DNA of 64,000 bases from an uncultured Candidatus Saccharibacteria bacterium (lineage in GTDB: Bacteria; Patescibacteriota; Minisyncoccia; Phycocordibacterales; DATDWN01), in contig CAZQVT010000001.1 of assembly GCA_964596875.1 (NCBI GenBank), forward strand, positions 42,514 through 106,513. Reading direction: 5' to 3'. A program made the translations under genes and the position numbers. Positions within the stretch are counted from its first letter, which is position 1. Every line of letters begins with the position of its first letter. The notes beneath the pieces are model-generated. The model was not told the origin of the DNA. It saw only the letters and a list, made by a program, of their open reading frames with translations, and ran no database searches. Below are positions 1 through 64,000 of the stretch, piece by piece.

Positions 1-882
1 AAATACGATACTGTTTATAAAACTTGGAAGCATGATGTAAAAGTAGAAGGCGGAAACTTGGTGATAGACGGCAGAACAGTAAAGTTTGTTTCTGAAAAAG
101 AACCTACAAAACTTCCTTGGGGAGAGTTGGGTGTAGATGTAGTTGTAGAGTCTACTGGACTTTTTACAGACTTTGAAAAGGCAGCAGTGCATATGCAGGC
201 TGGTGCGAAAAAAGTTGTTATCTCTGCTCCGGCAAAGGGGGGTGAAGGCAAGGGGGAGACAATCCTAATGGGAGTAAACGAAGAAAAGTTTGGAACATGT
301 GATGTTACTTCAAACGCATCTTGTACTACAAATGCTGCATCGCCTCTCATTGCAATCCTTGATGAAAACTTTGGTATTGAAAAAGCAATTCTAAACACTG
401 TGCATGGTTATACTGCATCACAGGCTCTAGTTGATGGCCCTTCTAAAAAGGATTTGAGAGAGGGACGTGCAGCAGCACAAAACATTGTGCCTTCATCTAC
501 AGGTGCTGCTATAGCGGTAACAAAAGCATTTACAAAACTAGAGGGACTTTTCGATGGTATTTCTATTCGCGTTCCAGTTCCAGCAGGTTCTATAGTAGAT
601 GTAACTTTTATTTCTAAAAAACCTACGACTGCAGAGGAGGTAAACAGTGTGTTGCGAGAGCAAGCAAAACAAGACAGATGGAAGAAGATTTTTAGTGCTA
701 CAGATGAAGAACTAGTTTCATCAGATATTTTAGGAAGTGAGTATGGTTCTATTGCGGACTTGAAGATGACTCGTGTTGTTGGAGGAAACTTGGTAAAGGT
801 TATGGCTTGGTATGACAATGAGGCGGGGTATACACATATGCTGATCGACCACGTAGTAAAGACCGGCGGAACTATTAAGTAA
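1..882 (+). CDS. gap: glyceraldehyde-3-phosphate dehydrogenase, C-terminal ~290 codons (5' end lies outside window)
   Basis: Frame is open from nt 1 (KYDTVYKTWKHDVKVEGGNLVIDG...). Catalytic-domain signature SNASCTTN and C-terminal WYDNEAGY are typical GAPDH. Confidence 0.85.
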   Translation, partial: KYDTVYKTWKHDVKVEGGNLVIDGRTVKFVSEKEPTKLPWGELGVDVVVESTGLFTDFEKAAVHMQAGAKKVVISAPAKGGEGKGETILMGVNEEKFGTCDVTSNASCTTNAASPLIAILDENFGIEKAILNTVHGYTASQALVDGPSKKDLREGRAAAQNIVPSSTGAAIAVTKAFTKLEGLFDGISIRVPVPAGSIVDVTFISKKPTTAEEVNSVLREQAKQDRWKKIFSATDEELVSSDILGSEYGSIADLKMTRVVGGNLVKVMAWYDNEAGYTHMLIDHVVKTGGTIK

Positions 883-1016
883 ACTTCCAGATTTGGGTAA
901 ATTCTCGTTCCCAAATTAAAAATGTGCGTCACCTTATATCAAATAAGGCTCCTTACATTTTTAATTTCTCCCGTCGAATTTCCTCCAAATCTGAAAGTTA
1001 GTGGTATAATTAACAT

Positions 1017-1262
1017 ATGAAAAAGGCAATTAAATTTTTATGGTACTCATTTATTATTTTGTTAATTTCTGAAATAGTTTTTGGTTTGGATTTTGAATCT
1101 GTGCTCCCAAAAAATCTACGTTTTAGCCCTATTGTGAACTTTTTAGAAGACGCATCTTTTACAATAATTCCATTTCTTTTGCTCCTTGTTATGGCGACGA
1201 TGATTGTATTGCTTGTCGTTCAAGTGATAATTAATAAACGCAACAGTAATAAAGTTATATGA
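1017..1262 (+). CDS. small hydrophobic membrane protein, hypothetical
   Basis: 81-aa ORF with two hydrophobic helices; 4-nt overlap with next ORF (operon-like). Confidence 0.4.
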   Translation: MKKAIKFLWYSFIILLISEIVFGLDFESVLPKNLRFSPIVNFLEDASFTIIPFLLLLVMATMIVLLVVQVIINKRNSNKVI

Positions 1263-1531
1263 GTAAGAGAAATACATTAATTGCACTACTATTCCCGCTA
1301 CTCGTTATTTTTTGGATTTCATTTGGAAAAACAATCCCATATAATTTCACCATCTTATTTGTTCCATTTGTTATTTTTATAACAGGTTTGCCACAATTAT
1401 TATCATGGTTTATTTTTTCAATGATTTTTGGAATCTCAGAGCCGGCTGGTATTTGGTTTAATACACTGACAGTAATACTAAGTTTTCCGTATGGCATGTT
1501 GGTGACTAATTTTATTTTTAAAAATAAATAA
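1259..1531 (+). CDS. small hydrophobic membrane protein, hypothetical
   Basis: 90-aa ORF, strongly hydrophobic, abuts rpiB start. Confidence 0.4.
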   Translation: MSKRNTLIALLFPLLVIFWISFGKTIPYNFTILFVPFVIFITGLPQLLSWFIFSMIFGISEPAGIWFNTLTVILSFPYGMLVTNFIFKNK

Positions 1532-1978
1532 ATGAAAATTTATATTGGATCAGATCACGCTGGGTTTGCAACAAAGGGGGAACTTATTGAGTATCTAAAG
1601 ACATTGTCTGTAGAAGCCTTTGATTGTGGTCCACACGAATACAATCACGAGGATGACTATCCTGACTACATTTCTATAGTTGCAAAACAAGTTTCAGAAG
1701 ATCCAGATGCAAAAGGGATTGTTTTAGGTTTTTCTGGACAAGGAGAAGCGATAGTTGCAAATAGGTTTCCAAACGTGCGTTGTGCAGTGTTTTATGGCGG
1801 CACAAAGCATATACTTACACTGTCTCGTGAACACAACGATGCAAACATGCTTTCTATCGGCGCACATTTTGTGACAACACAGGAGGCAAAACAAGCAGTA
1901 GAACTATGGCTTCATACAAATTTTACAAACGAAGAGCGTCATGTAAGACGAATTAAGAAGATAGACCAAATAAAATAA
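1532..1978 (+). CDS. rpiB: ribose-5-phosphate isomerase B (RpiB/LacAB family)
   Basis: N-terminus MKIYIGSDHAGF is the RpiB signature; ~148 aa. Confidence 0.85.
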   Translation: MKIYIGSDHAGFATKGELIEYLKTLSVEAFDCGPHEYNHEDDYPDYISIVAKQVSEDPDAKGIVLGFSGQGEAIVANRFPNVRCAVFYGGTKHILTLSREHNDANMLSIGAHFVTTQEAKQAVELWLHTNFTNEERHVRRIKKIDQIK

Positions 1979-1982
1979 CAGC

Positions 1983-2657
1983 ATGACTAAAGTACTTCCA
2001 GCAATAATACCAGTAAATAAAAAACAACTAGAAGAAGAAGTTTCTATGGTCGCACATTTTGCAGATACAGTTCAGGTAGATATTTCTGATGGTGTTTTTA
2101 CAAACACTAGAACGTGGCCATACAACGGACAGGATAGAGATTATTTTGAAAACTTAAAAACAGAGGCCGAAGGTTGGCCAAAATGGGAAGATGTAGATAT
2201 CGAACTTCACCTCATGGTCGCAAAACCAGAAAATATTTTGGAAGACTGGATTTCTACGGGAGTTTCTAGTGTTGTTGCACACATAGAAGCCACAGACGAC
2301 TTTCAAGAGGTTATAGATATTTGTAAAGAAAAAAATATTTCTGTTGGTGTTGCTATAAAACCGAGTACTGATATAGAAAAAATAAAAGATTTTGTTCCTC
2401 AAGTAGATTTTATTCAGGTAATGGGTTCTGACAATTTAGGAAAACATGGAGTAGAGTTGGAAGAAAAAAGTTTAGAGGTGATAAAATCATTGCGAGCAAA
2501 GTTTTCAAATAGTATAATTGCTATTGATATTGGTGTAACAGAAGAAAATGCAGAAACTCTTGTAGGTGCCGGTGTAAACAAACTAATTTCCGGAGGAGCA
2601 ATACTGAATTCGGATAGTCCAAAAGAAGTGTACAATTATTTCGAGTCTCTGAATTAA
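1983..2657 (+). CDS. rpe: ribulose-phosphate 3-epimerase-like TIM-barrel protein (divergent)
   Basis: VQVDISDGVF resembles the Rpe HVDVMDGHFVPN motif; ~224 aa fits size; context in pentose-phosphate cluster. Confidence 0.55.
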   Translation: MTKVLPAIIPVNKKQLEEEVSMVAHFADTVQVDISDGVFTNTRTWPYNGQDRDYFENLKTEAEGWPKWEDVDIELHLMVAKPENILEDWISTGVSSVVAHIEATDDFQEVIDICKEKNISVGVAIKPSTDIEKIKDFVPQVDFIQVMGSDNLGKHGVELEEKSLEVIKSLRAKFSNSIIAIDIGVTEENAETLVGAGVNKLISGGAILNSDSPKEVYNYFESLN

Positions 2658-2861
2658 CATTATATGAAACATATAATTTTTAGAGACTGCGGAGATAATT
2701 AGCAATTTAAGACGAAGATAAAACAAGCCTGAAGCACTGTTTGAGCGCACGTAATCGTGGCGAGTTTGCGAGAAGGCTGTGTATCTAGGATATAAATTGC
2801 TTGATTGTCGAGCGAGAGCAAAATTTTAGTAAAAATTTATGCGTGCTCTAAAAAATATATG

Positions 2862-3758
2862 TTGAATAACTTAACAGACGAAAAAATAGAGTTCCTCACA
2901 AAAAAAGCAAATGAAATCAGGATCTCTATTATAGAGATGCTAGTTTCTGCTGGTTCGGGACACTCTGCGGGACCTTTGGGAATGGCAGATATTTTTACAG
3001 CATTATATTTTTATATACTTCGCCACAACCCAGAGGAGCCTTTTTGGGAAGATAGAGACAGACTTATACTTTCAAATGGTCACATAAACCCAGTTTTGTA
3101 TGCAACACTCGCCCATGTTGGATATTTTCCTGTAAATGAACTTTTAACACTTAGAAAATTTGAGTCACGTTTGCAGGGGCACCCACACAGAGAATTTTTA
3201 CCTATTTTGGAAACTAGTTCTGGTCCACTTGGTTCAGGACTTTCACAGGCGGTGGGTATGGCGATAGCAGACAGGATGGATAAGGGTAAAACTTCAGACA
3301 GATTTTTCTATTGTTTGCTTGGCGACGGGGAACTTAATGAGGGTCAAAACTGGGAAGCAATAATGCTTGCTGGAAAAGAAAGACTTGGAAATCTTATCGC
3401 GATAGTAGACAGAAACAATATTCAAATAGACGGATATACAGAAGATGTGATGCCACTGGACTCACTCACACATAAATTTGAAGCCTTTGGCTGGCATGCA
3501 GAAGAAATAGATGGTCACAACTTTTCATCTATTGTAGAGGCGGTAGGTCGCGCCCAAGCTGTTTTTGATGGACCAAGTGTTATTGTTGCAAGAACTATTC
3601 CTGGAAAGGGAGTTTCATTTATGGAGCGAGACTTCAAGTGGCACGGCAACCCTCCTGGAACAGAAATGGCTGGCGAACCACCAAAAGATAAACAGGCAGA
3701 GATCGCTTTGCATGATCTGAGAACATTGGGAGGACAGATAAGAAGTGAGCACGAATAA
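2862..3758 (+). CDS. transketolase, N-terminal (TPP-binding) subunit of a split transketolase
   Basis: GSGHSAGPLGMADIF, GDGELNEGQNWEA motifs. ORF track starts at TTG 2805; ATG 2862 lies downstream of a TATAAAT -10 at ~2785 and is preferred. 14-nt overlap with C-terminal subunit gene. Confidence 0.8.
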   Translation: MNNLTDEKIEFLTKKANEIRISIIEMLVSAGSGHSAGPLGMADIFTALYFYILRHNPEEPFWEDRDRLILSNGHINPVLYATLAHVGYFPVNELLTLRKFESRLQGHPHREFLPILETSSGPLGSGLSQAVGMAIADRMDKGKTSDRFFYCLLGDGELNEGQNWEAIMLAGKERLGNLIAIVDRNNIQIDGYTEDVMPLDSLTHKFEAFGWHAEEIDGHNFSSIVEAVGRAQAVFDGPSVIVARTIPGKGVSFMERDFKWHGNPPGTEMAGEPPKDKQAEIALHDLRTLGGQIRSEHE

Positions 3759-4761
3759 ATTTATGATTAATTCTAATTCAAAACTAAATCCAAAAATTTT
3801 TGATAAAAAGGTGGAGCAGGTGCCAATCCGAAATGGTTTTGGCGAAGGACTTTTGGAAGCCGGAGAAAAAGATAAAAATGTAGTTGGTCTTTGTGCGGAT
3901 CTAAAAGAGTCTACAAAAATGAACCTTTTTGCCGATGAGTTTCCAGATAGATTTGTAGAGATTGGGGTCGCTGAACAAAACTTAGCATCGGTTGCGTCAG
4001 GTATGGCTGCTATGGGCAAAATTCCTTTTATCTCAAGTTATGCAATGTTTTCTCCTGGTAGAAACTGGGAACAGATCAGAACAACGATATGTTACAACGA
4101 CAGACCAGTTATAATAGTTGGAAGTCATGCTGGAGTTTCTGTGGGTCCCGATGGTGGAACACACCAAGCTATAGAGGACATGGCGATAACTCGTGTAATA
4201 CCAAACATGGTAGTGTTTTCACCTTGTGACCACATAGAAGCAAAAAAAGTAACTCTGGCTTCCGCAAAACTTGGTAAGCCTGCATACATAAGACTTGCCC
4301 GAGAGAAAACTCCTGTTATCACAACGGCAGACACTCCTTTTGAAGTAGGTAAGGCACAACTTTTCTACGGAGATGAAAAAGAAAATGCTGATGTGGGGAT
4401 TATTGCAACAGGAGCTTTGGTTCACAGAGCACTAAAAGTTGCAGAAGATCTCGCAAAAGAAAAAATAAATGCAAAAGTTTTAAATATTTCTACAATAAAA
4501 CCTTTGGATAATGAGGCAGTTATAAATATTGCAAAAACTTGTGGTGCAGTAGTTACAGTTGAGGAACATCAGGTGGCTGGGGGACTTGGTTCAGCGGTTG
4601 CAGAGTGTCTGTCGCAAAACCTCCCAACTCCACAAGAGTTTATTGGTGTAAAAGATAAGTTTGGTCAGTCTGGTAAACAAGACGAACTCATAAAACACTA
4701 CGAGATGGACGAAGAGGCGATAACAAAAGCATGCAAGAAGGTCGTGCAAAGAAAGAAATAA
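3745..4761 (+). CDS. transketolase, C-terminal (pyrimidine-binding + C-terminal domain) subunit
   Basis: FVEIGVAEQN, GSHAGVSVGPDGGTHQAIED motifs; split Tkt as in archaea/CPR. Confidence 0.85.
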   Translation: MSTNKFMINSNSKLNPKIFDKKVEQVPIRNGFGEGLLEAGEKDKNVVGLCADLKESTKMNLFADEFPDRFVEIGVAEQNLASVASGMAAMGKIPFISSYAMFSPGRNWEQIRTTICYNDRPVIIVGSHAGVSVGPDGGTHQAIEDMAITRVIPNMVVFSPCDHIEAKKVTLASAKLGKPAYIRLAREKTPVITTADTPFEVGKAQLFYGDEKENADVGIIATGALVHRALKVAEDLAKEKINAKVLNISTIKPLDNEAVINIAKTCGAVVTVEEHQVAGGLGSAVAECLSQNLPTPQEFIGVKDKFGQSGKQDELIKHYEMDEEAITKACKKVVQRKK

Positions 4762-4793
4762 TTTAAAAACTGCCTTTCGGCAGTTTTTAAATT

Positions 4794-5798
4794 CTAATCC
4801 AACTTTTTTAGTTTGTATTCTGCTGGGGCATTGTTTAGATATTCCTCCAATTTTTCTCGAGTAAGGAGTCCCTTTTGCGCGCCGACTTGTTGTACAACTG
4901 ACATTGAGTTTATTGGTGCCCATGAAAGTGCCTCATGAAGAGTTTTACCTAGTATTAGTGCGGACACAACAGTAGAAGCAAAAGCATCTCCGGCCCCAGT
5001 TGCTTCACTAGGTGTGTGTGGGTATACAGGCATAAAGTAAGCCTCGTTTGTAGCTGGGTCGTATGAATATGCTCCTTCAAAACCGTCAGTCATTACAACT
5101 TTTTTCGGTCCAAGGTTTGCTAGACCTTTCATCAACACTTTTACATCTCGACTTGTTTCTCCAAGTATTCTCTGTGCTTCTTCTACGTTACAGAAAAATA
5201 TTTCCGTGCTTTTATATATTCTATCAAGAACCTCTTTGCCCATTTTCATTTGGAAAGTTCCAGGTTGGAAAGCAAGTTTAGTTTCAGGATGCTTTTCAAC
5301 AAAATCTACGATTTGCATTTGGAAATCTATAGTGTTATCTGCGAGAGAAGTAAGATAGATCCACTTTGGAGCAGTGTCCATTTTGAAATCGTACTTGTAG
5401 TGCTCGTGCTTTACTAAAATAGTTCGGTTTGCTTCGTACCATAGTACATAGTGATAGTTTGTTTTGTTATCAGGGTCTACGTGCATATATGTAGTATCCA
5501 CGCCGTCTTTTTGAAGTGAAGCAAGACAGTCTTCACCATCTCTGTCTTTTCCTACATACGAGTATAGTGCTGAGTGTAGTCCAAGTCGTGATGCAGACAC
5601 GGCTGCGTTAGCACTGTTTCCAACCGCATAACATATCTCTACTGATTCAAAAGGAACCTTGTCTCCATATCGAACACACAACTCACACTCCTCGTCGTTT
5701 ATTTTGCAGTGAGTTGCCGCGTCTTTAATTTTAATAAAAGCATCTACAACTGTATCTCCTACGGCTAGTAAATCTACCTGTTTATTTTCTGTATTCAT
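4794..5798 (-). CDS. PfkB/ribokinase-family carbohydrate kinase
   Basis: N-terminal LLAVGDTVVD and C-terminal GAGDAFAS motif of ribokinase-like kinases; 334 aa. Confidence 0.7.
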   Translation of the reverse strand: MNTENKQVDLLAVGDTVVDAFIKIKDAATHCKINDEECELCVRYGDKVPFESVEICYAVGNSANAAVSASRLGLHSALYSYVGKDRDGEDCLASLQKDGVDTTYMHVDPDNKTNYHYVLWYEANRTILVKHEHYKYDFKMDTAPKWIYLTSLADNTIDFQMQIVDFVEKHPETKLAFQPGTFQMKMGKEVLDRIYKSTEIFFCNVEEAQRILGETSRDVKVLMKGLANLGPKKVVMTDGFEGAYSYDPATNEAYFMPVYPHTPSEATGAGDAFASTVVSALILGKTLHEALSWAPINSMSVVQQVGAQKGLLTREKLEEYLNNAPAEYKLKKLD

Positions 5799-5845
5799 AT
5801 GGAAAAGTATACCACAGGGAAAGTCCCCTATGGTATACTTTTGTT

Positions 5846-6712
5846 ATGAAAACATTAAAACAAACAGTACTCGAAGCACGAGAGAAAAAGGTTGCAGTCG
5901 GACATTTTAACATTTCTAACTTAGAGGCTTTGTGGGGGATTTTCAAGGCAGCACAAAGTCTAAACGTTCCAGTAATTATCGGAGTTTCAGAAGGCGAAAG
6001 AGATTTTATTGGAGTAAAACAAGTTGTGGCACTGGTGAAAAGTATTCGTGAGGAATACGACTATCCTATATATCTAAATGCTGATCATACTTATTCTTTT
6101 GATAAAGTTAAAGAAGCCATAGATGCTGGTTTTGATTCTGTTATTGTAGACGGCGCAAAACTTTCTTTTGAAGAAAATGTAAAAATGACAAAACAGTGCG
6201 TGGAGTATGCGCGCGCTTGTGGTAGAGAAGTTTTGGTAGAAGCAGAACTTGGTTACATCGGTCAGTCATCAAAAGTTTTAGATGAAATCCCGGAAGGTGT
6301 AATGCTCGACGAAACATCTCTTACAGATCCAGCAAAAGCAAAAGAGTTTGTAGATGCTACAGGTATAGATATGCTCGCTCCTGCAGTAGGGAACTTTCAC
6401 GGCATGCTTCGCTCTGGTGTTGACCCGAAACTAAATATAGAAAGAGTAAAACAAATCGCCGACATAACAGGGATTCCTCTAGTTCTTCATGGTGGTTCAG
6501 GAAACTCTGGAGATGACTTCAAACAGTCTATTGCAAATGGTATCGCTATAGTTCATATAAATACAGAAATTCGTTTAGCATTTAGAGATGGAGTGAAAAA
6601 GTTTCTACAGGAAAACCCAGACGAAGTTGCACCTTACAAATTCCTAAAACCAGGAATGCAGGCAGTACAGGAAGTGGTAACAAATAAGTTGCGACAGTTC
6701 AATAATTTGTAG
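5846..6712 (+). CDS. fba: class II fructose-bisphosphate aldolase
   Basis: VAVGHFNISNLE...LHGGSG...class II FBA/tagatose-bisphosphate aldolase signature; 288 aa. Confidence 0.85.
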   Translation: MKTLKQTVLEAREKKVAVGHFNISNLEALWGIFKAAQSLNVPVIIGVSEGERDFIGVKQVVALVKSIREEYDYPIYLNADHTYSFDKVKEAIDAGFDSVIVDGAKLSFEENVKMTKQCVEYARACGREVLVEAELGYIGQSSKVLDEIPEGVMLDETSLTDPAKAKEFVDATGIDMLAPAVGNFHGMLRSGVDPKLNIERVKQIADITGIPLVLHGGSGNSGDDFKQSIANGIAIVHINTEIRLAFRDGVKKFLQENPDEVAPYKFLKPGMQAVQEVVTNKLRQFNNL

Positions 6713-6731
6713 ACCTCATTCGTTAATAATA

Positions 6732-6846
6732 TTTTTCAGACCACTCACTCTCTCCTGCGGAGAGTTCGCTTATCCTCGGCATCCAACCGTCAAGAACGGG
6801 GTGCCTTGACGGAGCCAAGCTTGGAAGTCTGCGGAGTCTGAAAAAT
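6732..6846. repeat. 115-nt intergenic repeat, copy A (TTTTCAGACC...TCCGTCAAG-aacggggtgc-CTTGACGGA...GCGGAGTC); family R1
   Basis: Near-identical core shared with 22527..22641, including the 9-bp-stem hairpin CCGTCAAGAACGGGGTGCCTTGACGG. Flanked by direct repeat CTCATTCGTTA (6717-6727 / 6856-6866). Confidence 0.7.
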
Positions 6847-6896
6847 ATTACTAACTCATTCGTTACTAAACTCATATTTTAAGAGCGGATTTTAAT

Positions 6897-6925
6897 ATTG
6901 ACATATGTAGTATAATGTGCTATAC
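6897..6925 (+). promoter_or_regulatory. sigma-70-type promoter TTGACA-17-TGcTATACT driving micro-island 1
   Basis: ttgacatatgtagtataatgtgctatact; same architecture as promoters of other islands and of housekeeping genes. Confidence 0.55.
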
Positions 6926-6939
6926 TTATACAAGTTAAA

Positions 6940-6987
6940 TTGTTCCAAGAAAGTGCTTATTTTGAGCCATTTCTTGGAACAATTTCG
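6940..6987 (+). promoter_or_regulatory. perfect 15-bp-stem hairpin in the predicted 5' UTR of island gene 7021..7335
   Basis: AATTGTTCCAAGAAA-gtgcttattttgagccat-TTTCTTGGAACAATT, immediately after predicted TSS and before AGGAGG RBS. Confidence 0.5.
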
Positions 6988-7020
6988 TTAACCGTTCCTT
7001 TCACCGCCCTAGGAGGCAGC

Positions 7021-7335
7021 ATGCAGAACTTCATGGTCAACGTCGTCACCTCGTCGGTTCAGTATCCCGTCGAGAATCCGAGGCTCGATCCGATCTTCGA
7101 CATGAACCAGACCATCCTCCTCCAGTTCGGGCCCTGCTCGAAGGCGGAGGGTGACGCTGTCGCGGACCGCATCAACGCATGGGTTCGTGGTGGCGAAGGT
7201 CGTGGTGCGGCTGAAGCCTTCCGTATTCTGGGACTGGATCAGAGAACGAAAGACGTCTGGGCATCCTGCGACGAAATCCCAACCGCGGGCATCTCGGAAC
7301 TCATCAAAAAGTTCCAGGTGGAAATCCCCGTTTGA
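7021..7335 (+). CDS. hypothetical protein, high-GC island gene (104 aa)
   Basis: AGGAGG RBS 7 nt upstream; GC3-rich codons (gtc/acc/tcg/ggc) unlike host; ORF track 6940..7335 extends upstream but ATG 7021 has the RBS. Confidence 0.5.
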   Translation: MQNFMVNVVTSSVQYPVENPRLDPIFDMNQTILLQFGPCSKAEGDAVADRINAWVRGGEGRGAAEAFRILGLDQRTKDVWASCDEIPTAGISELIKKFQVEIPV

Positions 7336-7526
7336 TCCACGTAACGATCCGTCTCTGGCGCGTCAGCCCAGTATCGTCCGAGGAAGTCATATATTCCTCG
7401 GACTTCCTTCAGAGAATTTAATTCTTAATTAAATGTTCTGAAGGAACGAACAGTTCCATCAAAGTAATTAAACTTTTGATTTCTTTGATGGGACAATTCC
7501 GTCCCTGTTCTTTTAGGAGGTTACCG

Positions 7527-7715
7527 ATGAAAGTTTACATCGTCATGCAGCAGGACCCACACGGAGAGGGTTCGCAGATCATGGGGGTGTACTTGGATAA
7601 GGCGAAAGCCGATGCCGAGGCCGCTGCCATGGTTCACACCATTGCCGTGGACGACGAGGGGCAGGATGTGGAGGTGTGCACTGGAGGTGTGGTAGAGCAT
7701 GAGGTAATCGAGTAA
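7527..7715 (+). CDS. hypothetical small acidic protein, high-GC island gene (62 aa)
   Basis: TTTTAGGAGGttaccgATG RBS; GC3-rich codons; MKVYIVMQQDPHGEG... Confidence 0.45.
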   Translation: MKVYIVMQQDPHGEGSQIMGVYLDKAKADAEAAAMVHTIAVDDEGQDVEVCTGGVVEHEVIE

Positions 7716-7911
7716 GGTAAGTCGTCAGTCTCATTAGGTAACTGACGTAAAAGGGAGTTAAGCTACCCGCCTGCCATGGCAAAGTGCTGATGACCTGAAT
7801 CGGGCGCTCGGAGAGATCCAGCGCCTTTTCGTTTGTAAGAAATACTACTAACAAAATTTTGTTGAGCCATAATTTTTATGGAACATCGCGGAGTGAGTGA
7901 ATAGTGAGTGA

Positions 7912-7978
7912 GAAATGACGCGTATCATTTCGCAAGACCTTGAGCACGAAGTAGCGAAAGGTGTACAGAGTCTGTAAG
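7912..7978 (+). repeat. repeat family R2/R3 copy a: hairpin GAAATGAcgcgtaTCATTTC + GCAAGACCTT ... AAGGTGTACAGAGTCTGTAAG
   Basis: hairpin+GCAAGACCTT shared with 33436.., 43550.., 29685..(rc); AAGGTGTAC...CTGTAAG shared with 33505.., 43618.., 60253.. Confidence 0.55.
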
Positions 7979-8077
7979 ACTCGAAGAAAATTTCTAGCGA
8001 GAAATTATTCTGTTTCCAGAAAAGTTATGGCGAGAAAGAAATTTTGTGTCGCAGATTTAGTTTGATACAATTAAGCA

Positions 8078-9730
8078 ATGAAATATTCACATTCAGAGTT
8101 ACTTGATAAAATAAAAGAAATTTTTCAGGGTGAAGTAAACTCTGACGTAAAAACACTAGATACATATAGTCGTGATGCTAGTTTGCTCGAGGTAAAACCG
8201 GAACTAGTTTTGTTTCCAAAAGATTCAGAAGATATTCAAAAGTTAGTTAAGTTTGTTTCCGAAAACAAGTCTGATAACCCGACACTTTCTATCACAGCAC
8301 GTTCTGCTGGAACTTGTATGTCAGGAGGCTCATTAAACGAGTCTATTATTCTAGATGTCACCAAACATATGGGTGGTATAAAGCAAGTTTCGTCTGAAGA
8401 GGCAACAGTTTTACCTGGAACTTTTTACAGAGACTTTGAAGTGGAGACTTTGAAACATGATGCGATACTGCCAAGTTATACAGCATCAAAAAACTTAAAC
8501 ACTGTGGGTGGCATGGTGGCAAACAACTCTGCAGGTGAAAAAACTTTGGCATACGGAAAAACAGAAAAATATGTAAAAGAACTAAGAGTTATTTTTGCAG
8601 ATGGTAACGAGTATGTGACAAAACCACTAAACAGAGAAGAGTTAGAAAAAAAGATGGCGCAGGGGGACTACGAGGGAAATATTTATAAAAACCTTTGGAA
8701 TCTTATACAGGAAAATGAACATGCAATAAAATACGCTAAACCAGATGTTTCTAAAAACTCTGCTGGATATTATTTGTGGAATGTTTGGGATGGAGAAACT
8801 TTTGATATCAACAAACTTATAACAGGTTCACAGGGAACACTTTGCATAATAACTGACATCAAGTTCAAACTAGTTCCTATAAAAAAGAAATCAAAATTAT
8901 TTGTTATTTTTTTGCGCAACCTAGATCATTTAAGTGAGTTGGTAAACGAAGTTCTAACAACAAACCCAGAATCTCTAGAGTCATATGACGACAGTACGAT
9001 GAAACTTGCTTTCAAGTTTTTCCCATCCATGCTTAAAACTATGAAAGTTCATAACTTTGTAAAACTAATGTTTGGATTTTTGCCAGAAGCAGGGATGATA
9101 CTAACTGGGGGAATACCAAAACTCATTTTGCTTGTAGAATTTTCTGACAATGACGAAAAAGAGATAGATAAAAAAATGTATGAACTTCAAAGAAAGATTG
9201 CTCATTTTGGTTTGAAGACTCGTATGTCACGTTCTGAAGAAGAATCTAGCAAGTACTGGACTATAAGGCGGGAGAGTTTCAACCTTTTGCGACAACACGT
9301 AAAAGGGGCGCGAACTGCGCCATTTATAGATGATGTGGTAGTAAAACCACAATATCTTCCAGAGTTTCTACCAAAGATGCGAAAAATTTTGGATGAACAC
9401 AAACTCGTTTACACCATTGCAGGGCATGCAGGAAATGGAAACTTTCATATTATCCCTCTTATGAATATGAAAGATCCTAAAAATGCAGAACTTATCCCAA
9501 TAGTTTCCGACAAAATATATAGTCTAGTAAAAGAATACCGAGGTTCTATAGATGCGGAACACAATGACGGTATTATACGTACTCCATATCTAGAGCAAAT
9601 GTTTGGTCATGAAATGGTCCAGATTTTCAAAAAAACTAAAGACATTTTTGACCCACAAAACATCTTTAACCCAGGCAAAAAGGTGGGCGGGACTAAACAA
9701 TACATGATAGACCACATTGTGAAAAACTAA
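8078..9730 (+). CDS. FAD-binding oxidoreductase (FAD-linked oxidase/GlcD-like, PCMH-type FAD domain)
   Basis: N-terminal FAD_binding_4-like region (VLFPKDSEDIQKLVKFVSENK...ARSAGTCMSGGS) and C-terminal FAD-oxidase_C-like HxxNGN..H motifs; 550 aa. Confidence 0.65.
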   Translation: MKYSHSELLDKIKEIFQGEVNSDVKTLDTYSRDASLLEVKPELVLFPKDSEDIQKLVKFVSENKSDNPTLSITARSAGTCMSGGSLNESIILDVTKHMGGIKQVSSEEATVLPGTFYRDFEVETLKHDAILPSYTASKNLNTVGGMVANNSAGEKTLAYGKTEKYVKELRVIFADGNEYVTKPLNREELEKKMAQGDYEGNIYKNLWNLIQENEHAIKYAKPDVSKNSAGYYLWNVWDGETFDINKLITGSQGTLCIITDIKFKLVPIKKKSKLFVIFLRNLDHLSELVNEVLTTNPESLESYDDSTMKLAFKFFPSMLKTMKVHNFVKLMFGFLPEAGMILTGGIPKLILLVEFSDNDEKEIDKKMYELQRKIAHFGLKTRMSRSEEESSKYWTIRRESFNLLRQHVKGARTAPFIDDVVVKPQYLPEFLPKMRKILDEHKLVYTIAGHAGNGNFHIIPLMNMKDPKNAELIPIVSDKIYSLVKEYRGSIDAEHNDGIIRTPYLEQMFGHEMVQIFKKTKDIFDPQNIFNPGKKVGGTKQYMIDHIVKN

Positions 9731-9771
9731 TAAAATCACCCCATCTGCGTTGTTGCTGTTCAATTTTGCTC

Positions 9772-9810
9772 ACTCACCTTACTATTTGTAAGGCTCGTTC
9801 TCAAAATCTC
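9772..9810 (+). repeat. R4 hairpin module CTCACCTTACtattTGTAAGGCTCGTTCTC downstream of FAD oxidoreductase
   Basis: CCTTAC/GTAAGG inverted repeat plus conserved flanks also at 927.., 25286.., 42759.., 46266.. Confidence 0.5.
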
Positions 9811-9894
9811 CAGCGCCTAGCACCTAGGGTAATTTAATTAGTTTTTAGTTTTGGAGGGGTTGATTTTATACAGTATTTAGTCTATACTAGCCGA

Positions 9895-10536
9895 ATGACA
9901 ATTTTAGAAGCTGAAATCAGAGATAAATCAGTAGACAGTGTTGCACTTAGAAACGAGGGCAAAATTCCTGCTGTTTTCTATGGTAAAAAGACAGAATCTA
10001 CTCCTATAACTCTATCTAGAAATGACTTTATTTCTGCGTGGAACAAAGAAGGTGAGTCAGGAGTTGTAACTATTAAAACATCTAAAGGAACTGTAGATAC
10101 TCTTATAAAAGATATAGATATTGACCCAGTATCTGACATGGTGAGACACGTAGATTTTTATGTATTCGAAAAAGGAAAGAAAGTTGAACTAGATGTTCCT
10201 CTAGAATTCGTGGGAGTTTCTCCAGCAGTAAAGGACCTTTCTGGAAACTTAGTTAAGGCTATGCACGAGATCAAGATTTCAGCAGATCCTACAAACATTC
10301 CTCACGAAATCACAGTAGATATTTCTTCACTTGTTGATTTTGATAGTAAAATCGTTGCAGGTGATCTAAAACTTCCTGCAGGAGTTACTCTTATTGAAAA
10401 TGCAGAAGAGGTAGTTGCAGCAGTTGCAAGACAAAAAGAAGAAACAGACGAACCTTCAGCCCCAGTTGATTTGTCTTCAATAGAGGTAGAGAAGAAGGGT
10501 AAGAAAGAGGAAGAAGGAGGAGAATCAGCAGAATAA
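9895..10536 (+). CDS. rplY: 50S ribosomal protein L25/general stress protein Ctc
   Basis: MTILEAEIRDK...LRNEGKIPAVFYGKK is classic bL25; C-terminal E/K-rich tail. Confidence 0.8.
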   Translation: MTILEAEIRDKSVDSVALRNEGKIPAVFYGKKTESTPITLSRNDFISAWNKEGESGVVTIKTSKGTVDTLIKDIDIDPVSDMVRHVDFYVFEKGKKVELDVPLEFVGVSPAVKDLSGNLVKAMHEIKISADPTNIPHEITVDISSLVDFDSKIVAGDLKLPAGVTLIENAEEVVAAVARQKEETDEPSAPVDLSSIEVEKKGKKEEEGGESAE

Positions 10537-10607
10537 TTACAAAAAGTCCCCGCAAGGGGATTTTTTGTAAGTAAGGTTATGAATTCCCGTCTAAAAATAG
10601 TATAATA

Positions 10608-11981
10608 ATGAGCATGCTTAAACGGTTATTTTTCTATGCATTTTTTGTTTTAGTTTGTGTTTTTGGCATGCATACTGTAAAAGTTGCGGCTATTACTCCT
10701 GAAGAACAAGAAGCAATTTGGAAGGCTGAACTGGCGCAGACAGAGGCCGACATAGCTAAATGGCAGGATATTCTAAATGGCACAAAAGCCAATACAAAGT
10801 CTCTTCAAAATGAGGCTGCAATACTGAACGCTAAAATAAAACAAGCTCAGGCAACTATCAAACAAAAAACCATTAATATTGAACAGATAGGTAAACAGAT
10901 AAAAGATAAACAGAAGACAATTTTAAGTTTGGAACAGCGAATAGAAAAAGGTCATGAATCCCTAGCGCAACTAATAAGGAAAACAAATGAGATAGACGAG
11001 TATTCCCTTCCAGAAGTGATACTTGGAAACCAAGATATTTCAGAATTTTTTTCAGATGTAGATTCATTTCAGTCAATAAAAAAAGATTTACAAGTTTTGT
11101 TTAATGAAATACGCGATAATAAAAAAACAACAGAAAAAGAAAAAGAAGCACTAGATAAGGCGCAGGATAAAGAAGAGGATACAAAAGCTGCCGTAGAGTC
11201 ACAAAAAAAAGAAGTAGAGAAAAATGAAAAGGAGAAACAGTATCTAATACAGGTAAATAAAACACAAGAAAAAACATACGAGCAGGTTATATCTGAAAGA
11301 CAAAAGAAAGCCGGGGAAATACGGGCAAAATTGTTTAACTTTGCTGGTGGTGCCGGACCAATACCTTTTGGTGATGCAGTGGCTTATGCACAAGAAGCGT
11401 CTGTTGTAACTGGAGTTAGACCTGCACTAATACTTGCTACTCTGAAGCATGAAACTAATCTAGGTCAAAATATTGGTTCTTGTATTATTACTAATCTTGA
11501 GACTGGTGATGGAATATTTTCAAAAACTCAGAAGCCTGTTAAGGGTATCGTAAAGGCTGACAGAGACATTGCTCCTTTTCTAGATATCACATCTAGACTT
11601 GGTTTAGACTATGCGAAAACTATAGTTTCTTGTCCGATTGCTGGAGGTGGTTGGGGTGGAGGAATGGGACCTTCGCAGTTTCAACCATCTACTTGGATAG
11701 GTATTGAATCCAGAGTCGCAAACATGCTAGGTGTTAGTATTGCTAACCCATTTAGACCAAAAGATGCTATTTTTGCTACGGCACTATTTTTGAAAGATTT
11801 GGGCGCTGGTACCCAGGTGTATTCTGACGAACAAAATGCGGCTTGTAGGTACAACTCTGGAAGAAAATGCGCACAAGCACCGGCATTTAGTAAGGCCTAC
11901 GGTAAAAACATAATGAGTTTGGCATCTGGTATTCAGGCAGATATAGACTACATAGCTCAGTACGGAGTTTCCAGAAGATAA
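10608..11981 (+). CDS. secreted coiled-coil protein with C-terminal lytic-transglycosylase-like (SLT_2/MltB-like) domain
   Basis: N-terminal signal/TM, long heptad-rich region, C-terminal GGGMGPSQFQPSTW resembling the MltB AMGPMQFMP motif. Confidence 0.45.
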   Translation: MSMLKRLFFYAFFVLVCVFGMHTVKVAAITPEEQEAIWKAELAQTEADIAKWQDILNGTKANTKSLQNEAAILNAKIKQAQATIKQKTINIEQIGKQIKDKQKTILSLEQRIEKGHESLAQLIRKTNEIDEYSLPEVILGNQDISEFFSDVDSFQSIKKDLQVLFNEIRDNKKTTEKEKEALDKAQDKEEDTKAAVESQKKEVEKNEKEKQYLIQVNKTQEKTYEQVISERQKKAGEIRAKLFNFAGGAGPIPFGDAVAYAQEASVVTGVRPALILATLKHETNLGQNIGSCIITNLETGDGIFSKTQKPVKGIVKADRDIAPFLDITSRLGLDYAKTIVSCPIAGGGWGGGMGPSQFQPSTWIGIESRVANMLGVSIANPFRPKDAIFATALFLKDLGAGTQVYSDEQNAACRYNSGRKCAQAPAFSKAYGKNIMSLASGIQADIDYIAQYGVSRR

Positions 11982-11986
11982 ACTTT

Positions 11987-13201
11987 GTGTTATTTGTGTT
12001 GGATTTATGTTTAAATATACCTATGGATTTTAGTTTTACTAGTATTTGGTATTATTTTATTATTTTACCGATAATAGTTTTCTTCGCTAAGTTTTTCTAC
12101 GAAAGAGCGCCTTTTTATCAAAAGATATTAAAGGAAGAGGAGAGTGGCAGGTTTTCTAACCTAGATGGTCTTAGAGGTCTGCTCGCAGTCAATGTGTTTT
12201 TTCAGCATGCGATGACTAGTTATTTTTATTTTCAAACTGGAGTTTGGGAAATAGTAACTATTAGATTTTACAGACATTTGGGAGGTGAAGCCGTCATACT
12301 CTTTCTTATTATGACTAGTTTTTTATACTGGTCTAAAATGATTGCTCAGAAAGGTGAAGTAGATGAGGGATATTTGTATAGAAGTAGGTTTTTGCGTTTG
12401 GCACCAATGTATATTTTCTGTGCAGGAATAATAGTTTTTTCTATTTTAATACAGTCGCATTTCAATATTGACTATAAACAAACGTCAAAAGATATTTTGT
12501 CTTGGCTTACTGTTGGTCTCATAACTACTCAGTCGGTAAATAACTTTTCTGTCTTGCCGATAAACGCTGGTATCCACTGGACCCTACACTTTGAGTGGTT
12601 TTTCTATTTGATGTTGCCTATACTTGCAGTTTTCTTGAGAAATAGAAATATGTGGGTGCTTTCTTTGCCACTTGTTTTCTATGCGCTTTCATCTGCAGAT
12701 CGAGGATACTGGGCAATATTTTTCTTTGGGATTATGGCAGCGCATATATATGATAAATGGAAAAGTTTTGATTTTTTCAAAACAAAAATTTCTGGAATAC
12801 TGCCTATTTTGGGAATAGTCGCAATATATTTCCTGGGTTATAAACCATACTCTTTCATACAGTACGGGGTTTCTTTGGGAGTTTTTATGTGTTTTGTATA
12901 CGGTACTGACTTGTTCGGTTTTCTAAATAGTAAAGTGGCTAAATTTTTAGGAACCCTGAGTTACAGCATCTACCTTATTCACGGTATTGTTTTGTTTGGA
13001 GTCTTGAACTCTGTAGATTATTTTGTGCCAATAACAACATTAAATCCGCTTGTATTTTGGTTTATTATTGCGATGGCCGGTCTCTTTACTGTGGTCATTT
13101 CGGCTGTTACATATAGGCACATAGAGTATCCATTTATAAAAATGATCAAACTAGGCAAAAGAGATACAGCAAAGACCGAACTAGCTCAAAAAGTAATGTA
13201 A
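11987..13201 (+). CDS. membrane acyltransferase family 3 (OafA-like)
   Basis: ~10 TM segments; NLDGLRGLLAVNVFFQH matches acyltransferase_3 N-terminal motif; true start may be ATG 12029. Confidence 0.6.
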   Translation: MLFVLDLCLNIPMDFSFTSIWYYFIILPIIVFFAKFFYERAPFYQKILKEEESGRFSNLDGLRGLLAVNVFFQHAMTSYFYFQTGVWEIVTIRFYRHLGGEAVILFLIMTSFLYWSKMIAQKGEVDEGYLYRSRFLRLAPMYIFCAGIIVFSILIQSHFNIDYKQTSKDILSWLTVGLITTQSVNNFSVLPINAGIHWTLHFEWFFYLMLPILAVFLRNRNMWVLSLPLVFYALSSADRGYWAIFFFGIMAAHIYDKWKSFDFFKTKISGILPILGIVAIYFLGYKPYSFIQYGVSLGVFMCFVYGTDLFGFLNSKVAKFLGTLSYSIYLIHGIVLFGVLNSVDYFVPITTLNPLVFWFIIAMAGLFTVVISAVTYRHIEYPFIKMIKLGKRDTAKTELAQKVM

Positions 13202-13241
13202 GGTTGCCAAACGCAGGACTTTTTGGTAAGGTAGTGAGGCA

Positions 13242-13511
13242 ATGAAAAAAGAAATTCACCCACAAAACTATAGACCAGTGCTATTTATCGACAACTCAAA
13301 TGGCGCTGAATTTATCATATCTTCTACTGTAAACTCTACAGAAAAAGGTAAGGCAAAAGACGGAAAGGAATACCCTATATACAGACTTGAAATCTCAAGT
13401 TCTTCACACCCTTTTTATACTGGAAACGAAAAGATCATGGACACTGCTGGAAGAGTGGAAAGATTCAAGAACAAGATGGCGGCATCTAAAGCAAAGAAAG
13501 CTGCAAAATAA
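13242..13511 (+). CDS. rpmE: 50S ribosomal protein L31
   Basis: MKKEIHPQNYRPV...HPFYTG; 89 aa. Confidence 0.8.
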   Translation: MKKEIHPQNYRPVLFIDNSNGAEFIISSTVNSTEKGKAKDGKEYPIYRLEISSSSHPFYTGNEKIMDTAGRVERFKNKMAASKAKKAAK

Positions 13512-13562
13512 CTACTTTACAAAAAGGCGAGTTCTACTCGCTTTTTTGCTATACTAAACATT

Positions 13563-14540
13563 ATGGATTTGGAAAAATTTTTAAACAACCCTAAAACTTC
13601 TTATCTTGCAGATAGTTACAAGAGATTGGAAAAAGAAGAGGAGTCTACTCGCAAAATGATAGAGTCTGACCCTGCTTTGGCAGAACTAGCTACATCTGAA
13701 CTAGAGTCTTTGACCTTGCAGAAAAACGAGATTATGAAGCAGATGGAAGAGATAATAAAAGAGGAGGAAAAAGAAGAAGAGTTCCCAAACGAGATTATTC
13801 TAGAAGTTCGTGCTGGTGCAGGTGGGGAAGAAGCATCTATTTTTGCAGAAGAATTGGCACATATGTATACCAGATATGCCGAAAATAACGGCTGGGGAGT
13901 TACACCTATAGATGAGTCTCTAAGTAGTGTGGGTGGGTATAAAGAAGCTTCTTTTGAAATACGAGGAAAGGATGTTTATAAAAAGCTTCGTTTTGAAACT
14001 GGAGTACACCGAGTCCAAAGAGTTCCTGCTACAGAAAAAATGGGTAGAGTTCATACATCTACTGCAACTGTCGCTGTACTTCCTGTGAGAAAAAAGACAA
14101 CTATAGAAATAAAACCAAGTGACCTTGAAATAGAAACAAGTCGTTCTGGTGGGGCTGGTGGTCAAAACGTTAACAAAGTTGAAACTGCGGTGAGGATTAT
14201 TCACAAACCAACAGGTATCGATGTTCGCTCAACTTCGCAACGAAGTCAGCTTAAAAACCGCGAGGCGGCTATGTCTATTTTGACTGCAAAACTTCAAATG
14301 CTAAAAGACGAAGAGGAGGCAGCAAAATACTCTGCCGACAGAAAGTCTCAGGTGGGTACCGCAGACAGGTCAGAAAAGATCAGAACATATAATATTCTTC
14401 AGGACCGTATTACTGACCACCGTATAAGGCAAAATTGGCACAATATTGAGAAGATTTTGGCTGGGGGAATAGATCCTATAGTTGAAGCCATGGCTAACTT
14501 TGATGGTAATTCTGCGGACGGAGGAGAGGACGAAGAGTAG
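13563..14540 (+). CDS. prfA: peptide chain release factor 1
   Basis: GGQ motif ([18 protein letters not shown]) and PAT tripeptide (RF1-type); 325 aa. Confidence 0.85.
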
Positions 14541-14591
14541 GCCCTAGAGGGTTGCGTAAAGTCGCCCTTTCTGTTAAGATAATCCCCACGT

Positions 14592-15320
14592 ATGACAAAA
14601 ACAAGTAATTCTACAAATACAGGAGAAGGCCTAGTTGAAGGTCTATTTTCTGCAGGTGCGCATTTCGGTTTCATTAAATCTAGAAGACATCCAAGTACAA
14701 AACCTTTTATCTTTGGAGTAAAAAACAATATTGAAATATTTGATCTAGAGAAAACAAAGGATTCTCTAAACGAGGCTCTTTCTTTTGTATCAGAACTTGG
14801 TTCAAAAAGTGCAAATATTCTTTTCATAAGTGGTAAAAGTGAGGCAAAGGCTGCTGTAACTTCTGTTGCAGAGTCTATCAACATGCCTTACGTAGCCGGA
14901 AGATTTATCGGAGGTACTCTTAGTAACTTTCCTGAAATAAAGAAAAGAGTAGACAAACTAGAGTCTTGGGTTTCTCAAAAAGAAAAAGGAGAACTAGTAA
15001 AATACACTAAAAAAGAAAGACTACTTATCGATAGAGAGATTGAAAAACTACGAAACTTCTTTTTCGGTCTTTCAGTTATGAAAAGACTTCCTGACGCAGT
15101 GTTTATAGTAGATAGTAAAAAAGAACACATCGCTCTAAAGGAGGCAAAAACTATGGGTATCCCTGTTATTGCCCTTTGTGGAACAGATAACAACCTAAAT
15201 GATGTAGATTTCCCAATTCCTGGAAATGATTCTTCAAAAACAAGTATTGAATTTTTCCTAAAGAAAGTTGCTGAAAGTTACAAAGAAGGACAGTTGAAAA
15301 AAGGTACTCCTACTGTATAA
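14592..15320 (+). CDS. rpsB: 30S ribosomal protein S2
   Basis: LFSAGAHFGFIKSRRHPSTKPFIFG...classic uS2; promoter ttgcgt-17-taagat upstream. Confidence 0.9.
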   Translation: MTKTSNSTNTGEGLVEGLFSAGAHFGFIKSRRHPSTKPFIFGVKNNIEIFDLEKTKDSLNEALSFVSELGSKSANILFISGKSEAKAAVTSVAESINMPYVAGRFIGGTLSNFPEIKKRVDKLESWVSQKEKGELVKYTKKERLLIDREIEKLRNFFFGLSVMKRLPDAVFIVDSKKEHIALKEAKTMGIPVIALCGTDNNLNDVDFPIPGNDSSKTSIEFFLKKVAESYKEGQLKKGTPTV

Positions 15321-15362
15321 TTATAGGTTGGTGAGGTATTATTCTTTATATTCATTTTTTCT

Positions 15363-15950
15363 ATGCAAATTACAACAGAGTTAGTAAAAGAACTAAGAGA
15401 TAAAACTGGTGTTTCTGTGATGCAATGTAAAAAAGCACTAGAGGAAACTGGTGGTGATATGGAAAAGGCAACAGTTCTACTTTTGAAAAAAAGTGCGGAC
15501 ATTGCTTCTAAAAAGAGTGACAGAACATTGGGAGCTGGTTTTGTTGCTACATATGTACACTCTACTGGAAACGTAGGGGTTATGCTTGAACTACTATGTG
15601 AGACAGATTTCGTTGCTAAAAACGAAGAATTTAAGGCTTTGGCACGAGATATCGCAATGCACGCTACGGCTACAAACCCACAGTTTCTAAAAACTGAAGA
15701 CATAGACCAACACGCAAACGATCTTGCAAAAGAAATGTTTATGAAAGAAGTGGAGGGTAAACCAGAAGATATGAAGGCAAAAATCCTTGAAGGAAAACTT
15801 GCTTCATACTGGAGTGAAAGAGTTTTGCTAGATCAGTCATTTATTAAAAATCCTGACGTTACGATAAAAAACCTTTTGGAGTCTGCAACACAGAAATTCG
15901 GAGAAAAAATCGAGCTATCTCGCTTTGTGAGATACTCTGTTACTCAATAA
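15363..15950 (+). CDS. tsf: elongation factor Ts
   Basis: ITTELVKELRDKTGVSVMQCKKALEETGGDMEKA UBA-like N-terminus of EF-Ts; rpsB-tsf gene order. Confidence 0.85.
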   Translation: MQITTELVKELRDKTGVSVMQCKKALEETGGDMEKATVLLLKKSADIASKKSDRTLGAGFVATYVHSTGNVGVMLELLCETDFVAKNEEFKALARDIAMHATATNPQFLKTEDIDQHANDLAKEMFMKEVEGKPEDMKAKILEGKLASYWSERVLLDQSFIKNPDVTIKNLLESATQKFGEKIELSRFVRYSVTQ

Positions 15951-15959
15951 TTTCTATAT

Positions 15960-16319
15960 ATGGAAACTATATTATTCATAGGTTCTTTTGTGGGGCTAAG
16001 TATTTTGGTTCTACTAAGAGCTGTTGAAAATAAGATCGGAAAAATTGCTTTTCTGGAAAAAGTTTATTTATCATCGGATGTGAAAATAAACTCATTTATA
16101 GATGGAGCAATAATGCGTTATAACTACTACAAAAAAGTAGCGCAGATTTTTGTATTTGATTTTCTACCATCACTTTTATATGAGGTTTTGGTGAAGTCAA
16201 AGGACTACGTTGCAAAGCGATACTACAATGCTGGCAACGAGTTCAGAGGACGAAGACTATTGCGAAATGATGGTTCAGTCTCAAACTTCCTAGAGAGGCT
16301 TTCAGAGGATACTAAATAA
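15960..16319 (+). CDS. hypothetical protein with N-terminal TM segment
   Basis: 119-aa ORF following tsf; no recognizable family. Confidence 0.35.
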   Translation: METILFIGSFVGLSILVLLRAVENKIGKIAFLEKVYLSSDVKINSFIDGAIMRYNYYKKVAQIFVFDFLPSLLYEVLVKSKDYVAKRYYNAGNEFRGRRLLRNDGSVSNFLERLSEDTK

Positions 16320-16321
16320 AA

Positions 16322-16352
16322 AACACCCCAAACTTGGGGTGTTTTTTATTTC
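16322..16352. terminator. bidirectional rho-independent terminator AAAACACCCCAAacttGGGGTGTTTTTTATTT
   Basis: perfect 8-bp GC-rich stem flanked by A-run and T-run. Confidence 0.7.
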
Positions 16353-16473
16353 TTGAGCCACCTTGTCTCCTGGGAAACCCACGGTTTTCCCAATCCTTCC
16401 TCCACGGGAAACTCCCGTTTCCCGACCCCTTCCCTCTGACAGGAAAAAACTCACACTGCGTGTGAGTTTTTTT

Positions 16474-16548
16474 GGAGCCACCTGTCAGGCTTGAACTGAC
16501 GACCTGCTGTTTACAAAACAGCTGCTCTACCAACTGAGCTAAGGTGGC
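16474..16548 (-). tRNA. tRNA-Thr (anticodon UGU)
   Basis: rc reads GCCACCT-TA-GCTC-AGTTGGTA-GAGC-A-GCTGT-TTTGTAA-ACAGC-AGGTC-GTCAG-TTCAAGC-CTGAC-AGGTGGC-TCCA; all four stems pair, encoded CCA. Confidence 0.8.
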
Positions 16549-16611
16549 AAAATTTAACCCTATAAATTTAGCATTATTGGGAATAAATTTCAACTGTAGT
16601 ATCATACCTAT

Positions 16612-17457
16612 ATGAAGATTTATATACTTGGAGCATCGGGTTTTATGGGTACTGGGATGTCTGAATATTTAATAGAAAAAGGACATACAGTTTTTACTGA
16701 AAGGGTAGACATAACAGATATGGCATCTTTGCGAAAAGCATTTTCTGAAACAAAACCTGAGGTCGTAATAAACTTTGCCGGGGTAAGAACAGTGCCGAAT
16801 GTAGACTGGTGTGAAGACAATAAACTTGAGACAGTTCGAGTAAATGTTTCTGGTGCTATAAATGCCATGTCAGCGGCGATAGAGGTGGGGGCATATCCAA
16901 TACAAGTTTCCTCTGGATGTGTTTATTCTGGGGATGAAAGTCATGCTTTTACAGAAGAAGACTCTCCAAACTTTTATGGAAGTTTTTACTCTAGAATGCG
17001 TATTGTTTTGGAAAACTCTCTCAAAGAACTACCTGTTTTGTATTTAAGACTGCGAATGCCGATCTCTTATAAATCGCATCCTAGAAATACGATAAATAAA
17101 ATAATCTCTTATTCAAAAGTCATCTCTGTGCCAAACTCGGTTACTTTGGTAGAGGACATGTATCCAGCGATTGAACATCTAATAAACGTCAAATATTTTG
17201 GGGTCTTAAACCTTACAAATGAAGGATATGTTACACACGGACAAATACTGGAAGCATATAAAAAATACGTAAAACCAGATCACGTTTTTGAGCTTATAAC
17301 GCCTAAAGAACTTGAAGAGAAGGTGACAAAAACAGGTAGAAGTAACTGTGTGCTTTCTACAGAAAAAGCAAAAGGTTTGGGCGTCGTTATGTCTGCGATA
17401 GATGACAAAAAACTAGAACAAATAATGCTTTCAATGAAAACTAATTTGCCTTTGTAG
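16612..17457 (+). CDS. NAD(P)-dependent sugar epimerase/reductase (RmlD/dTDP-4-dehydrorhamnose reductase-like)
   Basis: MKIYILGASGFMG Rossmann N-terminus, ~281 aa, YxxxK-type short-chain fold. Confidence 0.55.
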   Translation: MKIYILGASGFMGTGMSEYLIEKGHTVFTERVDITDMASLRKAFSETKPEVVINFAGVRTVPNVDWCEDNKLETVRVNVSGAINAMSAAIEVGAYPIQVSSGCVYSGDESHAFTEEDSPNFYGSFYSRMRIVLENSLKELPVLYLRLRMPISYKSHPRNTINKIISYSKVISVPNSVTLVEDMYPAIEHLINVKYFGVLNLTNEGYVTHGQILEAYKKYVKPDHVFELITPKELEEKVTKTGRSNCVLSTEKAKGLGVVMSAIDDKKLEQIMLSMKTNLPL

Positions 17458-18130
17458 TAGTTGCTTTTTCTGATTTTGGCTTTAGTTTCGCCAGTTCAGG
17501 AACAACTTTTTCGATATCTTCTATACTCTGGAATCCATAGTATACTTTGTCCTTTATAACAATTGCAGGAAGTTCGTTTTTTACTTTGTTTATAGATATT
17601 AGAGTCTGCACTGCAGATATATCCATGTTGTAGTCAAAAGAGTAAACTCGTAGATCTGGATATGTCTCTCTCAGTTTCGTTAGAACAAAACCTTCTTTCT
17701 GACAGTCTTTGCAACTATCATTGTTTGAATAAAAGTAAATTATTGAAATAGGAGTTTTTTTACATTTCTCACTTATTTTGTTCATCAAAAGGTAGTCTTT
17801 GATTTCTAGTAGGGAGTAGTATCTTTTTAGAGTTTGCACCTCTGGGTCTTCTGTACCTCTCTGGTTTTCTGTGTATGTAAGTTTTGCTTCTAGGTTCCCT
17901 AACTCGTTCGAAAGAGATCCAGAGTCTATGTCTTTACATGAAGATTGCTCAAGAAGAGAAAACTGTGTTTCAGAAGACAAAATGTCTATAGATATTTTGT
18001 CCTGGATGTTTCTTATTTCATCTAGTTTTTTTTCTCCGAAATAATTACTTAGGTAAATAGCCGTAGCAAAAATTATTGCAGTAAGTACAAAAGAAAAGAC
18101 GTATTTTCTGTAGTCTATTTTGTTGTTCAT
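17441..18130 (-). CDS. membrane-anchored thioredoxin-fold protein (CxxC)
   Basis: N-terminal TM helix, CKDC motif followed by thioredoxin-like beta-alpha pattern; 17-nt overlap with convergent upstream gene. Confidence 0.4.
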   Translation of the reverse strand: MNNKIDYRKYVFSFVLTAIIFATAIYLSNYFGEKKLDEIRNIQDKISIDILSSETQFSLLEQSSCKDIDSGSLSNELGNLEAKLTYTENQRGTEDPEVQTLKRYYSLLEIKDYLLMNKISEKCKKTPISIIYFYSNNDSCKDCQKEGFVLTKLRETYPDLRVYSFDYNMDISAVQTLISINKVKNELPAIVIKDKVYYGFQSIEDIEKVVPELAKLKPKSEKATTTKAN

Positions 18131-18262
18131 AAATTTTTTTAAAATTAACTAAATTGCTTCAGATGCTAGGCGGACGAGGAAAATATGACGAGCCTTATTG
18201 GGTATAAGGTGAGGAATATTTTACCGAAGTCCAACAACGCAGATGAGGTGATTTTGTTGATT

Positions 18263-19513
18263 TTACCTCCAGGTAGTTTTGACGCTAAAGATAGCATTCC
18301 AAGCTGCTTTGCCGATCCATAGAGGTGCAATAAACATATATAAAGACAGGTAATAAATCAAGTCTAGGCCAAGGTCAAGTTTGTTCTCTGACATTCTCTT
18401 TGACATTAGTATCATTAGAAATGACCCTATAGCAACAACTAGTCCAACAAGGGCTATTATCTCTGTATTTACGTAAAATAGGTCAAAATTAGGCATTCCT
18501 AGGTGTAGGTTTAGGCCCACAGTTTGGACTCTAACAAACCAGTTTGCTAGGCCATCTATAATAGAGTAAATAGATACGCTAGAAACAAAAAGAACTGAAA
18601 CTATAGAAATACATGCCATCGGAAGTATAAGCATTCCGACATTTCCATATTTTTTATTGAAAATCATGTCTCTAAAATCGTAGGCATTTTTTATAAAACC
18701 ATATGACCAGCGAACTCTCTGTTTCAAAAGTTTTTTAACAGTTTCTGGAGGAACTGTGTATACGATAGCCTCATGCGCATGAGCGATTTTGAAACCATTT
18801 TTTTGCATGCGAAGTGCTATTTGGATATCTTCGGTGTTGTGAGCGTGTTCGTATCCACCCAGTTTTTCAAATACATCTTTTCTAAATATAGAAAATGGTC
18901 CAGGAGTAATGTAGATAGCATCCATGTAGTGGTACATTTTTCTAGTGAAAATACCGAAGCCGTACTCTACTTTCTGAAGCAGTTGCAAAATGTTTCTTGG
19001 TTGCCAAAGTTTGATAGAAGGTGCAACCGCCATAACTTCTCTGTCTTCAAAGTAAAGAGCGATTTTTTTCATGCTGTCCTTGTGTACATAAGAGTCGGCA
19101 TCAAGGCATCCAACAAGGTCTGTAGTTAGTTTTGAAATACCATAGTTTAGTGCGGTGTATTTACCACCGTTTTCTTTTGTGTGAAGTTCTATTTGTTTAT
19201 TATTTCTAAACTTCTGCACCACATTCCATGTACTGTCTGTACTACCGTCGTCCACTACCATGATTTTCAGTTTGTCTTTCGGGTAGTCTAGGTTCAGTAG
19301 AGAGTGAATAGTTTTTGAAACTGTTTTTTCTTCATTCCAGCAAGGTACGATAATAGTAACAGAAGGGTATTTTTTCAGTTTTACATTTGCTTGGGCTTTT
19401 GACTCGGCTTTGATTTCTTTGCGGTTTTCAAAGTAAGTTATGAGCAAAAAGATCTCAAAATTTAGAGAAATGAACAGAAAGAAATATGTTACGTAGTTGT
19501 TTATATCACTCAT
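18263..19513 (-). CDS. processive family-2 glycosyltransferase (cellulose/chitin-synthase-like, membrane)
   Basis: VDDGSTD (DxD region), QRVRW (QxxRW) motif, flanking TM helices; 416 aa. Confidence 0.75.
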   Translation of the reverse strand: MSDINNYVTYFFLFISLNFEIFLLITYFENRKEIKAESKAQANVKLKKYPSVTIIVPCWNEEKTVSKTIHSLLNLDYPKDKLKIMVVDDGSTDSTWNVVQKFRNNKQIELHTKENGGKYTALNYGISKLTTDLVGCLDADSYVHKDSMKKIALYFEDREVMAVAPSIKLWQPRNILQLLQKVEYGFGIFTRKMYHYMDAIYITPGPFSIFRKDVFEKLGGYEHAHNTEDIQIALRMQKNGFKIAHAHEAIVYTVPPETVKKLLKQRVRWSYGFIKNAYDFRDMIFNKKYGNVGMLILPMACISIVSVLFVSSVSIYSIIDGLANWFVRVQTVGLNLHLGMPNFDLFYVNTEIIALVGLVVAIGSFLMILMSKRMSENKLDLGLDLIYYLSLYMFIAPLWIGKAAWNAIFSVKTTWR

Positions 19514-19601
19514 AATAAAACCTAGACTGATTTAGTCATTTGTTGTTGTATAATAGCCTTTTTCTGGATGTTTTTCAACCTTTAGGCTACAATGAACCAA
19601 T

Positions 19602-20342
19602 ATGGAAAAGGAAGGTAAACAAGACCCGCACATCCACCCTTTGACTCTTATTTTGCAGGACGTAAACAGAATCTTTACAGAGATGGGTTTTACTGTAGCC
19701 GATGGTCCTGAAGTTGAAACAGAGTTCTACAACTTTGATACGCTAAACATACCAGAACATCATCCAGCACGAGACATGTGGGACACATTTTGGCTTAAAC
19801 CATTAAATGCGAGAAAATTACTCCGAACACATACATCACCTGTGCAGGTTCGTTTCATGGAGGCTAATAAACCACCCATAAAAATCATTGCTCCAGGTAA
19901 GGTGTTTCGACATGAAGCCACAGATGCTACTCACGAAGCACAGTTTTACCAGTTAGAAGGTCTAGTTGTGGGTGAAAATGTTTCTTTGGCAAACTTGAAA
20001 TGGACACTGGAAGAGTTTTTCGAAAAACTATTTGGTAAAAAAACTGGAGTTCGACTTCGACCAAGTTATTTTCCTTTCGTAGAGCCTGGCGTTGAGATAG
20101 ATATGCAGTGTTTCAAATGCGGTGGCGCAGGTTGTAATGTTTGTAAGGGAACAGGCTACATAGAAATAATGGGGGCGGGTCTAGTGCACCCAAAAGTTCT
20201 GGAAAGTGCTGGTATCGACAGTAAAAAATACTCTGGTTTTGCATTTGGTTGTGGAGTAGACAGGTTGGTGATGCTTAAATACGGAGTAGATGATGTGAGA
20301 CTTTTGTATCAGGGGGATCTTCGCTTAATTAACCAATTCTAA
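19602..20342 (+). CDS. pheS: phenylalanine--tRNA ligase alpha subunit (N-terminally short form)
   Basis: [30 protein letters not shown] class II motifs; 246 aa. Confidence 0.85.
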
Positions 20343-20344
20343 TT

Positions 20345-20566
20345 ATGATAAATCCAGGAATATATAAACATTCTAAAAAAGGAAATCAATACAAGGTTCA
20401 CTTTGTTGCAAAACACTCTGAAACTCTTGAGGATTTTGTAGTCTATGAGTCTTTGTATGAAAATGAAACTTCAAAATTTTGGGTAAGACCTCTTTCAATG
20501 TTTGAAGAAATAGTAGAAGTTGAAGGTCAAAAAGTCCCAAGATTTGTTTTAGTAAAAGAAAATTAA
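20345..20566 (+). CDS. DUF1653-like small protein
   Basis: GIYKHSKKGNQYKV...WVRP pattern resembles DUF1653; wedged between pheS and pheT. Confidence 0.4.
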   Translation: MINPGIYKHSKKGNQYKVHFVAKHSETLEDFVVYESLYENETSKFWVRPLSMFEEIVEVEGQKVPRFVLVKEN

Positions 20567-20567
20567 T

Positions 20568-22508
20568 ATGAAAATCTCATATAACTGGTTACAAGAATAT
20601 ATAGAAGATAGGTTGCCTGCAGTGGAAACTGTGGTAGATGCTTTGACTATGCATTCTTTTGAAATAGAGGGAGTTGAGGATTTTGGTGATGACAAAATCC
20701 TAGATGTAAAAATTTTACCGAACCGTGCACATGACTGTCTTTCTCACTACGGTATCGCTTCAGAAGTCGCAAGTGTATTAAATTTAAAAAGAAAAGACTT
20801 GTTACCTTCTGTTGTTTTGGCAAATACAGACAAAATAAACTTAAGTATTAATACTAAAAATTGCAGTAGGCAAATATTTGTTCTAGTTACAGGAGTAAAT
20901 GTAAAAGAAAGTCCACAATGGCTAAAAGATAAACTGGCTACGCAGGGGTCACGTTCTATAAACGCGATAGTAGATATGACAAACTATTTAACCTTTGCTT
21001 TTGGACAACCAATGCACGCATTCGATGCTGCAAAAGTTTCTGTAGATAGAAAGGGAAGATATGAGTTCAATATAAGAGATGCTGGAAAGGGTGAGAAAAT
21101 CACATTGCTAGATGGCAAAGAATACACCCTAGATGTTTCAAACTCAGTTATTGCTGATGGCTCTAGACCACTGGACGTCGCTGGTGTTATGGGAGGACAG
21201 GATAGTGGGGTAAGTAGTACAACCAAAGATATTATTCTTTCATTTTCTTCTTTTGACCCAGTAAGTGTTCGAAAGACTGCAAAAAGTTTGGGTGTGAGAA
21301 CAGATGCGTCATATAGGTTTGAAAATGAAATTTCTCAGAGTTTGATAGATAGAGTTTTGCCGTATGCTTTGAAAAATATTGTGGAACTTTCAGGTGGAAT
21401 TGTTGTGGGACAAGTTGAACTAAACAAAAATCCAGAAAAACAAAAAGAAGTTTCTGTTTCACTAGATAAGGTTTCTAAAATGCTGGGAGTTTCTGTGGCA
21501 GGCGACGAAGCTTTGAAACTTTTGGCAAGACAAAACATACAAGCGACTGTAGAGAGTGACAAAATAAAAGTAGTGGCTCCAAAAGAAAGACTAGATATAA
21601 AAATAGAGGAAGATGTTGTAGAAGAAATAGGAAGACTATTTGGTTATGAAAATGTGTCACCAAAAAAACTAGAAGTAGAGGCCAAGGTTTCTGTAAACCA
21701 GGAGATTTATATTGCCGACAAAACTAGACAGATTTTAAACAGTTTGGGTTTTGTAGAAATATATACATACGCAATGACACAAAGTGGAGAAGTAGAAATA
21801 GAAAACCCGCTTTCAGGAGATAAAAAGTTTTTGCGAAGCCACTTAAGTGGCGCTATGGAGGAATCTTTAGAGAGAAACTCAAAATATTTAGACTTGCTAG
21901 GTGAAAATGAAGTAAAACTTTTTGAAATCGGAAAAGTTTTCAAAACAAAAGGCGAAGAGTCTCACTTGTGTTTGGGTGTAAAGTTTCCAAAAAACTACAA
22001 CCGCGCGAAGCCGAGCAGCGGTCGTATGACCGAAAAGATAAATGTAGACGAAGAGATAGCGAAAACTATTCAAGGACTAGAAGAAGGTCTTGGGGTTTCT
22101 GTCGGGGATGTGTCTGTAGTTGGCGGTGTCGCAGAGTTTCAGATAAGCAGAATAGTAAAAGAACTAGATAGGGTAGAGGAATACCCACAGGACTTGTGGA
22201 GTAAAAAAGAAAAAGATTTTACATTCAAACCTATTTCAGTTTTTCCTTTTGCTGTGCGAGATGTGGCGGTGTTTGTTCCGAACGAAATAGGTGTAGAGCA
22301 GGTAGAAAACTTGATAAAACAACATTTGAACCAAAATGTAGTTCGTTTCAGTATGTTTGATAAGTTTACTAAGGGCGATAAAACTTCTCATGGTTTTAGA
22401 CTTGTGTTTCAGTCAAACGAAAAAACTTTAACTGATGAAGATATAAATGCTGTGATGAATCCAATCTATGACGCATTAAAATCACAGACCGGATTCGAAA
22501 TTAGATAA
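20568..22508 (+). CDS. pheT: phenylalanine--tRNA ligase beta subunit
   Basis: MKISYNWLQEYI start, B3/4 and B5 and C-terminal FDX-ACB-like regions; 646 aa. Confidence 0.85.
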   Translation: MKISYNWLQEYIEDRLPAVETVVDALTMHSFEIEGVEDFGDDKILDVKILPNRAHDCLSHYGIASEVASVLNLKRKDLLPSVVLANTDKINLSINTKNCSRQIFVLVTGVNVKESPQWLKDKLATQGSRSINAIVDMTNYLTFAFGQPMHAFDAAKVSVDRKGRYEFNIRDAGKGEKITLLDGKEYTLDVSNSVIADGSRPLDVAGVMGGQDSGVSSTTKDIILSFSSFDPVSVRKTAKSLGVRTDASYRFENEISQSLIDRVLPYALKNIVELSGGIVVGQVELNKNPEKQKEVSVSLDKVSKMLGVSVAGDEALKLLARQNIQATVESDKIKVVAPKERLDIKIEEDVVEEIGRLFGYENVSPKKLEVEAKVSVNQEIYIADKTRQILNSLGFVEIYTYAMTQSGEVEIENPLSGDKKFLRSHLSGAMEESLERNSKYLDLLGENEVKLFEIGKVFKTKGEESHLCLGVKFPKNYNRAKPSSGRMTEKINVDEEIAKTIQGLEEGLGVSVGDVSVVGGVAEFQISRIVKELDRVEEYPQDLWSKKEKDFTFKPISVFPFAVRDVAVFVPNEIGVEQVENLIKQHLNQNVVRFSMFDKFTKGDKTSHGFRLVFQSNEKTLTDEDINAVMNPIYDALKSQTGFEIR

Positions 22509-22526
22509 GGGCTTTTTCACTAAAAA

Positions 22527-22641
22527 TTTTTTCAGACCGCTCGTTCCGCCTGCGCTTCACTCACTTTGTCCTCAACCCAAATCCGTCAAGAACGGGGTGC
22601 CTTGACGGAACCAAGCTTTGGGTTTGCGGAGTCATCAAAAA
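22527..22641. repeat. 115-nt intergenic repeat, copy B (family R1)
   Basis: TTTTTCAGACCgctc...ATCCGTCAAGAACGGGGTGCCTTGACGGAACCAAGCTTTGGGTTTGCGGAGTC; aligns along full length with 6732..6846. Confidence 0.7.
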
Positions 22642-22742
22642 GTTTTAGTTCAACGCAACACAAATACAATAATTTTTTTACATACAAAAACCCCTGACCT
22701 GGCCCCACATATTGCGTGGGGCTCCTGGCCGGGGCGCGCGAG

Positions 22743-23012
22743 TTAGTTACTCGCATGGTATGAGGTGTAGAGTGGTGGGTTTCTGCAGATCTCGAACCTC
22801 ATCTCGAGATCCTGGTACTTCTTGTTCAGGTTGTTATACTTTCCTCCGATGTCTTCAAGGATGCCTCGTTGCTGGTCCAGCACCACACTAAGTGCTTCTG
22901 AGCTTTGCTTGAGCTCCTTGATCTCTTCGAGGTTGGGGTACGACCACGCAGTGACACTTACTCCCACTGCGATTCCGAGACTGAACACGAGGCCTACTGC
23001 GAGGTATCTCAT
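22743..23012 (-). CDS. small secreted/membrane-anchored coiled-coil protein, GC-enriched island gene (89 aa)
   Basis: GGAGaaagtgtccATG RBS; signal-like MRYLAVGLVFSLGIAVGV; own TTGACA promoter at ~23045-23075 (minus) and hairpin terminator 22700-22725; ORF track extends to 23060 but internal start has the RBS. Confidence 0.45.
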   Translation of the reverse strand: MRYLAVGLVFSLGIAVGVSVTAWSYPNLEEIKELKQSSEALSVVLDQQRGILEDIGGKYNNLNKKYQDLEMRFEICRNPPLYTSYHASN

Positions 23013-23144
23013 GGACACTTTCTCCATGCAATACTGTAATGTATTTTGTGTAATTGTCAATATGGTATTGTACTAAATTTGCTTGTTTGTACCCTTAAAA
23101 TTTGCTATAATTTGCAAGTAAAATTAACTAAAAATACTTTAAAT

Positions 23145-25241
23145 ATGGCCAAGGAAACAGGGAAGAAAAAAGATAGTTACGGAGCGGATGCGATACAGAT
23201 TCTAGAGGGTCTTGAGCCTGTTAGAAAGCGTCCTGGAATGTACATTGGTACAACTGGTCTAGATGGTTTACATCACCTTATTTGGGAAATTTTTGACAAC
23301 TCTCGTGACGAAGCCATGGGAGGTTTTGCAAATGATATCGAAGTTACTCTTCTCCCAGGAAACAGAATCCGAGTTACCGACAACGGACGAGGTATTCCTG
23401 TAGATATTCACAAACAAACAAAAGTTTCAGCACTTGAAACTATCATGACAACACTTCACGCTGGAGGAAAGTTCGGAGGTGAAGACGGAGGTTACAAAGT
23501 TTCTGGAGGACTCCACGGTGTGGGTGCATCTGTAGTAAACGCACTTTCTATTTACTGTAAAGTAACAGTTCACAAAACTGGTGATGGTATATACATGCAA
23601 GAGTATTCACAAGGAAAGAAAAAAGCTTCTGTAAAAAAAGTTGGTTTAACAAAGAAAAATGGAACTATTGTAGTGTTTGAACCAGATCCTGCTATTTTCC
23701 CAATCATAGATTTTTCATTCAAAAGAGTTGTAGACCATTTGCGACAACAAGCATACCTTGTAAAAGGTCTACGCATTACTGTAAACGATGCTTCTGAATA
23801 TGAGGGTAAAATAAAAGAAGATGAAGTTTTCAAAATCTCTGAACTTGGACTAGAAATACCTTCAATGTCTTTCTATTTCGAAGGAGGACTTTTGTCTTTG
23901 GTTAAGTTTATAAACCACGACCAGAAACCTATTCACAAAAATGTTTTCTATGTAGAGAAGAAAACAAACGAATACGAGTCAGTAGAGGTGTCACTACAGT
24001 ATGTAGACGACATCGCTTGTAGACTTTCTGCTTTTGCAAACAACATATACAACCCAGAAGGTGGAACACACGTGACTGGTTTCAAAACTGCGCTTACTCG
24101 TATCCTAAACTCATACGGAAGAAAAAATAACCTAATAAAAGAATCAGAGGATAACTTTACTGGTGACGACGTGCTAGAAGGTCTAACAGCAGTTATCTCT
24201 GTAAAACTTCGAGAAGTTCAGTTCGAAGGTCAGACAAAGGCAAAACTTGGAACAGTAGAAGCACAGTCTTCTGTAAACACTATTTTCTCTGAAGCATTTG
24301 GTACTTTCCTAGAAGAAAACCCAGATGATGCAAAAGCAATCATAAACAAAGTTGTTTTGGCACTAAAGGCACGAAAAGCTGCAAAGGCTGCAAAAGATTC
24401 TGTACTTAGAAAAGGTGCTCTAGAAGGTATGACACTTCCAGGAAAACTTGCAGACTGTCAGTCAAAGTCTGCAGAAGATTCTGAACTGTTCATTGTGGAG
24501 GGAGACTCTGCGGGAGGTACGGCAAAAACTGGTCGTGACAGACGAACACAGGCGATACTTCCTTTGCGAGGTAAAATCCTAAACATTGAAAGAGCAAGAC
24601 TAGACCGACTACTAGAGTCAGAACAAATCAAAAACCTTGTTATTGCGCTAGGAACTGCTATTGGAGATACGTTTGATATTTCTAAACTGCGATACCACAA
24701 AGTTATTATTGCAACCGATGCCGACGTGGACGGTGCTCACATCCGAACTCTTATTTTAACTTTGTTATACAGATATTTCCGACCACTTATTGACGGAGGA
24801 TTTATCTACATCGCTCAACCACCTCTATACAAAATAAAGAAAGGTAAAGAAGTTTTCTATGCATATTCTGACGAAGACAAAGACAAGATTGTTGGCAAAG
24901 CAGATATTTCTGAAATCTCAGAAGTAGAAAGTATGTCAGATGATGAAGAAGAGGAGGATGAGGATTCCGCCGGAGGCAATAAGGCCGGTGAGGCGAAAGC
25001 TTCGAATGCAAAGCCGAAGACAGCGAAAATAAATATTCAAAGATACAAAGGTCTTGGAGAAATGAACTCAGAGGAGTTGTGGGAAACAACCATGGATCCT
25101 GCAAGAAGAATCCTAAAACAAGTTACTGTAGACAGTAGTGTTTCTGCAGACAAAGTATTTGATGTCCTTATGGGTACGGATGTTCCAGCGAGAAAATCAT
25201 TTATTCAGTCTAACGCTACAAAAGCAAACCTGGATATATAA
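23145..25241 (+). CDS. gyrB: DNA gyrase subunit B
   Basis: SYGADAIQILEGLEPVRKRPGMYIG, GHKL ATPase, TOPRIM EGDSAGG, C-terminal acidic insertion; promoter TTGTTT-17-tgcTATAAT upstream. Confidence 0.9.
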   Translation: MAKETGKKKDSYGADAIQILEGLEPVRKRPGMYIGTTGLDGLHHLIWEIFDNSRDEAMGGFANDIEVTLLPGNRIRVTDNGRGIPVDIHKQTKVSALETIMTTLHAGGKFGGEDGGYKVSGGLHGVGASVVNALSIYCKVTVHKTGDGIYMQEYSQGKKKASVKKVGLTKKNGTIVVFEPDPAIFPIIDFSFKRVVDHLRQQAYLVKGLRITVNDASEYEGKIKEDEVFKISELGLEIPSMSFYFEGGLLSLVKFINHDQKPIHKNVFYVEKKTNEYESVEVSLQYVDDIACRLSAFANNIYNPEGGTHVTGFKTALTRILNSYGRKNNLIKESEDNFTGDDVLEGLTAVISVKLREVQFEGQTKAKLGTVEAQSSVNTIFSEAFGTFLEENPDDAKAIINKVVLALKARKAAKAAKDSVLRKGALEGMTLPGKLADCQSKSAEDSELFIVEGDSAGGTAKTGRDRRTQAILPLRGKILNIERARLDRLLESEQIKNLVIALGTAIGDTFDISKLRYHKVIIATDADVDGAHIRTLILTLLYRYFRPLIDGGFIYIAQPPLYKIKKGKEVFYAYSDEDKDKIVGKADISEISEVESMSDDEEEEDEDSAGGNKAGEAKASNAKPKTAKINIQRYKGLGEMNSEELWETTMDPARRILKQVTVDSSVSADKVFDVLMGTDVPARKSFIQSNATKANLDI

Positions 25242-25285
25242 CTTCCAAATTTAGCGAACTCCTCGTTCTCGAGTTTCAAAATGTT

Positions 25286-25320
25286 CGTCACCTTACTACC
25301 TGTAAGGCTTCTCACATTTT
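25286..25320 (+). repeat. R4 hairpin module TCGTCACCTTACtaccTGTAAGGCTTCTCACATTTT downstream of gyrB
   Basis: shares GCGAACTCCT upstream and TCGGATTTCATCTAAAT downstream boxes with copy at 42730-42830. Confidence 0.5.
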
Positions 25321-25372
25321 AAAACTCTCAACATCGGATTTCATCTAAATTTGAAAGTTGTTAAAAAATAAA

Positions 25373-25924
25373 ATGGAAAATAAAAAACTAACTACCTTTG
25401 CGCAGGACTATGCCAGAAAAGCACATGTGCATATTTCCAAAACCACAGTTTCTGGAATTAACATTCCACAAATTGTTCATATACAGGAAGTCGCAGATTT
25501 GGTTTGGGCATCTGGTGGTACAGATGATGAAATCGTTGCTGCATGGTTACATGACATAGTAGAAGATACCGATATAACTTTACAAGATATTGAGGAAGTT
25601 TTTGGTAAGGATATTGCGGAAATTGTAGAGGGACTAACTGATCCTTTAGATTTTAAAGGTTTGCCAATTGAGGAAAGAAAACAAAAACAAGTAGAAAGAC
25701 TTTTGAATAAAAGCAATAGTGTTAAAAGGATAAAAATGGCTGACCAGACTTCAAATGTAAAGTATTTAGCAGTTGACCCATCTGTTTCTTGGGCAGAAGA
25801 TAGGGCGCTGGGATATATTGAAGGAGCAAAAAAGATTATTAACGCATGTAGTGGAGTTAGTGAATTACTTGATAGTTTATTTGAGGATGTTTATAGAAAA
25901 GCGATTAAAAGATACAATGTATAA
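25373..25924 (+). CDS. HD-domain phosphohydrolase (RelA/SpoT-type HD, small alarmone hydrolase-like)
   Basis: AAWLHDIVEDT HD signature; 184 aa; ORF track start 25358 is TTG. Confidence 0.55.
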   Translation: MENKKLTTFAQDYARKAHVHISKTTVSGINIPQIVHIQEVADLVWASGGTDDEIVAAWLHDIVEDTDITLQDIEEVFGKDIAEIVEGLTDPLDFKGLPIEERKQKQVERLLNKSNSVKRIKMADQTSNVKYLAVDPSVSWAEDRALGYIEGAKKIINACSGVSELLDSLFEDVYRKAIKRYNV

Positions 25925-26408
25925 AAAAATTTTAATTATTGGGGCTTCTGGAAGAGGTAAAACTACTTTTGCTAAAAAGTTGTCCGAAAAATTATCGATC
26001 TCTTATTATGAAACTGATGATTTTTTCTGGAAAATAAAATATTCAGAGCCAAACGATAAGGAGCAAAGTATTAGAGATATCGGTAAAATATATGACTTAG
26101 ATACGTGGATTGTTGAAGGTTCTACAAGGCATTTAATGAAAGGTGGATTGGATAAGGCTGAAATTATTTTTTATTTCAAATTCAGTAATTTTTTAATTCA
26201 ATACTTCCACATTATCAAAAGGGCATATAAAAGAGGGGACAACATTTGGCATTTATTTGAACTTTTACGTCACTTAACTAAAAAGAAGTACAGTATAAAA
26301 TATAATGGTGATAAGGAGACAACTGAGGAACTAGTTATGCCGTACAAACATAAAGTAGTTTACTTCCATAGCTTTAAAGAAATAAATAATTATTTAGATT
26401 GTATATAA
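25917..26408 (+). CDS. P-loop NTPase (adenylate-kinase-like / topology-modulation-protein family)
   Basis: MYKKILIIGASGRGKTTFAKKL Walker A; 163 aa; 8-nt overlap with upstream gene. Confidence 0.55.
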   Translation: MYKKILIIGASGRGKTTFAKKLSEKLSISYYETDDFFWKIKYSEPNDKEQSIRDIGKIYDLDTWIVEGSTRHLMKGGLDKAEIIFYFKFSNFLIQYFHIIKRAYKRGDNIWHLFELLRHLTKKKYSIKYNGDKETTEELVMPYKHKVVYFHSFKEINNYLDCI

Positions 26409-26412
26409 CAGT

Positions 26413-27348
26413 ATGGCAAAATATTTAGTTACAGGTGGGGCGGGGTTTATCGGTTCAAATATTGTGAAAAGACTTGTAGAAGAGGGTCAGACTGTTCGTG
26501 TACTAGATAACCTTTCTACTGGAAGAAAAAACAATATAGAAGATTTTTTAAATAAAATAGAGTTTATAGAAGGGGATTTTACTGACATAGATATCGCAAA
26601 AAAAGCAGTAGATGGTGTCGACTATGTTATTCATACTGGAGCAATACCATCTGTGCCACGTTCAGTGGATGACCCTCTTAAAACAAACGACGCAAACATT
26701 ACTGGTACATTAAACATGCTTATTGCTTCTCGTGATGCAAAAGTAAAAAGGTTTGTGTATTCTGCATCTTCTTCGGCATACGGTGACTCAAAAGTAATGC
26801 CAAAAGAAGAGTCTATGCCGACTGCGCCAAAGTCTCCATATGCCATACAGAAACTTGTGGGGGAAATGTACTGTCAGAATTTTTATAAAATATATGGACT
26901 AGAAACTGTCTGCTTGCGATACTTTAATGTGTTTGGTCCAAACCAAGATCCAAACTCTACATACTCTGCAGTGATACCTTTGTTTGTAAAGAAAATACTA
27001 AATGATGAGTCTCCTGTTATAAATGGCGACGGAAAAACTTCTAGAGACTTCACTTTTGTAGAAAACAATGTAGATGCAAACCTAAAGGCTTGTGTTGCCC
27101 CCAAAGAATGCGCTGGTGAAGTTATAAATATTGCCTGTGGTTACGAGATATCACTGCTAGACCTCTTAGAAAAAATAAATGCAGAGCTTGGTAAAAATGT
27201 TACCCCAATTTTTAAAGATGAAAGAGTGGGGGATGTAAAACACTCTTTGGCAGATATAACAAAAGCGGAAAAACTACTTGGTTACAAACCACTGGTAAAC
27301 TTTGATGAAGGCCTAAAAAGAACAATAGAGTTTTATAAAAATAACTAA
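26413..27348 (+). CDS. NAD-dependent nucleotide-sugar epimerase/dehydratase (UDP-hexose 4-epimerase-like)
   Basis: LVTGGAGFIGSN, YSASSSAYGD, YAIQK (YxxxK); 311 aa. Confidence 0.75.
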   Translation: MAKYLVTGGAGFIGSNIVKRLVEEGQTVRVLDNLSTGRKNNIEDFLNKIEFIEGDFTDIDIAKKAVDGVDYVIHTGAIPSVPRSVDDPLKTNDANITGTLNMLIASRDAKVKRFVYSASSSAYGDSKVMPKEESMPTAPKSPYAIQKLVGEMYCQNFYKIYGLETVCLRYFNVFGPNQDPNSTYSAVIPLFVKKILNDESPVINGDGKTSRDFTFVENNVDANLKACVAPKECAGEVINIACGYEISLLDLLEKINAELGKNVTPIFKDERVGDVKHSLADITKAEKLLGYKPLVNFDEGLKRTIEFYKNN

Positions 27349-27351
27349 ACT

Positions 27352-27378
27352 AAAACCGCCAGATGGCGGTTTTAGTTT
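27352..27378. terminator. bidirectional terminator AAAACCGCCAGATGGCGGTTTTAG between convergent genes
   Basis: perfect GC stem CCGCCA/TGGCGG with A-run and T-run. Confidence 0.7.
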
Positions 27379-27631
27379 AGTCTTGTTTTGGTTTTTCTTC
27401 TGTTTTCTCTTCGTGCTTTTCTGTGTGATTCATGTGGACCGAAGGGTTTTTTGTCGGCACGATTATTGCTGCAATAATGTATCCAATAATAGCAGGGAAT
27501 ACTCCCGTCATTATTGTAAATACTACATACCCTAGTCTAAGTATTGTCGGGTCAACATTGTAGTATTCTCCTAGTCCACCCAAAACACCGGATAGAACGA
27601 AATTTGTGTTTGATTTGTATAGTGTTTTCAC
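27377..27631 (-). CDS. PspC-domain membrane protein
   Basis: LYKSNTNFVLSGVLGGLGEYYNVDPTILRL matches PspC domain; TM helix; 84 aa. Confidence 0.6.
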   Translation of the reverse strand: MKTLYKSNTNFVLSGVLGGLGEYYNVDPTILRLGYVVFTIMTGVFPAIIGYIIAAIIVPTKNPSVHMNHTEKHEEKTEEKPKQD

Positions 27632-27632
27632 G

Positions 27633-28883
27633 TTATTTTTTTAATTTAATCTCTTCTTGTAATTTAAATACAAGTTCTTCTGGTGTTAGTTCAAACTTTT
27701 CTCCAGATCTAGACTCTAGAGTTACAACTCCTTTTTCTATCTCCTTATCTCCTATTACAATCCAGTAAGGCAATTTATTTGTTTTTGCCTCGCGAACCTT
27801 TGTTCCTAGGTTCTGGTCAGCGTTGTCTAGGTCTGTGCGAAGTCCAGCATTTACCAAAGCCTTGTTTATTTCCTCAGCTTTTTCGTTATGGTTTTCACGA
27901 ACGGGGATAACTTTTACTTGAACTGGTGAAAGCCAAAGAGGCAAGTTTCCTTCAAAGTGTTCAAGTAAAACTGCAGTACATCTTTCTAGTGAGCCTGTTA
28001 TCGCAGAGTGGATCATAACGATTCTTTCTTTTTCACCTTTTTCATTTACGCAAGAAAGGTCAAATCTTTCTGGAAGGTTCATGTCTAGTTGTATTGTTGC
28101 AACTTGCCACTCTCTACCTGCAGAGTTTTTTGCCATGAAGTCTAGTTTTGGTCCGTATAGTGCGGCTTCACCCGGTCCTTCAAAATAGTCTGCTCCACGT
28201 TCCTCTGCGATACTTCTAAGTTCTCCTTCGGCCATATCCCAGATTTCTTTTGTGCCCAAATATTTCTGAGGTTCGCTCATATCTCGGAAAGAAAGTCTTA
28301 CGCGAAGTGTAAACCCGAATGCTTTGTAGAATGTATCAACAATATCCCAGATTTTTAGAAACTCATCTTTGATCTGGTTTGTTCTACAGAAAACGTGCGA
28401 GTCATCTTGTGTAATAGAAAGTACACGAGTAAGTCCGCCTAGTTCACCAGACTGTTCGTCTCTGTAAACCATTGTTGTCTCTGCATATCTTTGTGGCATT
28501 TCTCGGTAAGAGTGAGGTTTTCGAGCAAAAATCTGAGTGTGGTGCGGACAGTTCATTGGCTTCATTGCGTATTCTTTTCCTTCTCGAGAAGTTATTCGGA
28601 AAAGTTCTTCAGAAAATTTATCCCAGTGTCCTGAAGTCTGGTAAAGTTCTTTTTTTGTTATGTGGGGGATAGTTACTCGGCTGTAATTGTGTTTTGAACG
28701 AAGTGACCAAACAAATTTATCTAGCTCTTCACGAATAATACTTCCTTTTGGGGTCCATAAAGGTAGTCCAGGACCAACTAGTTCTGAAAATGTAAATAAG
28801 TCTAGTTCTCTTCCTATGACTCGGTGGTCATTTTTGTCCAAACCAACTTCGTTATTTTTTTCTTCTTTCATATTTATTAGCAT
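27633..28883 (-). CDS. thrS: threonine--tRNA ligase, catalytic + anticodon-binding domains only (no N-terminal editing domain)
   Basis: MNCPHH zinc site, class II motifs, C-terminal anticodon-binding fold; 416 aa. Confidence 0.8.
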   Translation of the reverse strand: MLINMKEEKNNEVGLDKNDHRVIGRELDLFTFSELVGPGLPLWTPKGSIIREELDKFVWSLRSKHNYSRVTIPHITKKELYQTSGHWDKFSEELFRITSREGKEYAMKPMNCPHHTQIFARKPHSYREMPQRYAETTMVYRDEQSGELGGLTRVLSITQDDSHVFCRTNQIKDEFLKIWDIVDTFYKAFGFTLRVRLSFRDMSEPQKYLGTKEIWDMAEGELRSIAEERGADYFEGPGEAALYGPKLDFMAKNSAGREWQVATIQLDMNLPERFDLSCVNEKGEKERIVMIHSAITGSLERCTAVLLEHFEGNLPLWLSPVQVKVIPVRENHNEKAEEINKALVNAGLRTDLDNADQNLGTKVREAKTNKLPYWIVIGDKEIEKGVVTLESRSGEKFELTPEELVFKLQEEIKLKK

Positions 28884-28956
28884 AGCACAACACTAGGCTT
28901 TTCTGCGATACATTGACATAATCCATAAATGGTTTATTGTGTTTTAGGGGGGGCGC

Positions 28957-37286: not shown

Positions 37287-39542
37287 ATGTATCTAAAGTC
37301 TATTGAACTAAATGGTTTCAAATCTTTCGCTAAAAAAAGCGAACTATCTTTCAATACAAAAGTTTCTGCGATAGTTGGCCCAAATGGTTCGGGCAAGTCA
37401 AATGTTGCCGAAGCCTTTCGTTTTGTTTTGGGTGAACAGTCTATAAAAAGTTTGCGTGGTAAAAAAGGTGAGGACCTTATTTTTAATGGAGCAGGTGACC
37501 TGCCTAGAGCAAACAGGGCTTCGGTAAAAGTAGTTTTCGACAACTCCACAAAGTTTTTACCTGTGGACTTTGAAACTGTCACAGTAGAACGTGTGGTGCA
37601 CCGGGATTCTGTAAACGAGTACCTCATAAACGGCTCCCAGGTCAGACTAAAAGACGTTGTAGAACTTTTGGCATCTGCACATATTGGCTCTAGTGGTCAC
37701 CATATTATTTCCCAGGGTGAGGCAGACAGAATACTGAACGTTAGTCCAAAAGAAAGAAAAAATATGATAGAGGATGCGCTCGGCCTAAAAATGTATCAGT
37801 ACAAAAAAATAGAAAGTCAGAAGAAACTTTTGAAAACAAAAGAAAATATTGAAAAAGTAGAATCTCTTCGCAGAGAAATAATGCCTCATATAAAGTTTCT
37901 CAAAAAGCAGGTAGAAAAAGTAGAAAAGGCTATTCAAATGAAAGAGGAGTTGCAGAAAGAGGCTTTAGAGTATTGTAAGCGTGAAGACGACTACATAAAG
38001 AAAACAGAACAAAAACTGACTACAGAAAAGACACCTCTAACTCATAAACAAAAAGAGTTGGATGATGAACTTTCTCATGCAAAAAGTATTCTAGAGAATG
38101 CAAAAAACAAAGACGGCCTGTCTGACAGACTTATAACTTTGGAAAAAGACTTGCACAGAGCCAGAGATGAAAAAGACGAACTTTTCAGAAACTTTGGAAG
38201 ACTAGATGGAGAAATAAACTCTCTGGTAAAGATGGTCAGAAAACAAGAAGAAGTCGCTCGTTCCATGGAACACAAAACTGTGACCCTGGTTTCTGTGGAG
38301 GAGCTTTCTGTAAAAATAGAAGACAAAATAAAAAAAGCAAAAGAGACAAATGATGTTGGGGTTCTAAGTAGCGCTCTGGATGAAGTGTTTGGACTACTTA
38401 CTGACTTTATCGACTACAACAAAGACAAAGTTGAAAACACCCTTATTGCAGACGTGCAAAAAGATATAGAGCATCTACAAGTTTCTAAAAAAGAACTAGA
38501 AGTAAAACTAGAGAAGGTAAACAACGAAGAAAAAGAACTTTCTGCAGAGTACAGTAAACTTAAAAACGAAATAGAAAAAGAGAAAGATTCAAACCGAGAT
38601 GCGGAAAAGGCCGTGTTTAGAATCATGGCAGAGTCTGGCGAGATACGTTCAAAACTTCATGACATTGCTTTGCACGAGGAAAACCTGAAACTAGTGAAGG
38701 AGGATTTTAAAAGAGAACTTACGGAACTTGGGGTTCTTTTGGGCACACATGTTTTGCAGTTTGGAAACGTAGAGATAGAGAACCTAGACGAAGACAGACA
38801 TTTGCAGGAAGAAAGAAGAAAAAGAATAGAAAAAATAAAAATACGACTAGAGGACTCTGGAGGAGTGCTTGGTACAGAGATACTAAAAGAATACACAGAT
38901 GCCACAGAGCGTGATGCATTTTTGGAAAAAGAACTAGCAGATCTAGAAAACTCGGCTACATCTCTGGGAGTACTCATAAGTGACTTGGATGTAAAACTTG
39001 GTACAGAGTTTAAAAATGGTGTAGAAAAAATCAACAACCAGTTCAAGGAATACTTTGCGATGATGTTTGGTGGAGGTGAAGCAAAACTAGAAGTAGCGGT
39101 TCCAGTAAAAAAGAAAAAAGATACAGATATTGTTTTGGAAGATAGTGAAGGCGAAGAGAATTATGAAGCAGAGGAAACAGAAAGTAGTGAGGGTATAGAC
39201 ATAGAAGTTTCTTTGCCAAAGAAAAAAGTTCGAGGACTTATGATGCTTTCTGGTGGTGAAAGAGCACTGACTTCTATTGCACTTTTGTTTGCTATTTCTC
39301 AGGTAAACCCACCACCGTTTATTATTCTAGACGAAACAGACGCAGCGCTGGATGAAGCAAACTCTAAAAAGTATGCAGATATGATAGAGAATCTTTCGAA
39401 GTATTCTCAGCTTATTGTGATAACTCATAACAGAGAAACAATGTCGCGTGCAGGAATACTTTACGGAGTGACTATGGGTGCGGGCGGGGGGTCAAAACTA
39501 CTTAGTGTTGCCTTTGAGGATGCCGTTGCCGTAGCAAAGTAA
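37287..39542 (+). CDS. smc: chromosome partition protein SMC (short form, ~751 aa)
   Basis: MYLKSIELNGFKSFAKK...GPNGSGKSN Walker A, long coiled coils, C-terminal LSGGERALTSIALLFAI signature + Walker B ILDETDAALD. Confidence 0.8.
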   Translation: MYLKSIELNGFKSFAKKSELSFNTKVSAIVGPNGSGKSNVAEAFRFVLGEQSIKSLRGKKGEDLIFNGAGDLPRANRASVKVVFDNSTKFLPVDFETVTVERVVHRDSVNEYLINGSQVRLKDVVELLASAHIGSSGHHIISQGEADRILNVSPKERKNMIEDALGLKMYQYKKIESQKKLLKTKENIEKVESLRREIMPHIKFLKKQVEKVEKAIQMKEELQKEALEYCKREDDYIKKTEQKLTTEKTPLTHKQKELDDELSHAKSILENAKNKDGLSDRLITLEKDLHRARDEKDELFRNFGRLDGEINSLVKMVRKQEEVARSMEHKTVTLVSVEELSVKIEDKIKKAKETNDVGVLSSALDEVFGLLTDFIDYNKDKVENTLIADVQKDIEHLQVSKKELEVKLEKVNNEEKELSAEYSKLKNEIEKEKDSNRDAEKAVFRIMAESGEIRSKLHDIALHEENLKLVKEDFKRELTELGVLLGTHVLQFGNVEIENLDEDRHLQEERRKRIEKIKIRLEDSGGVLGTEILKEYTDATERDAFLEKELADLENSATSLGVLISDLDVKLGTEFKNGVEKINNQFKEYFAMMFGGGEAKLEVAVPVKKKKDTDIVLEDSEGEENYEAEETESSEGIDIEVSLPKKKVRGLMMLSGGERALTSIALLFAISQVNPPPFIILDETDAALDEANSKKYADMIENLSKYSQLIVITHNRETMSRAGILYGVTMGAGGGSKLLSVAFEDAVAVAK

Positions 39543-39561
39543 AAAGTTTTATAATTTTGAG

Positions 39562-39598
39562 TTGCAAAAAGGGCGGTCGCTGTTGCGCCGCCCTTCTG
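39562..39598 (-). terminator. rho-independent terminator (minus strand) for island gene 39619..39864
   Basis: rc GAAGGGCGGCGCAACAGCGACCGCCCTTTTTGCAAC. Confidence 0.6.
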
Positions 39599-39618
39599 GC
39601 TGTGTGAGCTCGCCACGT

Positions 39619-39864
39619 TCAGTGGGCGAGTGACAGTCGGAAGATCCGAACGGGGAAGAGCATCGGCTCGGTGTCACTTCTCATGACTGCCGGGCCGAAG
39701 GGTGTTCTTGAGATGACGACGCTATCGCCACACTGATCTCGCACGACTGCGCGTACGAACAGGCATCTGTCCGCCCCACAGACGATCTCGACCGCTCCGA
39801 AGGGGTGAATCTGATTGACTACATCCCCCGGTGACAGTGTTACCGCTCCTTCGGGCATGCTCAC
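39619..39864 (-). CDS. hypothetical protein, high-GC island gene (81 aa; GTG start)
   Basis: TTGGAGGcccaatGTG RBS; GC3-rich; TTGCAA-17-TGcATAAT promoter at 39870-39905 (minus). Confidence 0.4.
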   Translation of the reverse strand: MSMPEGAVTLSPGDVVNQIHPFGAVEIVCGADRCLFVRAVVRDQCGDSVVISRTPFGPAVMRSDTEPMLFPVRIFRLSLAH

Positions 39865-39916
39865 ATTGGGCCTCCAACGAAGTATTATGCAATAGTATCA
39901 AATATATTGCAAGTAA

Positions 39917-41854
39917 CTATTTATCTTCAGAAACTATCGCGTAATCCAGAACTCTCTTTTCCATGTCTGCACCAACAACTTTGAATTTTATTTTGTCACC
40001 GAGTGTAAACTTCTTGCCAGTCTTTTCGCCTTTTATTGTGTAGTTCTTTTCATCTAGAGTATAGAAGTCGTCACCTAGGTCTCGGATTTTTATCATTCCT
40101 TCACATTTTGTATCTACTTCTTCTATATATATGCCCCACTCGACAACACCTGTTATAGAACCTTCAAACTCTTCGCCTATGTGGTTTAGCATGTACTCAA
40201 CTTGTTTGTATTTTATACTTGCTCTTTCTGCTTCGGATGCTTTTTTCTCCAGTTCAGAAGATGCCAAACAGATTCTTTCAAACTTTGTGTATTCATCTAC
40301 TTCTATTTTTCCACCCTTTAGTTCTCGTTCTAGAAAACGGTGTACCAAAACATCTGGGTATCTACGGATAGGGGAAGTAAAGTGTGTGTAGTAAGCAAAT
40401 GCTAGTGAAAAGTGCCCAATATTTTTTGTAGAGTATGTTGCTTTTGCCATACTTCGGATAACCGCTGTGTTTATGAGTTCCTCGTTTGGAGTTCCTTTTA
40501 CTTCTGCCAAAAGTTTATTTAGGTCACGAGAAGTTACTGCACCTTCGTTGTTGTTTAGTTCAAAACCCATCGCTTTTAGAAATATTGCTAGGTTTTGTAT
40601 GCGGTCTTTGTCTGGAGTAGGGTGGATACGATACACAGACTGTGAACCTTTTTTCTTTATGTCCTGAGTTTGTGACATGAAAATATGTTTTGCTACAGCA
40701 CGGTTTGCAAGCAGCATGTATTCCTCTACGAGCTTGTGTGTATCAAGTCTGCTTTTCTTGTAAACACTTATTGGTTTACCTTTTTCATCCAAAACAAACT
40801 TTACTTCTTCGGTTTCAAAAACCATTGCGCCGTTTGCAGTTTTCTTCTTTTCAAGTTTTTTTGCAATTTCGTTTAGTTTGCGAAGTTCAGGCTGGTATGG
40901 TCCGTCCTGTTTTCCAAGTATCACATCGTTTGCGTCTTCGTATGTAAATCTTTTGTTGCTGTGTATCACAGTTCTACCAAACCACTCTTCTAGAACTTCT
41001 CCACTTCCATTTAGTTTAAACACTGCAGAGAAAGTAAACTTGTCTTCGTTCGGGTTTAGGGAACATAGGTCATTTGAAAGTATTTCAGGAAGCATTGGAA
41101 TAGTTCGGTCTACGAGGTAAACAGAGAGTCCTCTTTTTTCTGACTCTCGGTCTAGTTCTGTTCCTGGTGTTACAAAGTGCGACACATCCGCGATGTGAAC
41201 GCCTATCTCGAAAGTATCGTTTCCAAGGTCTACAAAAGATATAGCATCGTCAAAGTCTTTGGCATCAAAAGGGTCGATAGTCATGGTAGTGACGTCTCGC
41301 ATGTCCCGTCTGTTTTTTATCTCATCCTCAAATCCGTTTTTGTATTCTCGCTTTATTTTCTCTGCTTCTTGTTCAACAGCAGGAGGGAACTCGATTCTAA
41401 AACCTTTTTCCAAAACGATTGCTTCCATTTCGGTATTGTTTTCACCTTTTTGACCGATAATTTTCAAAACTTCTCCGGTAAGTGTGTCCCAGTCTACTAT
41501 TTTTACGAGAACTTTTTCGTTGTCATCTACTTTTGTAGTTTCTGGTAGGAAAATATCTACATATAGTCTTTGGTCGTCAGGCATTACAAAAGTCTTGCCG
41601 TCTTTTCTTTTTACGACACCAACAAACTCTTCTTTTGCGCGTTGTATAACTTTTACAACCTTACCTTGAACACGATTTTTGATTTTCTCACCAGTTAGTT
41701 CTATTTCTACCGTGTCGCCGTGCAGTGCTCGGTTCACATCTTTTGGTTGGATTTCAATATTGTTCTCGCGGTTCTTTTCTTCTGGGTTAGGATCGAAAAA
41801 ACCAACACCTTTTGTGTTTATGCTGATCGGTCCTATTAAGGAGTCCTTTTTCAT
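39917..41854 (-). CDS. rnr: ribonuclease R (RNB family 3'-5' exoribonuclease with C-terminal S1 domain)
   Basis: RRDMRDVTTMTIDPFDAKDFDDAISF RNB motif, N-terminal cold-shock/OB domains, C-terminal S1; 645 aa. Confidence 0.8.
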   Translation of the reverse strand: MKKDSLIGPISINTKGVGFFDPNPEEKNRENNIEIQPKDVNRALHGDTVEIELTGEKIKNRVQGKVVKVIQRAKEEFVGVVKRKDGKTFVMPDDQRLYVDIFLPETTKVDDNEKVLVKIVDWDTLTGEVLKIIGQKGENNTEMEAIVLEKGFRIEFPPAVEQEAEKIKREYKNGFEDEIKNRRDMRDVTTMTIDPFDAKDFDDAISFVDLGNDTFEIGVHIADVSHFVTPGTELDRESEKRGLSVYLVDRTIPMLPEILSNDLCSLNPNEDKFTFSAVFKLNGSGEVLEEWFGRTVIHSNKRFTYEDANDVILGKQDGPYQPELRKLNEIAKKLEKKKTANGAMVFETEEVKFVLDEKGKPISVYKKSRLDTHKLVEEYMLLANRAVAKHIFMSQTQDIKKKGSQSVYRIHPTPDKDRIQNLAIFLKAMGFELNNNEGAVTSRDLNKLLAEVKGTPNEELINTAVIRSMAKATYSTKNIGHFSLAFAYYTHFTSPIRRYPDVLVHRFLERELKGGKIEVDEYTKFERICLASSELEKKASEAERASIKYKQVEYMLNHIGEEFEGSITGVVEWGIYIEEVDTKCEGMIKIRDLGDDFYTLDEKNYTIKGEKTGKKFTLGDKIKFKVVGADMEKRVLDYAIVSEDK

Positions 41855-41922
41855 AAGTAGCCATATACTAGCAAATCCTTTTGTATTTGACCATTTTGAC
41901 CTATTCTGTTAGTATATAGCCC

Positions 41923-42315
41923 ATGTTAAAAATACGATTACAACGAGTAGGAAGAAAGCACGAACCATCATTTCGTCTAGTTCTTACTGACTCAAAAAAC
42001 TCAACAAAAAGTGGTAGATACCTAGAAACACTAGGAAACTATGATGCAAGAAGAGGCGAGAAGTCAGAATTCAAAAATGACAGAATCACTTACTGGGTTT
42101 CAAAGGGAGCACAACTTTCAGGAACAGTTCACAACTTACTAATAGACAAAAAAGTAGTTTCAGGAAAGAAAATAAACGTTCTTCCTCTTAAAAAGGCAAT
42201 CGTAAAAGACGCCCCAGCAGAAGCACCAGTAGCAGAGGCCCCAGCACCTGCGGCAGAAGTAGTAGCAGAAGCACCAGCTGAAGCTCCAGCAGTCGAAGAA
42301 ACTCCAGCACAATAG
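41923..42315 (+). CDS. rpsP: 30S ribosomal protein S16 with Ala/Pro/Glu-rich C-terminal extension
   Basis: MLKIRLQRVGRKHEPSFRLVLTDS classic bS16. Confidence 0.8.
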   Translation: MLKIRLQRVGRKHEPSFRLVLTDSKNSTKSGRYLETLGNYDARRGEKSEFKNDRITYWVSKGAQLSGTVHNLLIDKKVVSGKKINVLPLKKAIVKDAPAEAPVAEAPAPAAEVVAEAPAEAPAVEETPAQ

Positions 42316-42404
42316 TCATTTTGGTCTAACAACTTGTTTGACCGACCTCTATATAGATTATAGAATTATTACTGTAGGACTTTAAAATTAACTGAATTGA
42401 ACAT

Positions 42405-42722
42405 ATGGAAACTGACGTAAAATTTTTGGAATTTGTAGTAAAAGCGCTAGTTGAAAAGCCAGAAGACGTAAAGATAAATAGAACAGTAGACGAAATGGGA
42501 GTTCTCATGACTCTAGATGTAAACAAGGACGATATGGGTAAAATCATCGGCCGAGAGGGAAACACAGCAAAGGCCATCAGAACACTTTTGCGAGTAGTAG
42601 GAATGAAAAACAACGCTCGAGTAAACCTAAAGATAAACGAGCCAGCAGATATGATGGGGGAGGCGAAAAGTACGAGTTCATCTAAATCTCTAGACGAGGC
42701 GATGAACGATCTAAACCTTTAA
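42405..42722 (+). CDS. KH-domain RNA-binding protein (KhpA/YlqC-like)
   Basis: KIIGREGNTAKAIRTLLRVVG KH GxxG-type motif; follows rpsP as in many bacteria. Confidence 0.7.
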   Translation: METDVKFLEFVVKALVEKPEDVKINRTVDEMGVLMTLDVNKDDMGKIIGREGNTAKAIRTLLRVVGMKNNARVNLKINEPADMMGEAKSTSSSKSLDEAMNDLNL

Positions 42723-42758
42723 TTTAAGCGAACTCCTTTGTTAAAACAAAAAAATACT

Positions 42759-42800
42759 TCTCACCTTACTAGTATGTAAGGCTCGAAGTATTTTTTTTGT
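42759..42800 (+). repeat. R4 hairpin module CTCACCTTACtagtaTGTAAGGCTCGAAGTATTTTTTTT
   Basis: same module as 25286..25320 with conserved flanking boxes. Confidence 0.5.
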
Positions 42801-42878
42801 TTTGCCTCGGATTTCATCTTAAATAAAAGGTTTAGATTTACATTTTACTAAATAGTATTTTTATGTTATAAAAATGCT

Positions 42879-43529
42879 ATGAATTTCCATATAATCAGTT
42901 TGTTCCCAAACGCCTTTGACTCATACCTAAATGAGTCTATTATTTCGCGGGCGATAGAAGACAAGAAAATAAAAGTTTCATTCTATAACCCTAGGGACTT
43001 TTCTGACGACAAATGGAAAAGAGTAGACCAGAAACCATACAGTGGAGGACCAGGCATGGTTATCCAAGCATTGCCAACTATAAAAGCGATAGCAAAATCT
43101 ATTTCTAAAATAAAAAATAAAAAAGCGAAAATAAAAATCGTTTGGTTTACTCCTGGAGGAAAACAGTTCGATACCGCGTATGCAAAAAAGGTTTCTAAAA
43201 CATATACAGATATTATTTTTGTGTGTGGTAGATACGAGGGGATAGATAGTCGAGTGAAAAAAGTTTTTAAGGTGGATGAAGTTTCTGTTGGCCCTTTTGT
43301 TTTAACTGGTGGGGAGTTGCCGGCTATGATTATGCTCGACTGCGTTGCGCGACAAGTGAAGGGGGTATTGGGGAACTTTGATTCGCTAGAAGAGTCTAGG
43401 GTATCGAGCCATGATGTGTATACTCGTCCAGAAGTTTTTGAATACAAAAATAAAAAATACAAAGTACCACGTGTGTTACTTTCAGGTAATCACGCTGAAA
43501 TTGAAAAGTGGAAGAAGAGTAGATCATAA
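42879..43529 (+). CDS. trmD: tRNA (guanine37-N1)-methyltransferase
   Basis: MNFHIISLFPNAFDSYLNESIISRA, SPOUT knot motifs; 216 aa. Confidence 0.85.
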   Translation: MNFHIISLFPNAFDSYLNESIISRAIEDKKIKVSFYNPRDFSDDKWKRVDQKPYSGGPGMVIQALPTIKAIAKSISKIKNKKAKIKIVWFTPGGKQFDTAYAKKVSKTYTDIIFVCGRYEGIDSRVKKVFKVDEVSVGPFVLTGGELPAMIMLDCVARQVKGVLGNFDSLEESRVSSHDVYTRPEVFEYKNKKYKVPRVLLSGNHAEIEKWKKSRS

Positions 43530-43549
43530 AAAGTTTTGTTTTCCGGTGA

Positions 43550-43639
43550 GAAGTGATGTTATCACTTCGCAAGACCTTGCCAAATTTTTCTAGAACGAAG
43601 TGATTAGAAAAATAGACAAGGTGTACTGTTCCTGTAAGG
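43550..43639 (+). repeat. repeat family R2/R3 copy c: GAAGTGATgttaTCACTTC-GCAAGACCTT ... AAGGTGTACTGTTCCTGTAAGG
   Basis: shared modules with copies a,b,d,e. Confidence 0.6.
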
Positions 43640-43732
43640 AAATCATAAAAAAATAGAGGAGTGGAAACTAGGTAAAGGCAAAAAATAACTCCTACAGAAA
43701 AACCCGCGAGTGCGACAGAGTTTCTCTGCCGC

Positions 43733-43912
43733 CTACGCGGGCTGGAGCTCGTTGACCTTTCTGGTCTTGAGCCGTGCTTTTGCTTGTTTTCTTTTGACCT
43801 CACTCATCATCCTTTCTTGCTGTATCTCTGCGATGATTGCGTCGAGTCTGCCGAGCATTCGTGCTCCCCAGAGTCTTTCGCGGATGATCTGCTCTTTTGC
43901 TTGTCGAGTCAT
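43733..43912 (-). CDS. small highly basic coiled-coil protein, high-GC island gene (59 aa; below ORF-track threshold)
   Basis: AAGGAGGccatATG RBS, TTGACA-17-TATATT promoter 43925-43960 (minus), hairpin terminator 43700-43735; MTRQAKEQIIRERLWGARMLGRLDAIIAEIQQERMMSEVKRKQAKARLKTRKVNELQPA. Confidence 0.45.
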   Translation of the reverse strand: MTRQAKEQIIRERLWGARMLGRLDAIIAEIQQERMMSEVKRKQAKARLKTRKVNELQPA

Positions 43913-44037
43913 ATGGCCTCCTTATCCACCTGCAATTAATATACAGTAAATACTGTATATTGTCAAATTTGAGAAAGGCCGCGCTCCTCTCGGTTCGCGG
44001 CCTTGTTCGGGTGGGGGACTTTCTCGTCCCCGCCGGT

Positions 44038-44421
44038 TTACTTCTTTCGCTTCTTCCTCGCTTTCTGCTTGCGCGCACTTCCGATAGTAGTGCTGCTACC
44101 CAGCCACCGTTTGGGACTGAGTTTGGCGAGTTCCATCACGCACATGAAGGCGTAGATGGTGACATCGCCCACATGCTTGAACGAGTCGAGGTCCCAACAC
44201 TTGACCGCCTTGGCCATCGCCCCGACTGTCTTGTACTGGGAGTAGTGTCTCTTCACCACCTTGTTCAGGCGGGTGACGGCGGAGGTGTGTCCGCACTCGA
44301 GCTTCTGGTTCACCTGCCGGCGAGTCAGTTTGAACTCTCCGATGGTTAGAACCACCGCGTTCTGTCTGTCGGCGTAGGCCTTGCTTACCGGATGTCTGAA
44401 ACCCTCACTCTTCCTCGGCAT
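44038..44421 (-). CDS. hypothetical basic protein with KKRKK C-terminus, high-GC island gene (127 aa)
   Basis: CGGAGGGcatcaacgaATG RBS; consensus promoter TTGACA-aatatgttgtatgtgc-TATAAT at 44430-44480 (minus); GC3-rich. Confidence 0.45.
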   Translation of the reverse strand: MPRKSEGFRHPVSKAYADRQNAVVLTIGEFKLTRRQVNQKLECGHTSAVTRLNKVVKRHYSQYKTVGAMAKAVKCWDLDSFKHVGDVTIYAFMCVMELAKLSPKRWLGSSTTIGSARKQKARKKRKK

Positions 44422-44524
44422 TCGTTGATGCCCTCCGATTAGTATTATAGCACATACAACATATTTGTCAAGTATAAAATATAACAAATTGTTTTGAATT
44501 TTTTATATCTGTTACAATGTTTCA

Positions 44525-46219
44525 ATGCTTCAGTCACAGGCTTTAGATATATTAAAAATGGGTAAAAATGTTTTTCTAACTGGCCCTGCCGGTTCAGGAA
44601 AAACTTTTGTTATAAACGAGTATGTAAAATATTTGCGTGAACACGCTGTGGATGTTGCCGTGACTGCATCTACTGGTATCGCTGCCACACATATCGGTGG
44701 TATGACTATACACTCGTGGTCTGGTCTTGGAATACGCGACACTTTGACTGACTATGACATAGACGACCTCATGGAGCGACAATATTTGTATAAAAGATTT
44801 AACAAGACAAAAGTTTTGATTATTGACGAGGTTTCAATGCTACACAACTTTCGTTTAGACCTTATTGAGTGGATCTGTCGACAGATGAAGCATAGCGAAA
44901 AACCTTTTGGTGGTATGCAGATTATTTTGTGTGGAGATTTTTTTCAGTTGCCACCAGTAACTCGTAGTGGAAACGTAAGATTTACAGACGAACCTTTTGG
45001 ACAAACAGTAGAGTCTGAGTTTGCATACAAGTCACAGAGTTTTCTTTCATCGCAGTTTGTTGTTTGTTATCTAGAGGAACAGCACAGACAAAAAGACAAT
45101 ACATATTTGGGTATCCTAAACCAGATTCGTGAAAACAGAGTTTCGTCTCGAACAATGGAACTTTTGAAATCTAGAATAAACGTCGCAACCGATGTTTCTG
45201 GAAACGCGACTAGGCTCTATACCCACAATATAGATGTAGATGCTGTAAACAAAAAACATCTAGATCTAATTTCTGCAACATCAAAAAAGTTTTATATGAA
45301 AAGTCATGGCTCTGGAGGTTTGGCAGAAACTTTGAAAAAAAGTTGTCTGTCGCCAGAAGAGTTGGAACTAAAAGTCGGCGCGAAAGTAATGTTTACAAAA
45401 AACCATCCCGAAGGTTTGTATGTAAATGGAACTTTGGGTGTTGTAAAAGAGTTCAACTCTTTTGGTGAGCCTGTAGTGGTTACGACAGGTGGTATGGAAA
45501 TATCTGTGGTTGAACAGTCTTGGAAAATAGAAGAAGAAGGAAAAGTAAAAGCAGAAATCTCCCAGTATCCTTTGCGTTTGGCGTGGGCGATAACAGTTCA
45601 CAAAAGTCAGGGAATGTCACTCGACAGTATGGAAGTAGATCTTTCAAAATCTTTTGTAAAAGGTATGGGCTATGTGGCATTGTCTCGTGTTCGTTCACTA
45701 GAAGGCATGAAACTTTTAGGTTTCAACGAAATGTCGCTTTTGGTAGACCCTGAAGTTTTGGATATGGATAAAAAGTTCAGAGACCTTTCGGTAGACGCTG
45801 TAAACGACTTGAAAGATTTAAGTAAAAAACAAATAGTGGAAGCACAGAGTGCGTGGCTTAAAAAAATCGAACCAGAAGAAAAAGTAAAAATAAAAAAGAA
45901 AGAAAAAGAACTGAAAAAAAGTACTCACGAGATAACTTTAGAAATGCTAGAAAATGAAACTCCTTTGTCGCAGATAGCAAAAGCTCGTGGTGTAAAGGAG
46001 GAAACCATAGTTTCACATATAGAAGACTTGAAGGCAGAAAACAAATGTCCAGATGTGAACTATCTAAAAAGGGAACTAAAGCGTGGGGAACTAGACGACA
46101 TTTTGGATGCTTTTCATGACTGCAACACAACTACTCTTGCTCCCGTTTACAACTACCTAATTCGCAAAAAGAAGAAGCCGAATTATCTAAAGATACGTAT
46201 AGCCCGCCTATTCCTGTAA
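44525..46219 (+). CDS. PIF1/RecD-family ATP-dependent DNA helicase with C-terminal HTH-like domain
   Basis: GKNVFLTGPAGSGKTF Walker A, IIDEVSMLH Walker B, ITVHKSQGMSLD motif typical of PIF1/RecD2 helicases; 564 aa. Confidence 0.75.
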   Translation: MLQSQALDILKMGKNVFLTGPAGSGKTFVINEYVKYLREHAVDVAVTASTGIAATHIGGMTIHSWSGLGIRDTLTDYDIDDLMERQYLYKRFNKTKVLIIDEVSMLHNFRLDLIEWICRQMKHSEKPFGGMQIILCGDFFQLPPVTRSGNVRFTDEPFGQTVESEFAYKSQSFLSSQFVVCYLEEQHRQKDNTYLGILNQIRENRVSSRTMELLKSRINVATDVSGNATRLYTHNIDVDAVNKKHLDLISATSKKFYMKSHGSGGLAETLKKSCLSPEELELKVGAKVMFTKNHPEGLYVNGTLGVVKEFNSFGEPVVVTTGGMEISVVEQSWKIEEEGKVKAEISQYPLRLAWAITVHKSQGMSLDSMEVDLSKSFVKGMGYVALSRVRSLEGMKLLGFNEMSLLVDPEVLDMDKKFRDLSVDAVNDLKDLSKKQIVEAQSAWLKKIEPEEKVKIKKKEKELKKSTHEITLEMLENETPLSQIAKARGVKEETIVSHIEDLKAENKCPDVNYLKRELKRGELDDILDAFHDCNTTTLAPVYNYLIRKKKKPNYLKIRIARLFL

Positions 46220-46265
46220 AAACTCCAAATTTGGCTAATCTCATCGTCTAAATTTTACAAATCTT

Positions 46266-46292
46266 CCTCACCTTACTATCTGTAAGGCTTGT
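46266..46292 (+). repeat. R4 hairpin module CCTCACCTTACtatcTGTAAGGCTTG downstream of helicase
   Basis: CCTTAC/GTAAGG inverted repeat; downstream ATACGCGACCTT box also at 34885. Confidence 0.5.
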
Positions 46293-46376
46293 CATATTTG
46301 TAAAATTTATACGCGACCTTATCTCAAATTTTTAGTTTTTTAAGAACGATATTCGATAGTGTGGTAAAATTGTATT

Positions 46377-47342
46377 ATGAAAAAGGTATACCTTCTCCCT
46401 CTACTTTTACTTTTTGTATATGGTGTGGTTTCTGAACCACTACACTTTGATAAGTATTTTGAAAAAAGTTACCCGAGTGTTTTAAACTTTGGTGATGTTA
46501 TGTTTGACCGGGGTGTGAGAAACATAATAGAGAACCGAGGTCGCGACCCTTTTGAATACATTAAAAAAGACTTGGGACAATTTTCCGACTACGATATAAA
46601 AATAGTAAACCTCGAAGGTCCAATAGTTACTATGGACCGGGCGCTATGTCAGCAAAAAGCATACAACTTTCAGTTTGCAGACGACGCGACGGACAGACTA
46701 AAAAGTATTGGTATAAACATGGTAAACATAGCCAACAACCATAGCTACGACTGTTACGAACAAGGTTTTGAAAATACAAAAAAAGTTTTGGCGAAGGTGG
46801 GGATAGACTACATGGGCGATAGTGTTTTGGAAAAAAGTTTTGTAGTAAAAGTAGTAGATGGTAAAGAAATTGCCTTTGTTGGGATAGATGAAACTGTTGC
46901 GCGAGTTCCTGTGTCAGAGTTTTACTCTCTTGTGAAAAAATTAAAATCCGAAAATGATTTGGTGGTGGTAGATATACACTGGGGTACAGAATACATTTTG
47001 ACATCAAACCAAAACCAAAAAGACATTGCACACATACTAGTAGAAAGTGGTGCAGATGTTATTTTTGGTCACCACCCACATGTAGTAGAGGAACTGGAAG
47101 TGTACAAAGGCAAGGCAATATTTTATTCACTTGGGAACTTTGTTTTTGACCAAAACTTTGGCGACACTATGGTGGGCCTAGGTGTTGGCGCGCAGTTTAA
47201 GGAAGACAAAACTGTTTTCACTTTGTACCCGTTCAATATAAAAGTATTTGCTCCTGATTTAATGAAAGAAGAAGAAAAAGAAAGTTTTTGTAAAAAGTTT
47301 CTGGCAGGGTTTAATGCTCATGGTTGCAGTTTAACTATTTGA
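46377..47342 (+). CDS. CapA/PGA_cap-family metallophosphatase-like protein (poly-gamma-glutamate capsule synthesis family)
   Basis: signal/TM N-terminus, NFGDVMFDRG, ANNHSYD, HWGTEY, GHHPHV motifs; 321 aa. Confidence 0.65.
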   Translation: MKKVYLLPLLLLFVYGVVSEPLHFDKYFEKSYPSVLNFGDVMFDRGVRNIIENRGRDPFEYIKKDLGQFSDYDIKIVNLEGPIVTMDRALCQQKAYNFQFADDATDRLKSIGINMVNIANNHSYDCYEQGFENTKKVLAKVGIDYMGDSVLEKSFVVKVVDGKEIAFVGIDETVARVPVSEFYSLVKKLKSENDLVVVDIHWGTEYILTSNQNQKDIAHILVESGADVIFGHHPHVVEELEVYKGKAIFYSLGNFVFDQNFGDTMVGLGVGAQFKEDKTVFTLYPFNIKVFAPDLMKEEEKESFCKKFLAGFNAHGCSLTI

Positions 47343-47425
47343 TAAAATATATAAAGTGTGTTATTGTAACTCTCGCTACTTTTACGACATAAAGTCGATA
47401 CTTGCTAGCATGGAGTTCTTTCTCA

Positions 47426-48295
47426 ATGATGAAGCGTCTGCTCCTCCCCGTCTTCACCGCGATCCTCATGATGCCGTCGCTCGGCTTCGCTCAGGGCACC
47501 GTCGTCTTCTCGAACCTGCCGTCGCCCACGCCGGGCAACATCCCGTCCTTGGGCTACCAGTGCTGCTCGGTCTCCGAGTTCGGCGACCGCGTGCACCTCG
47601 AGGCCGACACGCCCCGGCGTGCCAGCAGCGCGACGGTTCTGATGTCGTCGTGGTCGCTCCACTCGAACTACCCGACGATGTCCGCGGCCGGCTACAAGCA
47701 CCCGATCACGCTCGCGGTCTACGCGAACGACGCGGCGGCCCTGGCGCATTCGCCCTTGGCAACCGTGACCCAGATGATGGACATCCCGTGGCGGCCCGAG
47801 GCCGACCCGACCTGTCCCGGCGGGACGGCATGGCGCGCAACGAACGGCCAGTGCTACAACGGCATGGCCTTCACGCTCACGTTCGACCTGCGCAGTCTGA
47901 ACCTCACGCTCCCGGACGAGTTCGTCTGGGGTGTGGCGTACAACACGCAGACCTGGGGCTACAACCCGCTCGGCGTCGCCGGCCCGTACGAGTCGCTCAA
48001 CGTCGGCACGACCGCTTCGGCGCCGTCAGTCGGCGTCGATGTGGATCCGGACGTGGCGTACGTCAACTACGCCGTGGCGGGGTTCTACTCCGACCTCGGC
48101 GCGGGTGGCACGAACACCTTCCGCGCCGATACGGCATGGACGGGATTCGCTCCCTCGGCGGAGTTCACCACGGTTGCCGTTCCGGCGACCACCGGTGAGT
48201 GCAAGAACGGAGCCTGGCAGAACCTGGTCCGGCGTGACTTCACGCCGTTCAAGAACCAGGGAGCCTGCGTCTCCTACGTCAACACCGGCAAGTAG
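47426..48295 (+). CDS. secreted hypothetical protein, very high-GC island gene (~65% GC, 289 aa)
   Basis: signal peptide MMKRLLLPVFTAILMMPSLGFAQG; extreme GC3 bias (ccg/ggc/acg/gtc); followed by CGGCGGTCCtcagGGACCGCCGCTTTTTTAT terminator. Confidence 0.5.
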   Translation: MMKRLLLPVFTAILMMPSLGFAQGTVVFSNLPSPTPGNIPSLGYQCCSVSEFGDRVHLEADTPRRASSATVLMSSWSLHSNYPTMSAAGYKHPITLAVYANDAAALAHSPLATVTQMMDIPWRPEADPTCPGGTAWRATNGQCYNGMAFTLTFDLRSLNLTLPDEFVWGVAYNTQTWGYNPLGVAGPYESLNVGTTASAPSVGVDVDPDVAYVNYAVAGFYSDLGAGGTNTFRADTAWTGFAPSAEFTTVAVPATTGECKNGAWQNLVRRDFTPFKNQGACVSYVNTGK

Positions 48296-48321
48296 CCGGC
48301 AACAACACCAGTCATCGGGAA

Positions 48322-48357
48322 GATGTCCGGCGGTCCTCAGGGACCGCCGCTTTTTTA
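48322..48357 (+). terminator. rho-independent terminator
   Basis: GTCCGGCGGTCCTCAGGGACCGCCGCTTTTTTATAAA. Confidence 0.7.
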
Positions 48358-48401
48358 TAAAATAGGAAATGAATTTGTGTTGTATTTATTATATAGAACC
48401 C

Positions 48402-48430
48402 ATAGTGTCAAAGAGTCTCTTTGACACTAT
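48402..48430. repeat. perfect 29-nt palindrome ATAGTGTCAAAGAGtcTCTTTGACACTAT (REP-like) at 3' end of transposase gene
   Basis: self-complementary; second copy of core at 49041..49063. Confidence 0.8.
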
Positions 48431-49031
48431 AGTTCAAGGTTTCATGCTTAAAATCATTAATATTTTTAAATTTATTAAGAACAAAATCAGTTGTTATGAA
48501 TGAAAGGTTTCTGTTTTTTAAATAATCATTGTAACTACTCCAAATATATTTATAAGGGTTATCAGTAATTTTATCTTTTACTGGATTCATATGAATATAT
48601 GCAGTTGTCCATAAGAGTTGCGAGTCACTTTCAATCATTGTTGCTTTAAAACAGTCCTGAAATAGATGCCCAATTTTTTTGTATTTTTGATTTATGTACT
48701 TTGAATAACTCGTACAGACTTTCGAAACCAATTTTGAAATGGGCACGTCACTTAACTGTTCTATTAATAAATGAAAATGATTTGGCATTAGACAAAATGC
48801 GTGAATCTGAAATTGATTCTTGGCACCATAAATCCTAATTCTTGAAAATGGAACCGTAGTTAGATTATTTTTATTTAATTCTTTTGAATCTATTCCGAGA
48901 GCGAGCCCAAGTCTATATAGAAATGCTCTATAATCTTGTGGGTCTAAAAATATTCTTTCTTTATTATTTCCTCTATTGTAAATATGAGCTACTATACCCT
49001 GATCAAAATTTTTATAGTCCCTTTTGTTCAT
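48408..49031 (-). mobile_element. IS200/IS605-family Y1 (HuH) transposase, REP-associated tyrosine transposase (RAYT)-like
   Basis: HuH motif LMPNHFHLLIE and catalytic-Tyr motif TAYIHMNPV (RAYT YIHxNPV); 207 aa; flanked by palindromes at both ends. Confidence 0.7.
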
Positions 49032-49040
49032 GAAATGAGT

Positions 49041-49063
49041 ATGTCAAAGAGTCTCTTTGACAT
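49041..49063. repeat. 23-nt palindrome ATGTCAAAGAGtcTCTTTGACAT (REP-like) 10 nt upstream of transposase start
   Basis: same core TGTCAAAGAGTCTCTTTGACA as 48405..48427. Confidence 0.8.
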
Positions 49064-49162
49064 CAAGTTAGATAAAAATTGGGAAATGAAATAATTAAAT
49101 GTAAAGTGTACCTTTTGGGAAATAAGAGTAGTATACCGGCTAATACTAATTAACATAAATAC

Positions 49163-51988
49163 ATGAAGAATCTTCGAATCGCGATGTTTCTTTCAGTGGT
49201 TTCTTTGTCTGCTTATTTCTATTTTTACAATACAGTTTCAGCAGCTATAGTGTTTGACCAATCACCAACAGATCTTACAGGTCAAACTTTAAGTGACGCA
49301 GTATTGAACAATGGATACTTAACTAGTTTTACATGTACCGGCAGTTTAAGTTGTGGAGTATCTGGTCAAACTATTTATAATGTTGGTGTTTGGATAAAAA
49401 AGGTTGGTAATCCAGACGATGTTCGTTTGCAAGTTGGTGGAAGTTATAACGATCGAGACTTTGGTACTACCACTTTATCTAATATTGTTCCGGCGAGTTC
49501 TATTTCTGATACAGAGTATAATTTTAAATGGTTTTATTTTCCGGAAGGTGTTGTAATAGGAAATCGTTTTGATTTAGATCAGTTCTTCTTTTTTAAGTAT
49601 GCAAATAGTATAGATATAGACAGGGTCACTGACTACTACATGGTTTTAAAAAATGATGTAAATAATTATTCAGCTCAAGCACAGTGGTGTAGAAAATATC
49701 AGGGTTGCTACTCATCAGTATTTTTCTGGAAAATGGATGATTCTAGCATTGATCTATCTACGACCACTCCTCCAATTTGCACATTAAATTGTAGTTCGAG
49801 TGTGATGTTTTTCCCAGGAGTTATGGGTAGTAAACTTTATGATGCAAATGGAGAGTTGTGGGTTTCAAGATCTGGAACAGAACAAGCAAAACTTTTACTG
49901 GATTCTGGTGGCAAAAGTGTAAATACTGTTTTTACAAAAGATGATACTCAAAATATAAGTATCAACGAATCAGAGACTGGTTTAGTTGATGAAGTTTTTG
50001 GATCAAATATTTATAACTCTTTTATTGATAGTCTTAGAGGTTGGAAACAAGATGGAACAGTCTCAGATTATGCTTTTATACCTTATGACTGGAGACTTTC
50101 GCTAGATAATATTATAACTAACGGAGCATCTACAACTGCCGGGGATTTATCATATACTAACAGCCAGAATTTTTCTGAAAGTTATATTTTGAAAAAGTTG
50201 GAAGAACTACAGAAAAATTCTGAGTCAGGAAAAGTTACACTTATTGGGCATTCTAATGGAGGTTTGGTTATAAAAGCACTGGTTCAAAAACTAAAAGATA
50301 CAAATAACCCCCTGTATAACAAGATAGATAAAATAATTTTAGTTGCTGTGCCACAGGTTGGAACTCCAGATGCAGTGGCGAGTTTGCTACATGGAACAAG
50401 TCTTGGAAAAGGTTTTGTTATGAGAAATGAAAGACTACGTGATCTGGCAAAAAACATGCCAACGATGTATAACCTGTTGCCGTCAGATGGGTATTTTTCA
50501 ATGATAGACCCAAATGTGCCAAACGATAAGATAGTTTCATTCCAAAATGATCCGGCATTTTCTGCTCAACTAAATCAATACGGAGTTTATGTGTCTAATC
50601 CACTTGAATTCAAAAACTATATTTTAGGAAGTGATGGCAGAAGTGTCCCGTCGTATTCTGATACAGATAAGCCAATTATAGGAAACTCAATTTTATACGA
50701 TAATGCGAAAACGGTGCACAGCGTTTTGGATAACTGGTCGCCAGCATCTACAACAAAAGTTATTCAAGTTGCTGGTTGGGGAAGCGAAACAATATCTGGG
50801 ATTAGTTATAAAAAATGTTACGACATGAGCATCGAGGGTTACCATAAATGTCCAAAAATAAATAACGTTGTTGATGGCGACGGTACAGTCGTTGTTCCAA
50901 GTGCACTATGGATGCCTGTTTCTAATTCAAATATTGAAAGATGGTGGGTAGATTTGGCAAGTTACGACACCATATCAAATGTTGAAAGAGAGCATAGAGA
51001 TATTTTAGAAGTTAAAAATCTAAGGGATTTTATTAAATCTGAAATTAAAAATGAAGTCTGGAATGATTCGAACGAAATAGTTGTGGGTAACACATCTACA
51101 CTTGTTCCAGACGGAGAATATTTACACTATACATTGCATTCACCACTTTCACTTGGTGTTTACGATAACCTTGGAAGATATACAGGACTAGACCAGGTAA
51201 CTGGAGATATTGTAGAAGACATACCAAATTCAAAATATGTAGTTATTGGAGATACTCAGTTTGTATCTGTTCCGGAAAGTATTTCAGGACAAGTTAGACT
51301 TCGAGGTGTTAGTGATGGTGTGTTTACTCTAGACATTGAGAAACAAACTGGTAATACAGTTGTAGATGCTGTAACTATAGGTGGAGTGCCAAGTTTGACT
51401 CAAACAGTTGCGTATCTAGATATAAACTCAAATCTTGCAAGTACAACTCTAAATATAGATAAAAACGGTGATGGAGTATTTGAAAAGCAAATAAATACAA
51501 ATGGTAAAAGTGAAGTGTTGTATGACGATGTGCCACCAGAAATTTCTGTATCATATTCAACAACTACAAAAAATATTATTTTTGGAGGCATAGATAAAAA
51601 TTTGGCTGGAGTTACTGTTTCTACTAGTACAGTTACTGCTTACGATGAGCAGGGCAATAAAACAACACTCTATTTCTCTGGTCTGAAAAATGAGAAAAGT
51701 GAATCAAAAGTGGTATTAAGGAAAATATCTAGAAATGGCAAGGAGGAGTCACTAAAAAATATTGAAATAAAGTTCGAGGTAGATATGAAAAAAAACGGAA
51801 TAATAGCCGAATTTAAATCAGAAGTTGAAGCTGGTGACAGTGAGTTATTTAGTTTGAAGTATGAACAAGAAAAGGGTGTAACTAAGATAAGGGAAAAAAC
51901 ATCAACTGGAATAGTTAGTGTTAGTAGGCCAGGACTTGTAATAGAAAAAATTATAACCATTGGAACGGGATTCAGGTTTGAATACTAG
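49163..51988 (+). CDS. large secreted/membrane-anchored protein with alpha/beta-hydrolase (lipase/esterase GHSxG) domain
   Basis: N-terminal TM anchor; LIGHSNGGLVIKALV nucleophile-elbow motif; 941 aa. Confidence 0.5.
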   Translation: MKNLRIAMFLSVVSLSAYFYFYNTVSAAIVFDQSPTDLTGQTLSDAVLNNGYLTSFTCTGSLSCGVSGQTIYNVGVWIKKVGNPDDVRLQVGGSYNDRDFGTTTLSNIVPASSISDTEYNFKWFYFPEGVVIGNRFDLDQFFFFKYANSIDIDRVTDYYMVLKNDVNNYSAQAQWCRKYQGCYSSVFFWKMDDSSIDLSTTTPPICTLNCSSSVMFFPGVMGSKLYDANGELWVSRSGTEQAKLLLDSGGKSVNTVFTKDDTQNISINESETGLVDEVFGSNIYNSFIDSLRGWKQDGTVSDYAFIPYDWRLSLDNIITNGASTTAGDLSYTNSQNFSESYILKKLEELQKNSESGKVTLIGHSNGGLVIKALVQKLKDTNNPLYNKIDKIILVAVPQVGTPDAVASLLHGTSLGKGFVMRNERLRDLAKNMPTMYNLLPSDGYFSMIDPNVPNDKIVSFQNDPAFSAQLNQYGVYVSNPLEFKNYILGSDGRSVPSYSDTDKPIIGNSILYDNAKTVHSVLDNWSPASTTKVIQVAGWGSETISGISYKKCYDMSIEGYHKCPKINNVVDGDGTVVVPSALWMPVSNSNIERWWVDLASYDTISNVEREHRDILEVKNLRDFIKSEIKNEVWNDSNEIVVGNTSTLVPDGEYLHYTLHSPLSLGVYDNLGRYTGLDQVTGDIVEDIPNSKYVVIGDTQFVSVPESISGQVRLRGVSDGVFTLDIEKQTGNTVVDAVTIGGVPSLTQTVAYLDINSNLASTTLNIDKNGDGVFEKQINTNGKSEVLYDDVPPEISVSYSTTTKNIIFGGIDKNLAGVTVSTSTVTAYDEQGNKTTLYFSGLKNEKSESKVVLRKISRNGKEESLKNIEIKFEVDMKKNGIIAEFKSEVEAGDSELFSLKYEQEKGVTKIREKTSTGIVSVSRPGLVIEKIITIGTGFRFEY

Positions 51989-52010
51989 TTTAGGGTGGTA
52001 TAATTAATAT

Positions 52011-52379
52011 ATGAAAACAAATAGATTAAAATACTCATTTATTTTTTTATTAGTCATCGCTATTTCTTATTATATAAATATTGAAACGAACACAAGACTT
52101 TTAAGAAAACTTAGCGAATTCACATTCTGGATGAGTTTTTCAGTTTTTGTCATTTCAGTTATATCTGTCTTTATAAAAGAAAACGCATATCTTGCCTGGA
52201 AAAAGTTTACAAATTATTATCTAGCATTTGCAGTCCTAGTTATACTAATAACTCCTACATCAACTCATGGTATGGATTTCTTTCCGATAGTTAAAGAAAC
52301 AGTCACTGTAGCATTGTCTATTTTGTATGCTGGAATTTCACTTCCTCTTATCGTTTACAAATCATTCAAAATGGACTAG
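52011..52379 (+). CDS. hypothetical membrane protein (3-4 TM)
   Basis: 122-aa hydrophobic ORF. Confidence 0.4.
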   Translation: MKTNRLKYSFIFLLVIAISYYINIETNTRLLRKLSEFTFWMSFSVFVISVISVFIKENAYLAWKKFTNYYLAFAVLVILITPTSTHGMDFFPIVKETVTVALSILYAGISLPLIVYKSFKMD

Positions 52380-52389
52380 GGTTAGATTG

Positions 52390-53019
52390 ATGAAGGATTT
52401 TGATGCAAAAACATATAAGGATTCGAAGGGTGGTTTTAATAATGAAGATGAGAATCTTTTGATTTTATTGTTGAGTGAAAATGAAGACAAGAAAACTATT
52501 TTGGATGTTGGTTGTGGAGATGGTTTGCTAACACAAAAGATAAAAAATAATTTCCCGGGTTCAGATATAGTCGGTATAGATAATTCTGTAGAGCAAATAG
52601 ATATGGCGAAAAGTTCTGGAGCCAGTGTTGTTTTTGAAGTTGCGGATATTTCTGAATACAGGCCAGATAAAAAATTTGACGCAGTCTACTCTTTTTATGC
52701 ATTTCCACATATGCCTAAAAGCAAAATATCAAAGGCACTTGCTAATGTAAAAAGCTTACTAAAAGAGGGTGGGAAGTTTTACCTTTTTACAAACATATGC
52801 CTTTTTGATACATCTATTGCAACACCAGAAGACCAGGAGGCGTGTGATGTTGTCTTTTTAGAAAATTGGCCATCTCAAATAAACCTTACTTCTGTGGAAG
52901 AAATGAGAGAACTGCTTAAGATAAATAGTTTAAGTATTGTTTCTGAAAAGCGTTTACAAACTGGTGCAAAAGTGAAAGATTATGGAGATATGGTTTCTTG
53001 GCTTTTTATTCTAAATTAA
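52390..53019 (+). CDS. class I SAM-dependent methyltransferase
   Basis: ILDVGCGDGLLT motif I, acidic motif II; ORF track starts 52327 inside previous gene, ATG 52390 preferred. Confidence 0.6.
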   Translation: MKDFDAKTYKDSKGGFNNEDENLLILLLSENEDKKTILDVGCGDGLLTQKIKNNFPGSDIVGIDNSVEQIDMAKSSGASVVFEVADISEYRPDKKFDAVYSFYAFPHMPKSKISKALANVKSLLKEGGKFYLFTNICLFDTSIATPEDQEACDVVFLENWPSQINLTSVEEMRELLKINSLSIVSEKRLQTGAKVKDYGDMVSWLFILN

Positions 53020-53023
53020 AGAT

Positions 53024-53470
53024 ATGAACAATTCTGAAAATAAAGTGTTTTTCTATGAAAGAGAGTTTTACCCTTTTTCAAACTTCTCATCATTTGCTTT
53101 AGAGTGGAAGGGGTATTTATATATGACTTCAGAGCATGCTTACCAAACAGAAAAGTTTTTAGATGTAGAAATAATTAAGGAGATAAGAGAAACAAAGTCC
53201 GCTCATGAAGTTTTTGTGCTTTCTAGAAAATACGAAGACAAGGTCCGACCAGACTGGATGGATATTAGAGTTTCGGTAATGGAGGAAATACTAAGAGAAA
53301 AAATAAGACAGCATGAGTATGTTAGGCAGAAACTTCTAGAAACCGGAGATAGGGAAATAATAGAGGATTCTCACAGAGATGACTTTTGGGGTTGGGGACC
53401 AAATAAAGATGGTCAAAATAATTTAGGAAAAATCTGGATGAAGTTGCGGGGAGAACTAAAGAATAAATAA
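53024..53470 (+). CDS. NADAR-domain protein (YbiA/DUF1768 family)
   Basis: FYPFSNFS...EWKGYLYMTSEHAYQTEKF...DFWGWG matches the NADAR fold signature; 148 aa. Confidence 0.65.
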   Translation: MNNSENKVFFYEREFYPFSNFSSFALEWKGYLYMTSEHAYQTEKFLDVEIIKEIRETKSAHEVFVLSRKYEDKVRPDWMDIRVSVMEEILREKIRQHEYVRQKLLETGDREIIEDSHRDDFWGWGPNKDGQNNLGKIWMKLRGELKNK

Positions 53471-53471
53471 T

Positions 53472-53837
53472 ATGAAAAAGGGAAACCTGAATACCCAGCT
53501 GGCGGGGTCAAAAAGAAATGGTTCAATTATAAACAAACTTGGTAGACTTGGTGATAGTCATAACCCAATTTTTAATACAAAAAATATTCCTCCAATAGAG
53601 GTGCGATGGATTAGGTTAAATAAGGGTGATGAAAAAACCATCCCGCATAAACATGAAGAAATACAAACACTCATTACCTTGATCCGTGGCAGGCACGATA
53701 TAACAATAAATAAAAAGACAAAAGTAATCTTACAAAAAGAAGGCGACTACGTTTTTATTGAGCCGGGTGATTTGCATTGCTGGAAAACAAAGAAAAATAC
53801 TTTACTTCTGGTCGTGAGATGGAAAGTCAAAAAATAA
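53472..53837 (+). CDS. small cupin-like beta-barrel protein
   Basis: HKHEE...GDYVFIEPGDLHCW pattern consistent with cupin motifs; 121 aa. Confidence 0.35.
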   Translation: MKKGNLNTQLAGSKRNGSIINKLGRLGDSHNPIFNTKNIPPIEVRWIRLNKGDEKTIPHKHEEIQTLITLIRGRHDITINKKTKVILQKEGDYVFIEPGDLHCWKTKKNTLLLVVRWKVKK

Positions 53838-53838
53838 A

Positions 53839-54453
53839 ATGAAAATTGAAAAGAGAAGTATTGCGGAAAATATCTACTTGCTGAGGTTTGAAAATCAGAC
53901 GGAACTTGCCTCTACTTTTTTGCGGTTTCAGGAACACTACGAGTCGCCAGAGTTTCGGGGAAAGTTTTTTACATTAGACGAATACAAAAAATGGTACACA
54001 CAAGCTAGGGGAGACTTTACCTACTATAGCGACTGGTCTGGTTTCAATATTCCTTCACATATCCTAAAGCCTTTTCTGGAAGGAAAGTTTGACCCACTTA
54101 CGGACAAGGAGAAAATTTTCCTAGAATATTTTACCGACGTGCCTCACCCTTTTTATATTATTGGACTTTCGGGGGATACGGATACTGAAAAAACAAAACT
54201 AACTCTAGATCATGAAACAGCGCATGGGATGTACTACACCAAACCAGAATACAGAAAAAAAGTAGATGAGGTTTTGAAAAAATATGACCTTTCAAAAATA
54301 AAAGAATGGCTACGTTCAATGAGCGGTTACCATGAGTCTGTTTTGGACGACGAGTCGCATGCCTATACCCTTTTTGGTTTTGAAAAGATAATAGAAAAAA
54401 TCCCCGAAGGTATGAAGGAGGAACTAGACGCCATTTTCCAGGAGTTTAAATAG
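53839..54453 (+). CDS. hypothetical protein with HExxH (DHETAHGMYY) putative metallopeptidase motif
   Basis: 204 aa; 1-nt spacing from upstream gene (operon). Confidence 0.3.
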   Translation: MKIEKRSIAENIYLLRFENQTELASTFLRFQEHYESPEFRGKFFTLDEYKKWYTQARGDFTYYSDWSGFNIPSHILKPFLEGKFDPLTDKEKIFLEYFTDVPHPFYIIGLSGDTDTEKTKLTLDHETAHGMYYTKPEYRKKVDEVLKKYDLSKIKEWLRSMSGYHESVLDDESHAYTLFGFEKIIEKIPEGMKEELDAIFQEFK

Positions 54454-54502
54454 GTTTGATTTTGGGGAAGTTTTGTGGGTAAATACTGTGTGGGGAGGTG
54501 GC

Positions 54503-54721
54503 ATGGGGCTCATCGCTAATCTCGTTTCGTGGTCTGAGGCTGTGTCGTGGGTGTGGCAGGTGTTGCCCGGATGGGCACAGAAGTACCTGATCTTCCACAT
54601 CTGCTGTGTGGCGGCGTGTACCATCTGGGTCTGTAACAGCTACCGAACGACTCGCAGGTTGCCTCAGAACTACAAAGTTCTGGGTGACCCGTACAAGGTG
54701 CAGCTTCCGAACGTGAAGTAG
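54503..54721 (+). CDS. small hydrophobic protein, high-GC island gene (72 aa)
   Basis: GGGGAGGtggcATG RBS; ORF track start 54473 lacks RBS; GC-rich versus flanks. Confidence 0.4.
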   Translation: MGLIANLVSWSEAVSWVWQVLPGWAQKYLIFHICCVAACTIWVCNSYRTTRRLPQNYKVLGDPYKVQLPNVK

Positions 54722-55005
54722 TCTCGGCCTCGACTGTTGTTGTGCAAAAGGTGTGTGTCGTTACGGCACCGCCTTTTTGTTATACAAAAATAAAAAGTGA
54801 TATAATCTAGATATGACAAACAGAACAACAAAAAATAGTTTTACTACATTAAACACAGGTAGCAAAAAAAGTGGAAAGAGTATGAGTATAAAACCGAAAA
54901 TGAAAGGTAAGGCACCACGACCAAGCAGAACTAACGGATAAAATAAAAACTTGTGATATAATATTTTGTATAAATTATTAAAATTATTATTTAACTAAAT
55001 AAAAT

Positions 55006-55335
55006 ATGGTAGAAAAAAATATGTGTGAAGTTTGCGGTTCTGGAGATGGACGATGCGGTAGTTGTGGGAACATGTGTGGTTACCGAGGAAACCATATGTT
55101 GCGATGGTTACTAGGTATTATTATCATCACTTGGATCTTCTGTATTGGAATGAAGTTCGGTGAGTTCAAGGCGCAGGTATACGGTGGTGGATATGGAAAC
55201 CATATGTATTTCAAGGCTTCTGGAATGCCTATGATGGGCACAACAGGATGGGGAAATGTAGACTATACTGTTTCTACTCAAGCAGTGCCATCTATGATGA
55301 CAACTGGTGCTGTAAAGGTAATAAAAGCACAATAG
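55006..55335 (+). CDS. Cys-rich N-terminus + single TM small protein, hypothetical
   Basis: MCEVCGSGDGRCGSCGNMCGY (7 Cys in 21 aa) then TM helix; TGaTATAAT promoter at 54952-54960. Confidence 0.4.
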   Translation: MVEKNMCEVCGSGDGRCGSCGNMCGYRGNHMLRWLLGIIIITWIFCIGMKFGEFKAQVYGGGYGNHMYFKASGMPMMGTTGWGNVDYTVSTQAVPSMMTTGAVKVIKAQ

Positions 55336-55560
55336 AACAAGTAAAATTGACCAAACGAGCATAATTGGCTTAGGTGCTAGGCGTCAGAAATTTTATGAGC
55401 GAGGCGTACAAATAGTACGGTGAGTGAATAAAATTGAATGACAACAACGCAGATGAGTCAATTATGCTCGTTTGTAATGAAAGGTCCGTACTGGCGTCTC
55501 AAAAGTCAGTACGGATTTTTCTGTACTAATCGGGGTTCAATTAAAAATAATCAAAAAATA

Positions 55561-56820
55561 ATGAAAACAAATAGATTAGTATTTTCTAAAATTTCTGCAG
55601 GGGCTTTGGTTTCAGCAATGGCACTTTCAGCACTTATATATGGTACTGCTTTTGCGGCAACTACGCCTTCAGTAAATGTGTCTATAAACAACGAAAGTAA
55701 TGCAAATGTAACTTCTGTTCCAGTGGGAACTGTGGTTCATTTGAACACATCTGTTTCTTCATCTACTGGTCCGGTGGCTACTGGAACTATAGATTTTAGT
55801 TCATACGCAAACACGACATGTTCTGGTACTGCAACAGTACAAACTGGTGTGGCACTTGTAAACGGTGGTGCAAATTCTGCAACAACAACTGTTGGCTCAA
55901 ATGGGCTTTCATACAAAGCTTCATATGTTGCAACAGGTGATGTGTACTCATCTACAACAAGTTCATGTGTTTCAGTGCAGGCAGTTTCAACTGGTGTAAC
56001 TTTGAACACAACACTTTCTACTACAACAGTAGTTCAAGGAACAAGTGTTTCTCAAAGTTCTGCGCTAAATGGTGCCACAGCAAACGCAACAGGTACTGTT
56101 AGTTATGGTTTTTACACAAACAACTCATGTTCAGCTAACAGAGTTTTAGCAGGTGTAAAAAATGTTTCAAGCGCAGTTGTGCCACAATCTGACTTAGTTC
56201 AGTTCAACACAGTGGGAACTTTTTACTGGCGAGCAGACTATAGTGGAGACCAGTTCAATAATGCAGTAAATGGTCCATGCCAAACATTGTCAGTGCTTTC
56301 AAGTTCAACACCAGTTACTCCAACTCCGGTTGGTCCAGGTTCACTTTCAGGAACTGCATACAATGACCTGAACAAAAACAGAACAAGAGACAATGGGGAA
56401 GCGGGAATTTCAGGATTCACTATAAAACTTTACGGAGGAACATTTTGGTGGAACTGGGGTAAACCAAAAGCAGTTGCTACAACAACTACTGATGCAAATG
56501 GAAATTATTCATTTACAGGTCTGCAAGATGGTTTGTACAGAATAGAAGAAATAAAACTTAATGGTTGGAACCAAATCTCAAGTGACTATAGATGGGTGCT
56601 CCTAATAAATGGAAAAAGTCTAACTGGTCTAGATTTTGCAAATACTGCAAAAGTAAATGCATCTAGTACGGCGACAACTACACCACCTAGAAAAGATGAC
56701 GATCATAAAAACAAGGGACAAGAAAAGAAAGAGGAACAAAGAGAAAAAAAGATAAACAAACTTTTTGAGAAGATAAACAAAATAGAAAACAAGGGAAAGG
56801 GAAATGGTAAGAATCATTAA
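55561..56820 (+). CDS. secreted Thr/Ser-rich protein with Ig-like repeats and SdrD-B/CnaB-type (prealbumin-like) domain; K/E-rich C-terminal tail
   Basis: signal peptide at internal ATG 55561; SGFTIKLYGG...DANGNYSFTGLQDGLYRIEE matches CnaB/SdrD B-type fold motif. Confidence 0.5.
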   Translation: MKTNRLVFSKISAGALVSAMALSALIYGTAFAATTPSVNVSINNESNANVTSVPVGTVVHLNTSVSSSTGPVATGTIDFSSYANTTCSGTATVQTGVALVNGGANSATTTVGSNGLSYKASYVATGDVYSSTTSSCVSVQAVSTGVTLNTTLSTTTVVQGTSVSQSSALNGATANATGTVSYGFYTNNSCSANRVLAGVKNVSSAVVPQSDLVQFNTVGTFYWRADYSGDQFNNAVNGPCQTLSVLSSSTPVTPTPVGPGSLSGTAYNDLNKNRTRDNGEAGISGFTIKLYGGTFWWNWGKPKAVATTTTDANGNYSFTGLQDGLYRIEEIKLNGWNQISSDYRWVLLINGKSLTGLDFANTAKVNASSTATTTPPRKDDDHKNKGQEKKEEQREKKINKLFEKINKIENKGKGNGKNH

Positions 56821-56831
56821 AATCTAAAACA

Positions 56832-56864
56832 AAAACCTCGCAGATATGCGAGGTTTTTGTTTGC
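56832..56864. terminator. bidirectional terminator AAAAACCTCGCAGATATGCGAGGTTTTTG
   Basis: perfect stem CCTCGCA/TGCGAGG with A and T runs. Confidence 0.7.
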
Positions 56865-56936
56865 AAAATTTTGTATAAAGAAAAAGCCGGCGGTCCCCAA
56901 CGAATGGGGACCCCGACTTGTGCGCTTGTTGCCGAC

Positions 56937-57143
56937 CTACTGGCTCGCCTCGACCTTGTACTCGGCCGTCAGGCCACGGACGTAGCCGAGCTGGGCCGAG
57001 ACGGCGTTGAGGCGGGGGACGCTCGGGTCCTTCCACGGCTCGTTGCCGAACATCGGCGGCTCGACGGCCCCCATGGCGACGATCGCGGGATCGACGATGG
57101 CGGGCATTCCGAAGTGCAACTGACGGCTCTGCTGCTTTGACAT
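56937..57143 (-). CDS. hypothetical protein, high-GC island gene (68 aa), divergent from lexA promoter
   Basis: AAGGAGtgacaccgcATG RBS; promoter TTGACA-gatgcagtatagtgtgc-TAAGAT at 57165-57195 (minus); hairpin terminator 56880-56915. Confidence 0.45.
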   Translation of the reverse strand: MSKQQSRQLHFGMPAIVDPAIVAMGAVEPPMFGNEPWKDPSVPRLNAVSAQLGYVRGLTAEYKVEASQ

Positions 57144-57257
57144 GCGGTGTCACTCCTTAACGTACATCTTAGCACACTATACTGCATCTGTCAAGTATAA
57201 AATAAAGAGAAAATTTTATGAAATGAAACTTTTCCACAGTTTTATTTTGCTGTTTAT

Positions 57258-57290
57258 TGACCGGTGAACTATAGTTCACTACAATACAAA
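57258..57290 (+). promoter_or_regulatory. sigma-70 promoter TTGACC-17-TACAAT with embedded LexA (Cheo-type) operator GAACTATAGTTC
   Basis: ttgaccggtGAACTATAGTTCactacaat; perfect GAAC-N4-GTTC palindrome inside the spacer, 250 nt upstream of lexA. Confidence 0.65.
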
Positions 57291-57348
57291 TATAACAAAA
57301 CCAGGGTTTGAAAAATTATAAAAATTATAAAGATAACAAATAAAAAAC

Positions 57349-57540
57349 ATGACACAATTAAATTTGGAAAGATCATTGCGAGCACAACTAGAGACACTAA
57401 ATGATATAATAGACAGGAAAATAGTTAGAGGAGTTTCATACGCACGAGAGGCACGTGAACACAAACAAATTTTAACAAGACTTTCAAATCTAAAAAGAAA
57501 CAGATCTTTGTGGTCATTTAGATCTCTATCACTAGCATAA
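57349..57540 (+). CDS. small ORF (63 aa) between LexA box and lexA; putative SOS-regulated leader/peptide
   Basis: first ORF downstream of the operator-containing promoter; weak RBS; K/R-rich. Confidence 0.3.
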   Translation: MTQLNLERSLRAQLETLNDIIDRKIVRGVSYAREAREHKQILTRLSNLKRNRSLWSFRSLSLA

Positions 57541-57542
57541 AT

Positions 57543-58124
57543 ATGTCTACAGAAAAATATTCATCATATCGCGACAAAATACTTTCTTTCTATCGTACTA
57601 ACAGACGCATGCCTGGGTATAACGAGATCATGCAGATGGTTGGCTTCAAATCCAAGAATGCGGTTTATAAACTCATCAACAAACTAGTTGATGACGAAGT
57701 TTTGGAAAAGGACAGTAACGGAAAACTAACTCCTCTTAAAATTTTTGGAGAAACTCCACTACTTGGTTTGGTAGAGGCTGGTATCCCAACTACAGTAGAC
57801 CAGGACAACACAGAGTCACTAAACCTGGATGAGTATCTTATAGGTCGCAATAAAAATTCTACATATCTTTTAGAAGTAAAAGGCGACTCTATGATAGATG
57901 AAGGTATTCGTGAAGGTGACTTGGTTTTGGTAGAACGCAGAGGCGACCCAAAGGATGGCGACATAGTTATTGCCGAAGTAGATGGTGGTTGGACAATGAA
58001 GTATTTCAAAAAGAAAGGGAATACTGTTTACCTAAAACCTGCAAACAAAAACTATGCGCCCATTTATCCAGCATATGATTTGAAAATTGCGGCAATTGTT
58101 CGCGGAGTAATAAGGAAATATTAA
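57543..58124 (+). CDS. lexA: LexA repressor (S24 peptidase)
   Basis: N-terminal wHTH, C-terminal VKGDSMIDEGIREGDLVLV (Ser nucleophile) and TMKYF (Lys general base); 193 aa. Confidence 0.75.
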   Translation: MSTEKYSSYRDKILSFYRTNRRMPGYNEIMQMVGFKSKNAVYKLINKLVDDEVLEKDSNGKLTPLKIFGETPLLGLVEAGIPTTVDQDNTESLNLDEYLIGRNKNSTYLLEVKGDSMIDEGIREGDLVLVERRGDPKDGDIVIAEVDGGWTMKYFKKKGNTVYLKPANKNYAPIYPAYDLKIAAIVRGVIRKY

Positions 58125-58264
58125 ATCTCTTTTTCCTCATAACTTTTTTGTAAACAGAATAAATTTCTGCTGAAATTTTTCTTCGCGCTCATCTCTACAC
58201 GGGTTCCGCGATGTTCCAAAAAAATTATGACTCAATGAGATTTAATTTGTGTTAAAATTGTTTA

Positions 58265-58882
58265 ATGAAAAAAAAGTTTTTATACATCGGAGGTCTAGTT
58301 CTTTTACTTCTAGCATATTTTTTCTTTTTTAGTGAAAATAAACAAATAAAGAACTATCCATCTTCTGGTACAGATATCGTTGCCTTTGGTGATAGTCTTA
58401 TACAGGGAGTAGGTGCTACTAGTGAAAACACTAACCTTGTTTCGGTTTTATCTAGACGTATAGGTAAACCAATAGTAAACCTTGGAGTTTCTGGAAACAC
58501 TACAGAGGACGGTTTAAAAAGGTCGGGGGAACTAGATAAATACAATCCAAAAGTAGTTATTGTTCTACTCGGTGGTAACGACTATTTGAGAAAAGTTCCA
58601 ATAGACGACACATTTAAAAATCTTGAAAAAATTATAAAAAATATTCAAAGTCGCGGTGCGGTGGTTCTGCTTCTCGGTGTTCGTGGAGGAATAGTGACAG
58701 ATAAGTTTGATGAAAGGTTTGAGGACTTAGCGGAGAAAACTGGTTCGGCTTTTGTTTCAAATGTTTTAGACGGTTTAATAACCAAAGAAGAGTTCATGTC
58801 TGACCCAATACATCCAAACGATACTGGTTATGCAAAAATTGCTATAAGAGTTTACCCTGTGCTGTATAAGTTAGTTAAATAA
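58265..58882 (+). CDS. SGNH/GDSL-family hydrolase (arylesterase/lipase-like)
   Basis: signal/TM then IVAFGDSLIQG (GDSL block I), GGNDY block III, C-terminal DxxH; 205 aa. Confidence 0.7.
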   Translation: MKKKFLYIGGLVLLLLAYFFFFSENKQIKNYPSSGTDIVAFGDSLIQGVGATSENTNLVSVLSRRIGKPIVNLGVSGNTTEDGLKRSGELDKYNPKVVIVLLGGNDYLRKVPIDDTFKNLEKIIKNIQSRGAVVLLLGVRGGIVTDKFDERFEDLAEKTGSAFVSNVLDGLITKEEFMSDPIHPNDTGYAKIAIRVYPVLYKLVK

Positions 58883-59172
58883 TGAAACAGACTTACAAAT
58901 TTAAAGCTAAAGTTTGGCCGTGGGGAGATGTGGGTTCCTGGTGGTTTGTAAATGTTCCAGAAAAAATCTGTAAGGAAATAAGAAGTAAGTATCCAAAAGG
59001 AATGGTCAGAATAAATGTGAGTTTGGGTAAGTCAAAGTATGACAGCGCCTTGTTTCCAAACAAAAACTCTAAGGGAGAGTTTGGTTACCTTTTGTCCATA
59101 AGGAAAAAAGTTAGGCAAAAAGAAGAAATTCTTGAAAATGATACAATTACAGTGTCTTTTGTAATAGTATGA
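58882..59172 (+). CDS. DUF1905-like small protein
   Basis: FKAKVWPWGDVGSWWFVNVP pattern; 96 aa; overlaps neighbours by 1-4 nt (operon). Confidence 0.35.
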   Translation: MKQTYKFKAKVWPWGDVGSWWFVNVPEKICKEIRSKYPKGMVRINVSLGKSKYDSALFPNKNSKGEFGYLLSIRKKVRQKEEILENDTITVSFVIV

Positions 59173-59423
59173 AAATTCAGGTAAAAGTAAAACCAAACAG
59201 TAAGAAAGCGACAGTGGAAAGAGTTAGCCAACCAACTTTGGACTTGGGTTTGAAAAAAGAAATAGATGTATACAAAGTTTCTGTAAAAGAGCCTCCGGTA
59301 GATGGAAAGGCAAACAAGGCTGTGCTAAAAGCCTTGGCAGAATACTTTGAGGTATCGCAGTCGCAAGTAGGTCTGGTTTCCGGTTCTACAAGTAAAAATA
59401 AAATTTTTGAAATACTAAAATGA
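59169..59423 (+). CDS. DUF167/YggU-family protein
   Basis: VKVKPNSKK...VKEPPVDGKANKAVLKALAEYF...VSGSTSKNK matches YggU family pattern. Confidence 0.5.
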   Translation: MKIQVKVKPNSKKATVERVSQPTLDLGLKKEIDVYKVSVKEPPVDGKANKAVLKALAEYFEVSQSQVGLVSGSTSKNKIFEILK

Positions 59424-59923
59424 AAAAAGTAACTGTTAAAAACAAAATGCAGAAGGGCTACACATACGAACTGCAAGAGCCAGTGGGTAAAAACTTTCAC
59501 AAAGATTTTCAACCAGAACTTACTCCAAAACAAATGTTGGAACTTGGAGTTTTTGGTGGTAAATACATGAATGATGTTTCAGAAACAGACGAGTATCCAA
59601 AAGACTGGTGGAAAAATGCAAAACTTTCTTTGAAAAGAGACCCGAAACTAAATTTGTTTGGAGTAAATGCTAGTCAGCCACTTTCTGTATGGAGAAAGAA
59701 AGGTTGGATAAATGAACAAGACCCACGGGGTTGGTTTGAATGGTACTGTAGATATTATATGGGAAGAAGAACCTTGGACGATGCACGACAAATAAAACGA
59801 TGGAAGGCAATAACTCGTCATATAGCGCAGATTGGGAAAAATTGTAGAGTGGGAGACTTTGCATGCCATACAAAACAAAGACAAGCGGTGCTACACTGGG
59901 CATACGACAGTAGAAAGATGTAA
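59420..59923 (+). CDS. hypothetical protein (167 aa, Trp-rich)
   Basis: ORF in operon-like array; no recognizable motif. Confidence 0.35.
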   Translation: MKKVTVKNKMQKGYTYELQEPVGKNFHKDFQPELTPKQMLELGVFGGKYMNDVSETDEYPKDWWKNAKLSLKRDPKLNLFGVNASQPLSVWRKKGWINEQDPRGWFEWYCRYYMGRRTLDDARQIKRWKAITRHIAQIGKNCRVGDFACHTKQRQAVLHWAYDSRKM

Positions 59924-59924
59924 T

Positions 59925-60194
59925 ATGAAAAAAGAAATTAAAACATTTACTGAAAAAGTTAAGGACGTGGTAAGAAAAATACCCCGTGGAAAAACTATGA
60001 CTTATGCAGAAGTGGCCAAAAAAGCAGGTAGTCCTGGAGCATCCCGTGCTGTGGGAAGTATTATGAAAGCGAACTTCGACCCAAAGATTCCGTGTCACAG
60101 AGTCATCCGTTCGGATGGAAAAGTTGGGGAGTACAACAGAGGTGGAAGCTCAAAAAAACTCGCTCTACTCAAAAAGGAAGGTTGGAAACAGTAG
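59925..60194 (+). CDS. ogt: methylated-DNA-protein-cysteine methyltransferase, short DNA-binding/active-site domain only (Ogt/MGMT C-terminal domain)
   Basis: IPCHRVI (PCHR active site) and preceding helix-turn-helix; 89 aa from internal ATG. Confidence 0.6.
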   Translation: MKKEIKTFTEKVKDVVRKIPRGKTMTYAEVAKKAGSPGASRAVGSIMKANFDPKIPCHRVIRSDGKVGEYNRGGSSKKLALLKKEGWKQ

Positions 60195-60206
60195 GAACTA
60201 TTTCCA

Positions 60207-60274
60207 AAAGCTTTTCAGATATTTTATGAGTCTGGCGAAGTAAAATATCGAAAAGGTGTACTGCTCCTGTAAGG
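60207..60274 (+). repeat. repeat family R3 copy d: TTTTCAGATATTTTATGAG...CGAAGTAAAATATCG-AAAAGGTGTACTGCTCCTGTAAGG
   Basis: ~90% identical over ~70 nt to 33467..33526. Confidence 0.6.
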
Positions 60275-60349
60275 AGGGGGCTATGAGCTACTTTTATTAA
60301 ATAATAGGCGATAGTATAATAAAGTACATTATAAATAGTCTTAAAAAAT

Positions 60350-60898
60350 ATGAGTAATAAAGTTATTGCAGTTGTGGTGGGAGTGGTTGTAGTTCTGGGC
60401 GGAGCATATTATGCAATGAGAGGAACTTCTACAGAAGTTCCAAATACAAACTCTATTGCAGTGGGTGAACCAAATCCTAGTACACCAAGTGAAAATACTT
60501 CAGGAAAGAAAATGTCATTTGATGCATTTCTAAAACAAGGAGGTTCATATGTCTGTACAGTTAACCAGTCTGTAGAGGGAATCGACAGTAAAGGTACAGT
60601 ATACGTAAATGCTGGAAATGTTCGTGGAGATTTTTCTACGACAGTTTCAGGTATGAATATTTCTACAATGTTTTTGGTGAAGGATGGTTTTTCTTACACT
60701 TGGTCAAACATGATGCAGGGCAAGGGTTACAAAGTACCAGTAAATGCATCTGGTAGTGGAAATACTTCCGCTGGAACATCTGGTCAGTATAGTTGGAATG
60801 CAGAACAAATAGGTGATTATGATTGCAAGCCTTGGAGCGCGGACGCATCAAAGTTTGCAATGCCTAGTAGTGTAGTTTTTACTGAGGTTAAAAATTAA
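60350..60898 (+). CDS. secreted hypothetical protein (N-terminal TM anchor)
   Basis: 182-aa ORF with signal-anchor and Ser/Thr/Gly-rich mature part. Confidence 0.4.
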   Translation: MSNKVIAVVVGVVVVLGGAYYAMRGTSTEVPNTNSIAVGEPNPSTPSENTSGKKMSFDAFLKQGGSYVCTVNQSVEGIDSKGTVYVNAGNVRGDFSTTVSGMNISTMFLVKDGFSYTWSNMMQGKGYKVPVNASGSGNTSAGTSGQYSWNAEQIGDYDCKPWSADASKFAMPSSVVFTEVKN

Positions 60899-60915
60899 AA
60901 AATTAATTTAAAAAA

Positions 60916-61314
60916 ATGATAACAATTCTTATCGCAGCGGTAGCAGCATTTGTTTTCGGAGCATTTTGGTTCACAGTGCTTTTTGGTAAGGAGTGGGCAA
61001 GACTTAACGACTTTAATCCTGCTAGTGACGAAAGAGCAAAACAACTAGGCATGGCAAAGCCTTTGTTTGCAAACTTTCTTTCAAATGTGCTAGTGGCTAC
61101 AGTTTTCTACTACATGATAGACCAGATGTTGGTTTACTCATATGCAGGACTACTACGAGTAGTGTTTATTGTGTGGCTTGGCTTTAGTTTTCCAATATTT
61201 GCCAATGCAGCAATATGGGAAAGAAAGAGCTGGAAACTGGTTGCAATTAACTCTGCGCAAAACCTATTGGCGCTGGCTATTATTTCTGGAATCATTTTCA
61301 AAATGCATTACTAG
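60916..61314 (+). CDS. hypothetical membrane protein (4 TM)
   Basis: 132-aa hydrophobic ORF. Confidence 0.4.
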   Translation: MITILIAAVAAFVFGAFWFTVLFGKEWARLNDFNPASDERAKQLGMAKPLFANFLSNVLVATVFYYMIDQMLVYSYAGLLRVVFIVWLGFSFPIFANAAIWERKSWKLVAINSAQNLLALAIISGIIFKMHY

Positions 61315-61393
61315 GTCCCAGACTATATACTATATATAAGCAGAGCCGCCCCGAAGTCCTTGCTAGGACCTCGGGGCGTGTTCGTTGGGGGAC

Positions 61394-61588
61394 TCAGATC
61401 CTCCCCATCAGGATATCGCGTTGAATGAAGGCGTGCCGCACAGCGGTATTCAGGTTCCTTCCGAAACCGATGACAACTCGGTCCATCTTGTCGGTGAACC
61501 TGAAGTACCACCGCATGTTAGGTCCCTGGGGAGAGTTTCCCAGGTACCCGTAGTCACTCTTGGCTATCACTTCTTTGTTTACAACCAC
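61394..61588 (-). CDS. hypothetical protein, high-GC island gene (64 aa; GTG start)
   Basis: CTGGAGGGAGGtgagGTG RBS; GC-rich versus flanks; promoter-like TTGACT-17-TAGTCT at 61600-61640 (minus). Confidence 0.35.
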   Translation of the reverse strand: MVVNKEVIAKSDYGYLGNSPQGPNMRWYFRFTDKMDRVVIGFGRNLNTAVRHAFIQRDILMGRI

Positions 61589-61968
61589 CTCACCTCCCTC
61601 CAGCGCTCTGTAAAAAAGACTACCTATTTAAGGGCGGGGAGTCAAACCCGACTTTTTGGCCAGAAGTCAAACACAGTGTTAATAGTATGTGGATAAGTTT
61701 GTTGACTTTTGTTGACAAAAGTTAACCCTTGACATATACTCTTAGTTGCTTCACATGATTGAGTTTTGGCAGGGGCAAGATAGAATCTAGGGTTTATTCG
61801 GGGTTTAATAGTTCTATACTATTTTGCAGTTCAATCGCTAACAGTTTAAGAGTTTCAAAATAGCCATCCAATGCGGGGATGGTTCGTTTTGTTTGTCTTA
61901 AACTGAGGGTGACTGAAAGCACCTCGAGGTTTTCTTTTATTAATAGTAGGTGGGGTAAATATTATTTT

Positions 61969-64000
61969 TATGCAAAAAACAAAAACTGCGCGTCCACAAA
62001 AGTTTTTCAGTCGTTTCAAAGAACCTCTAATCCCTACACCAAACTTCGTTGAACCACAACTGGAGTCTTTTAAGGCACTTATAGAAAAGGGCCTAAAAGA
62101 GGTGTTTGAAGAGTTTTCTTCTATAAAAGATTTCTCTGGAAAGAAGTTCACACTAGATTTTACAGGTTTTGAACTGTCAGAACCAAAATATGATGAGTAC
62201 TACGCAAAAGACAACAAGCTTTCATACGAAGCTCCTTTGAAAGCAAGAGTTAGACTAAAGAATCACATACTAGGTACTGAAAAAGAACAAGAGATCTTCA
62301 TGGCGGATTTTCCACTTATGACATCTCACGGAACTTTCATAATATCTGGTATTGAAAGAATCATCGTGCCTCAACTTGCAAGATCATACGGAGTATTTTT
62401 CACTGCTACAGAAATCAAGGGACGAAAGTTTTTTGGAGCAAAGATTATTCCATCTAGAGGCGCTTGGGTTGAGATCGAGTCAGACAGTGAAGGTGTGCTT
62501 TCAGTAAGAATCGACCGAAAGAGAAAGTTTGCTGCAACTACACTACTTAGAGTATTGGGTGCAGAAACTGATGAAGACATCAAAGCCCTGTTTAAGGGAG
62601 ACGAGTTTGCCCGAAACTCAATCGAAAAAACACTACTTAAAGACCACACAAAGTCTATTGATGAAGCATATATAGATATTCACAAGAGACTACGTGATGG
62701 TGACCTTGCTACAGCAGAAAACGCAAAAGAGTTTGTCAATTCTATCTTTGACGCAGAAAGATATGACCTTTCACCTGTAGGACGACACCGATTCAACAAA
62801 AGATTTGGTCTAGACATGGGCGATAAGGAACTAAAGAGAAAAACTATCTCAGTTGCAGATGTTGCAGTTATAGTTTCTCATGTTGCAGCACTAAACAACA
62901 CTCCAAACGCAGTGGAGGACGATATTGACCACCTAGGCTCAAGAAGAGTTCGATTTGTTGGTGAACTATTCCAGCAAAATATTCGAAAGGGTATTGCACA
63001 AATAAAGAGAAACATCCAAAACAAAATGTCTACTATAGAGACAGATGTTACTTTGCCTGTACAGTTTGTTGCCCCAAGACCTCTACAAGCAAGAATCAAG
63101 GAATTTTTCACAACAAACCAACTTTCACAGTTCATGTTGCAAGAAAACCCAGTTGCAGAAATCGAGCACCTACGAACATTGTCTGCTCTTGGTCCAGGAG
63201 GACTAAACCGAACACGAGCAGGTTTCGAAGTTCGTGATGTTCACACATCTCACTACGGAAGAATCTGTCCTATCCATACACCAGAAGGACCAAACATTGG
63301 TCTAGTGTTGCGTCTTGCTATTTATGCAAGAATCAACAGTTTTGGAATGATCGAAACTCCATATGCAAAAGTTAAAAACGGAAAAGTTACAAACGAAATC
63401 GTATATCTAAATGCGTCAGAAGAAGAGTCATATGCTATCGCACACGCAGCAACTCCTATCGATGATAGTGGAAAGATTTTGGCTGACGAAGTTGAAGTAC
63501 GTGTAGAAGGTGAGCCTGCTACTGTAGATAGAGACAGAGTAGACTATATAGATGTTGCTACAAACCAAGCATTTTCTATTGCTACATCTATGATTCCTTT
63601 CCTAAACCACAACGAGGCTTCTCGAGCACTGATGGCATCTAACATGCAGAAACAAGCAACACCTTGTATTGTTCCAGAAGTTCCACTAGTTGCAACAGGT
63701 ATGGAAGCAGATGGTATCAAAGACGCCGGAAGACTACTTATCGCAAGTGAAGACGGAACAGTTACGGTTGCAGATGGAAACAAAATCGTAGTTAAAAACA
63801 GTAAGGGTAAAGAAACAGAACACAATCTTGTAAAGTTTTCTCGAACAAACGGTTTTACTGCTTTCCACCAGAGACCATCTGTTGATGTTGGTGACAAAGT
63901 AAAGAAAGGTGACGTTCTAGCAGATACTTCTTCAAGTAAAGACGGACAAGCGGCTATTGGTCAAAACATGCTAGTTGCTTTCATGTCATGGAGTGGTTCA
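61969..64000 (+). CDS. rpoB: DNA-directed RNA polymerase beta subunit, N-terminal ~677 codons (3' end outside window)
   Basis: open frame to window end; GAKIIPSRGAWVEIE, RFGLDMGDKELKR, rifampicin-cluster region GPGGLNRTRAGFEVRDVHTSHYGRICPIHTPEGPNIGL are rpoB hallmarks; promoter TTGACA-17-TATACT at 61712-61740. Confidence 0.9.

Follow-up and report, generated by a model that had tools for sequence, protein, structure and literature searches.

The intergenic element that we call R1 belongs to a family of interspersed copies of 140-190 nt that are constrained in structure, widespread in Patescibacteria of the Parcubacteria/Paceibacteria type, and uncatalogued. Two copies lie in the window, by which we mean the whole 64,000-nucleotide stretch of DNA that was analysed. 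R1 is a discrete unit that relocates between species, and does so without target-site duplication. We read it as a small non-autonomous mobile structured module of the REP/REPIN-ERIC kind, usually placed directly behind stop codons, and give this reading a probability of about 0.55.

The fold of R1 and the extent of the family

The two related elements that were originally noticed in the window are real. They are found directly 3′ of fba, the class-II aldolase (class-II fructose-bisphosphate aldolase) gene (5846-6712, stop codon 6710-6712), and of pheT (20568-22508), both on the plus strand, and one hairpin of 26 nt, CCGTCAAGAACGGGGTGCCTTGACGG, is exactly the same in the two (6787-6812 and 22583-22608). 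This hairpin has two matches in the window when up to three mismatches are allowed, where shuffled sequences give an expectation of 0.00. The original prediction had the copies near-identical over a unit of 115 nt, and here it has to be corrected. The segments 6732-6846 and 22527-22641 are 76% identical overall, the 5′ half (64%) being less alike than the 3′ half (87%), and exact agreement is confined to the 26-nt hairpin and short junction motifs. Moreover the unit exceeds 115 nt because the outer stem extends into what had been taken for flanks; the full elements placed by a covariance model are given in Table 1. Searching the window with this model, filters off, returns the two full copies and one frame relative, and no more. 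Inside copy A, on the opposite strand, there is a 50-aa ORF (6723-6875, minus strand) that is almost certainly spurious.

R1 folds as a three-way junction, made of a long outer stem, the P2 hairpin and an arm, P3-P4, that ends in the invariant GTCAAG/CTTGAC hairpin. The outermost stem, P0, is variable in sequence, and the inverted repeats in the flanks are 8-17 nt in most copies vs 5.6 in controls. Between P0 and P1 lies an internal loop in which TTTCTCA is opposite TTCAAC, unpaired. P1 is a stem of ~17 bp (TTTTCAGAG.../...CTCTGAAAA), of which 16 of 17 pairs are altered on both sides across the family. P2 is a hairpin with a C(A/T)GC loop. P3a is a 3-bp helix, UCC/GGR, the middle C-G pair of which becomes U-A and G-C in other copies. 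P3 is a stem of 8 bp, and then come the unpaired ACCATGC and P4, with the stem (T/C)GTCAAG..CTTGAC(A/G); here GTCAA/TTGAC is constant even where the tip is replaced. The motifs GTCCTC, CTGCGG, ACCATGC and the CWGC loop are unpaired and invariant. Relatives that share the frame and lack P4 occur at 58123-58250 and at L019:6654-6755, and the GTCAAG hairpin is therefore not required across the whole superfamily.

Covariation across the copies gives strong support for this fold. The test was made on a plain MAFFT alignment that had not been fitted to the structure, in which 86.4% of cells pair as against 33-53% when the partners are slid by 1-3 columns, and in which 32 of the 43 pairs show a change on both sides. 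There are 327 such double-sided changes compared with 119 in shuffled alignments, and none of 500 shuffles reaches 327. As an example, the basal P2 pair of copy A (A 6747/T 6765) goes from A-U to G-C in the ortholog L037, with both sides altered. The thermodynamic z-score is -4.2 on both strands for copy A, and only -0.9 and -1.7 for copy B; folding of single sequences is therefore uninformative.

How widely is R1 distributed? A 20-mer taken from the hairpin and run against one genome per species gives 40 exact matches in 38 loci, with up to five loci contributed by one genome. Nearly all loci carry labels of the Patescibacteria type (Zambryskibacteria, Parcubacteria, Paceibacterota, Minisyncoccia, and MAGs labelled Saccharibacteria), the exceptions being two contigs binned as Nitrospira. 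Viral contigs have no match to the 20-mer. The covariance model built from these copies finds 49 copies in the 38 loci and the window, representing about 25 Patescibacteria species with several copies per genome, so that the family is far from being limited to the original two. Eight of the 49 are without the 20-mer, and in these the tip of the hairpin is altered or replaced. They show that the P4 loop is dispensable while GTCAA/TTGAC is kept; that P4 does not vary in its loop and inner stem among 40 copies is in part a result of their retrieval by the 20-mer. Copies within one genome are mostly old, with a mean identity of 69%, and movement is therefore rare.

Rfam contains no family that matches R1, and the hit to a known cis-element by which the original prediction would have been refuted did not appear. 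At gathering scores the whole window yields only a tRNA, and when copies A and B and L010 are scanned with higher sensitivity, no hit on R1 rises above chance (E above 2). A literature search on REP, MITE, RNA motifs and tyrosine transposases in Patescibacteria/CPR found nothing relevant. We rate R1 as an ERIC/REP-like element, a kind that is known, of which we found no description in this lineage.

Table 1. Positions of R1, its parts, related elements and the candidate transposase in the window.
Feature	Position	Strand	Remarks
R1 copy A, full element	6718-6860	+	cmsearch 110 bits, E about 1e-26; starts 6 nt past fba stop
Copy A outer stem P1, 5′ arm TTAATAATATTTTTCAGAC	6723-6741	+	pairs with 6836-6854
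Copy A P1, 3′ arm GTCTGAAAAATATTACTAA	6836-6854	+	partner of 6723-6741
Copy A P2 hairpin ACTCTCTCC-TGC-GGAGAGT	6747-6765	+	loop carries family motif C(A/T)GC
Copy A junction TCCTC (P3a 5′ side), then P3 5′ arm GGCATCCA	6773-6785	+	
Copy A P4 hairpin CCGTCAAG-AACGGGGTGC-CTTGACGG	6787-6812	+	GTCAA/TTGAC stem invariant in family
Copy A unpaired AGCCAAGCT, P3 3′ arm TGGAAGTC, junction TGCGGA (P3a 3′ side)	6813-6835	+	
Direct repeat CTCATTCGTTA, left	6715-6725	.	overlaps element start
Direct repeat CTCATTCGTTA, right	6855-6865	.	degenerate in ortholog L037 (CTCATTTCGTA)
R1 copy B, full element	22515-22654	+	cmsearch 114 bits; starts 7 nt past pheT stop
Copy B arms	P1 22520-22537/22631-22648; P3 22574-22581/22617-22624; P4 22583-22608	+	
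Frame relative without P4: outer stems, P2, junction GCGCTC...CCGCGATG	58123-58250	+	cmsearch 29.7 bits, E 2e-5, filters off
Second frame relative, opposite orientation, with nested R2 module	7850-8050	-	
R2 copies	33464-33565(-), 43540-43645(-), 60205-60285(-), 29640-29720(+), nested about 7905-7965(-)		
Third-family copies	9715-9860, 55345-55490(-), 25230-25375, 46210-46355, 18165-18275(-); also 34805-34900		
RayT-like Y1 (HUH) transposase gene	48408-49031	-	Pfam Y1_Tnp 1.6e-12
Hairpin TGTCAAAGAGTCTCTTTGACA beside transposase gene	48406-48426	+	GTCAA stem related to R1 P4
Identical 21-nt hairpin, other side of transposase gene	49042-49062	+	

Relocation, conservation and placement

The original prediction took R1 for a small non-autonomous mobile element, and comparison of sites bears this out. 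At three sites in one genome (L003, L024 and L033) the copies are 99-100% identical, with flanks that are unrelated right outside AAAATCTC...GAGATTTT and no duplication. Copies from different species that are 85-91% identical also have unrelated flanks, and their sites are non-orthologous. In addition, orthologous spacers are found both filled and empty. One such spacer exists in three states: TAA-ATTT-ATG in the window; TAA-TAC, the element and ATG in L014, where the element fits exactly between TAA-TAC and the following ATG; and a small ORF in L031. Downstream of fba the relatives L031 and L014 have the fba stop, one base and then the ATG of the following gene, and lack the 1365 nt, copy A included, that lie there in the window. 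In this block (6712-8076) a GC-rich island is also present, and copy A and the inverted frame relative bracket it. L031 and L014 carry R1 in another spacer, at which the window has an ordinary terminator. In the pheT-gyrB spacer of L001, R1 lies in the other orientation and at another position, beyond an unrelated small ORF. Finally, a mini-element of about 80 nt, R2, is present within the R1 junction in L011 (7391-7540) and cleanly absent from the orthologous R1 of the closely related genome L013 (3132-3275).

The ends of the main subfamily are inverted termini of 8-9 bp, (T)AAAATCTC...GAGATTTT(A), which are degenerate in copies A and B. The direct repeat of 11 bp, CTCATTCGTTA, is exact and does bracket copy A as originally described, with coordinates corrected by 1-2 nt, but target-site duplication does not characterise the family. 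Across 46 copies, direct repeats in the flanks typically reach 5-7 nt at most, which is what random controls give (mean 5.9). Among the 46 a flanking repeat of 11 nt is unique to copy A, and the ortholog L037 retains 8 degenerate nt of it. The repeat is a local peculiarity, and may be the remnant of a second left end. No related autonomous IS with the same ends is seen in the 38 loci of 8 kb or in the window.

R1 also occurs as inverted pairs. In L015 the copies at 6584-6728(+) and 6750-6891(-) are separated by 22 nt. In L033 the pair 2010-2153(+) and 2933-3049(-) brackets an ORF of 190 aa, a composite-like arrangement that resembles 6718-8050 of the window.

Selection was examined in three orthologous pairs. 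Copy A is 95.8% identical to L037:5805-5946, whereas the identity of fba at codon positions 1, 2 and 3 is 92.0, 93.8 and 61.8%, respectively, and that of the next 100 nt is 71%. Copy A is thus conserved beyond the second codon positions of the adjacent gene. The R1 copies of L014 and L031 are 98.6% identical, with flanks at 80 and 78%, and those of L013 and L011 differ by one mismatch, with flanks at 93-95%. Orthologous R1 is more conserved than its neighbours, and is therefore not decaying junk. Every R1 copy is under strong purifying selection, and paralogs diverge by the accumulation of compensatory changes.

The placement of R1 is biased. Twenty-four copies start no more than 26 nt past the stop of a co-oriented upstream gene, and in five the 3′ end abuts the stop of a gene on the opposite strand; the orientation relative to the upstream gene is 27:13 overall. 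Roughly one copy in three is antisense to its neighbours or lies between divergent genes, and orientation vs GC skew is only 31:14. The neighbours are assorted housekeeping genes with no common cargo; gyrB adjoins copy B, and gyrA/topoisomerase genes adjoin other copies, which we regard as anecdotal. At copy A a scan for the intrinsic-terminator consensus finds none, the outer stem being A/T-rich with a T run inside the 3′ arm, and fba is followed by no conventional terminator before a promoter-like site is reached at 6898-6926.

Is the fold required in DNA or in RNA? Of 2028 cells, 88% are Watson-Crick pairs, with 59 G-U as against 77 A-C, so that wobble pairs give no asymmetry from which to assign an RNA strand. 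Since G-U is not above A-C, this argues against selection on the plus-strand RNA alone, and the RNA half of our model is weak. The pair statistics fit a fold needed in DNA or in both strands.

A RayT-like transposase and other repeats in the window

The window contains a gene for a RayT-like Y1 transposase, whose best NCBIfam match is the REP-associated tyrosine transposase at 63 bits, under the cut-off of 80. The gene lies between two identical hairpins (Table 1), which are found nowhere else in the window. Homologs with E below 1e-20 number more than 3500; an organism name is attached to few of these, in each case from Patescibacteria, and JGI calls many of the homologs RayT. TGTCAA(A/G)G hairpins flank the gene at all homolog loci checked. 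At six other transposase loci they take the form TGTCAAAG-N5-CTTTGACA, as singlets or inverted doublets, and at the locus L041 that of TGTCAAGG..CCTTGACA. The gene and its hairpins look like a system of the REP-RAYT type, for which we found no description in this lineage. The similarity between the transposase hairpins of the window and R1 P4 is confined to the GTCAA(A)G stem, 6-7 bp that are alike and not identical. The 38 R1 loci hold no homolog of the transposase, and the 20-kb RayT locus L044 holds no R1. Judged from the likeness of the stems, the RayT-like enzyme may mobilise R1.

Directly beside the transposase gene is a 1-kb island (47354-48391) of 63% GC in a window of 39% GC. The protein that it encodes, of 297 aa, has a signal-like segment at its N-terminus and matches no Pfam family, and a GC-rich terminator comes after the gene. 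The island looks horizontally acquired.

Other repeat families are interspersed in the window. R2, of about 80-105 nt, consists of GTACACCTTT, a hairpin, AAGGTCTTGCGAAGT, a hairpin and ACTTCTCAC, and has no Rfam match. A third family comprises long hairpins of about 140 nt with apical CACCTTAC..GTAAGG, mostly right after genes such as gyrB and that of an FAD oxidase. A related hairpin, CGTCTAAA...TTTATACG, also occurs.

GC-rich islands with small ORFs (50-55% GC, 0.4-0.9 kb) are found at 6952-7837, 22593-23044, 28913-29779, 36638-37263 and 39443-39919, and further at 43686-44466, 54417-54790, 56823-57215 and 61288-61671. They have no general link to R1. Examples of their ORFs are a DUF7336 protein at 7476-7715 and an HTH protein at 28957-29160. 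A GC-rich non-coding tail that lies behind the island ORFs is conserved between 7716-7850 of the window and L037:5250-5400 (minus strand), though the ORFs differ. This tail runs GTCGTCAGTCTCATTAGRTAACTGACG...GGGAGTTAAGCT...AAGTGCTGATGA... with a terminator at its end, has no Rfam match, and may be a structured RNA. A hammerhead-like CTGATGA within it was dropped as a candidate when a sensitive Rfam scan gave no ribozyme. A connection of R1 with GC-rich islands or cassettes was likewise rejected, as a GC-rich neighbour accompanies no more than 6 of the 47 copies and they have no cargo gene in common.

Known repeats and alternative explanations

The ERIC/IRU elements of Enterobacteria are imperfect palindromes of about 127 bp. 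The studies of Hulton 1991 and of Wilson and Sharp 2006 are said to have found them to be extragenic, usually within transcription units, in either orientation. From the same studies their sequence is reportedly conserved across species while their positions differ, and the larger variants are said to be insertions at fixed internal sites. No transposase is known for ERIC. R1 resembles these elements in size, in being extragenic and in both orientations, in its conserved sequence and variable position, in having no known transposase, and in its internal insertions, which in R1 lie at the tips of P3 and P4. In contrast to ERIC, R1 belongs to another phylum with no relation in sequence, and forms a three-way junction with conserved single-stranded motifs instead of one long imperfect hairpin. 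R1 has the properties of an ERIC-like structured repeat, taken as a functional class and not as a family by homology.

The Correia/NEMIS elements of Neisseria and the bcr1-type elements of the Bacillus cereus group are, like R1, interspersed repeats, with a length of 100-160 bp. They are co-transcribed with the genes beside them and form long duplexes that are RNase III substrates in Neisseria, and in some the RNA structure is maintained by compensatory changes. Their target duplications are clear (TA; TTTAT) and their inverted termini longer, and R1 lacks such duplications. A review covers interspersed repeats of this sort (PMC3184786).

In its behaviour R1 is like ERIC and the REP/REPIN/BIME elements of Proteobacteria, which are extragenic, folded, conserved in sequence, variable in position, free of duplications and modular, with a single-copy Y1 transposase in the background. 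For the REP/REPIN/BIME elements see PMC3116915, PMC5581495 and PMC3184786. In REP/REPIN-RAYT systems extragenic hairpin repeats show compensatory evolution, make no duplications and persist for long times alongside a single-copy, hairpin-flanked Y1 gene (PMC3116915, PMC3337134, PMC5581495). R1 agrees with them in compensatory evolution, in the absence of duplications and in its persistence. The window also has a RayT-like gene between TGTCAAAG hairpins, the stem of which is very close to that of R1 P4 though the hairpin sequences differ. The copy density of R1 is modest (two per 64 kb). Nor is the architecture that of a REPIN, which is two inverted REPs of 20-40 nt where R1 is a 140-190-nt junction with a single tip hairpin. 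Like the BIMEs of E. coli, R1 is modular, with a shared frame, varied inner modules, and nesting (R2 inside R1 or R3), yet the modules are unrelated in sequence and no IHF or gyrase motifs were identified. By sequence, then, R1 is not a member of the ERIC, REP/REPIN or BIME families. Palindrome-associated elements derived from IS200/IS605 share with R1 the absence of duplications, a dependence on hairpins, and a presumed Y1 HUH mobiliser. Each end of those elements has a similar subterminal hairpin, and terminal inverted repeats are lacking, in contrast to the inverted termini and dissimilar inner hairpins of R1, for which no target tetranucleotide is definable.

Could R1 instead be the gene or cis-element of a functional structured RNA, a 3′-UTR module or protein-binding small RNA, that has been spread by duplication and recombination with its mobility incidental? 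A structured RNA or terminator-like cis-element had been offered as an alternative in the original prediction, and it does fit the strong covariation, the placement after stops and the purifying selection; the canonical terminator signature is absent. Such an RNA would also agree with the invariant unpaired motifs, with ortholog conservation near that of a tRNA (96-99% vs 62% at third codon positions), with the 24:5 excess of copies abutting the stop of a co-oriented gene, and with fba having no other terminator before the next promoter. Yet G-U pairs do not outnumber A-C, one third or so of the copies run antisense to neighbouring genes, R1 has neither promoter nor terminator of its own, and Rfam gives no family. 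Moreover the termini are discrete and inverted, the junctions look like those of exact insertions, and copies at unrelated sites can be 100% identical, all of which resembles transposition, and we consider the RNA explanation unlikely. Alternatively the fold might be selected as DNA, as a cruciform or single strand, binding a host protein or organising replication or topology, with RNA uninvolved. REP/BIME elements bind gyrase, IHF or Pol I. Covariation that is Watson-Crick-dominated and strand-symmetric, the occurrence of both orientations and, anecdotally, the gyrB and gyrA/topoisomerase neighbours are all in keeping with this. It does not predict the preference for the site after a co-oriented stop, however, and its binding protein is purely putative, so that we regard it as distinctly improbable.

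The original prediction favoured a MITE-like element with an 11-bp target-site duplication; as a classical MITE it would be moved by the cut-and-paste of a DDE transposase. The exact repeat at copy A and the short terminal inverted repeats of the main subfamily are what such an element should have, but for the family as a whole this is largely refuted and very improbable, given flanking repeats at the random level, a degenerate repeat in the ortholog of copy A, filled/empty junctions and identical copies without duplication, and no related IS in the 38 loci and the window. We similarly disfavour, as barely credible, an attC-like recombination site bounding gene cassettes. It is suggested by the GC-rich islands, with their foreign-looking ORFs, that follow both copies in the window and by syntenic spacers that hold differing small ORFs beside R1. 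Against it, a GC-rich neighbour is found for just those 6 of 47 copies, the neighbours are diverse housekeeping genes that share no cargo, there are no arrays and no integrase, and the end motifs TTTCTCA and TTCAAC face each other unpaired, which is unlike attC core sites.

We return to the small mobile structured module as the best reading, for which a mechanism can be proposed. R1 would move in the form of folded single-stranded DNA, on which the one RayT-like Y1 transposase that the genome has would act in trans; we infer the link to RayT because the flanking hairpins of the transposase gene itself carry a nearly identical stem. Within the transcript of the upstream gene the long R1 duplex would act as a 3′-end structure, in protection, processing or termination. 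A role of this kind would explain the selective retention of R1.

Patescibacteria are regarded as extreme cases of genome streamlining, yet the window carries at least 14 structured intergenic repeats of four families, some of them nested. A bolder proposal, which we think unlikely as a whole, is that R1 and its siblings R2, R3 and E are portable 3′-end/insulator modules that are specific to Patescibacteria and needed by the host. A RayT-like enzyme that has been domesticated, or some other conserved protein, would then read the junction and GTCAAG hairpin, and operon boundaries would largely be such mobile nested elements and not ordinary terminators. The covariance model of R1 can be used for annotation, and can avert miscalled small ORFs such as 6723-6875. 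The RayT-like genes, with their thousands of homologs, would offer a handle on REPIN-like biology beyond Proteobacteria. If the R1 elements are both mobile and kept by selection, they would constitute an uncatalogued layer of gene boundaries across a huge and mostly uncultured branch of the bacteria.

Follow-up and report, generated by a model that had tools for sequence, protein, structure and literature searches.

The closest described counterpart of the locus analysed here is the moron of phage genomes, a concept reportedly owed to Hendrix and Juhala. The host of the locus is an ultra-small bacterium of the CPR, whose members have tiny, streamlined genomes and in which, to our knowledge, the gain of accessory genes is poorly understood. 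Morons carry their own promoter and/or terminator, deviate in GC content and occupy insertion hot spots in which different morons are found (PMC2920897), and published surveys have covered islands of at least 2.7 kb and prophages only (PMC12455944). The window, i.e. the whole stretch of 64,000 nucleotides that was analysed, represents part of a Parcubacteria genome and contains a small GC-rich locus, island 1. We interpret island 1 as a horizontally acquired, moron-like unit in a CPR chromosome, with its cargo exchanged at conserved linkers, and put the probability of this reading at about 0.6.

The genes flanking island 1 in the window encode aldolase, PfkB, FAD oxidase and L25. From the stop codon of the aldolase gene to the start of the FAD-oxidase gene there are 1-2 nt in the sister genomes (TAAaATG in L002 and TAAaaATG in L003) compared to 1365 nt in the window, and in L024 tblastn places the end of the aldolase match at 6828 and the start of the FAD-oxidase match, which covers query residues 20-547, at 6830. 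The empty site that the original prediction had proposed to look for in related genomes is thus present in L002 and L003, but the DNA inserted relative to it comprises 6713-8077 and not about 870 bp between two repeat-like motifs, as had been claimed. A shorter insert of 730 nt occupies the same site in L004. In a Logan assembly made independently from run SRR12712864 (L001), the sequence is the same from the aldolase gene through the promoter and the ORF1 junction to the start of ORF2, so that the left junction is not an assembly artefact. The GC content of the island core (0.51-0.58 versus a window mean of 0.39) agrees with the high-GC DNA originally described. No integrase or transposase was found in 6713-8077, where only two ORFs are supported: ORF1, which matches no family, and the DUF7336 member ORF2. 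An extended -10 box is located 6 nt upstream of the FAD-oxidase ATG, and the same motif lies at an equal distance from the gene in L004 and L052. This box may serve as a leaderless promoter restoring the expression of the FAD-oxidase gene, which the insertion would have severed from its operon. The features of the locus are listed in Table 1.

Table 1. Features of island 1 and of the DNA around it, in the coordinates of the window
Feature	Position	Strand	Basis or relatives
Inserted DNA, from aldolase stop to FAD-oxidase start	6713-8077	.	Absent from empty sites; nest of several elements
Element A, structured palindrome directly 3' of the aldolase stop	6715-6868	+	Folding, dispersed copies
Sigma-70 promoter, TTGACA (6898-6903), 17 nt, TG-n-TATACT (6921-6926)	6898-6926	+	Consensus match
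hp5, 16-bp perfect stem with 17-nt loop	6937-6985	+	Folding and comparison of genomes
ORF1 leader GTTCCTTTCACCGCCCT with SD AGGAGG (7011-7016)	6996-7020	+	Conserved with ORF1 in L061 and L069
ORF1, 104 aa, pI 4.7, GC3 0.71	7021-7335	+	Conserved family, no Pfam match
Spacer unit X, travels with ORF1	7336-7457	+	Four hairpins; homology downstream of ORF1 homologues
Spacer unit Y, travels with ORF2	7453-7526	+	Homology to DNA upstream of an ORF2 homologue and to spacers elsewhere
ORF2, 62 aa, pI 4.3, GC3 0.70; SD AGGAGG (7515-7520)	7527-7715	+	DUF7336, PHROG 3002
3' structured element	7723-7798	+	8 copies in 8 genomes
Intrinsic terminator GGCGCT..AGCGCC with TTTTCGTTTG	7803-7835	+	Folded
Element B, imperfect palindrome of about 135 nt with the right edge	7847-8052	+	Dispersed copies; missing in the L004 insert
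Element C, the R2/R3 repeat	7893-7981		Interrupts element B at its apex
Extended -10 box TTGATACAAT	8062-8071	+	Read from sequence

The promoter of the unit matches 11 of 12 consensus positions, carries in addition the TG of an extended -10 box, and is the top site within 6600-8200; host RNA polymerase would start transcription at about 6933. Homology with cassettes at other chromosomal sites begins approximately at the -10 box, and homology with the different cassette present at the aldolase site in L004 stops in the promoter spacer, just past the -35 box. The hairpin hp5 begins about 3-4 nt past the predicted transcription start and is formed by the arms AAATTGTTCCAAGAAA (6937-6952) and TTTCTTGGAACAATTT (6970-6985); it had been described as a perfect 15-bp hairpin, which was right about the perfect pairing but one base pair short. 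When the 5'-UTR was folded, as the original prediction had suggested, the 91-nt context of hp5 gave -29.2 kcal/mol (z = -5.6), and none of 200 shuffled sequences folded as well. The hairpin structure is conserved in four copies from four genomes (the window, L005, L061 and L069), with 96.9% of cells paired, two pairs changed on both sides and seven sense-strand G.U cells, the covariation being not significant with four sequences (119 of 500 shuffles reach the observed level). The leader of ORF1 stands behind different upstream hairpins in L061 and L069.

The two ORFs were correctly predicted, each behind an AGGAGG motif, and both are coding. Their codon composition is foreign, as GC3 of the host genes is only 0.21-0.31. 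Seven homologues of ORF1 were found, with 45-79% identity, and the differences from them are distributed over codon positions 1, 2 and 3 as 15/6/31, the third position being dominant. The AF2 model of the ORF1 product (pLDDT 76.6, pTM 0.70) had no match in the PDB and BFVD at E <= 0.001. ORF2 was assigned by matches to Pfam DUF7336 (27.8 bits with a cut-off of 25, E = 2.3e-6) and to PHROG 3002 (E = 2.2e-7), and a literature search on DUF7336 yielded nothing relevant. The PADLOC analysis of 10 island ORFs for defence and anti-defence functions returned nothing but one chance-level HTH match. The small acidic products of ORF1 and ORF2 are probably accessory proteins of mobile-element type (DUF7336 and PHROG 3002). 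No relatives of either ORF were detected by tblastn against INPHARED phage records or by protein scans of IMG/VR, and the units are not located in any recognisable phage, observations that speak against a moron-like interpretation.

The DNA between the ORFs consists of two spacer units. Unit X contains a CTGG..CCAG hairpin (7355-7371), a GC hairpin (7376-7403), an AT-rich hairpin of 20 pairs (7404-7446) and a GGAAC..GTTCC hairpin (7443-7457); the AT-rich one had been foreseen at about 7400-7440, and the 117 nt around it (7336-7452) fold with z = -5.7. The first 115 nt of this unit (7336-7450) are 84% identical to the DNA located 3' of ORF1 homologues in L055-L059, and 7343-7447 are 85% identical to L061. 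Unit Y (z = -3.6) comprises a long AT-rich hairpin (7453-7494), a GGGAC..GTCCC hairpin (7490-7505), GTTCTTTT and the Shine-Dalgarno motif, and is homologous to the DNA upstream of the ORF2 homologue of L064 and to spacers of L053, L055, L061 and L062. The GC hairpin of unit X and both hairpins of unit Y add to those described originally. The direct contact of the two units identifies a junction of two cassettes. This junction is irregular in the window and has only the bases CC in common, which at this point favours illegitimate joining over homologous exchange. Long AT-rich hairpins were present in all 20 spacers examined, with near-perfect stems of 15-22 bp that differ in sequence and have no conserved extrahelical bases. 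In size, these stems correspond to an RNase III site, for which double-stranded RNA of roughly two helical turns is expected, the idealised substrate of this enzyme being 22 bp long (PMC3867540). Three G.T pairs versus one A.C mismatch were counted over the hairpins, too few to tell an RNA from a DNA hairpin.

Downstream of ORF2 the unit ends with a structured element of about 80 nt, in which 32 bases are invariant, and with a terminator. The element consists of P1 (7723-7747), P2 (7753-7768), P3 (about 7769-7780) and an invariant CTGATGA (7787-7793). P1, the CGTCAGT/ACTGACG hairpin of the original prediction, has a 7-bp stem and an 11-nt loop and is conserved at 24 of 25 positions among the eight genomes, the remaining one being an R position. 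The helices P2 and P3 covary, with five pairs changed on both sides, a level matched by one of 500 shuffles, and the ORFs adjoining the element are unrelated among the eight genomes. A pseudoknot between UCAUUAG and CUGAUGA is possible. The hammerhead and pistol ribozymes were considered on account of the CUGAUGA and UUAAA/UUAAGC strings and rejected, as the stem order and the GAAA are absent and there is no Rfam match. At the gathering threshold, Rfam found in the whole window only one tRNA, located outside the island; at E up to 10 only chance-level miRNA and snoRNA hits appeared, the 3' elements of six loci gave no hit, and no family was found for any of the hairpins. The window and 30 loci were also searched with a covariance model of the element, which turned up no additional, more divergent copies, and pattern scans of IMG/VR DNA for the two conserved RNA motifs gave no match. 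The element occurs in the middle of arrays in L053 and L064 and is absent from the cassettes of L008, L011, L014 and L069. The terminator, which had been described as a terminator-like sequence at about 7795-7835, shares its stem and a TTTTCGTTT(G/A) tail with L004, L005 and L069, the tail variant of L052 being TTTTCTTTTG. The promoter, hairpins, ORFs and terminator listed in the original prediction are all present at slightly shifted coordinates, and its description of a complete, self-contained expression unit of foreign high-GC DNA is well supported.

Comparison with related genomes revealed the same cargo at different sites, different cargo at one site, and breakpoints in the linkers. The L004 locus shares the aldolase site, element A and the 3' element with the window and differs in the promoter spacer, 5'-UTR and ORF. 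The L005 cassette has hp5 and the 3' element as in the window, with a different ORF, and lies in the gap between prfA and rpsB, which is 51 nt long in the window and in L014. In L069 the same gap, with the flanks of L005 and other cargo, carries the window-type -10 box, hp5, the leader and an ORF1 homologue, so that a 400-nt block from the -10 box to ORF1 is intact at two housekeeping junctions. Conversely, the aldolase gap carries five other cargoes in other genomes, and GC-rich cassettes downstream of the aldolase gene were found in L005 and L069 (with homologous cargo), L011 and L014. Homologues of ORF1 and ORF2 also occur in arrays of 3 to 6 genes with island-type spacers (L055, L061, L062 and L064), and in genomes other than that of the window the two are found separately, with differing neighbours. 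The array of L055 is part of a longer stretch of DNA with 45-55% GC, and about 1.6 kb past the end of the array, in DNA of host-like GC, there is a gene of a large serine recombinase. This was the only recombinase in the Pfam tables of L055-L071, in which no Phage_integrase adjoined the arrays, and no HUH gene was seen in the locus tables. None of the remaining GC-rich islands in the window has a module in common with island 1, and a literature search for CPR bacteria with cassettes or attC sites yielded nothing relevant. By its sequence relationships, island 1 belongs to a mosaic family of small-gene cassettes and arrays of related Parcubacteria.

The moron-like reading can be put as follows. 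A unit that begins with its own promoter and ends with its own terminator would have entered the tight aldolase/FAD-oxidase junction of a Parcubacteria genome, its insertion being evident from the empty sites. On this reading, the GC-rich ORFs of the pool are interchangeable cargo, and what is conserved is the non-coding linkers: a promoter of the consensus extended -10 type, long AT-rich hairpin spacers with GTTCTTT and a Shine-Dalgarno motif behind each of them and, on the 3' side, the highly conserved structured element and the terminator with its TTTTCGTTT tail. The cargo might be swapped by homologous recombination between the linkers, in a manner similar to modular exchange in phage genomes, a mechanism that we infer only from the positions of the breakpoints. 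At the RNA level, the hairpin hp5 and the 15-22-bp spacer hairpins might have a stabilising role or be processed in the manner of RNase III sites; such processing would split the transcript into individual stable cistrons, like those of the T7 early operon.

Three palindromic elements adjoin the unit. Element A is flanked by a direct repeat, CTCATTCGTTA (6715-6725 and 6855-6865), folds with z = -4.1 and has no match in Rfam; further copies are located at 22521-22641 of the window and in L004, L012 and L002. The copies of the window and L004 are 89-90% identical, compared to about 82.5% for the flanking genes, and L003, the sister of L004, is empty, a pattern which suggests repeated site-specific gain or precise loss and for which simple homologous exchange is insufficient. 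Copies of element B without an adjoining cassette were found at 58123-58250 of the window, in L002 (twice), L006, L008 and L012; element B is a later, separate insertion. The copy of the R2/R3 repeat reported at the right edge is real and corresponds to element C.

The original prediction had regarded the edges of the island, TTGAGCCAT..TGGAACA, as att sites or a target duplication, i.e. as the trace of a micro-island mobilised by site-specific recombination or transposition. The DNA is truly inserted, and the formal alignment that had been proposed confirmed the edge similarity: the pairwise local score of 21 is reached by 0.6% of random 70-mers of the window, and TTGAGYCAT-N(0-20)-TGGAACA occurs in the window at 6962, at 7862 and, as reverse complement, at 58212, i.e. 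three times versus 0.01 expected for a pattern picked after two copies had been seen. However, the left copy lies inside the unit, 3' of the promoter, where it makes up the loop and 3' arm of the conserved hp5, and the right copy coincides with the left arm of element B, an unrelated palindromic repeat that also occurs without a cassette. The right copy is absent in the homologous cassettes of L004, L005 and L069, the motif is absent at the empty-site junctions of L002 and L003, and a pattern search across all loci found it in L001 and once in L005 only; moreover, the inserted DNA encodes no recombinase and extends beyond both copies. For practical purposes this reading is refuted. Alternatively, the system could resemble an integron. 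The spacers with their folds would then serve as single-stranded DNA recombination sites resembling attC, and a dedicated recombinase would excise and insert the ORF cassettes; same-strand arrays of small ORFs behind one promoter, with an imperfect palindrome beside each ORF and shuffled between genomes, fit this explanation, and the reuse of intergenic sites together with the clean empty site in a sister genome hints at site specificity. Yet the 20 spacers contain no RYYYAAC/GTTRRRY cores or complementary inverse core, the conserved 3' flank GTTCTTT, where it recurs, is a direct and not an inverted repeat, and the stems lack the extrahelical bases of such sites. Single cassettes with their own promoter are dispersed among numerous intergenic sites, no array with a Pfam table has a tyrosine recombinase beside it, and the sense-strand G.U pairs of hp5 suit RNA better, so we consider this explanation unlikely. 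Still less can be said for a rolling-circle (HUH-type) or other trans-mobilised non-autonomous element, with CGTCAGT-CTCATTAGGTA-ACTGACG as the nick or termination site of an enzyme encoded elsewhere: the near-invariance of P1 is the pattern of a protein recognition hairpin, and target duplications were not seen, but the mid-array positions of the 3' element, its absence from four cassettes, the RNA-like covariation of P2 and P3 and the lack of an HUH gene in the locus tables make this very unlikely.

The islands might also be all that is left of prophages or integrative elements after degradation, rather than units that move or exchange by themselves. The phage-linked family of ORF2, the GC-rich surroundings of the L055 array with the serine recombinase beyond it, and an architecture similar to that of a phage early operon are in line with such decay. 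Against it, the borders of the unit coincide exactly with a promoter and a terminator, gene fragments or pseudogenes are absent from it, the complete ORF1 block is present at two housekeeping junctions, the aldolase and prfA/rpsB gaps contain several cargoes unrelated to each other, and no relatives were detected in phage records or IMG/VR; decay is therefore a doubtful explanation. A two-gene toxin-antitoxin or similar addiction module could be imagined from two small ORFs behind a single strong promoter, but the ORFs occur apart with different neighbours, they are separated by a structured spacer of 191 nt, both products are acidic, and neither Pfam nor PADLOC matched them to a toxin-antitoxin or defence family, which makes such a module hardly credible. 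A tentative possibility of another kind is that Parcubacteria carry an undescribed system of cassette exchange, based on a dedicated recombinase or an RNA-templated process, in which the invariant folded elements, namely the spacer hairpins and the 3' element, would be the sites where expression-ready small genes are moved and swapped; this would be an analogue of the integron without IntI, and the 3' element might belong to a class of structured RNA of its own or serve for recognition.

The window and its relatives point to gene flow on a finer scale than that of the surveys, in which expression-ready units of less than 1 kb, with foreign codon composition and joined by conserved folded linkers, are inserted and exchanged at a small number of intergenic hot spots. 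Were this general, it would explain the many GC-rich micro-islands of these genomes, the conserved non-coding motifs could be used to mine accessory genes of uncultured CPR bacteria, and one new candidate structured RNA would be gained. The analysis also corrects a tempting misreading, as repeat-like edges need not be att sites.

Among known systems, island 1 resembles phage morons in being an autonomous promoter-gene-terminator unit of deviant base composition between adjacent genes, absent from close relatives, with hot spots harbouring varied units and one unit found in several backgrounds. Unlike morons, it lies between housekeeping genes of a CPR chromosome and not in a phage or prophage, and the units have common structured 5', spacer and 3' linkers and also form multi-gene arrays. 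With integron cassettes and attC sites, including CALIN, it shares same-strand arrays of small, mostly uncharacterised ORFs separated by imperfect palindromes, shuffled between genomes and preceded by a promoter; the differences are that no intI was seen beside the arrays, that R/L cores and extrahelical bases are lacking here, and that single units have their own promoter and terminator, scattered sites and hairpins with sense-strand G.U pairs. A strong host-type promoter followed by several small genes with 15-22-bp hairpins between the cistrons is reminiscent of T7-type early operons, but the stems of the island, which are candidate sites in a CPR host, are AT-rich and near-perfect and lack the internal loops of T7 RNase III sites. 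The position of hp5 close to the predicted 5' end recalls the 5'-terminal stem-loops that stabilise mRNAs such as ompA.

Elements A, B and C, as nested palindromic multicopy repeats of 120-150 nt in intergenic DNA, are similar to small dispersed palindromes that can carry promoters or RNase III sites, such as the Correia elements of Neisseria, REP/BIME sequences and MITEs. They adjoin the cassette and are distinct from it, and neither a transposase nor a target-duplication rule was established for them. Finally, the modular exchange of lambdoid phages in the sense of Susskind and Botstein also places unrelated coding modules between short conserved non-coding sequences in which the breakpoints fall, but in the present case each module is one small ORF, the linkers take the form of folded elements, and bacterial chromosomes stand in place of phage genomes.

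The window is a chromosome segment of about 39% GC with typical CPR bacterial gene content (its host genes include a split transketolase, PfkB and ribosomal protein L25), and all the features listed in the original prediction are present between the genes of an aldolase and an FAD-linked oxidase. Comparison with other genomes shows that island 1, the two-ORF GC-rich cassette in this gap, is a foreign promoter-to-terminator unit inserted at an otherwise tight junction. When species-representative genomes were scanned with the aldolase protein, 44 loci were obtained, mostly from Parcubacteria and Zambryskibacteria-like MAGs (loci in other genomes or assemblies are designated L001 to L071). In the window, 1365 nt (6713-8077) separate the stop of the aldolase gene from the start of the oxidase gene, against only 1-2 nt in L002 and L003, which represent the empty site that the original prediction had suggested looking for; in L024, which is more distant, the tblastn matches of the two genes abut as well. 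Across the left junction the sequence agrees fully with that of an independent Logan assembly (L001), so island 1 is not a chimera. L003 is a sister of L004 (aldolase genes 95.8% identical in nucleotides), which has a 730-nt insert at the place of the window insert; the two inserts have element A and the 3' element in common and differ in promoter spacer, 5' UTR and ORF. The reading as an expression unit of foreign DNA is upheld and extended. GC3 is 0.70-0.71 in ORF1 and ORF2, against 0.21-0.31 in five host genes. The proposed perfect 5'-UTR hairpin (hp5) does fold (z = -5.6), with a stem of 16 bp rather than 15.

Features of island 1, its neighbours and related elements (window coordinates unless a locus is named)
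Feature	Position	Remarks
Class II fructose-bisphosphate aldolase	5846-6712	
Element A	6715-6868; 22521-22641; L004 1450-1600; L012 3204-3305; L002 4426-4478	
Promoter TTGACA-17-TATACT	6898-6926	extended -10 TG; 11/12 positions, top site of region
hp5	6937-6985	starts 3-4 nt past predicted transcription start
ORF1	7021-7335	AGGAGG ahead
GC hairpin	7376-7403	absent from original prediction
AT-rich hairpin	7404-7446	20 bp
Second long AT-rich hairpin	7453-7494	absent from original prediction
Short GGGAC/GTCCC hairpin	7490-7505	absent from original prediction
ORF2	7527-7715	AGGAGG ahead
CGTCAGT/ACTGACG hairpin	7723-7747	
Terminator	7803-7835	
Element B	7847-8052; 58123-58250 (reverse strand)	also in L002 (twice), L006, L008, L012
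FAD-linked oxidase	8078-9730	
Further micro-islands	22745-23060; 28921-29760; 36648-37244; 39430-39897; 43655-44471; 47384-48374; 54452-54786; 56848-57193; 61302-61621	

ORF1 and ORF2 are both genuine genes. Seven homologues of ORF1 were found, at 45-79% identity; the core is strongly conserved, and the differences are concentrated at third codon positions (15, 6 and 31 at the first, second and third). ORF2 scores above the Pfam cut-off for DUF7336 and also matches PHROG 3002. The products are small acidic proteins (pI 4.7 and 4.3) that matched no defence families, and no fold match was found for ORF1. A TA pair was considered and rejected, since ORF1 and ORF2 occur apart in other genomes.

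Two similar sequences at the edges of the cassette (6962-6990 and 7857-7890) had been read as att-site or target-duplication-like repeats. Their similarity is indeed beyond chance, the score of the formal alignment being reached by 0.6% of random 70-mers, and the shared motif is non-random (three window copies against 0.01 expected). The att or target-duplication reading is rejected, since the two copies belong to different elements. The left one corresponds to the loop plus 3' arm of hp5, which also follows equivalent promoters in L005, L061 and L069; among the four copies, pairing extends to 96.9% of cells, both partners differ in two pairs, and sense-strand G.U pairs account for seven cells. 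The right one is the left arm of element B, an imperfect palindrome of about 135 nt, and 7847-7900 folds no better than shuffled sequence (z = -1.0). The homologous cassettes of L004, L005 and L069 lack the right-hand copy, and empty sites have no copy of the motif.

Related genomes have two recurrent insertion hot spots, downstream of the aldolase gene and between prfA and rpsB. The former contains, directly behind the aldolase gene, different GC-rich cassettes in L011 (3653-4752) and L014 (6868-7336), and another common to L005 (6868-7446) and L069 (4428-4972). The prfA-rpsB gap, 51 nt in the window and in L014, is occupied by different GC-rich cassettes in L005, L008, L069 and L017. In L005, an unrelated 137-aa ORF is flanked there by hp5 and the 3' element as in island 1; in L069, which is syntenic with the window and whose flanks at this gap match those of L005, the -10 box, hp5 and leader of island 1 accompany an ORF1 homologue; L008 carries different cargo and has only the upstream terminator and -35 region in common with L005. 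Together with the window, these loci show one cargo occupying more than one site, and each site holding more than one cargo.

ORF1 homologues also occur within arrays of three to six genes (L055, L061 and L062), and an ORF2 homologue within a five-gene array (L064). In the arrays, each ORF follows a spacer that consists of a GC hairpin resembling a terminator, an AT-rich hairpin of 15-22 bp, a short hairpin, GTTCTTT and an SD; the 20 spacers examined all form this structure, with differing stem sequences. ORF1 is accompanied by the spacer downstream of it (unit X) and ORF2 by the spacer upstream of it (unit Y); these units abut directly in the window, where their contact marks a joint between two cassettes. 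Homology between genomes breaks in the promoter spacer, SD, spacers and terminator, showing that breakpoints fall in conserved non-coding linkers, whose hairpins are structurally conserved. Some arrays are found in relatives of 50-53% GC (L052 and L064), where there is no compositional contrast; such relatives, or their mobile elements, are plausible donors.

Several of these loci have further features. In L055 (CAYXWL010000001.1, 1-10372), the five-gene array with the ORF1 homologue is part of a wider region of 45-55% GC and is adjoined by genes of a TrmB regulator and a DUF6624 protein, followed further downstream by those of a GNAT acetyltransferase and of a large serine recombinase, whose surroundings have host-like GC; this region may be a larger integrated element. 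The L052 contig (Ga0207138_1013; 50% GC) contains at least ten tRNA genes within about 4 kb (+ strand, 6605-10733), as well as a cassette of a single ORF that has the 3' element. In L061, a structured region (1270-1540) immediately precedes the array promoter; it apparently includes a tRNA-like 3' end (minus strand), which hints at a tRNA-adjacent insertion site.

The 3' element, located mid-array or just ahead of the terminator, has a core of about 80 nt common to eight copies in eight genomes. Although the neighbouring ORFs are unrelated, the copies keep the heptamer CTGATGA and the hairpin CGTCAGT-CTCATTAGrTA-ACTGACG, of whose 25 positions 24 are invariant. Two further helices covary (five pairs changed on both sides, matched by 1 of 500 shuffles), and in L005, L049, L053 and L064 the element reaches about 60 nt further upstream, with another covarying stem. 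The hairpin loop UCAUUAG could pair with CUGAUGA to form a pseudoknot, or alternatively CGUCAG with CUGAUG; the bases concerned never vary. The element matched no Rfam family; it is a candidate structured RNA of a new kind, or else a site recognised by a protein.

Palindromic dispersed repeats surround the cassette. Element A, which had no Rfam match, is a structured element of about 150 nt with the closing stem TAATATTTTTCAGAC/GTCTGAAAAATATTA and the inner hairpin CCGTCAAG..CTTGACGG. Each window copy lies immediately behind a host gene's stop codon, with a GC-rich cassette beside it, and an 11-nt direct repeat, CTCATTCGTTA, flanks the element at 6715 and 6855. Element B has the terminal inverted repeats AAAATCTC/GAGATTTT, and its apex is split by element C, the R2/R3 repeat of the original prediction (GCAAGACCTTGAG ... 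AAAGGTGTACAG..CTGTAAG), in the window and L012; no cassette adjoins any of its copies other than that at island 1. Related pieces of element C are found after two other islands (29681-29718 and 43546-43579) and constitute the D1 repeats (33464, 43577 and 60212). The 64-kb window contains at least nine further GC-rich micro-islands, none of which has a module in common with island 1. The one on the minus strand at 43655-44471 contains two cistrons; TTGACA-16-TATAAT with TG lies ahead of the first, and another TTGACA, adjoining a palindromic operator-like sequence, lies ahead of the second. A weak HTH_17 match is encoded at 28957-29160, and 47402-48295 is a 297-aa ORF of 66% GC.

Cargo is probably exchanged by homologous recombination at the linkers. 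The pattern of element A is left unexplained by simple homologous exchange: its window and L004 copies share 89-90% identity, against about 82.5% for the flanking genes, and L003, the sister of L004, is cleanly empty. This excess of identity, together with the empty L003, leaves room for a site-specific mechanism.

Transcription of island 1 would start at about 6933, and the hairpins probably act in the RNA. A 5'-terminal stem-loop shields mRNA from 5'-end-dependent decay, as established for ompA-type leaders. The intercistronic stems of about 20 bp found here fit RNase III substrates, as in the T7 early operon; the idealised substrate has 22 bp (PMC3867540). In the stretch 8062-8080, an extended -10 box, TTGATACAAT, precedes the oxidase ATG by 6 nt; the motif recurs in L004 (about 2158-2179) and also, with equal spacing to an ATG, in the distant L052 (about 8949-8973 on the reverse strand), whose GC content is 50%. 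This box may be a leaderless promoter for the gene downstream of the insertion, offsetting the broken operon.

Among known systems, integron cassettes resemble this family in the organisation of arrays and differ from it in their attC core sites, promoterless cassettes and single platform; no intI was seen near any array. The definition of morons comprises four criteria (quoted in PMC2920897), one of which, location in a phage, does not apply to island 1, for which no phage relatives were found. The other three do apply: it has its own transcription signals, a deviant GC content and a variable presence at hot spots. Island 1 is a member of a widespread class of mosaic, moron-like cassettes found in the chromosomes of Parcubacteria, with conserved folded linkers and a new candidate RNA motif; as far as could be found, the class is undescribed.

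Follow-up and report, generated by a model that had tools for sequence, protein, structure and literature searches.

Probable moron-like gene cassettes of high GC content at operon boundaries of a Paceibacteria chromosome

Why do short GC-rich blocks with one to three small ORFs stand between the housekeeping genes of an AT-rich genome, and what has kept them GC-rich? This question is raised by the window analyzed here, a 64,000-nucleotide stretch from the MAG of an uncultured member of the Paceibacteria (Parcubacteria) near Zambryskibacteria. The blocks (islands) are probably horizontally derived, moron-like accessory cassettes at operon boundaries, translated from Shine-Dalgarno (SD) sites in an otherwise SD-less host, with a GC content held by some force.

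GC-rich coding blocks between core genes

The eleven GC-rich blocks listed in the initial annotation are all real and sharply bounded. The spans of their transcription units have a GC content of 0.52-0.67 (z = 3.9-7.9 against 300-bp windows with mean 0.373, sd 0.037 and maximum 0.483), and the 150-bp flanks have 0.23-0.51, mostly 0.25-0.45. A twelfth island is weaker (GC 0.47-0.49, z 2.7) and had been overlooked; it is covered by the dnaE ORF if this is given a spurious extension at its 5' end, the true dnaE start being 32979. Together, the 12 islands make up 9% of the window and contain 58% GC, compared to 37% elsewhere (Table 1).

The GC3 of the 17 island ORFs (0.54-0.93, compared to 0.16-0.41 in core genes) bears out the earlier description of GC3-rich island ORFs among AT3 genes. 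Sixteen of them have a GC3 of 0.55-0.93 and their lowest GC at the second position, with a margin of only 0.01 in I5b; the weak I12 has a GC3 of 0.54 and the same value, 0.47, for GC1 and GC2. Most SD-led island frames follow the order GC3 > GC1 > GC2, and GC3 is top or joint-top except in I5b. This codon-position pattern, pN/pS values below 1 in all four island gene families tested, and homologues at the protein level show that the island ORFs are coding. Pfam confirmed the flanking genes as named earlier, namely pheT, gyrB, thrS, RNase HII, L32, RNase III, SMC, TrmD, PIF1 helicase, CapA, Y1 transposase, SdrD-B, S24/LexA, DUF1761, Fba and FAD oxidase. The flank genes fba, pheT, gyrB, thrS, dnaE, rnhB, rpmF, rnc, smc, rnr, trmD, lexA and rpoB are syntenic across Paceibacteria MAGs. 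The only tRNA of the window (16473-16548) adjoins no island.

The island proteins had been described as mutually dissimilar, with the HTH protein I3a as the sole one with an obvious family. This is not quite so: I5a and I5b are weak paralogues (29% over 65 aa) and I1b has a family as well (Table 1). Among 66 island ORFs of the clade, Pfam found only HTH, sigma-70 region 4, ClpX and DnaJ zinc fingers, and DUFs. The PADLOC defence models matched one of these 66 proteins (MzaA) and no island protein of the window. I7b has 38 distant relatives among 1.84e9 representatives, one of them on a phage-like contig that also has NAMPT and NadM-Nudix genes. No close relative was found for I1a or I10 in JGI metagenome contigs, for I1b or I7b in IMG/VR, and the 15 small island proteins had no match in INPHARED phages or PLSDB plasmids. 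The products may be small DNA-binding, zinc-binding, membrane and secreted proteins for interplay with mobile elements or the host.

Table 1. Islands of the window with their coding sequences (CDS) and signals; promoter scores are matches out of 12.
Feature	Position	Strand	Description
Island 1	6898..7835	+	promoter-like site 6898-6926 (TTGACA-17-TATACT, 11/12, TG); GC 0.57 and 0.55 (z 5.4, 4.6); SD 'taggagg' before I1a and I1b
AT-rich hairpin leader	6940-6990	+
I1a CDS	7021-7335	+	104 aa
I1b CDS	7527-7715	+	62 aa; DUF7336 / phrog_3002
Terminator hairpin	about 7802-7835	+
Island 2	22692..23060	-	promoter-like site 23060-23033 (10/12); GC 0.54, GC3 0.64
I2 CDS	22743-23012	-	89 aa; N-terminal TM segment and coiled coil
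GC-rich terminator hairpin	22692-22735	-
Island 3	28913..29748	+	promoter-like site 28913-28940 (10/12), back-to-back with thrS promoter; GC 0.57
I3a CDS	28957-29160	+	67 aa; HTH_17
I3b CDS	29162-29347	+	61 aa
I3c CDS	29361-29594	+	77 aa; TM
Terminator	29721-29748	+	GC-rich 3' region holds partial REP-like copy
Island 12	33005..33400	+	SD GGGGAGG; hairpin terminator
I12 CDS	33065-33343	+	TTG start; 92 aa; Cys-rich N-terminus, basic tail
Island 4	34210..34548	+	SD 'cggaggg'; GC 0.56, GC3 0.71
I4 CDS	34225-34461	+	78 aa
Terminator	34490-34548	+	two GC-rich hairpins and T-run
Island 5	36655..37254	-	promoter-like site 37254-37227 (9/12, TG)
I5b CDS	36997-37209	-	70 aa
I5a CDS	36707-36988	-	93 aa; Cys-rich, basic
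Terminator hairpin	36655-36700	-
Island 6	39567..39912	-	promoter-like site 39912-39884 (9/12); GC 0.61
I6 CDS	39619-39858	-	79 aa
Terminator	39567-39600	-	GGGCGG..CCGCCC and T-run
Island 7a	43697..43966	-	promoter-like site 43966-43938 (11/12)
I7a CDS	43733-43912	-	59 aa; basic, helical
Terminator	43697-43732	-
Island 7b	43975..44471	-	promoter-like site 44471-44444 (12/12 with TG)
I7b CDS	44038-44421	-	127 aa; helical, GVGxxT helix-hairpin-helix-like motif, basic tail
Two conserved 3' hairpins	43975-44035	-
Island 8	47339..48358	+	promoter-like site 47339-47367 (9/12, TG); GC 0.67, GC3 0.91, z 7.9
I8 CDS	47426-48295	+	289 aa; signal peptide, predicted beta jelly-roll
Terminator	48328-48358	+
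Island 9	54490..54778	+	SD 'ggggagg'; GC 0.57, GC3 0.77
I9 CDS	54503-54721	+	72 aa; hydrophobic, Cys-rich; no homologue found
Terminator	54755-54778	+
Island 10	56886..57194	-	promoter-like site 57194-57166 (10/12, TG); SD 'aaggag'; GC 0.66, GC3 0.93, z 7.8
I10 CDS	56937-57143	-	68 aa
Terminator	56886-56925	-
Island 11	61341..61605	-	SD 'ggagggagg'; GC 0.57, GC3 0.69; weak promoter TTGACT-17-TAGTCT, read from sequence only
I11 CDS	61394-61588	-	GTG start; 64 aa
Hairpin	61341-61385	-

Expression signals of the islands

A GGAGG, GGAG or GAGG motif precedes 16 of the 17 island ORFs, and the remaining one, I3a, has GGGGGGG. SD sites of the GGAGG type were found in none of 50 core genes (Fisher p = 2e-14 for the difference, on an earlier count); the SD is not the host-type signal that it had been taken for. 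In 29 of these core genes, which look leaderless, TAnnnT stands 4-9 nt ahead of the ATG, most often at 6 nt. In 434 kb comprising the window and close relatives, GGAGG-N4-10-start followed by a GC-rich ORF occurred 47 times, compared to 2-13 times for control pentamers.

Sigma-70-like sites scoring at least 9/12 lie in the correct place and orientation for 9 of 14 units. The 40 kb scanned contain one 12/12 site and three 11/12 sites, of which the former and two of the latter belong to these units. I1a is additionally preceded by an 11/12 site. By the same scoring, I1b, I4, I9, I11 and I12 have no promoter-like site (5 of 14 units); I4, downstream of rnhB, and I9 may be transcribed by read-through from the upstream gene. 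A GC-rich hairpin lies 3' of every unit. The terminators of islands 3, 4, 8, 9 and 10 pass the strict T-run criterion and the others were read from the sequence. Promoter, SD and terminator are retained in island orthologues. Of the full expression unit attributed earlier to each block, the SD sites and hairpins stand and the promoter holds for most of the units.

In our best reading of these sequences, the host genes would be mostly leaderless and the cassettes SD-translated. Since the host genes are AT-rich, SD-less and apparently mostly leaderless, the cassettes would form a separate SD-dependent expression class. Work on bS21 in Flavobacteria reportedly describes a related case. The SD-less translation of Parcubacteria and Bacteroidota, by loss or occlusion of the anti-SD (Tsurumaki et al. 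2022, PMC9297842), resembles the present case in that the host genes lack SD sites and a small minority with strong SDs could be separately controlled. Here, this minority consists of GC-rich accessory cassettes and not of autoregulated ribosomal genes. The anti-SD motif has been reported absent in about half of Parcubacteria (PMC9297842); if this lineage lacked it, SD-dependent translation would need another explanation.

Turnover, foreign origin and GC stasis

About 25 related MAGs bear the same kind of islands; in independent MAGs, some with contigs of 480-560 kb, the density is about 2-3 per 10 kb. Sibling genomes, to which the initial annotation had looked for a check, differ by presence/absence and replacement at the same intergenic sites. 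In the closest relative (L003, dnaE 93% identical in aa), sites 2 and 3 carry other genes, nothing occupies site 4 and I5a is absent; I2, I3b, I3c and I4 have no counterpart even there. The pheT|gyrB site (island 2) holds a different GC-rich island in L003 and a gap of only 93-122 bp in L025, L044 and L067. At the thrS|dnaE site of L003, the same promoter as that of island 3 is followed by two unrelated GC-rich SD-led ORFs. The dnaE|rnhB gap (island 12) is 23-66 bp in L004, L006, L008 and L044, the island 4 site is empty (36-46 bp) in L003, L004, L005, L009, L011, L025 and L044, and the rnc|smc gap (island 5) is 52-94 bp in four relatives. Cassette turnover at fixed intergenic sites is fast and includes gain, loss, replacement and duplication.

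I5b, I6, I7a, I7b and I8 have syntenic orthologues. That of I5b in L003 is 56% identical, with promoter and SD conserved. The I6 family (motif PGDxVxQ) occupies the same smc|rnr site in L003, L004, L012, L044 and L090, with GC3 values of 0.55-0.71. In L090, the I7a orthologue is 66% identical in aa (dS 0.70, pN/pS 0.41, GC3 0.58 vs. 0.60) and the I7b orthologue 72% (dS 0.97, pN/pS 0.31, GC3 0.77 vs. 0.79). For I7a, I7b and I8, dS was 0.70-0.97, compared to 1.0-1.9 for core genes, and pN/pS was 0.21-0.41 (0.67 for I6), compared to 0.08-0.30 for core genes. The synonymous divergence of I6, I7a, I7b and I8 (dS about 0.7-1.7) is on a par with that of the core genes at their flanks, indicating long vertical inheritance without loss of GC.

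I8 is the only island with an identified outside source. It has 604 homologues, the named ones from Vicinamibacterales, Gemmatimonadaceae and Pyrinomonadaceae, and is nested in a family native to Gram-negative genomes of 67-68% GC. An NJ tree of 61 homologues places the parcubacterial copies, which are syntenic, in a single clade adjoining copies from genomes of 67-68% GC. The sister copy (P0010, L085) and more distant ones (P0013, L086; P0019, L088) lie in loci of 67-68% GC with TonB or OMP genes. These data show that I8 was acquired once, from Acidobacteriota/Gemmatimonadota-like bacteria. The small ORFans are presumably foreign as well.

The GC3 values for I8 are 0.91, 0.83 and 0.69, compared to 0.76-0.82 in donor-like copies, so that the third positions of the window copy are richer in GC than those of the donor-like ones. 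Between the window and L083, 54 of 111 fourfold sites differ, and 35 of these 54 differences are C<->G. A simple F81-type estimate predicts a GC3 of about 0.5-0.6 after the divergence of the conserved islands (dS about 0.7-1.7); the fast-evolving neighbour capA stays at 0.34. In four gene families, GC3 is static across a dS of about 1, with synonymous sites near saturation. Ordinary gene transfer gives no explanation for a GC-rich make-up kept over such long evolutionary time.

That small genes were imported recently and repeatedly from high-GC donors and have simply not yet ameliorated is a rather doubtful alternative. It would agree with the high-GC bacterial origin of I8, with the lack of counterparts of I2, I3b, I3c and I4 in L003, with the empty I4 site in seven relatives and with the GC3 of I10. 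It is already contradicted for the conserved islands, because the orthologues of I6, I7a, I7b and I8 diverged like their flanks with GC3 unchanged and the window I8 lies above its donor-like copies and above the F81-type estimate; in addition, no small island ORF has a traceable donor. Foreign acquisition, as first proposed, is shown for I8, and the fast turnover is real, but the import is not simply recent, and a single donor does not fit GC values spanning 0.50-0.67 and the untraced small ORFs.

We propose that small accessory gene cassettes of horizontal origin settle at operon boundaries of the Paceibacteria chromosome. A cassette would comprise one to three short ORFs behind a sigma-70-type promoter and a leader with a strong SD, followed by an intrinsic terminator rich in GC. 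The class would be lineage-wide and dynamic, with cassettes gained, lost, replaced and duplicated at the same sites. Some would be kept until core synonymous sites are near saturation. Purifying selection on them would be weaker and their rate of evolution no lower than that of the faster core proteins, with promoter, SD, terminator and GC content conserved. The GC-richness may be kept by selection on the mRNA or the gene and would not be an unameliorated leftover.

A bolder reading, which we consider unlikely, is that the cassettes are a selection-maintained second expression class, GC-rich, leadered, SD-dependent and compositionally 'foreign' amid AT-rich leaderless genes. If so, genes 100 bp apart would lie at opposite synonymous equilibria (GC3 about 0.9 vs. 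0.3) over a dS of about 1, which implies an undescribed force. This might be selection favouring mRNAs that only ribosomes in a particular state can read, or mRNAs that outlast AU-directed RNases or toxins. In the boldest version, signals and codon usage would be tuned to the GC-rich SD-using bacteria that carry these episymbionts, and the cassettes would be effector genes to work in, or mimic, the host.

Known elements and remaining alternatives

The architecture had been thought to be without a described counterpart. Phage morons are a precedent, being defined by deviant GC, their own promoter and terminator, and insertion between conserved genes (PMC3594210). Like morons (HK97/HK022-type 'more DNA'; Cumby, Davidson & Maxwell 2012, PMC3594210), the islands are independent units with their own promoter (scored for 9 of 14 units) and terminator and a deviant GC content (0.52-0.67 vs. 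0.37), lie between two conserved genes, are optional among relatives and usually hold one small accessory gene. Extra DNA between genes that are adjacent in relatives is seen at the I4, I12, I2 and rnc|smc sites. Unlike morons, the islands stand between the housekeeping operons of a cellular organism, on its core chromosome, at about one per 5 kb; several have been kept over a dS of about 1, and their mode of translation initiation probably differs from that of the host genes. No phage structural genes were found in the window. Since the islands lie outside a phage or prophage, they are moron-like in working and not strict members. As far as our literature searches went, neither the presence of moron-like units so densely in the genome of a cellular CPR organism nor the stasis of their composition has been described.

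Bacterial pangenomes contain hot spots or 'islets', variable accessory genes at fixed positions between syntenic core genes. The islands show the same presence/absence and replacement among relatives. They differ in being tiny (0.25-1 kb, 1-3 ORFs) and very dense in a genome of about 1 Mb, with no integrase among the window genes scanned and no tRNA anchors, and in a composition that does not ameliorate. This size also separates them from classical genomic islands (integrase, tRNA or direct-repeat boundaries, >5-10 kb), and no direct repeats flank them.

A dedicated insertion or shuffling system, integron-like or REP/RAYT-driven, would set promoterless SD-ORF-terminator cassettes behind resident promoters; we regard it as quite unlikely. 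Unrelated cassettes do occupy the same intergenic sites in close relatives, and at the thrS|dnaE site the promoter is common and the cassette differs from the SD onward. However, this promoter is common because it overlaps the thrS promoter, what looks like a duplicated promoter at the I4 site stays within 1-2 sd of the null from other promoters, and many cassettes have their own promoter in convergent gaps (e.g. I6). A REP-like repeat family adjoins islands 1, 3, 12 and 7 (4 of 5 copies), a Y1/IS200-type transposase gene adjoins island 8, and a REP-like insertion reshaped the 5' end of rnhB beside island 12. Repeats and islands may nevertheless both just gather in the few long intergenic gaps. 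The window has a repeat family and a Y1_Tnp gene of the kind that marks REP/REPIN-RAYT elements; the islands themselves are unique sequences and not repeat copies. The shuffling system suggested in the initial annotation found no backing in the island borders, which share no common sequence or attC-like repeats, or in the window genes scanned with Pfam, which include no integrase. The islands resemble integron cassettes as small, mostly single-gene units of unrelated content, and those at thrS|dnaE stand behind a common promoter. Unlike integron cassettes, they are without attC, attI, IntI and a tandem array; they are spread across 55 kb and both strands, mostly with a promoter of their own, and their 3' ends are unrelated terminator hairpins.

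Local GC-biased gene conversion (gBGC), or a local mutational bias at recombination-prone accessory loci, could have made and kept the GC whatever the origin of the genes. High GC is found both at codon third positions and in 3' UTRs, each gene keeps a static GC3 value of its own, and the island sites are hot spots of gene turnover. This explanation is still hardly probable, as the boundaries match transcription units and not recombination tracts, I8 was GC-rich already in its donors, and GC3 changes from 0.9 to 0.3 within 100 bp, with capA remaining low. To our knowledge, such a contrast far exceeds bacterial gBGC.

That the blocks are structured non-coding RNAs, with ORFs as chance products of stop-poor GC-rich sequence, is very improbable in view of the coding evidence. 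Overlapping ORFs do occur on both strands of the GC-rich DNA, and the folding of whole units is better than that of shuffled sequences (z -2.4 to -5.5). No Rfam match was found even at E <=0.5, and the CDS alone gave z values of -2.1 to -2.2, like a core CDS (-2.5), so that the folding excess comes from the terminators. Finally, a chimeric assembly or binning, in which high-GC fragments of other organisms were mis-joined into a CPR contig, has a negligible probability, since nothing other than the abrupt composition switches suggests it, the islands lie exactly in intergenic gaps with AT-rich host-type promoters, the NCBI contig is 265,753 bp long, MAGs of unrelated studies and assemblers contain orthologous islands whose junctions are conserved, and the independent Logan assembly of SRR12712864 reproduces two junction regions, island 7 (contig L001) and fba to island 1 (contig L002).

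Composition and coding status of the islands

The mean GC content of the window is 39%, and a few sharply bounded GC-rich blocks are visible in both the 100-bp and the 300-bp profiles, at the positions where the initial annotation had placed them. When their limits are drawn from ribosome-binding site to terminator, the blocks sum to 5.9 kb (9.2% of the window), with 57.8% GC inside versus 37.1% outside. The abrupt break with the flanks claimed in that annotation was borne out by the windowed comparison: single units have a GC of 0.52-0.67, which is 3.9-7.9 sd above the background of 300-bp windows (mean 0.373, sd 0.037, maximum 0.483). A twelfth island (I12) was added to I1-I11; it had been overlooked because the dnaE ORF, wrongly extended at its 5' end, covers it. 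The real dnaE start is the ATG at 32979 (MAPRFTHLHTHSHYSLL), and 80 of 80 relatives match the ORF only from residue 15-229 on, most of them from about 85-95. The remaining GC-richer spots are ordinary (tRNA-Thr, a segment within dnaE and two intergenic-repeat copies).

The island ORFs are genes. They number 17, with 1-3 per island (letters mark separate ORFs within one island) and lengths of 59-289 aa, and start with ATG, GTG or TTG 5-10 nt after a GGAGG-like motif. GC3 is 0.55-0.93 with GC2 as the lowest codon position in 16 of the 17, by just 0.01 in I5b; I12 has GC1 = GC2 = 0.47 and GC3 0.54. The GC3 of core genes is 0.16-0.41. Island genes with orthologues have pN/pS of 0.21-0.41, and I6 has 0.67. 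Pfam and PHROGs recognise two of the ORFs, I3a (HTH_17) and I1b (DUF7336/phrog_3002), and I5a and I5b are weak tandem paralogues. The one Rfam match in the window is tRNA-Thr; the islands gave none, also when E values up to 0.5 were admitted. Whole island units fold better than shuffled sequences owing to their terminators; an excess of RNA structure as the cause of island GC is rejected, as the coding parts have a folding z of about -2.1 vs. -2.5 for a core CDS, no different from the latter.

In the independent Logan assembly of SRR12712864, two short contigs cover island loci, one spanning helicase-I7b-I7a-trmD-KH and the other running from fba into island 1. A DnaE scan with one genome per species returned 80 loci, all from Patescibacteria/Paceibacteria MAGs, with closest identities of 93%, 86% and 84%, and 81% for a named Zambryskibacteria MAG. 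The relatives are collinear with the window (core genes 68-86% nucleotide identity), and the gaps in the alignments coincide with islands. Similar GC-rich micro-islands occur in the relatives at about 2-3 per 10 kb, also on contigs of 480-560 kb. Because these MAGs derive from many studies and assemblers, and because the Logan contigs carry the junctions, chimeric assembly is excluded for practical purposes.

Many of the closest MAGs (L003, L004, L006 and others) carry the label 'uncultured Candidatus Saccharibacteria'. Their DnaE identity and synteny place them with Parcubacteria/Zambryskibacteria MAGs, and the labels look like automatic mis-assignments.

The relatives also hold larger GC-rich genes at comparable sites. 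These include a peptidase S9/S15-like gene (GC 0.52), a 441-aa ORF in the helicase/capA gap (GC 0.55-0.58) and a family, probably NUDIX by its sequence motifs, that is kept across 13 MAGs (GC 0.45-0.55). The GC-rich insert phenomenon is not restricted to micro-ORFs.

Coordinates of features in the window and, where stated, in relatives (L numbers)
Feature	Position	Strand	Remark
Larger GC-rich loci in relatives	L083 9270-11132; L084 2745-4070; L090 1283-2608; rnhB/rpmF gap of L014-L057		
Island 12 ORF	33065-33343		dnaE/rnhB gap; GC 0.49, weaker than other islands
Over-extended 1162-aa dnaE ORF	29761-33249	-	~90 codons in excess; overlaps island 12 on the opposite strand
I7b 3' UTR	43975-44037	-	two GC-rich hairpins; L090 counterpart 4900-4965
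Leaderless-looking core starts (examples)	1001-1019, 5830-5848, 10592-10610, 44505-44527, 52000-52013		
Host-type terminators	27344-27381, 56827-56862		long AT-rich stems, small GC core
I1a / I1b leaders	6940-7020 / 7455-7526		read from sequence only
REP/MITE-like repeat family	7890-7990, 29687-29720 (partial), 33436-33535, 43545-43645, 60190-60280	+, -, +, +, +	
Y1/IS200-type (RAYT-like) transposase gene	48408-49031		
Relic rnhB 5' end	33405-33435		ATGAAATATATTGCAGGAATAGACGAAGTG, 'MKYIAGIDEV'; within remodelled region 33384-33566
Second repeat, about 125 bp, two copies	6712-6850, 22515-22640		beside islands 1 and 2
Third intergenic repeat, CTCACCTTACTAYYTGTAAGGCT core	9773-9798, 25237-25324, 46217-46304		downstream of FAD oxidase, gyrB and helicase

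Expression signals of islands and core genes

A Shine-Dalgarno (SD)-like motif at -20 to -4 was found for 16 of the 17 island ORFs, the other having GGGGGGG instead, and for 0 of 50 core genes, including those that lie inside operons. The TAnnnT box showed the opposite distribution: it ends 4-9 nt before the start in 29 of 50 core genes, 16 of which form a sharp peak at 6 nt, and in 0 of 17 island ORFs. Since a box at this distance has the geometry of a leaderless mRNA, the core genes look leaderless. The expression signals of the islands had been described as host-type; this is right for the promoters but not for the SD sequences. We scanned 434 kb (the window and close relatives) for GGAGG followed after 4-10 nt by ATG or GTG and a GC-rich ORF of at least 45 codons, and obtained 47 cases, compared to 2-13 for four control pentamers. 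A looser screen yielded 84 SD-led GC-rich ORFs (median 84 aa) in 25 loci.

Of the 14 units, 9 have a correctly placed upstream promoter-like site with a score of 9/12 or more. In the 40 kb scanned for promoters, islands account for the sole 12/12 site and for two of the three 11/12 sites. I1a is also preceded by an 11/12 site; no site was found by the tool criteria for I1b, I4, I9, I11 and I12. Every unit ends with a GC-rich hairpin, usually followed by a T-run. The leaders of I1a and I1b are alike, with an AT-rich hairpin and the pattern GG(A/G)ACAATT(T/C)CGT...GTTC(C)TTT...TAGGAGG, and may represent a common regulatory leader or a duplicated unit.

About half of Parcubacteria are reported to have a 16S rRNA without the anti-SD motif (PMC9297842). 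We looked for this motif at the 16S 3' end in our 90 loci, all of which lack a 16S gene, and sought the status of uL1 in the genes upstream of rpoB, where the rplKAJL cluster is absent. In our reading, the islands are probably horizontally derived accessory cassettes that collect at operon boundaries, where the host sigma-70 polymerase would transcribe them and their SD would direct translation. In a cell that would normally initiate at 5'-terminal or unstructured AU-rich starts, structured GC-rich mRNAs probably depend on an SD; such a need would explain why all surviving cassettes carry one.

Turnover at fixed sites and compositional stasis

The annotation had proposed a comparison of sibling genomes for presence or absence at the intergenic sites, and this revealed polymorphism. 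The I4 site is an empty gap of 36-46 bp in seven relatives, and the I12 site measures just 23-66 bp in four. At sites 2 and 3, the closest relative (L003) has unrelated GC-rich SD-led genes despite a DnaE that is 93% identical, and it lacks I5a. A tblastn search of the island ORFs against the relatives found just I5b in L003 and a weak match of I5a in L005. Side-by-side reading of the smc/rnr site (I6) identified a small minus-strand GC-rich ORF that the window has in common with L003 and L004. The three copies have an N-terminal PGDxVxQ motif and homologous promoters and terminators, and the family is also present in L012, L044 and L090. At the trmD/helicase site, L090 carries orthologues of I7b (72% identical) and I7a (66%). 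Syntenic orthologues of I8 are found in L083 (85-87%) and L084 (68-69%). The -35 box, -10 box, SD, start codon and terminator hairpins are kept in all orthologous island pairs, and the clusters of gap ORFs are mostly site-specific, not mobile between sites.

Between the window and L090, dS is 1.39 for the helicase, 1.86 for TrmD and 1.02 for RNase R, and 0.97 and 0.70 for I7b and I7a, respectively; between the window and L083, it is 1.40 for the helicase and 0.90 for I8. Identity at fourfold sites is equal in islands and flanks (0.43-0.51) and near the random expectation for their compositions. Thus, the islands have diverged along with the chromosome, with turnover at most of their synonymous sites. 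For the islands with orthologues, recent import is contradicted by dS values similar to those of flanking core genes and by an unchanged GC3. GC3 is in fact gene-specific, with 0.77 and 0.79 for I7b and 0.58 and 0.60 for I7a in the window and L090, respectively. I8 has a GC3 of 0.91 in the window, 0.83 in L083 and 0.69 in the more distant L084, compared to 0.76-0.82 in donor-like copies and about 0.3 in flanking genes. Exchanges between C and G account for 35 of the 54 fourfold differences in I8; in the helicase, exchanges between A and T are the commonest.

From a simple F81-type calculation on the helicase data, we infer that a neutral GC-rich insert would now have a GC3 of about 0.5-0.6. 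Fast protein evolution alone was rejected as the cause of the stasis, as capA (66-69% identity) evolves as fast and has a GC3 of 0.34. The GC-richness of the islands extends into their 3' UTRs; that of I7b is nearly identical in the window and L090 and better conserved than the ORF, whose dS is about 1. The stable GC3 after synonymous turnover, together with the GC-rich 3' UTRs, therefore indicates that some force keeps these units at a GC-rich equilibrium, with selection on the mRNA or the gene and a very local GC-biased repair process as the candidates.

Origin of the island genes, known elements and repeats

I8 has 604 homologues, of which the named ones belong to Vicinamibacterales, Pyrinomonadaceae and Gemmatimonadaceae; three that could be located lie in loci of 67-68% GC with TonB, OMP and TonB-dependent-receptor genes. 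In a neighbour-joining tree, the parcubacterial copies form one clade beside one Gram-negative copy from a 67-68% GC locus, which suggests that the gene entered the lineage once and was then inherited vertically. The I8 model (pLDDT 87) is a predicted secreted beta jelly-roll, with no significant PDB match and weak Eph-LBD/CBM-like similarity. The I7b family is sparse (38 matches among 1.84 billion representatives). Its members are helical proteins of about 130 aa with a GVGxxT helix-hairpin-helix-like motif and a basic tail, and no PDB entry matches the I7b model (pLDDT 82) significantly. One distant member is found amid small ORFs adjoining NAMPT and NadM-Nudix genes, a locus that we take to be phage-like. 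For the small proteins other than I7b, no source could be traced at the available sensitivity, whether in phages, plasmids, IMG/VR or JGI contigs: a concatenate of 15 small island proteins had no tblastn match in INPHARED phages or PLSDB plasmids, and close-relative scans of IMG/VR with I1b, I7b and P0126 (a further search protein) and of JGI metagenome contigs with I10 and I1a gave nothing. Among 66 island proteins of the clade, the few Pfam matches are HTH, sigma-70 region 4, ClpX- and DnaJ-type zinc fingers and DUFs, and PADLOC matched one. The initial proposal was partly right: foreign high-GC origin is borne out by the I8 homologues in 67-68% GC loci, and turnover by the replaced or empty sites, whereas a single donor is not.

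The statement that no element of this architecture has been described has to be withdrawn, because phage morons have the same one, with deviant GC, their own promoter and terminator, and insertion between conserved genes (PMC3594210). The islands resemble morons in all these features. Unlike morons, they are part of the core chromosome of a cellular CPR organism, in which one occurs about every 5 kb.

A large part of bacterial diversity falls within the CPR (Patescibacteria), bacteria with tiny genomes that presumably live on other microbes. To our knowledge, little has been established about the ways in which they gain and express new functions. Here, moron-like micro-cassettes occupy about 9% of a streamlined genome and sit at nearly every operon boundary. 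The surprising elements are the translation-signal dichotomy and the compositional stasis: the cassettes would use another mode of translation initiation than the host genes, and their composition does not relax towards that of the host despite synonymous turnover. If general, GC3 and SD would be a simple marker of the accessory or interaction gene set in CPR organisms, the dichotomy would be a natural system for studying SD-dependent versus leaderless translation in one cell, and the stasis would challenge 'amelioration' as a clock for horizontal transfer.

A dedicated cassette-shuffling or insertion system, which had been offered as an alternative, is not supported. The islands have no border motifs or att sites in common, and the sole apparent promoter duplication, a by-eye likeness at the I4 site, scored just 1-2 sd above the null from other promoters. 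A small possibility of such a system is left by the REP-like repeats and the Y1 transposase gene beside several islands. GC-rich islands adjoin four of the five REP/MITE-like copies, which follow the pattern GTGAGAAGT..ACTTCGCAAGACC..variable hairpin..AAGGTGTAC-N4-CTGTAAGG. At rnhB, one of these elements cuts off a relic 5' end that aligns with the beginning of rnhB in L003 and L004 (score 23 vs. a null of 6.7 +- 1.3), and the live gene now begins at 33566, behind a new promoter and with a new N-terminus. Both sides of the element carry a copy of the duplicated GGAATAGAYGARGTG; apparently the element inserted into the gene start and the damage was repaired by duplication. The repeat of about 125 bp, which has no Rfam match, has a core that is 83% identical between its copies, terminal inverted ends TTTTTCAGAC...GTCTGAAAAA and a central hairpin CCGTCAAG-AACGGGGTGC-CTTGACGG. 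The third repeat is also found at several places in L003, L004 and L009.

What the first reader, a model, noticed from the sequence alone, without database searches (positions are those of the whole stretch)
7912..60274. Dispersed bipartite repeat family: short hairpin + GCAAGACCTT (R2) and AAGGTGTACTGTTCCTGTAAGG module (R3), five loci, often at island borders
Seen directly, R2 copies: GAAATGAcgcgtaTCATTTC-GCAAGACCTTG (7912-7942). GAAGTCGCggggCGACTTC-GCAAGACCTTTTT (33436-33467). GAAGTGATgttaTCACTTC-GCAAGACCTTG (43550-43579). Reverse-complement copy GCGAAGTaacggatttcACTTCGC-AAGACCTTG (29685-29716). The hairpin sequence varies but the stem end (...TTC) and the downstream GCAAGACCTT are fixed, suggesting structure-level selection. 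R3 copies (AAGGTGTAC..CTGTAAGG) lie 25-60 nt downstream at 7958, 33505, 43618 and alone at 60253. Copies b (33467-33526) and d (60207-60274) additionally share a perfect 10-bp hairpin GATATTTTAT-n12-ATAAAATATC and about 70 nt of near identity. Copies a, c and e lie at the edges of high-GC islands 1, 7 and 2. Such copy numbers in 64 kb are unexpected for a streamlined genome. Candidates are a small non-autonomous mobile element, recombination sites for the island cassettes, or a family of cis-regulatory RNAs.
Basis: seen in the sequence. Interest (0 to 1): 0.6.

Follow-up and report, generated by a model that had tools for sequence, protein, structure and literature searches.

The report
Mobile three-hairpin element of Parcubacteria
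The repeats are five copies of an undescribed, roughly 100-base folded element that is scattered through the small genomes of Parcubacteria (candidate-phyla-radiation bacteria), inserts next to and into tRNA and protein genes, and matches no RNA family in Rfam release 15.

Summary
The window holds five copies, three intact and two degenerate. Each reads (R)G-UGAG, hairpin P1, GCAAGA, long hairpin P2 (CCUU...AAGG), UGUAC-NG, hairpin P3 (loop UGUAA).

An exact-pattern scan found about 110 more copies. Nearly all are in Paceibacteria/Parcubacteria genome bins with 35-60% G+C. All three helices covary strongly, and the linkers are invariant or nearly so. Rfam has no match.

The copies are not conserved regulatory sites:
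- Relatives with 86-92% identical DnaE lack them at syntenic positions.
- Copy number differs greatly between genomes.
- Copies sit beside tRNA genes 2.9 times more often than chance, and 27 of 29 are co-oriented.
- They occur inside tRNA fragments at or near loop and junction positions, inside each other, and inside the first 30 nt of rnhB (window copy b).
- They follow a purine-G, often with a 13-54-nt duplication that restores the target gene.

The best reading is a non-autonomous mobile element whose folded single strand is what gets recognised. I favour an RNA intermediate but have not shown it. Adjacency to the high-GC islands is not significant. At the one locus where the history can be reconstructed, the element and the neighbouring gene cassettes arrived independently.

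The parts
7908..7982 (+). Copy a, intact core: GUGAG 7908-7912; P1 7912-7931; GCAAGA 7932-7937; P2 7938-7961; UGUAC 7962-7966; P3 7968-7982 (GAGUC-UGUAA-GACUC)
   Evidence: Sequence; model R1 hit 7895-7994 at 66.3 bits; fold
7983..8012 (+). 3' extension of copy a: P4 hairpin (GAAGAAAAUUUCUAGCGAGAAAUUAUUCUG), as found in the 'composite' subfamily
   Evidence: Sequence; same module after P3 in L029, L054, L063, L086 and others
33405..33433 (+). Left target duplication of copy b: decayed copy of the first ~29 nt of rnhB (ATGAAATATATTGCAGGAATAGACGAAGT)
   Evidence: matches the rnhB start at 33566-33598; the orthologous locus L145 has a 21-nt perfect repeat within the ~29-nt duplicated rnhB start; promoter-like sites lie just upstream
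33432..33528 (+). Copy b, intact core: GUGAG 33432-33436; P1 33436-33454; GCAAGA 33455-33460; P2 33461-33508; UGUAC 33509-33513; P3 33516-33528
   Evidence: R1 hit 33419-33541 at 86.5 bits; also present in an independent Logan assembly, L001
33529..33565 (+). 3' tail of copy b (GGUCGAGGUCCACUUUCC...A-rich), lying between P3 and the intact rnhB start
   Evidence: a related tail occupies the same place in L145 (shared GAGGUCC hairpin, A-rich run); both element and tail are absent from the empty sites in L121, L122 and L123
33566..33598 (+). Right target duplication: the 5' end of the functional rnhB gene
43546..43641 (+). Copy c, intact core, 17 nt after the trmD stop: P1 43550-43568; GCAAGA 43569-43574; P2 43575-43621; P3 43629-43641
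   Evidence: R1 hit at 84.0 bits; relatives L121 and L122 have trmD followed directly by the next gene and no element
60181..60276 (+). Copy d, degenerate: GUUGG for GUGAG and CAAAAGCUU for GCAAGACCUU; P2-P3 nearly identical to b; 5' end overlaps the ogt-like ORF end (stop at 60194)
   Evidence: R1 hit at 60.6 bits with alignment; alignment A3; Pfam DNA_binding_1 for ORF 59832-60194
29643..29718 (-). Copy e, degenerate and G+C-rich: GUGCG, P1, GCAAGA, P2, AAGGUGUGC; P3 lost; abuts high-GC island 2, just after the dnaE stop
   Evidence: R1 hit 29731-29616 at 26 bits; sequence; absent from the dnaE-aaRS spacer of L121-L123

Best explanation
The five loci belong to a large family of non-autonomous mobile elements specific to Paceibacteria/Parcubacteria.

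Anatomy. The unit is about 95 nt. It starts with UGAG and has three hairpins (P1, P2, P3). The stems are free to change as long as they still pair. The linkers (GCAAGA, UGUAC) and the P3 loop (UGUAA) are fixed or nearly so. Longer 'composite' forms of about 200 nt carry a second, related element around it.

Shown:
- The fold is under selection on one specific strand.
- Copies are gained and lost between close relatives.
- New copies land immediately 3' of a purine-rich ...RRG. They land in tRNA genes at or near loop and junction positions, in the first tens of nucleotides of protein genes or 5' leaders, and in other copies of the element.
- They are almost always co-oriented with adjacent tRNA genes.
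- In 16 of 98 copies the target's end is duplicated (13-54 nt), so an intact gene remains downstream.

Inferred:
- The invariant core is the platform recognised by whatever mobilises the element. That could be a trans-acting enzyme or the element's own catalytic fold.
- The element has no promoter of its own and is transcribed as part of host transcripts.
- Most likely it spreads by copy-and-paste through an RNA intermediate (reverse transcription with template switching or target priming).
- The long duplications are the subset of events that selection lets survive inside essential genes.
- Individual old copies, such as b in the rnhB leader, may since have acquired a host role.
For: - Structure. 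Across 114 sequences the covariation score is 0.393, against 0.131 in shuffles (0 of 500 reach it) and at most 0.117 for slid registers. 18 of 24 tested pairs show double changes.
- Strand. The + strand folds better in 106 of 114 copies. G-U pairs outnumber A-C mismatches 14 to 4 in P1.
- Breadth. At least 119 pattern hits in genome contigs, of which about 110 are true copies in many Parcubacteria lineages. No Rfam match.
- Gain and loss. No copy in L121, L122 or L123 (DnaE 86-92% identical), although the regions are syntenic with window copies b, c and e. Only one copy, the ortholog of b, in 293 kb from 26 relatives.
- Filled versus empty site. L145 and the window read [rnhB 1-29]|element|tail|[intact rnhB]. 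L121-L123 have an uninterrupted rnhB start.
- Flanking repeats. 16 of 98 copies exceed the 99th percentile of controls, where about 1 is expected. The upstream repeat abuts the element's 5' end in 14 of the 16, and lies 6 and 25 nt away in L053 and L055.
- tRNA chimeras with precise junctions: L002, L003, L004, L034, L066, L084, L086, L091 and L105.
- Nested and tandem insertions.
- tRNA proximity. 29 of 116 copies lie within 350 nt of a tRNA gene, against 10.0 +/- 2.8 by random placement. 27 of the 29 are on the same strand.
- No conserved promoter at a fixed distance.
- Degenerate copies d and e.
Against: - No mobilising gene was identified. The window has no reverse transcriptase or integrase, and published work finds no group II introns in Patescibacteria (PMC13011429).
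- No transcript data exist, so an RNA intermediate is pure inference.
- One duplication-bearing insertion (L021) is antisense to its tRNA target.
- tRNA-derived flanks carry no non-templated CCA (seen directly).
- The orthologous copies b and L145 differ by two compensatory pair changes in P1, and stems are almost free of mismatches. This speaks for continued selection on copies after insertion (a host function), or for gene conversion between copies.
- Stems differ between copies within one genome. That is unusual for a recently spreading element recognised by one enzyme.
- Orientation relative to flanking protein genes is close to random when genes are called naively.
Confidence: 0.55

Rival explanations
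1. The element is a host-beneficial cis-acting RNA module. It could be a 5'-leader or inter-cistronic element that sets RNA processing, stability or folding, for example in pre-tRNA and mRNA leaders. In this reading it is duplicated around the genome because it is useful, not because it is mobile.
For: Near-perfect stems and invariant or nearly invariant linkers across 35-60% G+C genomes. Orthologous copies b and L145 keep the fold through two compensatory changes. Strong co-orientation with adjacent tRNA genes, 27 of 29. Copy b lies between promoter-like sites and rnhB.
Against: Neighbouring genes are unrelated: an FAD oxidase, rnhB, various tRNAs, and the 3' ends of trmD, ogt and dnaE. 19 copies are antisense to both neighbours. 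The element is absent from the same sites in close relatives. Copies sit inside dead tRNA fragments and inside each other. Degenerate copies exist. Copy number varies widely between related genomes.
Confidence: 0.2
2. The element is a REP/BIME- or IS200/IS605-type single-stranded-DNA element. Hairpins on the lagging-strand template would be recognised by a HUH tyrosine (Y1) transposase such as the RAYT-like protein encoded at 48408-49031.
For: - One strand is the folded one.
- That strand is preferentially the G-rich strand, which is the lagging-strand template: 64 versus 36 overall, and 41 versus 12 where skew is strong.
- Simple insertions show no target duplication and a defined short target (...RRG^).
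- GUGAG next to a hairpin foot recalls the GTAG of REPs (my own knowledge).
- A Y1_Tnp gene is present in the window, and homologs occur in two other loci that carry the element.
Against: The RAYT-like gene is flanked by a different palindrome (TGTCAAAGAGTCTCTTTGACA), not by this element. RAYT homologs in other element-bearing loci are only 27-34% identical, while the element's linkers are identical. They are also not enriched near the element. P1 and P3 stems differ freely between copies in one genome. The long, variable flanking duplications and the 27-of-29 co-orientation with tRNA genes are not features of this mechanism. The element has three different hairpins rather than matched end hairpins.
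Confidence: 0.13
3. The element is a recombination (att or attC-like) site that captures or borders the high-GC gene cassettes.
For: In the window, a, b, c and e each lie at the 3' end of lineage-specific small-gene insertions. tRNA fragments next to the element resemble att-site remnants of integrated elements.
Against: Cassette and element turn over independently at the rnhB-dnaE spacer: L123 has the cassette only, L145 has both, and the window has the element plus a different cassette. Orientation relative to cassette genes is inconsistent: a and b are on the same strand, c and e on the opposite strand. Five other islands have no element. Adjacency is not significant. There is no integrase and there are no attC-type R/L boxes. 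The 'islands' enclosed by tRNA repeats are only 100-200 nt, that is, the element itself.
Confidence: 0.04
4. The element is a multi-copy trans-acting small RNA gene family, tRNA-like or ribonucleoprotein-forming, with a housekeeping role.
For: High copy number, conserved fold, and clustering and co-orientation with tRNA genes. P1 loops (UGGGA, UUGGA) and the P3 loop (UGUAA) resemble T-loop and D-loop pentanucleotides (my own reading).
Against: There is no promoter at a fixed distance, no terminator and no closing helix. P1 loops are not conserved. The element is absent or rare in close relatives. Copies overlap coding ends and lie within gene 5' ends.
Confidence: 0.05

Closest known systems
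REP / BIME / REPIN elements with RAYT (Y1 HUH) transposases
   Same: Short, non-coding, high-copy and intergenic. Hairpin-forming with a conserved motif at the hairpin foot. One active strand. A RAYT-like gene is present in the genome.
   Different: Three different hairpins with invariant or nearly invariant single-stranded linkers over ~95 nt. Identical linkers across a whole bacterial class, rather than a sequence specific to one species. Not found flanking the RAYT gene. Long, variable target duplications. Insertion into tRNA genes at or near loop positions.
Group I introns in Patescibacteria tRNA genes (PMC13011429), and group II/III introns and twintrons in general
   Same: Structured RNA-like element found inside tRNA genes of the same phylum. 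Covarying helices with an invariant core. Nested copies recall twintrons. The 5' GUGAG and the 3' ...GUGAC of the composite form recall group II ends (GUGYG...AY).
   Different: About 95-200 nt. No Rfam intron match. No P1-P9 or domain V/VI architecture. The host tRNA copies are fragments that could not be restored by splicing. Gene function is rescued by duplication, not by splicing.
Eukaryotic SINEs and ribozyme-processed non-LTR elements (R2, L1Tc Pr77)
   Same: Non-autonomous, structured and promoter-less, co-transcribed with the host gene. Variable-length target duplications. One- to two-base overlap or extra bases at the 5' junction. Variable, often A-rich 3' tails. Association with tRNA loci.
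   Different: Bacterial host. No partner reverse transcriptase identified. No Pol III promoter. This is an analogy only; none of it has been tested biochemically.
Multi-copy structured repeats of other bacteria (Correia, BOX/RUP, ERIC) and dispersed self-cleaving ribozyme motifs (hammerhead, twister, hatchet, pistol)
   Same: Dozens of copies per genome, often in transcripts, modular, with conserved secondary structure.
   Different: No terminal inverted repeats and no fixed short duplication (unlike MITEs). No match to any ribozyme family in Rfam. Self-cleavage has not been tested.
Integron attC sites
   Same: Recombination sites defined by folded single-strand structure rather than by sequence, and sometimes next to small promoter-less cassettes.
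   Different: No R''/R' (RYYYAAC/GTTRRRY) boxes. Three hairpins rather than a single bulged hairpin. No integrase. No arrays. Cassettes move independently of the element.

Membership tests
REP/BIME-RAYT system | The RAYT (Y1 transposase) gene is flanked by its cognate REP sequences | tested here: not met
   The Y1_Tnp gene at 48408-49031 is flanked by TGTCAAAGAGTCTCTTTGACA palindromes at 48403-48429 and 49042-49066. The nearest copy of this element is about 5 kb away.
REP/BIME-RAYT system | A single 20-40-nt imperfect palindrome with a conserved tetranucleotide at its foot, with a sequence specific to a species or genus | tested here: not met
   The element has three hairpins over ~95 nt. Its linkers are identical in lineages labelled Kaiser-, Zambryski-, Taylor-, Lloyd-, Nomura-, Campbell- and Yonathbacteria.
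IS200/IS605-derived miniature elements | No target duplication, insertion 3' of a fixed short target, and a strand bias towards the lagging-strand template | tested here: inconclusive
   The target ...RRG^ and simple insertions without duplication are seen. The bias to the G-rich strand is 64:36. But 16 of 98 copies carry 13-54-nt duplications, and the two end hairpins are unrelated.
MITE | Terminal inverted repeats and a fixed-length short target-site duplication | tested here: not met
   The ends are UGAG... and ...P3 with no inverted repeat. Duplication lengths vary from 0 to 54 nt.
Riboswitch / cis-regulatory leader | Conserved position upstream of homologous or functionally related genes, in sense orientation | tested here: not met
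   Neighbours are unrelated and orientation classes are 32/20/19/19. The element is absent from orthologous sites in relatives.
Group I intron | P1-P9 core detectable by RF00028, with exons that reconstitute a functional gene | tested here: not met
   No Intron_gpI hit at E<=1 in seven loci with tRNA chimeras. The flanking tRNA pieces lack a T-arm and acceptor 3' strand.
Group II intron | 5' GUGYG, domain V with catalytic AGC and a 2-nt bulge, domain VI branch A, at least ~400 nt | tested here: not met
   The element is 95-200 nt with no Rfam hit. Only the end motifs (GUGAG ... GUGAC) resemble group II.
Known self-cleaving ribozyme classes | Match to the hammerhead, twister, twister-sister, pistol, hatchet or HDV-like consensus | tested here: not met
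   cmscan at E<=10 over the window finds nothing at any copy. Catalysis itself cannot be tested with these tools.
Integron attC | R''/L''...L'/R' boxes, a single bulged hairpin, and cassette arrays next to intI | tested here: not met
   The sequences lack RYYYAAC/GTTRRRY. No integrase was found. Cassettes are independent of the element.
Retroelement (SINE-like, non-autonomous) | An RNA intermediate and a partner reverse transcriptase | not testable with these tools
   Only indirect signatures are available: variable duplications, 5'-junction overlap or extra bases, variable tails and co-orientation with tRNA genes. No reverse transcriptase is present in the window.

The most novel reading that the evidence does not exclude
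The element is a new class of small RNA-level mobile element in bacteria. One form would be a SINE/R2-like retroelement that rides on host transcripts, especially pre-tRNAs, and is copied back into DNA by a still-unidentified reverse transcriptase. The other form would be a miniature ribozyme-like 'intron' whose invariant junction (UGAG / GCAAGA / UGUAC / UGUAA) is a catalytic core for cleavage or insertion at ...RRG^ sites.
Probability: 0.2. Interest if true: 0.9.

Novelty: new variant of a known kind. Interest (0 to 1): 0.7.

Why it matters
Candidate-phyla-radiation bacteria have some of the smallest and most compact cellular genomes. Even so, this family occupies dozens of sites per genome in some lineages and almost none in close relatives. 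It is the kind of conserved, covarying structure usually reserved for ribozymes and riboswitches, yet it behaves like a transposable element that targets tRNA genes and gene starts.

If the element moves through RNA, it would be a bacterial counterpart of SINEs or a new small mobile ribozyme. If it moves as single-stranded DNA, it would extend the REP/HUH paradigm to a far more elaborate substrate.

The practical consequences hold under either mechanism:
- It is an unannotated feature that creates pseudo-tRNA fragments, decoy gene starts and tandem repeats.
- It will confuse gene calling and binning in Parcubacteria genome bins.
- It gives a sequence tag (GCAAGACCUU...AAGGUGUAC) that marks this lineage in metagenomes.

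Tried and rejected
- Rfam at gathering and at permissive thresholds, on the window and on seven tRNA-chimera loci. Nothing at any copy.
- A closing helix between the 5' and 3' flanks. No better than mismatched controls.
- A promoter at a fixed distance upstream. No information content beyond -5.
- Terminator function. No terminator-like sites were found.
- Protein coding. P1 length varies and is not a multiple of 3, so no frame is conserved. The ORF that reads through copy b is a by-product of insertion into rnhB.
- Phage origin. 21 pattern hits in IMG/VR score at most 23.6 bits with the model, so they are not genuine copies.
- Group I intron. The published Patescibacteria tRNA introns sit at position 35/36 and are a different thing.
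- T-box, K-turn and tRNA-mimic readings. Loop motifs are not conserved between copies, and the K-turn geometry does not fit.
- Physical linkage to the RAYT-like gene. Not enriched.
- Non-templated CCA on tRNA-derived flanks, as proof of a mature-tRNA intermediate. Absent.
- Reading the left edge of the duplications as the transcription start (-10-like hexamers 5-8 nt upstream in about half the cases). I do not rely on it. Selection for the shortest duplication that restores the gene explains the same pattern.
- Island association. Not significant.

Full report
OBSERVATION. GCAAGACCTT occurs four times exactly. AAGGTGTACnnnnnCTGTAAG occurs four times, against 0.06 expected. Single-sequence folds give the same layout each time. 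A variable hairpin P1 is preceded by GUGAG and followed by GCAAGA. A long hairpin P2 has CCUU...AAGG at its base. UGUAC-NG follows, then a short hairpin P3 with loop UGUAA whose stem differs between copies (GAGUC/GACUC, UUCC/GGAA, CUCC/GGAG).

A covariance model built later (R1) finds exactly five copies in the window. They are b at 33419-33541 (86.5 bits), c at 43533-43654 (84.0), a at 7895-7994 (66.3), d at 60168-60289 (60.6) and e at 29731-29616 on the minus strand (26.0). Copy d is full length but has a mutated linker, and it overlaps the end of the ogt-like ORF. Copy e has lost P3 and is G+C-rich. Copies b and d share about 70 nt of P2-P3. Copies b and e are also present in an independent Logan assembly of the same organism.

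THE FAMILY. About 110 of these have the whole architecture. The rest are chance hits inside genes of unrelated bacteria. The true hits come almost entirely from genome bins labelled Paceibacterota, Parcubacteria or Patescibacteria. Named groups include Kaiser-, Zambryski-, Taylor-, Lloyd-, Nomura-, Campbell- and Yonathbacteria, plus bins labelled Saccharibacteria. Local G+C ranges from about 0.35 to 0.63.

In an alignment of 114 copies the linkers fixed by the search pattern are invariant by construction. Positions not fixed by the pattern are also nearly invariant: GUGAG, the G before P3, and CUGUAAG. The three helices covary. 85% of cells are paired, against 67% in shuffles. There are 446 doubly changed cells, against 143. 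The covariation score is 0.393, against 0.131 in shuffles (0 of 500 reach it) and at most 0.117 when partners are slid by one to three columns. In the model-based alignment the stems of P1 and P3 are almost free of mismatches.

Rfam release 15 has no match at gathering or permissive thresholds. I found no description of the element in the literature searches. The published Patescibacteria tRNA introns are group I introns at position 35/36 (PMC13011429), which is a different thing.

NOT A FIXED REGULATORY SITE. The window is ordinary chromosome. It carries gapA, rpiB, rpe, tkt, fba, L25, RF, S2, EF-Ts, pheST, gyrB, an aaRS, dnaE, rnhB, RNase III, an SMC-like protein, an RNase R-like (RNB) gene, rpsP, trmD and others. 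Genes next to the copies are unrelated to one another. With naive gene calls, the four orientation classes relative to neighbours are 32, 20, 19 and 19. There is no sequence conservation further than 5 nt upstream, so no promoter at a fixed distance. There is no helix closing the 5' and 3' flanks and no terminator.

Three relatives whose DnaE is 86-92% identical have the same gene order from trmD to the aaRS. They include Parcubacteria bacterium C7867-003. None has a copy at the positions of b, c or e. In L121 and L122 the rnhB-dnaE spacer is 63 nt, against about 590 nt in the window. In 293 kb of syntenic DNA from 26 further relatives only one copy exists. By contrast, the 8-kb loci found through the pattern carry a second copy in about a quarter of cases. 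Copy number therefore differs by more than tenfold between related genomes.

INSERTION SIGNATURES. The single copy in the relatives (L145) is the ortholog of window copy b, and it shows how the element arrived. The promoter region is followed by the first ~29 nt of rnhB (ATGAAATACATAGTCGGAATAGATGAAGT). Then come the element, a ~36-nt tail, and a complete rnhB that starts again from its ATG. L121, L122 and L123 have the uninterrupted gene start. The window keeps a decayed version of the same left duplicate at 33405-33433.

A systematic comparison of the 42 nt ending at the GU of GUGAG with the 260 nt downstream finds such direct repeats in 16 of 98 copies above the 99th percentile of mismatched controls. 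About 1 is expected. The upstream repeat ends at the element's 5' end in 14 of these 16. In L053 and L055 it lies 6 and 25 nt upstream. Examples:
- A 42-nt repeat covering the start of a protein gene (L008).
- 17 nt of a 5' leader (L085).
- A 54-nt repeat of leader plus tRNA-Met positions 1-8, in a tandem array (L105).
- tRNA-Ser up to the D-loop (L002).
- tRNA-Glu up to the anticodon loop (L084).
- The last 13 nt of tRNA-Pro on the antisense strand (L021).

In a second pattern the element replaces nucleotides 25-26 of a partial tRNA copy, which lies just upstream of the intact tRNA. This is seen in L003, L047, L066 and L091, and in L034 and L086 with the ~200-nt composite form. In L004 and in the second copy in L084 it sits in the anticodon arm or the T-loop of a 3' tRNA fragment downstream of the intact gene.

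The element also inserts into relatives of itself:
- A 'shell' element has the form GUGAG-P1-GCAAGRCC-hairpin-GGGG^UCGCG-P4-YGUGAC. It exists alone (L030 twice, L083) and with the core inserted at the caret. At least 13 loci carry the flanks typical of the composite (CGAGNCGG before GUGAG, CGCG after P3).
- Two copies (L104, L119) are inserted after CCUGUAAG in P3 of another copy.

Across the junctions that can be read, the base before the element is G, preceded by purines (GAG, GGG, AAG, TAG). Across the alignment, G precedes UGAG in 85% of copies. tRNA genes lie within 350 nt of 29 of 116 copies, against 10.0 +/- 2.8 for random placement in the same loci (maximum 18 in 1000 trials). 27 of the 29 are on the same strand.

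WHICH STRAND, WHICH MOLECULE. The + strand folds more stably than its complement in 106 of 114 copies. In P1, G-U pairs outnumber A-C mismatches 14 to 4. So one specific single strand is the selected form. This fits RNA, but it also fits single-stranded DNA.

The folded strand lies on the G-rich strand of its locus in 64 of 100 cases, and in 41 of 53 where the skew is strong. That is compatible with co-orientation with transcription. It is equally compatible with exposure on the lagging-strand template.

Features favouring an RNA route:
- There is no promoter of the element's own.
- Copies are almost always in the sense orientation next to tRNA genes.
- Insertion points lie in or next to the single-stranded parts of the tRNA fold (positions 8/9, D-loop, 24-26, anticodon loop, T-loop).
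- One- to two-base overlaps or a few extra bases occur at the 5' junction.
- The 3' tails are variable and often A-rich.
- Duplication lengths vary.

Features against, or unexplained:
- No reverse transcriptase is in the window.
- Published work finds no group II introns in the phylum.
- One insertion is antisense.
- No CCA is present on tRNA-derived flanks.

The left edge of the duplications often lies 5-8 nt after a -10-like hexamer. That would fit a transcript 5' end. However, selection for the shortest duplication that still restores the gene explains the same pattern, so I do not lean on it.

The window encodes a RAYT-like Y1 transposase (48408-49031, Pfam Y1_Tnp, 48 bits). It is flanked by its own palindrome, not by this element. 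Its homologs in two other element-bearing loci are only 27-34% identical, and they are not enriched near the element. That makes it a poor candidate for recognising linkers that are identical across the class.

THE ISLANDS. The high-GC 'islands' are small genes of foreign composition, each with its own A+T-rich promoter region and terminator. The same spacers hold different small genes in each relative, so these spacers are insertion hot spots.

Copies a, b, c and e each lie at the 3' end of such an insertion. But a and b are on the same strand as the inserted genes, while c and e are on the opposite strand. Five other islands have no copy. With a simple G+C definition, 22.6% of all free non-coding bases lie within 200 nt of an island edge, and only 2 of 5 copies do.

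At the rnhB-dnaE spacer the history can be read. L123 has a small-ORF cassette with its terminator and no element. L145 has the same cassette plus the element. The window has the element plus a different cassette. Element and cassettes are therefore independent insertions into the same permissive places. Copy e, which is G+C-rich like island 2 and degenerate, probably arrived as a passenger on DNA from a G+C-rich Parcubacteria donor. That last point is inference.

AFTER INSERTION. The orthologous copies b and L145 differ in P1 by two double, pair-preserving changes (U-A to C-G, C-G to U-A). They also have different P2 subtypes. Within the window, b and d share P2-P3. Either individual copies stay under selection for the fold, which would mean a host or element function in place, or copies overwrite each other by gene conversion. 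I cannot separate these.

VERDICT. The finding is real and is much larger than the window suggests. It is a class-wide, unannotated, strongly structured element of about 95 nt, with ~200-nt composite forms, and it behaves as a non-autonomous mobile element with a preference for tRNA genes and gene starts.

I rate 'mobile element' at about 0.55. Within that, I favour an RNA intermediate over a HUH/single-stranded-DNA route. The main rival, at about 0.2, is a host cis-acting RNA module. The cassette-recombination idea is essentially excluded. The element fails the defining tests for REP/RAYT, MITE, attC, riboswitch, group I/II introns and the known ribozyme classes. It is best filed as a new variant of the structured dispersed-repeat kind. 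There is a roughly one-in-five chance that it is something categorically new, either a bacterial SINE-like element or a small mobile ribozyme.

Noticed in passing
window 6726-6850 and 22520-22640: A second, unrelated ~115-nt repeat family (TTTTCAGACC...CCGTCAAGAACGGGGTGCCTTGACGGA...GCGGAGTC). Copy 1 has inverted ends (TTTTCAGAC / GTCTGAAAA). Both copies lie just upstream of high-GC islands and have no Rfam match.
   Followed up: no
window 48408-49031 (-), with palindromes at 48403-48429 and 49042-49066: A RAYT-like / IS200-like Y1 transposase (Pfam Y1_Tnp, 48 bits; HUH motif NHFHLL, YIHMNP). It is flanked on both sides by the palindrome TGTCAAAGAG-TC-TCTTTGACA. A half-site-like match lies at 18396. 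Divergent homologs occur in L077 and L002.
   Followed up: partly
window ~6940-7860, 22650-23040, 28960-29650, 33035-33345, 34170-34910, 36630-37160, 39540-39915, 43690-44440, 47400-48330: Small genes of 50-68% G+C, with no Pfam match, each with its own A+T-rich promoter region and terminator. They are inserted between conserved housekeeping genes. The same spacers hold different small genes in relatives L121-L123 and L145, so these are cassette hot spots, probably fed by transfer from G+C-rich donors.
   Followed up: partly
window 6938-6980 and 7443-7495: Hairpins (for example TTGTTCCAAGAAA...TTTCTTGGAACAA, perfect over 13 bp) sit immediately upstream of the ribosome-binding sites of the two island-1 ORFs. 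They may be a regulatory or cassette-boundary feature.
   Followed up: no
window 33405-33524: The decoy rnhB start left by the insertion opens a 39-codon ORF (MKYIAGIDEV...). It reads through copy b and stops at the UAA in the P3 loop. L145 has the analogous 21-codon ORF. This could matter for translation of the downstream rnhB.
   Followed up: no
window 29761-33249 (-): The mechanical dnaE ORF is 1162 aa, but all homologs are about 1072 aa. The real start is therefore about 90 codons downstream (near 32980), which leaves a ~590-nt divergent spacer to rnhB.
   Followed up: yes
L034 1474-1530; L084 5718-5800; L097 7095-7165: Partial copies consisting of P2-P3 only (model positions 42-100). The L084 copy, and apparently the L034 copy, lies between the two halves of a tRNA T-arm. 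This suggests 5'-truncated insertions.
   Followed up: partly
L007 (bin labelled Azotimanducaceae), L079 (bin labelled Chromatiaceae): Genuine high-scoring copies (82 and 81 bits) on short contigs of bins labelled as Gammaproteobacteria. These are probably mis-binned Parcubacteria contigs rather than true occurrences outside the group.
   Followed up: no
L002 4580-4667 and 6927-7014: Two almost identical tRNA-Ser(GGA) genes bracket a 2.3-kb segment that contains a RAYT-like gene, with a copy of the element just upstream of the first tRNA.
   Followed up: no
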